Assembly (NCBI GenBank): GCA_044226625.1 | Contig: JBGAGQ010000082.1 | Span: forward strand, 1-23,335 | From: Thermoanaerobaculia bacterium | GTDB taxonomy: Bacteria > Acidobacteriota > Thermoanaerobaculia > Multivoradales > UBA5704 | DNA length: 23,335 nt | Direction: 5' to 3' | Shown: positions 1 through 23,335 of the stretch, one piece after another | How positions within the stretch are numbered: the stretch's first letter is position 1 | Layout of the letters: the number at the start of each line of letters is the position of its first letter | The notes under the pieces: model-generated | The model's database searches: none | What the model saw: only the letters and a program-made list of their open reading frames with translations | Told to the model about the DNA's origin: nothing | Position numbers and translations under genes: made by a program

Positions 1-1
1 C

Positions 2-763
2 GGCGCGGCCGACCTCTTCCTCTACGACCGGATCGCCGATTCGAGCACCCTCGCGAGCCACGCCGTCGGCGCACCGCTCACCGCGCTCGGCGTCGACGCG
101 GGGAGCCCGCCGTCGATCGCCGCCGACGGCCGGTTCGTCGCCTTCACGAGCGCCGCGCCGCTCGCCGCCGGGGCGCCCGCGCGGACGAACGTCTTTCTCT
201 TCGATCGGTTCCACGCCACGAACGCGCTCTTGAGCCCGGCGGTCTTTCCCGCCTCCGGTCCGGTGGGGACCTCGCTCAACCCGCAGATCAGCGCCGACGG
301 CAGCGTCGTGGTCTTCGCCTCGAATTCGACCGACCTGGTGGCCGACGACCGCAACGGAGCGCTCGACGTCTTCGCGGCGAAAAACCCGAACCTGGGCCAA
401 TACTTCACCGTCTCCCCCTGCCGCCTCTACGACAGCCGAGGCGACGGAGCGGGACCGCTCGCCTCCGGCGCGCCGCGCATCCGGCCCGCGCAAGGCCTCT
501 GCGGCGTCCCGCCGACGGCGACCGCGATCGCCGCGAACGTCACGGTGACGTCGCCCACCGCGCTCGGCTTCCTCACCCTCTACCCGGGAGACGGAGCGGC
601 CCCGGGGGTCGCGACCCTCAACTTCGCCGCCGGCCAGACGCGGACCAACAACGCGGTGGTCCGCCTCTCCGCCGACGGCGACGGAACCTACGCGGCGTCG
701 GCTTTCGTGCTCGGCTCGGGGACGGTCCACGTGATCGTGGACGTGGGGGGGTACTTCGAGTAG
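2..763 (+). CDS. Partial (5'-truncated) TolB-like/PD40 beta-propeller protein with a C-terminal beta-rich domain
   Basis: The frame is open from position 2 (GAADLFLYDR...) into ORF 230..763. PD40-like repeats: PSIAADGRFVAFTS and PQISADGSVVVFASNSTDLV..D.NG..DVF. The C-terminal module YFTVSPCRLYDSR...NVTV...GFLTLYP...LNF..GQTR.N...HVIVDVGGYF is typical of surface proteins. Confidence 0.8.
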   Translation, partial: GAADLFLYDRIADSSTLASHAVGAPLTALGVDAGSPPSIAADGRFVAFTSAAPLAAGAPARTNVFLFDRFHATNALLSPAVFPASGPVGTSLNPQISADGSVVVFASNSTDLVADDRNGALDVFAAKNPNLGQYFTVSPCRLYDSRGDGAGPLASGAPRIRPAQGLCGVPPTATAIAANVTVTSPTALGFLTLYPGDGAAPGVATLNFAAGQTRTNNAVVRLSADGDGTYAASAFVLGSGTVHVIVDVGGYFE

Positions 764-773
764 CCGGGGGCGA

Positions 774-800
774 TGTCACAAACCGCTTCGTCGAACCCTC
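774..800 (+). promoter_or_regulatory. Putative ECF-sigma promoter TGTCACA-N16-CCTC
   Basis: TGTCACA at 774-780 and CCTC at 797-800; one mismatch to the ECF41-type consensus TGTCACA-N16-CGTC. It lies 60 bp upstream of the SRPBCC-ECF operon. Confidence 0.55.
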
Positions 801-860
801 CTTAGATCGCAGAGGGCCGCGATCCCGCGGCGTTCAAAAAGAAGATCCAGGGAGACGAGA

Positions 861-1265
861 ATGAAGACCCACGACGTTCAATCCGTATCGCTCGCCGTGC
901 CGAGCCGGCGCGCTTTCGAGTTCATCGCGGCTCCGGAGAACCTTCCGCGCTGGACCAGCGCCTTCGCCGCCGCGGACGCGGCCCGGGCGACGCTGCGCAC
1001 GCCCGCGGGTGAGATGGATATTCGGTTGAAGACCGCGGCCGATCGCGAGACCGGCACGATCGACTGGTCGATGACGTTCCCGGACGGCGCGGTCGCGTCC
1101 GCCTATTCGCGCGTCACGGCGGACGGCGCGACACGATGCGTCTACTCTTTCGTCTTGATGGCGCCGCCGGTTCCGCTCGAAGCGCTCGAAGGCGCGCTCG
1201 ACGCGCAACGACAGACTCTCGCGGAGGAGTTGGTGCGGCTCAAAGCCCTCCTGGAGACGCGATGA
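861..1265 (+). CDS. SRPBCC (START/Bet v1-like, polyketide cyclase-like) family protein
   Basis: 134 aa with SVSLAVPSRRAFEFIAAPENLPRW at the N-terminus and the helix LAEELVRLKALLE at the C-terminus. GGAG RBS upstream; ATGA overlap with the next gene. Confidence 0.85.
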   Translation: MKTHDVQSVSLAVPSRRAFEFIAAPENLPRWTSAFAAADAARATLRTPAGEMDIRLKTAADRETGTIDWSMTFPDGAVASAYSRVTADGATRCVYSFVLMAPPVPLEALEGALDAQRQTLAEELVRLKALLETR

Positions 1266-2122
1266 TCCAAGTGGACGAGGCCACGGTCGAGGCGGCGCGG
1301 CAGGGGAACCGCGCCGCCCTGGAGGAGCTCGTCGGCGCCCTCCAGCGGCCGATGTTCAACCTCGCGCTGCGCATGTTGGCCGATTCCGCCGACGCTGAGG
1401 ACGCCGCGCAGGAGATCGTGATCAAGATCCTCACCCACCTGGGCGGCTTGCGAGATCTCGGCGCCTTCGGGGGCTGGGCACTGCGCGTGGCCACGCGACA
1501 TTTGATCCAGGAGCGGACGAAGGGGCGCATCGAGTCGATGCGCCTCACCTTCCGCTCGTTCGGCGCCGATCTGATGGATGGGCTCGCGGATCTTCCCGAC
1601 GACGCCGCGGTCGATCCCCAGCGCAACGCCCTCGCGGCGCAGGTCAAGATCGGCTGCACGCTCGCCCTGCTCACCTGTCTGAGCCGGCCTCTCCGCGCGG
1701 CCTACGTCCTCGCGGACGTGTACGAGCTGTCCGACCTCGAAGCCGCGGAGGTGCTCGAAATCGCGCCCGCCGCCTACCGCCAGCGACTGCGCCGCGCCCG
1801 CGCAATGGTCGTCGCGTTCACCCAGCGCCACTGCGGCCTCGTCGCGGCCGAGGCGCCCTGCCGTTGCGTCCGGCGGGTGGACCGAGCGCTGGCCACGGGG
1901 AGAATCCAGGCCGACGCCGGCACGCCGGAGGCGACGCACGAGCTTGCCCGCATCGAGCGATCCGTCGCCTGCCTCGATCGCGACCGCCGCACGGCGGCGC
2001 TCCTCCGATCGAATCCCGCATTCTCTTGGCAAGCTCGAACCCTCGAGGTCCTCGACCGCTTCCAGGCGGGAGCCCGAAGGTTCCAGGAAAGCCCCGGGCG
2101 AAGGGAGACGCACGGAGAGTAG
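1262..2122 (+). CDS. ECF RNA polymerase sigma factor with Cys-containing C-terminal extension
   Basis: Start reassigned to ATG 1262 (MIQVDE), overlapping the upstream stop. Region 2: FNLALRML...DAEDAAQE...WALRVA. Region 4: LRAAYVL...EAAEVLEI...RQRLRRAR. Followed by HCGLV...PCRC. Confidence 0.9.
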   Translation: MIQVDEATVEAARQGNRAALEELVGALQRPMFNLALRMLADSADAEDAAQEIVIKILTHLGGLRDLGAFGGWALRVATRHLIQERTKGRIESMRLTFRSFGADLMDGLADLPDDAAVDPQRNALAAQVKIGCTLALLTCLSRPLRAAYVLADVYELSDLEAAEVLEIAPAAYRQRLRRARAMVVAFTQRHCGLVAAEAPCRCVRRVDRALATGRIQADAGTPEATHELARIERSVACLDRDRRTAALLRSNPAFSWQARTLEVLDRFQAGARRFQESPGRRETHGE

Positions 2123-2298
2123 AGACCGAGGACGTGGCGGGACTCTTCGAGTGGACGACCCCGCGGTCGGCGCACCAGGCCCCAGCCTGCGGGAACCGGA
2201 GCGGAGGTTGAGGGCGCCTCGGCGGTGGAGCGTCGCCGCGGGCCGTAGCGTGCGGGTCGTCGTTCCGCGCTAAGAGGAAGATGGATTCTTCTGTCGGG

Positions 2299-2684
2299 GT
2301 GCGGATGCAAAACGCTGTGCCCCTGTGAATTCCGGCTGTGTACCGCTACAGAGGATCAGCGCAGCGGTGCGCTGGAAGATTGCGCCTCTGCAAAATCGGA
2401 ATGCAGCGGTGCGCAGCGAGAATGCACCGCCGCAAAGTCCGCGGGCACCGGTGCACCGCGGGAGTGCACCGCTGCAAAACACCAGCGCACCGGTGCACTG
2501 GGACGATGCACCGCAGCAATCCGGCCGCGCACCTCTTCAAAATGGTTATGTACCACTGCAATGTCCTGGAGCACCTCTGCAAAACACCAGAGCACCGCTA
2601 CAAAACGAAAATGCACCGGTGCACCGGGTTGTGCCGCGGTGCACTGAGCGGTGTACCGTTGCAACGGCCTGTGCAGCGGTGCAC
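2299..2684. repeat. Periodic array of 12-bp quasi-palindromic cores (consensus GCACCGSTGCAM) with variable 8-9 bp spacers
   Basis: 15 cores at an exact 21-bp period from 2319 to 2613, then cores at 2633, 2653 and 2673 (20-bp period), plus a degenerate core at 2299. TGCACCGGTGCA (2612-2623) is a perfect palindrome. Confidence 0.85.
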
Positions 2685-2795
2685 AGCGGGCGGCGGGGAG
2701 GGGGCAGCGAGCGGGGGGAAGGGTGCCGCTCGCGCAAAGCTCGCCGCTCGGGGGCAGAACTTCTCCGTAACGGATCGTGGTGCGCGGCGACACGT

Positions 2796-2919
2796 CGCCG
2801 CACTCCAAAATGTCTCGGCTCCGACTCTACGCCTCGGCCGGCGAAGCCCCCGTTGCCGAGCTGGTGCTCAGCGGTCCCAGGAGAACCTCGGCGTCTTCCA
2901 GCTCCCCCAAGCGCCGGCC
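2796..2919. repeat. Direct repeat copy 1 (3' end of the STAND gene plus downstream flank)
   Basis: Aligns by eye with 5895-6015; shared blocks CGCCGCACTCCAAA, CTCGGCT, CCGGCGAAG, GTTGCCGAGC, GGTGCTC, TCCCAGGAG and CAGCTC. Confidence 0.85.
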
Positions 2920-5814
2920 GTAGCCGTGCTTCTCAATCAATCGGCGCGCCTCCGCGAGTGCGGCTCGGTCGTGGAACATCCGGCCGCGATAGAGCGCGAT
3001 GTCGGCAAGAGACAGCCGCATCGGGCCGCGCTCCGCGATTTCTTGCGCTTCGTCCAGGTCGGCGCGGGCGGCCTCGGGGTGGCCCATTTCGAAATGCAGC
3101 CAGGAGCGGGTGAGCAGGCCCCGAACGATGAATTCGAAAGTGCCTGCGCGGCGGAGATCGTCCAGGGCTGACTCGATCTCAGGTTTCGCGGCGGCGGGGT
3201 TCGTGCCCTCCAGGATCGATCGATAGAGCGCGGCGCGGCTGAGGGTTAGGTGGTCGAGGGCGATGTCGAGAAGCCAGTTCTGGGGTGTGACCCATTCCAG
3301 CGTCTCCGCCGCCCGCTCCTCGACCTCGCGGATCGCGTCGAAGAGCTCCGCCCCCACCGATTCCGTTCTCCCTTTCCGAACCGCCGCACGCTCGGCCTCG
3401 CCGAGCAGAAGGTCGCAGTACCGGAAGCCTGCGAACGAGTAGAGCCGCGGGTATTCCGCCTGAAACTCGGCCTGTATCCTCTCCGCCGCGGCGAACAGCG
3501 ATCGCGACTCACCTCCTCGGCCCGACTGGTGCAGCGTGTCGGCGTGCGCCGTGCGGAAGGCCATCCTTAGAAAGGCATCCTCGCTTTGGTCGGCGAAGGT
3601 CACGGAGCGCGCCGCGTCCTCCGCGGACTGGGCGATCTCTCCCAGCGTCAGCTCCAGCTCGCTCAGGTTGGAGGCGCTGACGGCGGCTCCATTCCATTCA
3701 CCTCGATTGACATCCATCTCCATGGAGATCCGCATCGGCTCCAGGGCCTCGGTCAGCCGTCCCAGGGCGCGCAGGCGGAAGGCGGCCTGGTTCAGCAGCC
3801 AAGCGTGGTCGGCTTCGGAGAGGGCGGACGAGACGCGGCCCCAGGGGGGATCGAAAAAGCAGGCCACGGCCCCCAGGTCGGCGCCGAAGGCTCCGAGCTT
3901 ACTCACGACGAACGCTGCCGCCCCGCGCGAGATGCGATCCCAGTAGATCCCGTCACATGCCTCCTGCTGCCGCCCCGCATGGCAGCCGTGGGCGACGGCC
4001 TGGTAGAGAGGCTGGAGACCTTCGAGCGTGTCGGGCTGATGAGGGCTCGAATCCCGCAGGTGCTCGAAAAGCCGGCCGTGCGCGGACCGCCAGGCTTCCG
4101 GGTTCTTCGTCTTGAGCCGCTCGGCGAAGTACTCGCGGACGAGTGGATGGGCGTCGAGGATCTCGGCCCGGCCGGTCTTCGCGTCGGTCGAAAGCGAGAG
4201 GAGGCCGCATCCGGTCAGGGCGTCGACGGCAAAGTTCCAGTCCTCGTCGACGAGCTCCACGAGCGCATCCGTCAGCCCAGCAATCGCCGGCTCCTGGCGA
4301 AGCGCCTTCACGCATCCCCCGTCCGCCGGGCGGTCGAAGAGGCCGAGCAGCCGCAGGATGGCAAGCTGCCGAGCGCCCTCTTCTCCCTCGGTGATCAACA
4401 AACGCTCATAGGCCCCGATCACCCGGAACGCGTGACGGCCTTGGACTTTGGCATCCGCCTTCTCCAGCTTCACCACGTCTCGCTTCCGAACGTCGCCTTT
4501 GTGCGCTTTCGCGAGGTACGTCCCGAGCAGGTTGATCGTGAGGGCGTGGCCTTTCACGTCTTCGATCAGCTTTTCGAAATCCTCCCCCGAGCCCCAGACG
4601 CCGAGCTTCTTGAGCAGCGCGATACCCGCATCGGTGCTCAAACCCTCCAGCGACCATTCAGGTGTCGAGGCCGAGTTGAACTTCGGAATACCCTTTACGC
4701 TCTCGCGGGTCGTCACGACGCAAAGGCCTGGGTTGTTTGCCGCGAGGCCTCCCAACAGGGCTTGCAGTCCAGGATCTTTCAACTGCCCGGCCAGCGGGCT
4801 CGATACTGGATATTGGAGAGGCTCCAGGCCGTCGAGGACCAAGAGCGCCTTCCTCTTCCCGATGAGCCCGGCGAGCTTCGCTGCCTTTTCCCAAGAGGAC
4901 ATCGAACTGGCCGCGATCTTCTCTCCCTCCACATCGCCGAAGAACCGCAACGCCGCGTTAACGAACGGCTCACCGGTGGCCGAGCCTTCTTCCTTGGTAC
5001 CCTGGCTGTAGAACGACCAGTCGAAATAATCCGCCCCGCCGAGGTCTTTCTCGGCCGCCCACTTGCCGACCAGCGAGGTCTTCCCGACGCCGCCCCAGGC
5101 GACGAGGGTCACGACGCGGACGTTCGGATCGGCCCACGCGGCGTCGAGGGCGGCGCGTTCTTTCTCTCGGCCGATTAGATCTTCGGCCACGTGGGTGAGG
5201 CGGCTGGGGGCGACCCTAGGACCCCGGTCCAGCACCAAAGGCACAGCGGGGGGAGTGTTGTAGATCGTGACATTCCCAAGGACGTTTCCACCGATCGCGG
5301 CTCCACCCGGTCCGGCGGCAACGCTTCTTGTGCTTGCCTCCTCCGACACTCCAAATGTCCGCCAGATCGAAGGCCAGTACTTCGGTCCGACCCTTCGGAG
5401 CAGATCCGGCCTCGCCCGGATCGCTTCCCAGATCTCGTCCCAGAACCAGACCGAGACCCGAAATCCGGCGTCGCGGATCTGCCGCGCGCGCTCTTGAATC
5501 GCCACGTCTCGCGGACCGGTCGTGGCCACGATGAAAAAGCTCAGCGAGGGAGAAAAGCCTTGGGCCTTCTTGACCTCCTGAGTCAGCTCCGCCGCAGTGA
5601 GCTTCGAGTCGGCCTGGGCGCTCTTCTGCTTGCACTGAACGCCCACCCAACCCGTGCCGTCGTGCCCATAGACGTCCACCCCGGCCTGCGGCTGGCCGAG
5701 GCGACCGTTCTTCTGCGCGTCGCTTTTCGGACCCCAGATCTCTCGCCAGAGATCGAGGCAGAGGGCCTCGAACTCGGAGGGGTCCTCCAGCGGGGTTAGA
5801 AAGTCGACGCTCAT
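2827..5814 (-). CDS. Restriction-endonuclease-like (Mrr/Cap4-like) effector - STAND P-loop NTPase - TPR protein; NLR/Avs-like defence candidate
   Basis: Likely start ATG 5814 (MSVDF). N-terminal FEALCLDL...GRLGQPQAGVDV...VGVQCK is a PD-(D/E)xK variant with D...QxK. Walker A AWGGVGKTS, Walker B LLVLDGLE, sensor VVTTRE, GHAL (GxP-like), HPLVREY (MHD-like), then C-terminal helical TPR-like repeats. Confidence 0.85.
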   Translation of the reverse strand: MSVDFLTPLEDPSEFEALCLDLWREIWGPKSDAQKNGRLGQPQAGVDVYGHDGTGWVGVQCKQKSAQADSKLTAAELTQEVKKAQGFSPSLSFFIVATTGPRDVAIQERARQIRDAGFRVSVWFWDEIWEAIRARPDLLRRVGPKYWPSIWRTFGVSEEASTRSVAAGPGGAAIGGNVLGNVTIYNTPPAVPLVLDRGPRVAPSRLTHVAEDLIGREKERAALDAAWADPNVRVVTLVAWGGVGKTSLVGKWAAEKDLGGADYFDWSFYSQGTKEEGSATGEPFVNAALRFFGDVEGEKIAASSMSSWEKAAKLAGLIGKRKALLVLDGLEPLQYPVSSPLAGQLKDPGLQALLGGLAANNPGLCVVTTRESVKGIPKFNSASTPEWSLEGLSTDAGIALLKKLGVWGSGEDFEKLIEDVKGHALTINLLGTYLAKAHKGDVRKRDVVKLEKADAKVQGRHAFRVIGAYERLLITEGEEGARQLAILRLLGLFDRPADGGCVKALRQEPAIAGLTDALVELVDEDWNFAVDALTGCGLLSLSTDAKTGRAEILDAHPLVREYFAERLKTKNPEAWRSAHGRLFEHLRDSSPHQPDTLEGLQPLYQAVAHGCHAGRQQEACDGIYWDRISRGAAAFVVSKLGAFGADLGAVACFFDPPWGRVSSALSEADHAWLLNQAAFRLRALGRLTEALEPMRISMEMDVNRGEWNGAAVSASNLSELELTLGEIAQSAEDAARSVTFADQSEDAFLRMAFRTAHADTLHQSGRGGESRSLFAAAERIQAEFQAEYPRLYSFAGFRYCDLLLGEAERAAVRKGRTESVGAELFDAIREVEERAAETLEWVTPQNWLLDIALDHLTLSRAALYRSILEGTNPAAAKPEIESALDDLRRAGTFEFIVRGLLTRSWLHFEMGHPEAARADLDEAQEIAERGPMRLSLADIALYRGRMFHDRAALAEARRLIEKHGYGRRLGELEDAEVLLGPLSTSSATGASPAEA

Positions 5815-5894
5815 CGCAGGTTTCCGGAAACAGCGGAAAGCGTAACACTGAGAGAGGGGGTGCCGATCTCGACTCTGGGCAAGAGCTCTCAGAC

Positions 5895-6015
5895 CGCCGC
5901 ACTCCAAATCCTCGGCTACGCTTTCATGGCTCCACCGGCGAAGTCCCTGTTGCCGAGCCGGTGCTCGGCGCTCCCAGGAGTGCCCCAGCGTGTTTCAGCT
6001 CTCCTAAACGCGGCC
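5895..6015 (-). pseudogene. Degenerate remnant of a STAND-TPR gene 3' end (direct repeat copy 2)
   Basis: Minus-strand translation RPRLGELKHAGALLGAPSTGSATGTSPVEP* matches the C-terminus of the intact gene, GRRLGELEDAEVLLGPLSTSSATGASPAEA*, with the stop at the same position. Confidence 0.7.
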
Positions 6016-6063
6016 TTGCAACTGGATCAGCCGGCGCGCCTCGGCCAACCTGACGGCCAGTCC

Positions 6064-8202
6064 TCAGAGATACCCCAACGCCCTCAGCCGCTTCTCCGTC
6101 TCGGCATCGACCGTCTGCGTGGCCTGACCGTACAACGCGTGAAGCCGCGCGTTCTCGCGCGTCCAGGCCTCCAGCGCGGCGCGCAACTCCGCGACGAGGG
6201 CGGGTTTCGTTCCCGTTAGGTTTTCGGTCTCCCCCGGGTCTCTCGTGAGGTCGTAGAGCTCGACGCTTTCGGGCTTCGCGCGATGGAGGATCAGCACGTT
6301 TGCCCCACGGCGCACGGAGGCCAGCGGGACCGAGGCGTCGGTGTCTAGATCGTGGTGGAAAACCGTCGCGAAACCTTCGGCGAACCGGTCGCGATCGACG
6401 AACGCCGCGGGCTTCGCCGCGAAGTACGGCAGCAAGCTTTTCCCCTGGATCGGCGGGGCGTTCGGGGCGAAGGGGTCTCCGCCGGCCAACGCCACGAGGG
6501 TGGGCGTGACGTCGATCGAGCCGACCGGGGCTTCGACCTCCCTTCCGGCCGGGAGGCGCCCAGGACCCCAGAGGATCAGCGGGACGTGGAGCACCTCGTC
6601 GTAGAGCGTGTCGCCGTGGTCGAAGCCTCCGTGGTCGAACAGCTCCTCGCCGTGGTCGGAGGTGAGGAGCACGATCGTGTCGCGATCGAGGCCGGTGGAA
6701 CGGAGCCTCGCGATCAGGCGCGCGATGAAATCGTCGGTGTGGCGGATCTCGCCGTCGTAGCGCGCACGGAACGCCTCGACGTCGGAGGCAAGCGTTGGAA
6801 ACGATCCGTCGCGGAATCGGGCGAGGTCCGCCATTCCGAGCGTCACGCCGGCTCGGGCGTAGCCACGGCTTCCGGGGGGCACGAACAACGCGTCGTACGG
6901 CGGCGGCTGCCGGTAGGGTTGGTGGACCTGGTAGGTGTGGAGAAAGAGGAAGAACGGGCGATCGGAGGCATCGAAGGCGCGGTCGTTCTCGCCCGTCGCC
7001 TCTTTCGCGAGCCAGGCGAGCGCGAGCTTTTGGGTGCCCGAGTCCAGGTCGTCGTCTTCCTGAGCGACGTAGCGGTCGAAGCCCTGATCGAATCCGAAGC
7101 GCGCCGCGACCCATCCTCCCTCGGTGATCGCCGCGGTGCGATAGCCGAGCCGCCGAAGACGCTCGGCGAGGGTGAGCAGGCGCGGGGAGCCGCCGATCGC
7201 GAAGGTCGCGCTCGGCTCTTGGCGCCCGGCGAGTAGGGCGCGGTCGGGATTCACGCCATGCGCCGAGGGAGAGAGGCCGGTCATCATCGTCATGTGCGAC
7301 GGGAGCGTCCAGGCCGAGGCGGCGTAGGCACGCGAGAACCGAACGCCGTCGCGCGCCAGCGCATCGATCGCCGGGCTCGTCGGATGAGGGCCGCCGTAGC
7401 AGCCGAGCCGGTCGGCGCGCAGGGTATCGATCGAGATCAGGATCAGGTTCGGCCGCCGGGCCCGATCGGGGCGTGAAGTCGAAGCGGTCCGCAGCGTGGC
7501 GGGCCGCGCGTCGGACGAAGGCTCGGCGGAGCGTTCAAGCCGCGCAGCCGGCGGAGATTTGCGTGGCTCGTACAAACGATCGAACCGCGCGAGCGCCCGG
7601 TCGCGGGCGGCTGCGTCGCCGAGGCGGTCGCTGGCGTTGGCGAGCTGGTACCACCCCTCGGCGGCGCGCGGCTCGAGTGCGGTCGCTCGCTGGAGCTGGA
7701 GGCGCGCCTCCCGCGGCTTTCCGGTTTCGAGCAGCAGAAGCCCGAGCACGTAGCGCGGATAGGCGCCGGCACCAGGCAAACCGAGGGCGGTACGAAGCTC
7801 CCGTTCCGCCTCGGCGAAGCGATGTCGGCGACGGAGCGCGTCGCCGTACCAGGCGCGAAGCTCCGGATTCGTGGGCAGGCGGCTCACCCCCGCACGCGCG
7901 ACGGCGAGGACCTCGACGAGCTTTCCCGAGCGGACGAGCAGGCGGCTCAAACCCAGGTACGCCGGGGCGAGATCGGCGTTCGCGGCGTTCGCGGCGTTCG
8001 CGGCGTTCGAAGCGATCGCCGCGCGGTATTCGCGCTCGGCGGTCGCACGGGGATCGGCAGAAGAGTCGCTAGTCGAGTTCTCGCGCTCCTGGCGCTCGGC
8101 GGCGAGCGCCCGCTCGAAGTGGCGCCGCTCGGGCGGGGTACAGCCGGCGAGCAGAACAACGGCGAGCGAGAGCCTCACGGCGGACGAGGTGAAGGGAGGC
8201 AC
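6064..8202 (-). CDS. Lipoprotein with TPR repeats fused to a sulfatase-like (alkaline phosphatase superfamily) domain
   Basis: Lipobox LLAG-C and TPR-like helices. Sulfatase-like motifs: PNLILISIDTLRAD, WTLPSHMTMMTG, HTYQVHQPY, YDGEI, TSDHGEE...HG, ELYDL..DPGE..N, RLRALGY. Confidence 0.85.
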   Translation of the reverse strand: MPPFTSSAVRLSLAVVLLAGCTPPERRHFERALAAERQERENSTSDSSADPRATAEREYRAAIASNAANAANAANADLAPAYLGLSRLLVRSGKLVEVLAVARAGVSRLPTNPELRAWYGDALRRRHRFAEAERELRTALGLPGAGAYPRYVLGLLLLETGKPREARLQLQRATALEPRAAEGWYQLANASDRLGDAAARDRALARFDRLYEPRKSPPAARLERSAEPSSDARPATLRTASTSRPDRARRPNLILISIDTLRADRLGCYGGPHPTSPAIDALARDGVRFSRAYAASAWTLPSHMTMMTGLSPSAHGVNPDRALLAGRQEPSATFAIGGSPRLLTLAERLRRLGYRTAAITEGGWVAARFGFDQGFDRYVAQEDDDLDSGTQKLALAWLAKEATGENDRAFDASDRPFFLFLHTYQVHQPYRQPPPYDALFVPPGSRGYARAGVTLGMADLARFRDGSFPTLASDVEAFRARYDGEIRHTDDFIARLIARLRSTGLDRDTIVLLTSDHGEELFDHGGFDHGDTLYDEVLHVPLILWGPGRLPAGREVEAPVGSIDVTPTLVALAGGDPFAPNAPPIQGKSLLPYFAAKPAAFVDRDRFAEGFATVFHHDLDTDASVPLASVRRGANVLILHRAKPESVELYDLTRDPGETENLTGTKPALVAELRAALEAWTRENARLHALYGQATQTVDAETEKRLRALGYL
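7974..8009. repeat. In-frame 9-bp tandem repeat (CGGCGTTCG x4), encoding NAANAANAANA
   Basis: Four exact copies read directly from the sequence. Confidence 0.9.
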
Positions 8203-8217
8203 CGCCGCGTCCTCGCC

Positions 8218-10179
8218 TCAGCGCGGTGGCGGCGGCTCGCGCCGGAAGCCGGGGGGGAGACCCTCGGGATCGAGCGCGGGGGTCGGCTCGGTAGATTGCG
8301 CCGGGCCTTCTCCACGGAGCCAGCCGAGATCCGGCAGGTCGACCACGGCCCCGTTTGCGGGCGCGGCTGGCGCGGCGGCGGGGGCCTCCCCGGCAGCGAC
8401 GAGGCGCGGCGTGATCACGAACAGCAGCTCCTGCTGCTGGCGGCTCTTCTTGCGCCAGCGAAAGAGCGGCAGCTTGCCGAGGCCGGGGAGACGCGATTCC
8501 TCGAACCCCTCTTCGAAGCTCAGGAGACCGCCGAGCACGAGGCTCTCCCCTGCCGAGACGCGCGCCGTCGTCTGGACGCTCTGCACCTGGAAGCCGGGCA
8601 CGCCGCCGACCGCGAGCGTGGGCGACGGCCGGATGATGCTCGGCGCGACCTCGAGCGCGATCACTCCCGTTTCGTCGACCGTCGGCCGGATGTCCAGCCG
8701 GACGCCGAAGTCCTGAAACGCGAAGCCCTGCACGGAGGTCGACTGGGAGAGCGTGGTGATCGGGATCGGCACCTCGCCGCCGACCAAGACCGATGCCTCC
8801 TCGCCCGAGAGGGTGAGGACGTTCGGCTCCGAGACGGCGCGGGCGACGTTCTGGTCTTCGAGGAAATCAACCGCCGAGACGATCGAGAGCGTTCGGTCGA
8901 CGAAGCTTTGCACGAGGTTGCCGGCGACCGCCGAGACGTCGGCTATACCGCCGAGCTGGCGCGGCGGGCGCCCTTGCGGCCCGGGGAAGCTGCCGAGCGA
9001 GAAGTGGTCGCCGTCGACGCGGAAGTTGATCCCCGCCTTCTTCGCCCGCGCGCGGTCGATCTCCAGGACGCGGATCGACACCATCACCTGCGGCAGCTCG
9101 TCGACCTTGAGCAGCGAGAGCACCCGGCCGGATTCGCTGGTGATCGCCAGGCCCCGCGCGATCTGTCCGGCGAGGCCTCCGACCGGCCGGTCGGTCGCCG
9201 CGAGCGAGGCGCTGCCCGACGCGGGAGTGGCGGTGTTTCCGGGGAAGACCCGCGTCCGGCCGGAGCTCAAACCGCGGACCGGCGACTCGACTCGGACCCC
9301 CGCGTTGCCGAGCTGCCGCTCGGCGAGGATCACGGCGCGGGCGAGCGCCTGGGTGTTCTTGACCTGCCCTTCGAGGATGTAGGAGTCGCGCTCGGGGTTC
9401 GGCTCCGGACCGACCTGGATGCGCCGCAAGCGGATGCGCGGATCGATCGCGCCGAGCGCCTCGGTGAGCCAGAGGTCGGGCGCGGCGGTCGACGTCGGCG
9501 CGCGGATCAGGTTCACGACCTGCACCGCGCCGCCGCCCGAGGCCGCCGTTCCCTGCGCTTTGAGCATGGCGTTCGCAATCGACTCAGCGCGCTCCGCGGT
9601 CTCGCGGTCGGGCGCCTCGCCCGAGAGGACGACGCCCGAGCCGTCGACGCTCGACGAGATCACGATCCGCGGATCGAGGGCGGCGAGCGTCTTCCGGAGG
9701 AACGACAGATCGCGCTCGACCTCGACCTCGTAGCGCAGGCGGCGCCCTCCCGCGAGCCAGACGAACAGCGTGCTCTTGCCGGTGCGGAGCCCGGTGACCA
9801 GAACCTCGCGCCCGGAGACGACCTGGAGCCGCGCGAGCGCCTCGTCGGCGAGGGCGACCCGCTCGACGTCGAGGGACAGCGTGATCAAACGGCCGACGCC
9901 GATCGGCGCGCGGATCGAGCCCTGGCTTTCGACCGCGCCGAGATCGGTGGGGCGACCGGCCACGCTCAGCGGCCGATCGGGCGGGACCTCCTGCGGCCGG
10001 CTGGGGGCGGCCTGAGGGCCGACCGGCGCGGCCTTCGCGGGATCCGCGGGGTCCGCCGAGCCCTGCGCCGGATCCGCCGCGTTTTGCGGGCGGGTCGGGC
10101 GGGCGGCGAACAGGAAAAACGCTGCGCTCACCGCGAGCGCGAGGAACGATGAAGTCCAGATCGAGCGGCGATGGCTCAT
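8218..10179 (-). CDS. cpaC: Tad/Flp pilus secretin (CpaC/RcpA-like)
   Basis: Start reassigned to ATG 10179 (MSHRRSIW, signal peptide; ATGA overlap with cpaB). N domain VERVALAD...EVLVTG...GKSTLFVW and BON-like VVLSGE segments. Secretin core QVMVSIRVLE, EPNVLTLSGEEASVLVGGEVPIP, FGVRLDIRP, GESLVLGGLL, PGLGKLPLF, ELLFVITPRLV. Confidence 0.92.
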   Translation of the reverse strand: MSHRRSIWTSSFLALAVSAAFFLFAARPTRPQNAADPAQGSADPADPAKAAPVGPQAAPSRPQEVPPDRPLSVAGRPTDLGAVESQGSIRAPIGVGRLITLSLDVERVALADEALARLQVVSGREVLVTGLRTGKSTLFVWLAGGRRLRYEVEVERDLSFLRKTLAALDPRIVISSSVDGSGVVLSGEAPDRETAERAESIANAMLKAQGTAASGGGAVQVVNLIRAPTSTAAPDLWLTEALGAIDPRIRLRRIQVGPEPNPERDSYILEGQVKNTQALARAVILAERQLGNAGVRVESPVRGLSSGRTRVFPGNTATPASGSASLAATDRPVGGLAGQIARGLAITSESGRVLSLLKVDELPQVMVSIRVLEIDRARAKKAGINFRVDGDHFSLGSFPGPQGRPPRQLGGIADVSAVAGNLVQSFVDRTLSIVSAVDFLEDQNVARAVSEPNVLTLSGEEASVLVGGEVPIPITTLSQSTSVQGFAFQDFGVRLDIRPTVDETGVIALEVAPSIIRPSPTLAVGGVPGFQVQSVQTTARVSAGESLVLGGLLSFEEGFEESRLPGLGKLPLFRWRKKSRQQQELLFVITPRLVAAGEAPAAAPAAPANGAVVDLPDLGWLRGEGPAQSTEPTPALDPEGLPPGFRREPPPPR

Positions 10180-11015
10180 GACGGCGGGCCTCCCGCGACG
10201 GTGATCGTTTCGCGCCGGCCGCCGACGATGACCTCGACCTGGCCGACGCGCGGCATCGGCAGCTCGAGCACCTTGCCCTTTTCCACCTCGGACCGGCCGT
10301 GGAGGACGAGCGAGAGCGGCGCGCCCGCGGCTTGCGCTTCGGCGAGCGGCAGGGCTTCCCACGGGCGGACCGCGAGCAGCAACGGCGATTTCGTGGGGTT
10401 TTCTCCCTTGCCTCCGGAGGAGCTGGCGAGCGCCTCGGCGATCTGGCCTCCCAGGCCGTCGGACTTCTTCGCCGCGGGATCCGGCGGACGCTCCGAGACC
10501 CAGCCGACGAACATCGCGTCGTGGACGAGCGGCACCGCGCCCTGGCCGCCGCTCCGCAGCGGACCGAAGGCGACCACGTCGAACCGATCGCCGAAGCGGA
10601 GCTGCTCGACCAACTCGGAGAGCGGCAGGCTCGAGAGCGGCAGGAAGACGAGCACGCGGCCTTCCGGCAGGATGCCGGCGAGCCCCGGGCCTTGGTCGGG
10701 CGGCGCGAAATCGGCGCGGAAGAACGGCGTGCCCGCACGCTTGGCTCGCGCGAGCCGCTTGCCTTCGATCGCGCTCCGCTCGCGCAGCACCGTGCCGGGG
10801 ACCTCGCTCTCGCGTACCCGCACCGATTTGAGGCTGGCCTTGCCGATCTCGGTCCCCGGCGCGAGATCGCTCGCGGCCACCCAGACCTCGAGGTCGCCGC
10901 GGAAGCGCTGCACCTGTCGATAGAGCAGGATCACCACGAGGAGCACCGCCGCGACCAGCACGGCGATGCGCGCCCAAGGCTTCTCCGCCGCGTTTCGAAA
11001 GGTTTCTCTACGCAT
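10176..11015 (-). CDS. cpaB: Flp pilus assembly protein CpaB/RcpC-like (TM anchor + SAF domain)
   Basis: N-terminal TM helix, SAF motif VWVAASDLAPGTEI, LRFGDRFDVV and LSLVLH; lies between the pilins and the secretin. Confidence 0.8.
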   Translation of the reverse strand: MRRETFRNAAEKPWARIAVLVAAVLLVVILLYRQVQRFRGDLEVWVAASDLAPGTEIGKASLKSVRVRESEVPGTVLRERSAIEGKRLARAKRAGTPFFRADFAPPDQGPGLAGILPEGRVLVFLPLSSLPLSELVEQLRFGDRFDVVAFGPLRSGGQGAVPLVHDAMFVGWVSERPPDPAAKKSDGLGGQIAEALASSSGGKGENPTKSPLLLAVRPWEALPLAEAQAAGAPLSLVLHGRSEVEKGKVLELPMPRVGQVEVIVGGRRETITVAGGPPS

Positions 11016-11125
11016 GGGGAAGCCGGCAGTTTAGCGCAATGCCAGGAACTGCAAAGGCCCCGGCGGGGGCCGCGCCCCCGCCGGAGTCCAAAGTCGTCAA
11101 GCCCTGTCCAGCCCCAGCCACGAGG

Positions 11126-11488
11126 TTACGGTATGTCGCCTACGAGCTCGGGCGTGGGCGGGATGCACATCCGTACACCACAGCGTCCGCCTTGATCGCA
11201 AAAGTCTTGAGTGTCGGCAAAGGCGCTTCCCGACCAGGTCGCGACGTCGGCCGGATGGACCGGGTCGGTGGGATGGCCTACCGCCATGCCGCTCAGGGAG
11301 TAGCTCTGGTTGAGCGAGCCGATCGCGCCGCCCAGATCGCCGATCTCGCCGATGAGCTTGGCGCAGATCGAAGACCAGCCGATCGCGACGCAACAGAGCA
11401 TCAGGGTCAGGATGAAAACGAGCTCGGCGCTCGCGACGAACCCGGCCTGCCTCTGGCTCTTGCGCTCGGTGCTACCGCGTTGGATCAC
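11126..11488 (-). CDS. Non-canonical Flp-like prepilin, copy 2
   Basis: Basic leader ending QAG, then FVASAEL and a hydrophobic helix. Strong RBS GGAAAGGAG before the GTG. Lies immediately upstream of cpaB. Confidence 0.8.
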   Translation of the reverse strand: MIQRGSTERKSQRQAGFVASAELVFILTLMLCCVAIGWSSICAKLIGEIGDLGGAIGSLNQSYSLSGMAVGHPTDPVHPADVATWSGSAFADTQDFCDQGGRCGVRMCIPPTPELVGDIP

Positions 11489-11552
11489 CGGTTTGCTCTC
11501 CTTTCCGCTTCGGGTCGAAGACGTTTCTCCGGCTCCGAGGCAACGGTCCCTC

Positions 11553-11584
11553 GAAACCGGAAAGGCCGGCTCGGCGAGCCGGCC
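11553..11584 (-). terminator. Putative intrinsic terminator or processing hairpin between the two pilin genes
   Basis: Inverted repeat GGCCGGCTCG/CGAGCCGGCC (11564-11584) followed on the minus strand by TTTCCGGTTTC; the U-tract is imperfect. Confidence 0.5.
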
Positions 11585-11602
11585 CGAGGAGCGCGAACCG
11601 GC

Positions 11603-11947
11603 TTACGGCAGCGGCGGACCTTCCGGCGTCGGCGGGATGCACATGCGGACGCCGCAGCGACCGCCCTGATCGCAGAAGTCCTGGGTGTCGGCGAATGCGC
11701 TGCCCGACCAGGTCGCGATGTCGGTCGGATGGACGGGATCCGTGGGATGCCCGACCGCCATGCCGCTCAGGCTGTAGCTCTGGTTGAGCGATCCGATCGC
11801 TCCGCCGAGATCGCCGATCTCGCCGATGATCTTGGCGCAGATCGAAGACCAGCCGATCGCCACGCAGCAGAGCATGATGGTCAGGATGAAGATGAGCTCC
11901 GCGCTGACGATGAACCCGGCTTGCCCTTTCTTTCCTCTACGTACCAT
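11603..11947 (-). CDS. Non-canonical Flp-like prepilin, copy 1
   Basis: MVRRGKKGQAG|FIVSAELIFILTIML... is a class III-like signal; strong RBS GGAAAGGAG. Differs from copy 2 by 7 substitutions in the mature part before a divergent tail. Confidence 0.8.
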   Translation of the reverse strand: MVRRGKKGQAGFIVSAELIFILTIMLCCVAIGWSSICAKIIGEIGDLGGAIGSLNQSYSLSGMAVGHPTDPVHPTDIATWSGSAFADTQDFCDQGGRCGVRMCIPPTPEGPPLP

Positions 11948-12190
11948 GGTTTAAGCTCCTTTCCCCGCCCTCGGGGGGTTCAATGGTTGCGACGTCCTCT
12001 CGCCAAAGAACCGACAGCGCGCCCCTTTCCGCTCCCGGCGGCCAACCCGGAAGGAAAGCTTTTTTTCGATCGAGAAGCGCTGTCCGTTGGACAGGTCTAA
12101 TGTAGGAAATACGGCAGGGCAAAGGTATCGGCGATCGTCTGATTCTCGACGGCGAAAAAACTGATTTCTCCCGGCCGGAGCTCCGTCTTC

Positions 12191-12844
12191 TCAAGCGTGG
12201 GACAGATCGGTCAGACCTTCGCGGATCGCGTACTTGGTGAGGCCGGCGACCGAGTGGATGCCGAGCTTCTCCATCAGGTGTTCGCGGTGGGTGCCGACCG
12301 TCTTGATGCTCAGGAACAGACGGTCGGCGATCTCCTTGGTCGAATGCCCCTCGGCGATCAATTGGAGGATCTCGCGCTCGCGCTCGGTGAGCGGCTCGAC
12401 CGTCGAGGTGACGCTCGGGCGATCGGCCTTGAGCGCCCGCACCACGGCATGGCCGACGCGCGGGCAGATGTAGACCTCGCCGACGATCACGTGGCGGATC
12501 GCGCGCACGAGGCTCTCGTGCGAGTAATCCTTGAGCAGGTAGCCGGCGGCGTTCGCCTCGAGCATCGCCTTGACGAACTGCGGCTCGGCATGCGCCGACA
12601 AACAGAGCACCTTCGCGTCCGGGCGCCGGGCCGTGATCTGACGGGTCGCGTCGATGCCGTTCAAGCCGGGCATCGACACGTCCATCACCACCACGTCGGG
12701 ATGCAGCGCGTGCGATTTCTCCACGGCCTCCCGGCCGTCGCGCGCCGTGCCGACGACCTCGAAATCGGGCTCCTTCGCGAGCAGAGCGGCGAGGCCGTCG
12801 AGCAGGATTTCGTGATCGTCGGCGAGCAGGATGCGTGTTTTCAT
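12191..12844 (-). CDS. NarL/FixJ-family response regulator (REC + LuxR HTH)
   Basis: Start ATG 12844: [65 protein letters not shown]. Confidence 0.95.
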
Positions 12845-13626
12845 GAGGGATCGCTCCGTATCGGCACGAGGGCCGAGACGCGGCTGCCGGCGCCGGACGA
12901 GGAATCGATCTCCAGGCGCCCGCCGAAGGAACCGAGCAGCTGACGGACGCCCGGGAGGCCCAGGCCGCCGAGGCACGGCTCGGCGAGCGCCGGGTCGAAA
13001 CCCACGCCGTCGTCCTCGACGCAGACGCGGACCCGATCTTGCTCCCGCGCGACCGAGACGCCGATCGAGCGGGCGCGCGCGTGCTTCGCCGCGTTCACCA
13101 GCAGCTCTTCGGCCACCCGGTAGAGGATGGTCTCGGCGTCTTCGCCGAGCGGCTTGGGCTCGCCGTCGCTCCGCCAGACGAAGCGCAGGCCCTGATGGCC
13201 GGCGATCCGCTCGCCGAGCCCCTGGAGGGCGGGCTCGAGGCCCAGCTCGCACAGCGCGAGCGACGACAGCTCGAAGGTGAGGGAACGGGTCTCCTCCACC
13301 GCGCGCCCGAGCAACTCAGCCACCTGCGAGAGAGCGGCCCGGCGCTCGTCGCTCCGCTCGCCCGCGATCAGCTGGGCGAGCTGCAGCCGGGCGAGCGCGA
13401 GCGGATGCCCGACCACGTCGTGGAGCCCGCGGGCGATCCGGCGCCGCTCCCTCTCTTGGACCAGCGCGAGCTGGCCGACGGACCCGAGACGACCGTGGCT
13501 CGCCATGCCTCGTACGTCACACCTCTCGAAGCTCGTTGTTTCGGATCGAAGCATGCTAGCACGGCCTCTATCCGCGGACGGCGGGGAGGGCCGCGGGGGC
13601 CCGAGGACCTCCGCCTCTTCCTTCAT
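12841..13626 (-). CDS. NarQ/UhpB-type (HisKA_3) histidine kinase without an evident sensor domain
   Basis: Start ATG 13626 with RBS AAGGAGG and ATGA overlap. H-box ERRRIARGLHD, N-box EELLVNAAKHA, G1 EDDGVGFD, G2 GLGL. No TM helix. Confidence 0.9.
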   Translation of the reverse strand: MKEEAEVLGPPRPSPPSADRGRASMLRSETTSFERCDVRGMASHGRLGSVGQLALVQERERRRIARGLHDVVGHPLALARLQLAQLIAGERSDERRAALSQVAELLGRAVEETRSLTFELSSLALCELGLEPALQGLGERIAGHQGLRFVWRSDGEPKPLGEDAETILYRVAEELLVNAAKHARARSIGVSVAREQDRVRVCVEDDGVGFDPALAEPCLGGLGLPGVRQLLGSFGGRLEIDSSSGAGSRVSALVPIRSDPS

Positions 13627-14870
13627 CCCGCCCTCCTTCCGCTCGCACCTTGGGGCAGCCAATCGGCGGGCTCCGTGCCGCGCCACTGGGCGAGGGCGCG
13701 GCCGGCGTGCGAAAGGAACGAGAAGTCGCGCTGGATCTCCTCGGCGCTCATGCCGTCGACCGTGCGCACGAGCCAGCCCGCGGCCCGGGCGCGGACTTCG
13801 AGCGGCGGCAGGATCTCGCGCGGCGCGACGGACCACCATTCGAGCGCGTGCCCGGTGGCGATCAGGCGATCGCTCAGCCGGTCTCCGTCCGCCTCGGACG
13901 GCGCGCCCCCGCGCGGCATCGCCGTCGGCCACTCGCCGTTCCAGAAGCCGTCCGGGTGCTGGTGCGCTACCAGCAGTCCGGTCGCGGCCCGGAGGTAGGC
14001 GACGACCTCCTTGCGCACCGCGGGCGACAGGATCCGCGGCCGGCCGTCGGCCGCCATGCGGTCGTCGATGCGCAGGAAGACCACCAGGGCGTGCAAGCGG
14101 TGGTTACCCCAGCAGACGCCGCGCGGCAGCTCCTCGCGCTCGATCCGCCGGGCCAGGCGATCGAACGTCATCTCCTGCCCCTCGACCGTCCGCCACCGGG
14201 CGACCGGAGGTAGGTAGAGCGCGTAGGCGAGGGCCGACCATTCGTACTCCGCCTGGTTCAGATGGAACGATCGGAGCGAGCCCACGAGCACCGAGCGGAG
14301 GGTCGTGCGACGGCCGGGGGTTACGAGCGGCTGGTCGAGCGACAGACCCGCTTCGGCGAGCGATGCGAGCGTGTGGTCGACGTGGGGGCTCGAGACGACC
14401 CCTTCGAGCGAGCGGACGGCGACCGCCGGCTGCGTGGGGGCGCCCGCGGCGTCGTCGAGCAGGAGCGGCGGCTGGTGCGGTCCGTAGGTGCCGAGAAAGC
14501 GCCAGTTGTCGGTGAGCAAGCGCAGCAGGTCGCGCCCCGAAACGTACGGTGCGGGGAGCTCGGCGTCCGGACCCCATTCGCGCAGGGCGTGCTCGACGTT
14601 GCCGATCACCGTGCCCTTCCCCGCGTCGCGCAAGGCGAGGCGCGGCAGCACGCGCCGAAGATCGGCGTCCGAGACGACGGCGGGCTCGTCGTAGAGCGGG
14701 CGCACGTCGTACGGCTCGGCGCGCAACGGCGGCGGGGAGGGAGGGAGATCCGCCGTCGTCGCGGCCCGTGCCTGCCAGGCGCACCAGCCGAGCGCCGCGA
14801 GCAGGAGAGTCGCCTCGATTGCGAATGAAAGGGACCGGGGGGTCCGGGACGATCGCGGGTAGGTGCTCAT
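13623..14870 (-). CDS. Uncharacterised exported or anchored helical protein, possibly an alpha/alpha toroid (terpene cyclase/prenyltransferase-like QW motif)
   Basis: Start ATG 14870 (ATGA overlap); hydrophobic N-terminal segment ending ARA. Motifs HVDH, EYEW, GVCWGNHRL, HQHPDGFW (QxxDGxW), ATGHALEW and LSHAGRAL. The CDS is well supported; the fold is an inference. Confidence 0.65.
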   Translation of the reverse strand: MSTYPRSSRTPRSLSFAIEATLLLAALGWCAWQARAATTADLPPSPPPLRAEPYDVRPLYDEPAVVSDADLRRVLPRLALRDAGKGTVIGNVEHALREWGPDAELPAPYVSGRDLLRLLTDNWRFLGTYGPHQPPLLLDDAAGAPTQPAVAVRSLEGVVSSPHVDHTLASLAEAGLSLDQPLVTPGRRTTLRSVLVGSLRSFHLNQAEYEWSALAYALYLPPVARWRTVEGQEMTFDRLARRIEREELPRGVCWGNHRLHALVVFLRIDDRMAADGRPRILSPAVRKEVVAYLRAATGLLVAHQHPDGFWNGEWPTAMPRGGAPSEADGDRLSDRLIATGHALEWWSVAPREILPPLEVRARAAGWLVRTVDGMSAEEIQRDFSFLSHAGRALAQWRGTEPADWLPQGASGRRAG

Positions 14871-16720
14871 CGTCCACCGCCGGCGGCAAGCGCCGTCTGT
14901 CCGGCGGGCGTTGCGAGCGGTCGCTCGGACGTCCGTCCCGCTGGCTTGGAAATCCTTTCGAACACCAGCGCCCGGTCGTCCTCGTATGCGATCCGCCAGT
15001 CGTCGTCGTAGCGCAGCGATTGGATCTGGCCGTGCTGGGTCGCGCGGTCGAAGATCGCGGTCCGCACGCCGTAACGGCCGAGCACGCGCTGCCAATCGGC
15101 GGCGCCGCCCGCGACGCGCAGGTAGTCCTGCCAGGCGAGCGGCGGCAGCGTTTCGACCCGGGTGCCGGCGAAGGGCCGCAACGTCTGCGCTCCTCGGGGA
15201 CCTTCGCGCACGAGCCAATCGGCCCAGGCGGCCGGCAGGAAGGTGAGCCCGCTCGGCGGCTGGGCGCGAAGATGGTCGGCGAGGGCGAACGGCGCCGAGG
15301 AAGAGAGCACCGCCTCGCGCGGGCGGACCTCGCGGCGCAGGAGGGCGGCCCCGACCGGAGAGAGGGCGAACGCCGCCCAGGCGAGGGCCGCGGCGAGCAG
15401 GACGCCCCGCCAGCTGGGGCGCCGCAGCGGCTCCAGCCGCTCGCGCCAGCCGGCGAGGAGGCGGCTCGAGCGGAGCGGCCTGAACGGCTCGACGAACGAG
15501 GCATCGTTGCTTCGACGGGCCGCGAGCGAAGGGAGGAGCGCGTAGACCAAGAGGGGCGCTACCCCCGCGAGCAGGCCCGCATAGGCGAGCGCCGCCGCGC
15601 CGAAGCCGGCGAGCCAGAGAGCATGCTGCGGCCGGAGAGTGGCCCCCTCCCGCCGAGCGGAAAAGCTCAAGGAAAGGAACGCAACGCAGCCGAGAAGCGC
15701 GAGCGCCCAACCGCCAGGGCTTTCGACCGATAGCGCGCGGAACGCCGGAAGGTCGGCTAGGTTGGCGCTACGGGGCAGCCGAAGGACGTAGCGCCAAAGC
15801 TCGATGCCGTACGGGGAGAACAAGGTACCCGCGGCGGCGAACAGCGTGACGCGGAGAAAGCGCCGAAGCGGACGATCCGCGGCGACCGCGGCGACCGCGG
15901 CGACCGCTGAGAACGGGCGCGCACCCACCCTCCGGGCGCGACCGAGCGCCTCGATCAGACGCCCCAGGGTCGCGAGGCTGAGCGCGGCGAGGCCGACGGC
16001 GAACGAGACGTGAAGATTCGCCCACAGTGCGAAGAGGGCGGCCCAGCCGGCGAGCGCTACCGCTTCGGCCCATCCGTTCGCTGAGGCCTTGCGCTCGAAG
16101 GAATCCGCTTCGGACGGCACCCCCTCCCCCGCTTCCAGCCGCTCGATTCGCACCAAGAAGAGCGCGAGGCAGAGGGCGCCGAAGATCTGCGGGAGGAAGA
16201 CCGCGTAGGGTCCCGTGGGAGAGAGCGAGAGCGCGAGGACGGCGACCGCGCCGAGGAGCCCCAGGGGACCGAAGGCCCGGCCGGACAGGGCGCGCGAGAA
16301 CGCCGTCCAGAGCACGCCCAGCGTCGCCAACCGAAGGAAGGCGAACAGCGTTGCGAGCCAGGCGTAGCCGGCTCCCGGCCGCACCGCGTCCCCCGCCCGC
16401 GCGACGGCGGCGAGGATCGCCTCGGAGCCCCAGGAGGCGTCGAGCAGGGGCATCCCTTCCGCGAGCGGCAGCGTCGGATCCGAGGCAGGGAGCGCCCGGT
16501 GCTCGACGATCCAATCGCCGTAGACCAGTTGGCCGGCGAGGCCCGCCATTTCGAGCGGCGCGTAGGCGAGGAGGAGGAACGCGGCGGCCACCAAGGCGAG
16601 CCCCGCGACCGCCACGGCGGACAGGGCCCAGCGCGTAGTGCCTCCCCTCGCCTCGGCGTCTTCCGGAGTCAGGGAGTGGGAGAGCGGACCGGCGGGCGGG
16701 CTATCGGCGGGCAGGATCAT
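14867..16720 (-). CDS. Polytopic membrane protein, GT-C-fold glycosyltransferase-like
   Basis: About 10 hydrophobic segments followed by a soluble C-terminal domain. Motifs G.WI......P..DP, SW, LWANLH.SF..G, SPYG and YEDD.A.VF. RBS GAGGTG. Confidence 0.65.
   Translation of the reverse strand: MILPADSPPAGPLSHSLTPEDAEARGGTTRWALSAVAVAGLALVAAAFLLLAYAPLEMAGLAGQLVYGDWIVEHRALPASDPTLPLAEGMPLLDASWGSEAILAAVARAGDAVRPGAGYAWLATLFAFLRLATLGVLWTAFSRALSGRAFGPLGLLGAVAVLALSLSPTGPYAVFLPQIFGALCLALFLVRIERLEAGEGVPSEADSFERKASANGWAEAVALAGWAALFALWANLHVSFAVGLAALSLATLGRLIEALGRARRVGARPFSAVAAVAAVAADRPLRRFLRVTLFAAAGTLFSPYGIELWRYVLRLPRSANLADLPAFRALSVESPGGWALALLGCVAFLSLSFSARREGATLRPQHALWLAGFGAAALAYAGLLAGVAPLLVYALLPSLAARRSNDASFVEPFRPLRSSRLLAGWRERLEPLRRPSWRGVLLAAALAWAAFALSPVGAALLRREVRPREAVLSSSAPFALADHLRAQPPSGLTFLPAAWADWLVREGPRGAQTLRPFAGTRVETLPPLAWQDYLRVAGGAADWQRVLGRYGVRTAIFDRATQHGQIQSLRYDDDWRIAYEDDRALVFERISKPAGRTSERPLATPAGQTALAAGGGR
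15877..15907. repeat. In-frame 9-bp tandem repeat (CCGCGGCGA x3 plus partial), encoding AVAAVAAVAA
   Basis: Read directly from the sequence. Confidence 0.85.
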
Positions 16721-16756
16721 GGCGACACCTCGTGGAGCGTTCTGATGCGGATCTCT

Positions 16757-17659
16757 TCAGCCGAGGACGGCGCGCACCTCTTCCAACAGCTGAAGGATCG
16801 CCGGGAAGAAAGTGAGCAGGAAGAACAAGGGAAATCCGGCGAGCATCACCGGGAAAGTCACTTTGACCGAGGCGGCGTTGATCCGCTTGAGCGCAGTCTC
16901 CCGGCGTTTGGTCCAGAGCAGCTCGGCCTGGGAGGTGAGCGTGGAGCGGACCGGCGTTCCGAGGCGTGCGCCCAGCTCCAGCGCGGCGGCGAGCGCGCGC
17001 AGATCGGCCACGCCCGTCCGCGCGGCGAGGGCGCGGAACGCCGTCGTCGGGTCCTGCCCCGCGTCGAGCTCTTGGCCCAGGATCGCCACCTCGCGGGCGA
17101 GCGGATGGGAGGGTGCGAGACCCTCGCGCCCGGCGCGTCGGAACGCGCGCTCCAGCGACAGCCCCGAATGGAGGAAGGCGACCATCAGGTCGACGAAGAA
17201 CGAGAGCGCCTGGGCGACCTTCGCCCGCCGCCGACGCCGCACACCGAGCAGCCAGAGGTCGGGAAGGACGAAACCGAGGATCGCCGGCACGGCCAACACG
17301 ACGGCGGATCGCGAGCCCCCCATTCCGCTCAATCGGCCCCAAGGCATCAGTATCTCGATCGCGAGCGAGGGCAGGAGCAACGCGAGGACGACGCGGGAGA
17401 CGACGAACAGGCCGAACAGCGACCCGGGATCGAAGCCCGCCTGGCGCGCCGCCTTCGGGAAGTAGCCCGAGATCGCCGTCGTCGCGCGTTTCCAACCCGA
17501 GGCGATCGAGGTCCCGTCGGATCCGCCGCGTACGGGAAGGGTGTTCTGGGCGCCGACCAGCCATGCCGCTCCGGGGCCGGCGGGGCGGCTTCGCAGGAGC
17601 CAGATCACGGCGGCGAGCGCCCCGGCGGCGAGTAGCAGATCCAGGCCGGATCCGCTCAC
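16757..17659 (-). CDS. tadC: TadC, type II secretion system F-family platform protein
   Basis: Start GTG 17659 (GTGA overlap with tadB). LGFVLPDLWL..RRRRR, DLMVAFLHSGLSLE.A, AFRALAART, GTPVRSTL, SVKVTFPV...FP. Confidence 0.88.
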   Translation of the reverse strand: MSGSGLDLLLAAGALAAVIWLLRSRPAGPGAAWLVGAQNTLPVRGGSDGTSIASGWKRATTAISGYFPKAARQAGFDPGSLFGLFVVSRVVLALLLPSLAIEILMPWGRLSGMGGSRSAVVLAVPAILGFVLPDLWLLGVRRRRRAKVAQALSFFVDLMVAFLHSGLSLERAFRRAGREGLAPSHPLAREVAILGQELDAGQDPTTAFRALAARTGVADLRALAAALELGARLGTPVRSTLTSQAELLWTKRRETALKRINAASVKVTFPVMLAGFPLFFLLTFFPAILQLLEEVRAVLG

Positions 17660-18591
17660 AGCTCGATCCTCAAAATGCGCCCGAGCCACATCCAGGCGGC
17701 GATCTGGAGCAGTACCGCGACGGTGAGCAGCGACGGCCCGTACGGATGCTCGATCAGGCGCCGGATGAGATCGGGCAGCTTCCAGAGGAAGATCGGAATC
17801 ACCCCGTACGGGAGTAGCGCCACGGCGACCGCCGTGACCCGCGCGCCGCCGAGCTGGGAGAGCAGGCGCAGGCGCACCTGGATGCGATCGCGGACGATCC
17901 GGCCGACCGATTCGAGCAGCGGCGCGAGGTCGCCTCCGACCTCCCACTTCGCGATCAGGCTCTGGGCGAAAAGGCGCACCCCTTCGGCGTCGTACCCCGC
18001 GAGGAGGCGCGAGAGGGCGCGGCGGATCGGCATGCCGAGCGCGAGTCGGTGGGCCACCTCCGCGAACTCGCGGCGGATCGCGCCGGTCGACGCCTCGGCG
18101 ACGCTCGCGAACGCTTGGGTCGGGTTCTCCCCCGCCTGAAGCGAGCCGACCATGAAGCCGAGCGCCTCGCCCAGCCGCGCCTCGAAACGCCGGGCGCGCC
18201 ACCGGCCGAGCGAGCCGAGCCACGCCCACGGGAGGTAGAGGGCGAGGCCCGCGGCGGCGAACGCCGCAAGCGGCACGGCGGGGAGCAGCGCCGCGAGGCC
18301 CGAGGCCGCCGCCACCGCTCCGAGCACGCCGGCCGCGACGAAGGTCGCCGGACCGATCGGGAGCCCCGCCGCGCGGAGCCGACGGTCGAGAGCGCCGCGC
18401 GCGGTTCGTCCAGGCTCTGGATCGCCGCCGCCAGACGAGAGGGGATCGCCTCCACCCGGCCGTTCGGCGAGGCGGGCGAGCAGCCGCCGGTCGCGCCGCT
18501 CGGCGAGCCCGGCGCGCAGGTAGTCCGCCGCGGCCGCGGCGACCACGAGCGCGGCGGCGAGCAGCATCAGCCCCTCGGTCCACGGGGGCAT
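17656..18591 (-). CDS. tadB: TadB, type II secretion system F-family platform protein
   Basis: Start ATG 18591 or GTG 18594. RRFEARLGEALGFMVGSLQAG, EF......LG, EVGGDLA..LE......RDR, followed by C-terminal TM helices. Confidence 0.9.
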   Translation of the reverse strand: MPPWTEGLMLLAAALVVAAAAADYLRAGLAERRDRRLLARLAERPGGGDPLSSGGGDPEPGRTARGALDRRLRAAGLPIGPATFVAAGVLGAVAAASGLAALLPAVPLAAFAAAGLALYLPWAWLGSLGRWRARRFEARLGEALGFMVGSLQAGENPTQAFASVAEASTGAIRREFAEVAHRLALGMPIRRALSRLLAGYDAEGVRLFAQSLIAKWEVGGDLAPLLESVGRIVRDRIQVRLRLLSQLGGARVTAVAVALLPYGVIPIFLWKLPDLIRRLIEHPYGPSLLTVAVLLQIAAWMWLGRILRIEL

Positions 18592-20087
18592 CACGGCGCG
18601 GCGCTCTCCGGCTCTTCCGCCGTGGCATCCAACAGCGATTCTTCGAAGCCGGGCAGCCCGGCCAGGCGCGGCAGGAAGGCGGGCCGCAGGCCGGTCGCCA
18701 CGTGGCGACCAGCACCGCCGCCTTCGAACCGGAAGAGCTCGCGCGTGAGCAGGCGGCCCTCGTCGATCCGCACCTCGCGCACGGAGGTCACGCGACGGCT
18801 GCCGTCGCGCGCGCGGTTCACCTGGATCACCAGGTCGAACGCCGCCCCCAACAGCTCGCGGATCGCCGCGCTCGGCAGCTCGAAGCCGCCCATCTGGACC
18901 AGGTTCTCGAGGCGGCGGAGGGCGTCCTCCGGCGTATTCGCGTGGACGGTCGTGAGGCTCCCCTCGTGCCCCGTGTTCATCGCCTGCAGCATGTCGAACG
19001 CCTCGGGGCCGCGGACCTCGCCGACCAGGATGCGGTCGGGGCGCATGCGCAGAGCGTTCTTGACCAGCGTGCGCAGGGAGACCTCCCCCTTGCCCTCGAT
19101 GTTCGGCAGCCGCGCTTCGAGCGAAACCTTGTGGGGGTGCGGAAAGCGCAGCTCCACGGTCTCCTCGATCGTGATCACCCGCTCGCTCGGCGGGATCAGC
19201 GCGGCGAGCACGTTGAGCAGGGTCGTCTTGCCGGACGCGGTGCCGCCGGAGATCAGGATGTTCAACCGCGCCCGCACGGCGGCCGCGAGGAAGCGCGAGA
19301 GGACGGGCGAAATCGTGCCCCCTCGGGCGAGCTCGTCGAGTTGGAAGGGCGCCGGGCGCGCGCGGCGGATCGAGACCACCGGCGCGGGGGCGAGCGGCGG
19401 GATCAACGCGTGGAGGCGGCTGCCATCCGGCAGGCGCACGTCGACGCAGGGAGAGGCCTCGTCGAGGTGCCGTCCCTGCGAGCCGACGAGGCGGCCGAGA
19501 ATCCGCACGAGATGGGCGCCGTCGTCGAAACGGACGCGCGTCCGCTCCAGCCGTCCGAAGCGGTCGACCCAGACCTCGTCCGGGCCGTTGACCAAGATGT
19601 CGGAGACCGTCGGATCGGAAAAGAGCGGCTCGAGCGGCCCGAGGCCGCGGATCTCGGCGACCACCCGATCGAGCAAGCGTGAGCGCTCGCCCGCGTCGAG
19701 CGGCGCGAGCCGCCCCGAAGCCTCCGACTCCTCGATGAGACGCCGGACCCGGCGGCGCGCTTCGCGCGAGCCGATCTGGGCCGTGGCGGCTCCGTTCCGC
19801 GCGTCGACGCTCGCGAGGAACAGCTCGAGGATTCGACGTCGCGGGAGCTGCCGCGAGCGGTCCGTCTCCGCTTCGGAGCCCTCGCCGCCGAGAACGCCGA
19901 GCACGCCGAGGGTCCTCTCGCCGCGCTCGGCCCGATCGATCGACTCGCCTCTCTGGACCCCCGAGATCCGCCGCGCGGCCGAGAGGCTTCGCCGCCGCCA
20001 GCCGGACCGCAGCCGCACGCGGTAGTCCTCGCCAGCCTCCAACGAGGCGTCCGCGCCGGCCGAATCGAACGGGTTTCCCGCGCTCAT
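18591..20087 (-). CDS. cpaF: CpaF/TadA pilus assembly ATPase
   Basis: GLGPLEPL..DPTVSDILVNG, Walker A SGGTASGKTT, TIEETVEL, NALRMRPDRILVGEVRG, AMNTGHEGSLTTVHAN. Confidence 0.96.
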   Translation of the reverse strand: MSAGNPFDSAGADASLEAGEDYRVRLRSGWRRRSLSAARRISGVQRGESIDRAERGERTLGVLGVLGGEGSEAETDRSRQLPRRRILELFLASVDARNGAATAQIGSREARRRVRRLIEESEASGRLAPLDAGERSRLLDRVVAEIRGLGPLEPLFSDPTVSDILVNGPDEVWVDRFGRLERTRVRFDDGAHLVRILGRLVGSQGRHLDEASPCVDVRLPDGSRLHALIPPLAPAPVVSIRRARPAPFQLDELARGGTISPVLSRFLAAAVRARLNILISGGTASGKTTLLNVLAALIPPSERVITIEETVELRFPHPHKVSLEARLPNIEGKGEVSLRTLVKNALRMRPDRILVGEVRGPEAFDMLQAMNTGHEGSLTTVHANTPEDALRRLENLVQMGGFELPSAAIRELLGAAFDLVIQVNRARDGSRRVTSVREVRIDEGRLLTRELFRFEGGGAGRHVATGLRPAFLPRLAGLPGFEESLLDATAEEPESAAP

Positions 20088-21385
20088 CGAGCTCCCCGCG
20101 CCTCCGGCACGGCCATCTCCGCCCTGCCGGCGAGCAGCAGGTCGACGAGCCGCTGAACGCCGACCGAGAACGGAGCCTTCGGTTGGGCGAGCACCATCGG
20201 CGATCCGGTGGCACCCGCCGCGCGCACCGCCTCGGCCTCGGGCAGGACGGCGTCGATCGGGCGCCCTAGATGCTCCGAGACCGTCCGCTCCGACAGGAGC
20301 CCGGGGCCCGAGCCCTGGCGGTTGAGCACCACCCGGAAACGGTCGCGGGCGAACCCCTCCTCGGCGAGGAGATCGAGCCAGACCGCGCTTGCGACCACCG
20401 TCGGCGCGACCGCCTCGGTGACCAGCACGATCGACTCGGCGAGGTCGAGCACGGCGAGGCTCCAGAGATCGAGCGCGCTCGGGGTATCCACGATCACGAG
20501 GCCGAAGCGGCGACGGAGCGCGACGAGCGCCGCTCCGAGATCCTCCGGCGCGACGCCCGCCGCGGCGCGTGGATCGCGCGGCGCGGCGAGCAGGGCGAGC
20601 CCGCTACGGTCATCGTACGCGAGATAGCTCGCGAGAGACTCCAGCCGATCGAGCCGGCCGAGCTGGCCTAGGTCGGTCGCGAGATCCCCGAGGTCGGCCT
20701 CCGGCTTGACGCCCAGGAGCGCCGCGCCGGAGCCGAACGTGCAGGCCGCGTCGCAGAGGACGACCCCTCGTCCGATCCGCCCGGAGGCCGCGAGCGCGAG
20801 CGCGGCGTTCGCGGCGAGCGTGGAGGTCCCTACGCCCCCCTTGTGGCCGACGAACGCGACCAGCCGCCCTTCCATTGGCCGCCGGCTGCCGGAGGGGCCG
20901 TCGAGCCCCCGCACTCCCCCTTCCAACGTCCCACCCCATTCCCCTTCCAGCGCCGCGGCCAGCTCGTCCTCCGCCGCGGGCAGCGCCACGAAGTCGCCGC
21001 ACCCGGCGCGGGCGGCGCCGCGAAACAGATCCCCGTCGCCCTCCTTCGCCTCGAGCGGGCTGAAGAGAGCGACGATCCGCCGCCCCGCGCGCCGTCCCGC
21101 GCGCGCCAGCTCGAGCGCGAGATCCCGCTCCGCGCCGAGGTCGAGCAGGACCACGTGCGGATCGAGCCGCGGCATGCGCTCGAACGCGGCCAGCGGCCCC
21201 GGGCAGTCATAGATCGAAAGCGGTCCGGGAGCGATCCGCCGGAGCGACGATTCGATCGCCGCGCGGACCTGCGCGTCGGGATGGATCACCAGAACGCGCA
21301 GCGCTCGAGCATCCTCGCTCCGTGGCGCGCCGCCCGGAAGGTCCCGCGGCGCGCCGAAATTCGCAGGGTTCCTCGAACCGATCAC
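20084..21385 (-). CDS. cpaE: CpaE/TadZ (receiver-like domain + MinD/ParA ATPase)
   Basis: GTG start with RBS GAGGAG. Receiver-like N-terminus (RVLVI...PHVVLLDL), deviant Walker A KGGVGTST, VIVDTP, VVLNR. Confidence 0.9.
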   Translation of the reverse strand: MIGSRNPANFGAPRDLPGGAPRSEDARALRVLVIHPDAQVRAAIESSLRRIAPGPLSIYDCPGPLAAFERMPRLDPHVVLLDLGAERDLALELARAGRRAGRRIVALFSPLEAKEGDGDLFRGAARAGCGDFVALPAAEDELAAALEGEWGGTLEGGVRGLDGPSGSRRPMEGRLVAFVGHKGGVGTSTLAANAALALAASGRIGRGVVLCDAACTFGSGAALLGVKPEADLGDLATDLGQLGRLDRLESLASYLAYDDRSGLALLAAPRDPRAAAGVAPEDLGAALVALRRRFGLVIVDTPSALDLWSLAVLDLAESIVLVTEAVAPTVVASAVWLDLLAEEGFARDRFRVVLNRQGSGPGLLSERTVSEHLGRPIDAVLPEAEAVRAAGATGSPMVLAQPKAPFSVGVQRLVDLLLAGRAEMAVPEARGAR

Positions 21386-21520
21386 CGCATCTCCTCGGCC
21401 CTCGATGGGTGGTTTCGATCACTATACGCACCGGTTTTCGGCTTGTGAACGGCCGATCTTTCCTTTCGCCGCGGCGAAAAAATAGAAAATCCAATGACGG
21501 CAGAGAGATAGAGAGACCGC

Positions 21521-21557
21521 TCAGGTTTTTGGAAGCAAAGATTCAGGTTTTTCCCGA
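21521..21557. promoter_or_regulatory. Putative transcription-factor sites upstream of cpaE (TCAGGTTTTT x2, 22-bp period)
   Basis: Exact 10-bp direct repeat at 21521-21530 and 21543-21552; the second copy extends to the quasi-palindrome TCAGG-N5-CCCGA. Confidence 0.45.
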
Positions 21558-21790
21558 GAGGCGACGAAGCGCGCCTCGCGACCCAGGTGTCACCTTTCGG
21601 ATGCAGTGGGAGGATCGCCGGTATCCGAACCGCGGCGCGAAATAGTCAAGATTTCGATAGCACGCGGATTCACGAGCGCCGTACGCTCCTCGGCGTTGGA
21701 TCTCGGGTCGTCCGAGATCCCGCGGCGCGAAGCCGGGGCTTGACGTTTCCGCTCCTCTCGGCGTTAGTTCCGGCCCGCGCCGCGCAGCTT

Positions 21791-21972
21791 TAACCCGAAT
21801 TTCTCAACGGGTTTCGTAGCGAGGCGGAAGAGATGCCGGTGAATGCAAGGCGCGCGAAGGGAGGACGACGTAGGCGGAGTCGACCCTCCGTCGAGGAGTC
21901 CGAACGAGCGCAACGCAGCAGGCGCCGGCAGATGTTCCGCCGCAGCAGAAAACCGGTGAGAAATTCGGGTTA
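21791..21972. mobile_element. MITE-like element, 182 bp, with 25-bp imperfect terminal inverted repeats
   Basis: Left end TAACCCGAATTTCTCAACGGGTTTC versus the reverse complement of the right end TAACCCGAATTTCTCACCGGTTTTC (2 mismatches). TA at both ends may be a target-site duplication. Further internal complementarity; no transposase. Confidence 0.7.
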
Positions 21973-22208
21973 GATCTCGAGAAAATCGCTCCGCCAGGCT
22001 TCGTGGTCATGGCGGGTCGTGCAGGCTCCACCCTCCCCCCTCGTCATCTCTCCCCTCCCGCCACAAATTCTCCGGGCCGACCGGGCCCGGAGCCCTCCTT
22101 GGCGCTTGGGAGCGCGCAAACGAATGCGCCTGGCTCCTCGCGGAACCTTCGGCTAGGCTTTGACGTATCCCGTCGATCCGCACACGTCCACTTCCACGAG
22201 GACACCGC

Positions 22209-23335
22209 ATGCTCTCGATCCGTCGCTCGATCCTCCTTTCTCTCCTCGCCACCGCGCTCGAGCTGGGCTCGCTCGCGGGCCCTCTCGCCGCGGAGCCGGG
22301 GACCGCTTCACCTCCCGTCACGCGAGCCGACGCGGAAAAGACGGAGAAAACGGCCGAAATCGAAGATCCTCCCGGCACGAAGGGGATCAAGTACCGCCTG
22401 CTCGGCCCCGCCTGGGGCGGACGGGCGACGCGCGCGGCGGGCATCCCCGGCGATCCGAACGTCTTCTTTTTCACGGCGGCTTCCGGCGGGGTCTGGAAAT
22501 CGACCGACGGCGGCAAGAGCTTTTCGCCGATCTTCGACGATCAGCCGATCTCCTCGATCGGCTCGTTCGCGATCGCACCGTCCGACCCGAACGTGATCTA
22601 CGTCGGCTCGGGCGAGGCGAACATCCGGGGCAACGTCGCCGCCGGCAACGGGATCTACAAGTCGAGCGACGGAGGCAAGAGCTGGAGCCACCTCTGGGTC
22701 CAGGAGGGGCAGATCGGCCAGATGACGGTCGACCCGCGCAACGCGGACGTCGCTTACGCCGCGGTGCTCGGCCACGCGTTCGGCCCGAATCCGCAGCGCG
22801 GCGTCTATCGGACGCGCGACGGAGGCAAGACCTGGGCGCAGGTGCTCAAGGTCGACGAATATACCGGCGCCTCCGCGGTGACGCTCGATCCGAGCAATCC
22901 CAACGTGGTCTTCGCCGGCCTCTGGCAGGCGCGCCGCCGCCCCTGGGAGCTCACGAGCGGCGGGCCGGGCAGTGGCCTCTGGCGGTCGGCCGACGGCGGC
23001 GAGACCTGGAAGCGGCTCACCGGCAGCGGTCTGCCCGACGGGATCTGGGGGAAGGTCGGCGTGGCCGTTGCCCCGTCCGACGGGCGCCGCGTCTACGCCC
23101 TGATCGAGAACGAGAAGGGGGGTCTCTTCCGCTCGGACGACGGTGGCGAGAGCTGGACCCTCGCGAGCGGCGACCGGCGCCTGCGCCAGCGTGCCTGGTA
23201 CTACACGACGCTCGCCGTCCACCCGACCAACCCGAACGAGGTCTGGTGCCCGAACGTGCCGATGCTCAAATCGATCGACGGCGGAAAGACGTTCGATTTC
23301 GTGGACGGTCTCCACCACGGAGACTGCCACGACCT
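22209..23335 (+). CDS. Partial (3'-truncated) secreted BNR/Asp-box beta-propeller protein (sortilin/VPS10-like, glycosyl hydrolase-type)
   Basis: Absent from the ORF track because it has no stop in the window. ATG 22209 after a GAGG RBS: MLSIRRSILLSLLA..., YRLLGPAWGGR, IYVGSGEANIRGN. Asp-boxes KSTDGGKSF, KSSDGGKSW, RTRDGGKTW, RSADGGETW, RSDDGGESW and KSIDGGKTF. Confidence 0.9.
   Translation, partial: MLSIRRSILLSLLATALELGSLAGPLAAEPGTASPPVTRADAEKTEKTAEIEDPPGTKGIKYRLLGPAWGGRATRAAGIPGDPNVFFFTAASGGVWKSTDGGKSFSPIFDDQPISSIGSFAIAPSDPNVIYVGSGEANIRGNVAAGNGIYKSSDGGKSWSHLWVQEGQIGQMTVDPRNADVAYAAVLGHAFGPNPQRGVYRTRDGGKTWAQVLKVDEYTGASAVTLDPSNPNVVFAGLWQARRRPWELTSGGPGSGLWRSADGGETWKRLTGSGLPDGIWGKVGVAVAPSDGRRVYALIENEKGGLFRSDDGGESWTLASGDRRLRQRAWYYTTLAVHPTNPNEVWCPNVPMLKSIDGGKTFDFVDGLHHGDCHD

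Follow-up and report, generated by a model that had tools for sequence, protein, structure and literature searches.

A Tad pilus locus of Acidobacteriota with an embedded GT-C/QW gene pair and a candidate role in pilin glycosylation

Systems dedicated to pilin glycosylation are known from type IVa pili and from filaments of archaea, where AglB N-glycosylates both archaellins and type IV pilins; in Neisseria, PptA serves as a pilin phospho-form transferase. In the three-component periplasmic systems, such as GtrA/GtrB/Gtr, ArnC/ArnT, CsbB/YfhO and Streptococcus mutans PgfS, a GtrB/ArnC-class glycosyltransferase (GT2) is encoded in an operon with a polytopic GT-C-fold transferase, and the acceptors are O-antigen, lipid A, teichoic acids or adhesins; we know of no (alpha/alpha)6 partner in any of them. 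The logic of such systems and the definition of GT-C enzymes are set out in PMC5836110. In Pseudomonas aeruginosa group IV the gene order is pilA-tfpW-tfpX, with a GT-C transferase and a second accessory gene directly beside the pilin gene. TfpW adds D-arabinofuranose; its loop 1 and large C-terminal domain are periplasmic, and the cytoplasm is where its donor is assembled, on a lipid carrier (bioRxiv 10.1101/2020.04.19.049825). For Tad/Flp pili, we found no published description of a dedicated GT-C system.

The window analyzed here is the whole 23,335-nucleotide stretch of contig JBGAGQ010000082.1 (assembly GCA_044226625.1) from a Thermoanaerobaculia bacterium of the Acidobacteriota. According to ORF calls, 13 minus-strand genes, all co-oriented, span positions 6064-21385 (Table 1). 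Direct reading of the junctions bore out the single co-oriented locus described in an earlier note on this DNA: ATGA overlaps join cpaE/cpaF, GT-C/QW, QW/kinase, kinase/regulator and cpaB/cpaC, the tadB/tadC junction is GTGA, cpaF and tadB share one base (TGATG), and gaps of 36 bp and 15 bp precede the GT-C gene (after tadC) and the last gene (after cpaC), respectively. One promoter-like site was found in positions 5900-22300, compared to a shuffle mean of 0.2, and inside the locus no promoter-like or terminator-like site exceeded the shuffle background. The full 13-gene order is also present in four other species of the same genus, and the half from cpaE to QW recurs in a second Acidobacteriota genus; the arrangement is therefore not a matter of chance.

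Table 1. Genes and candidate promoter of the Tad locus, in window coordinates and in order of transcription
Feature	Position	Strand	Length (aa)	Remarks
Candidate sigma-70-like promoter	21421..21449	-		TTCACA-17-TATAGT, 36 bp upstream of cpaE; consensus match only
cpaE, CpaE/TadZ-type ParA/MinD ATPase	20084..21385	-	433	AAA_31 E 3.3e-6; CbiA 5.6e-5
cpaF, CpaF/TadA secretion ATPase	18591..20087	-	498	T2SSE E 1.1e-57
tadB, TadB platform protein	17656..18591	-	311	T2SSF E 2.8e-15
tadC, TadC platform protein	16757..17659	-	300	T2SSF E 1.8e-12
GT-C-fold glycosyltransferase-like membrane protein	14867..16720	-	617	Predicted STT3/AglB-like layout; no Pfam/NCBIfam family
QW protein	13623..14870	-	415	Predicted N-terminal membrane anchor and periplasmic (alpha/alpha)6 barrel; no family
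HisKA_3 histidine kinase, soluble	12841..13626	-	261	HisKA_3 and HATPase_c
NarL/LuxR-type response regulator	12191..12844	-	217	Response_reg 1.4e-27; GerE 2e-20
Pilin 1	11603..11947	-	114	Flp-like leader ending in Gly; mature start FIVSAEL
Pilin 2	11126..11488	-	120	90% identical to pilin 1
cpaB, CpaB/RcpC	10176..11015	-	279	SAF 8.2e-9; TIGR03177 pilus_cpaB 1e-13 (under cut-off)
cpaC, CpaC/RcpA secretin	8218..10179	-	653	Secretin 1.7e-34; T2SS-T3SS_pil_N 7e-13; BON 1.2e-4
Lipoprotein-TPR-sulfatase-fold gene	6064..8202	-	712	Lipid Cys21; Sulfatase 4.4e-51; Phosphodiest 8.4e-16; type_IV_pilW 8.6e-7

The locus encodes a Tad (type IVc) pilus machine. Like the canonical Caulobacter cpa and Aggregatibacter tad loci, it contains CpaE/TadZ, CpaF/TadA, TadB, TadC, CpaB/RcpC, the CpaC/RcpA secretin and a TPR lipoprotein. 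CpaE also matches TIGR03815 (CpaE_hom_Actino, E 3.5e-16), under the model cut-off, and AAA_31 at its cut-off; among the 10 T2SSE genes of the genome, the CpaF of the locus is the sole CpaF-like one by score. Unlike the canonical loci, this one is devoid of a TadV/CpaA prepilin peptidase, the single A24 peptidase of the genome being located on another contig, and the genome (97.9% complete) shows 0 matches to TadE (PF07811), with no detectable TadE/F. Moreover, the pilins fall outside Flp_Fap, the Tad genes enclose a GT-C/QW pair along with a two-component system, and an enzyme domain has been joined to the TPR lipoprotein. The earlier proposal that a Tad-type locus harbors an accessory module is upheld. 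In planctomycetal loci each of the two missing parts is frequent: among the 80 loci that we found with QW, an A24 peptidase occurs in 16 and a TadE-like protein in 24. The CpaF of the window is 47-52% identical to those of other Acidobacteriota and 45-54% to those of Planctomycetota, overlapping ranges that give no answer as to the origin of the Tad core.

The two pilins are paralogs, the first of which is preceded by a strong GGAG ribosome-binding site. They appear to represent a distinct, longer Flp-like type with a disulfide-type C-terminal domain, which carries the motifs NQSY, GH and DFCD...C. Their atypical nature, as claimed earlier, was confirmed: neither has a Pfam/NCBIfam family, a Flp_Fap search of the whole genome gave no match, and the conserved Glu after the Gly occupies position +6, compared to +5 in the canonical Flp pattern G/xxxxEY. 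Alignment of the pilin profile with five canonical Flp pilins (hhalign) yielded P 0.0036, no better than the control (0.0063). The leader of the planctomycetal members (“WNDExG”) is Flp-like, and NCBI calls one Gimesia member a “Flp family type IVb pilin”. The description of the pilins as Cys-rich suits the lineage of the window, whose copies have six Cys residues, but not the family as a whole, in which only two are invariant. The number of pilin copies per genome reaches 17. In one metatranscriptome, 100%-identical contigs cover the two pilin genes only; this is only a hint of expression, because an RNA library can contain DNA, and contigs cannot rank expression.

Structure prediction assigns to the GT-C-like protein a GT-C glycosyltransferase fold, closest to the STT3/AglB oligosaccharyltransferases, which bears out the earlier label at the level of the fold. 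Among solved structures STT3/AglB come nearest, ahead of the Emb/Aft arabinosyltransferases, and the layout is of the oligosaccharyltransferase type, i.e., a membrane domain followed by a C-terminal globular periplasmic domain. The membrane domain is polytopic, its first periplasmic loop is long, and at least nine hydrophobic segments were counted. In contrast to STT3/AglB/PglB, the protein does not match the STT3 Pfam family at the level of sequence: no match was detected among the Pfam/NCBIfam families for the window protein, and at E<=1 none of 35 members matched the curated Pfam GT-C models (PMT_2, STT3, Dpy19 and the like). A genome-wide PMT_2 search returned 12 other genes and missed the window gene, and profile searches of PDB sequences gave no family for either the GT-C protein or QW. 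A signal to the curated GT-C sequence families emerged only in profile-to-profile comparison (43%, P 2.4e-4). An exhaustive search with the GT-C-like profile collected 27,258 representative clusters at E<=1e-3, and no bridge to a named family was readable among the best 150 of them; a shared-word homolog search, with just 10 matches, understates the size of the family.

Within the family, W499 (97%), D501 (91%) and W502 (97%) are strongly conserved, and they may correspond to the WWDYG motif. In loop 1, 31 of the 35 members have an acidic residue at position 81 and 26 have D/E at position 60, no loop-1 acid being invariant. The window copy lacks D/E60 (replaced by Gly), W62, H64 and E293, with its 617-residue frame still open; because several conserved residues are lost, its activity is uncertain.

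The QW protein is modeled as a membrane-anchored periplasmic (alpha/alpha)6 barrel. No family was found for the window copy in Pfam/NCBIfam or for 20 members in Pfam at E<=1, and Foldseek gave no match at E<=1e-3. The GH105/GH88 unsaturated uronyl hydrolases are possible relatives of the barrel. For the homologs P0015 and P0007, ESM Atlas yielded no more than leads, to the GT-C clan and to GH88 (TM 0.54). Many His, Asp, Glu, Cys and Trp residues are invariant, as is usual for a catalytic site or one that binds sugar. In a quick-search, midpoint-rooted tree of QW the Acidobacteriota form one clade, and such a tree alone does not give the direction of transfer.

The GT-C and QW genes are adjacent in 78 of the 80 QW loci, 71 of them from Planctomycetota. 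In 47 loci the long Flp-like pilin family is found at a distance of up to 4 kb, in the same-strand order pilin-GT-C-QW or GT-C-QW-pilin. Among 201 Planctomycetota genomes, the 14 that possess the pilin are the same 14 that show a strong QW match. Co-occurrence, the check proposed in the earlier note, holds for GT-C, QW and this family of pilins. The pair appears to have moved between the two phyla, Planctomycetota and Acidobacteriota, together with the pilin. A GtrB/ArnC-class lipid-sugar synthase (GT2) flanks the pair in 15 of the 80 loci; the window contains none, and homologs are encoded elsewhere in its genome.

The last gene combines a PilW/TadD-like TPR region (type_IV_pilW over residues 14-214) with an enzyme domain, the best matches of which are arylsulfatase-like. 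In alignment with 7stt, the nucleophile position is Thr299, and the motif T-L-P-S-H, invariant in the orthologs, replaces the sulfatase C/S-x-P-x-R; the SDHGEE-type metal-ligand motifs are intact. Since Thr replaces the formylglycine motif, the protein is not a true sulfatase, and assignment as a formylglycine-dependent (S1) enzyme was rejected despite the strong fold match; from the name “sulfatase-like” the fold survives and the sulfatase motif does not. The Thr nucleophile and the metal ligands presumably correspond to those of alkaline-phosphatase-superfamily phosphotransferases or phosphodiesterases. Like Neisseria PptA and EptA/MCR, the protein has the sulfatase fold of this superfamily and a Thr nucleophile, whereas it is a lipoprotein with TPR repeats and they are polytopic membrane enzymes.

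Conservation of the last gene, and likewise of the kinase and regulator, along with the locus is limited to the four same-genus genomes. The last gene is absent from the second Acidobacteriota genus, within the 10 kb examined, and from the planctomycetal module. “Sulfatase” matches occur in 14 of the 80 QW loci, the four same-genus ones included; the others, of 22-33% identity and on either strand, look like unrelated sulfatases. The “enzyme trio” of the earlier note is not supported, and the two-component system, present as described in the window locus, is not part of the general module: in 27 of the 80 loci a sigma-54 activator stands in for it. No membrane or sensor domain was detected in the kinase.

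Dedicated periplasmic glycosylation of this Tad pilin by the GT-C/QW module is, in our opinion, the best reading of these data and a reasonably probable one. A GtrB/ArnC-class GT2, whose gene adjoins the pair in some genomes and lies apart from it in that of the window, would charge polyprenyl phosphate with a sugar on the cytoplasmic side of the membrane, and the neighboring GT2 suggests that the donors are monophosphate-linked sugars. The lipid-linked sugar would then be flipped across the membrane (no GtrA-like flippase was identified), and the GT-C enzyme, which probably acts as a complex with QW, would transfer it in the periplasm to the globular domain of the pilin, before or during assembly. 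The kinase/regulator pair would control expression in the lineage of the window. The last gene would supply a TadD/PilW-like secretin pilotin with an additional phosphoesterase-type domain, and the pilotin-like character of its lipoprotein-TPR part would account for its place after the secretin. The proposed GT2/GT-C pairing resembles that of the three-component systems, whereas the linked candidate acceptor is a pilin. As in tfpW/tfpX, a GT-C gene and a second accessory gene accompany the pilin gene, but those pili are type IVa, as opposed to Tad (type IVc) with Flp-like pilins, and the partner is here a 415-residue (alpha/alpha)6 barrel. TfpX is presumably unlike QW.

Rather unlikely, in our estimate, is that the pair forms a genuine glycosylation module for another acceptor, be it a surface glycan, a lipid or a different protein of the envelope, and merely shares a co-regulated surface program with the Tad genes. 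In 14 of the 80 loci GT2 genes are present and no pilin lies within 10 kb, often together with a methyltransferase (9 of all QW loci) and a sigma-54 activator; in genome G191 the pilin copies are located megabases away from the pair, and the GT-C-like superfamily is too large for all of its clusters to be pilin-specific. Against this stand the same-strand pilin neighbors in 47 loci, the complete correspondence with the pilin family at the genome level (14/14) and the apparent passage of the module between phyla along with the pilin. Furthermore, the near-identical QW sisters of loci L054 and L055 differ only in what follows, GT2 in the one and pilins in the other.

It is less probable still that the pair is a non-catalytic part of assembly or anchoring, for instance a chaperone or platform for the pilin that is built from a GT-C scaffold and has QW for its periplasmic adaptor. 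The variable loop-1 acids and the substitutions of the open window copy would fit such a role, as would the planctomycetal loci, which have no nearby secretin or CpaE (cpaC and cpaE matches in 5 of the 80 QW loci each) and therefore need unknown parts; the prediction of the complex gave weak support for binding. However, a GtrB-class synthase operonic with the pair is hard to explain without catalysis, and the invariant residues of QW resemble a catalytic or sugar-binding center. We regard with equal doubt a bolder scheme, in which an oligosaccharyltransferase resembling STT3/AglB, together with a novel (alpha/alpha)6 subunit, would N-glycosylate the pilin at N-Q-S in archaeal style, the multi-copy pilins would form the fibers of planctomycetal crateriform structures, and the module would have been transferred horizontally to one Acidobacteriota lineage. 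In contrast to STT3/AglB/PglB systems, the pilin Asn varies (of 77 sequences, about 44 have N-Q-S/T and about 11 have D-Q-S/T) and the neighboring GT2 points to monophosphate-linked donors. Decoration by a dedicated set of three enzymes, with the sulfatase-like protein beside GT-C and QW and phospho-form modification included, is very improbable: the Thr nucleophile with its metal ligands, weak NCBIfam matches to EptA/MCR-type phosphoethanolamine transferases (E about 1e-7) and the closing position in the operon, 15 bp past cpaC, would agree with it, but the gene is kept only within the genus and its lipoprotein-TPR part resembles a PilW/TadD pilotin.

The players of planctomycetal pili are still called unknown in a 2025 review (PMC12673574). 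The pilin, the GT-C enzyme and its (alpha/alpha)6 partner, all annotated as “hypothetical”, make up a single conserved module linked with Tad pili, which ranges over the Planctomycetia and one lineage of Acidobacteriota and supplies concrete candidate genes for these pili. In addition, a GT-C superfamily outside Pfam, with sequence clusters in the tens of thousands, gains a predicted fold and a likely role. Gimesia or Pirellula, as culturable carriers, would provide a tractable test case for the module.

The 13 genes of the Tad locus lie head-to-tail on the minus strand, from cpaE at position 21385 down to 6064, in a window of ~70% G+C (contig C85). The junctions, read directly from the sequence, are all as the earlier note described them: ATGA overlaps at cpaE/cpaF, GT-C-like/QW, QW/kinase, kinase/regulator and cpaB/cpaC, a GTGA at tadB/tadC, a one-base overlap (TGATG) at cpaF/tadB, and gaps of 36 bp 5' of the GT-C-like gene and 15 bp 5' of the last gene. 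The sole sigma-70-like site of the region is located 36 bp upstream of cpaE, and each of the pilin genes has a strong ribosome-binding site of the GGAG type. Also upstream of cpaE, an intergenic region of 823 bp harbors a 30-nt inverted repeat. At the other end, 156 bp separate the locus from a downstream gene for a STAND-like NTPase; the relatives examined do not have this gene next to their loci, and the locus end was therefore placed at 6064. The two flanking genes, on the opposite strand, are outside the locus. The genome (6.6 Mb, 133 contigs, 97.9% complete) contains one prepilin peptidase A24, on a different contig, and neither a detectable TadE-type pseudopilin nor a second CpaF-like ATPase.

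Features of the Tad locus and its surroundings (genes of the locus in order of reading)
Feature	Position	Strand	Family match or remark
CpaE, ParA/MinD-type		minus	Pfam, NCBIfam
CpaF		minus	T2SSE 1.1e-57
TadB, TadC		minus	T2SSF
GT-C-like membrane protein, 617 aa	14867-16720	minus	no Pfam or NCBIfam family match
QW protein, 415 aa	13623-14870	minus	no Pfam or NCBIfam family match
HisKA_3 kinase (soluble), NarL-type regulator		minus	Pfam, NCBIfam
Two Flp-like pilins	11603-11947, 11126-11488	minus	no Pfam or NCBIfam family match
CpaB		minus	SAF
CpaC secretin		minus	Secretin 1.7e-34, pilus N-terminal domain
Last gene: lipoprotein, TPR repeats, Sulfatase-fold domain	6064-8202	minus	Sulfatase 4.4e-51
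STAND-like NTPase, 1026 aa, TPR repeats	2827-5907	minus	weak AAA_16 and TPR matches
Flanking genes: ECF-type sigma factor, BNR/Sortilin-Vps10-like repeat protein	1136-2122, 22209-23333	plus	Sigma70_r2/r4_2 (sigma factor)
Inverted repeat	21786-21815 / 21948-21977		87% complementary, arms 132 nt apart

A word-based protein search retrieved 10 relatives of the GT-C-like protein versus 242 of QW (~50% identity). An alignment scan with QW, using one genome per species, yielded 142 encoding loci, and the following counts refer to the best 80 of these 142. They comprise 71 loci of Planctomycetota (37 Planctomycetales, 21 Pirellulales and 13 without a stated order), 5 of Acidobacteriota and 4 unlabelled. 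QW is immediately preceded by a full-length GT-C-like gene in 78 of the 80; the other two are contigs that end at QW. In three of the 78 (L042, L052 and L080), the GT-C-like gene is broken into two or three frames, which could reflect frameshifts, assembly errors or decay. In 47 of the 80 loci, the profile of the pilin family identifies a member no more than 4 kb from QW and on the same strand (31 of 51 when only loci with 3 kb or more on each side are counted).

All flanking ORFs of the 80 loci were clustered in order to determine the recurrent neighbours, namely CpaF and TadB (29 loci each), TadC (28), a sigma-54 activator (27), RcpC/CpaB (26), TadE-like pseudopilins (24), a GT2 glycosyltransferase (18), prepilin peptidase (16), a SAM methyltransferase (9) and TadG-like proteins (8). 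Two orders are typical: [TadC TadB CpaF TadG RcpC TadE peptidase] divergent from [pilin GT-C QW], and [(GT2) GT-C QW pilin pilin pilin RcpC CpaF TadB TadC]. The SAM-dependent methyltransferase (Methyltransf_23/11; L039, L044, L062, L071, L072, L085, L089, L094 and L097) lies directly 3' of QW in several loci and upstream with GT2 in L062 and L097. GT2 is present in every one of these loci, and a methyltransferase beside the pair could indicate a methylated sugar.

At the genome level, the pilin profile matches 14 of 201 sampled Planctomycetota genomes, and the QW profile matches the same 14 strongly (E<=1e-99), together with one weak partial match. The check suggested in the earlier note, whether pilin, GT-C-like and QW genes co-occur across genomes, thus gave a positive answer both at the locus level and, for pilin and QW, in 14 of 14 genomes, a figure that overstates its statistical weight because related genomes are not independent. 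More independent evidence is provided by the movement of the whole pilin/GT-C/QW set between phyla. In a QW tree (quick search, midpoint root), the six Acidobacteriota sequences cluster as a single clade (support 99), nested in a well-supported 30-row group that is otherwise planctomycetal. Tree and distribution favour a transfer from Planctomycetota into the Acidobacteriota lineage of the window, the direction being inferred. None of 150 sampled Acidobacteriota genomes outside the window's family matches the pilin profile, CpaF-type ATPases occur in 22 of 100 genomes of the phylum, and canonical Flp pilins in 4 of 61. What sets the locus apart is therefore its combination of pilin, GT-C and QW, rather than the Tad core. 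Planctomycetota genomes carry up to 17 pilin copies (G188, G226, G246, G263 and others); the multiple copies are often arranged in tandem at a large distance from the GT-C/QW pair, and some contain in-frame stops.

The characteristic features of the pilin family were assessed on 77 members from 43 loci. The leader is short, basic or "WNDExG", with an invariant Gly at its end; the mature N-terminus, (F/A)-x-x-S-x-E, places Ser at +4 and Glu at +6 and is followed by a hydrophobic helix and a C-terminal domain of ~60 residues with an invariant Q (in N/D-Q-S-Y), G and two Asp. In canonical Flp pilins of the same phylum, in contrast, Glu is at +5 and little sequence follows the helix. The Pfam Flp_Fap model does not recognize the family, and in hhalign its likeness to canonical Flp pilins is no better than that of controls. 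The description "Cys-rich" in the earlier note suits the window's pilins, which have four extra Cys and a 12-residue insertion, but not the family, in which two Cys are invariant (D-x-C-D ... C). In Gimesia, NCBI names one copy "Flp family type IVb pilin" and the neighbouring copy "hypothetical". In one biofilm metatranscriptome, 100%-identical contigs cover the two pilin genes only, within the 6.9-kb stretch compared, a hint of pilin expression.

The AlphaFold model of the GT-C-like protein (pLDDT 87.1, pTM 0.87) agrees with its original assignment: each of the top 34 Foldseek matches in the PDB is a GT-C glycosyltransferase, and 20 reach E<=1e-3; they include AftA, AglB, ALG12, DPY19, STT3, ArnT, AftD and PglB. 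In hhalign, the first-loop region matches a PMT_2 alignment built from genomes of the window's clade (P 2.4e-4), compared with 0.11-0.71 for three unrelated membrane families and 99% for a TadB/TadC positive control. Among 35 family members, a W-A-N motif is invariant, position 81 of loop 1 is acidic in 31 and position 60 is D/E in 26; W499-x-D501-W502 is conserved in the C-terminal domain. The profile matches 27,258 representative clusters at E<=1e-3 and 3,182 at E<=1e-30, and no tested member reaches any Pfam model; this is a large GT-C superfamily without Pfam coverage.

Of the genes in the locus, the window's own GT-C gene shows the lowest conservation, with 55% identity to one ortholog versus 60-94% for the other genes. 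Its reading frame is intact, and 14 of 76 family-conserved columns are altered, compared with 2-9 in its four orthologs. Among these five proteins, Glu293 is replaced by Leu in the window's alone, and Gly at position 60 is common to the window's clade. Judging by these substitutions, its activity may be altered or lost.

In 15 of the best 80 of 142 loci, a GT2 gene flanks the pair in the same orientation. Its product is related over the full length to GtrB sll0501 (E 4.9e-58), ArnC (3e-33) and DPM synthase (2e-14), and its best NCBIfam match is PgfS in all five tested, each under the curated cut-off. According to PMC5836110, enzymes of the GtrB/ArnC class charge polyprenyl phosphate with a sugar for use by a GT-C transferase in the periplasm. 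The window contains no GT2, and the best GtrB-like gene of the genome adjoins an ordinary PMT_2 gene.

In the QW model (pLDDT 90.7), a single membrane helix at the N-terminus precedes an (alpha/alpha)6 barrel. Its structural likeness forms a smooth gradient over squalene cyclases, cobalamin carriers, GH88, epimerases and thioester domains, with nothing at E<=1e-3 in Foldseek. The invariant residues (many His, Asp, Glu and Trp, and one Cys) suggest a putative active or sugar-binding site. A predicted GT-C/QW complex scored 0.55 (best of three controls, 0.00), with at least 77% contact agreement between runs and partner pLDDT of at least 83. Of 80 solved complexes, 58 pass the mark used, as do 2 of 110 mismatched pairs; passing scores of <=0.60 were obtained for only 7 of the 80 and for both mismatches. 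The prediction weakly supports binding of GT-C to QW.

Among 41 related genomes, the GT-C-like query has matches in seven. Besides the window's own, these are four of the seven further species of the genus, a genome from a second genus and another in which the match is weak. All window proteins were mapped onto 20-kb stretches of these relatives. The complete 13-gene order occurs in four same-genus genomes, the last gene being cut by the stretch end in two; in the second genus, only the cpaE-to-QW part was found within the stretch. Two same-genus loci have an extra regulator, and three have a 3.9-kb insertion between pilin and cpaB (L020, 13403-17045; L021; L022). In L020 it codes for a 301-aa secreted protein of no family and a 932-aa Peptidase_C25 protein (gingipain-type, 4.5e-82), both of which are missing from the window. 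L023 codes for a 317-aa secreted protein between tadC and the GT-C gene, whose N-terminal 'LDW' stretch resembles that 301-aa protein.

The product of the last gene has a lipobox (Cys21) at its N-terminus and a TPR region with a weak match to the PilW pilotin model (8.6e-7), in keeping with the position of the gene right after the secretin. Alignment with a solved sulfatase shows T-L-P-S-H in place of the formylglycine motif C/S-x-P-x-R, and a formylglycine sulfatase is therefore ruled out. T-L-P-S-H and SDHGEE are invariant in the orthologs; a Thr nucleophile would presumably mean phosphoester chemistry. The last gene and the kinase/regulator pair accompany the locus in the window's genus only, and are thus lineage-specific additions outside the conserved module. 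The earlier view of the sulfatase-like protein as a dedicated pilin-modification enzyme alongside GT-C and QW is not supported.

The closest known arrangement is pilA-tfpW-tfpX of Pseudomonas aeruginosa group IV, where tfpW-tfpX are described as a GT-C enzyme and an accessory gene beside a type IVa pilin (bioRxiv 10.1101/2020.04.19.049825). The STT3/AglB/PglB oligosaccharyltransferases are the closest structures to the GT-C-like protein, and GtrB/ArnC/CsbB with a GT-C partner the closest pathway logic. A full-text literature search revealed no link between Tad/Flp pili and GT-C and no description of these planctomycetal genes, which supplementary gene lists could mention. The players behind planctomycetal pili are still called unknown in a passage of a 2025 review (PMC12673574). 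Dedicated pilin glycosylation as such is already known; new here, as judged from sequences and models, would be a putative pilin glycosylation module on Tad machinery, together with its partner protein and the pilin family.
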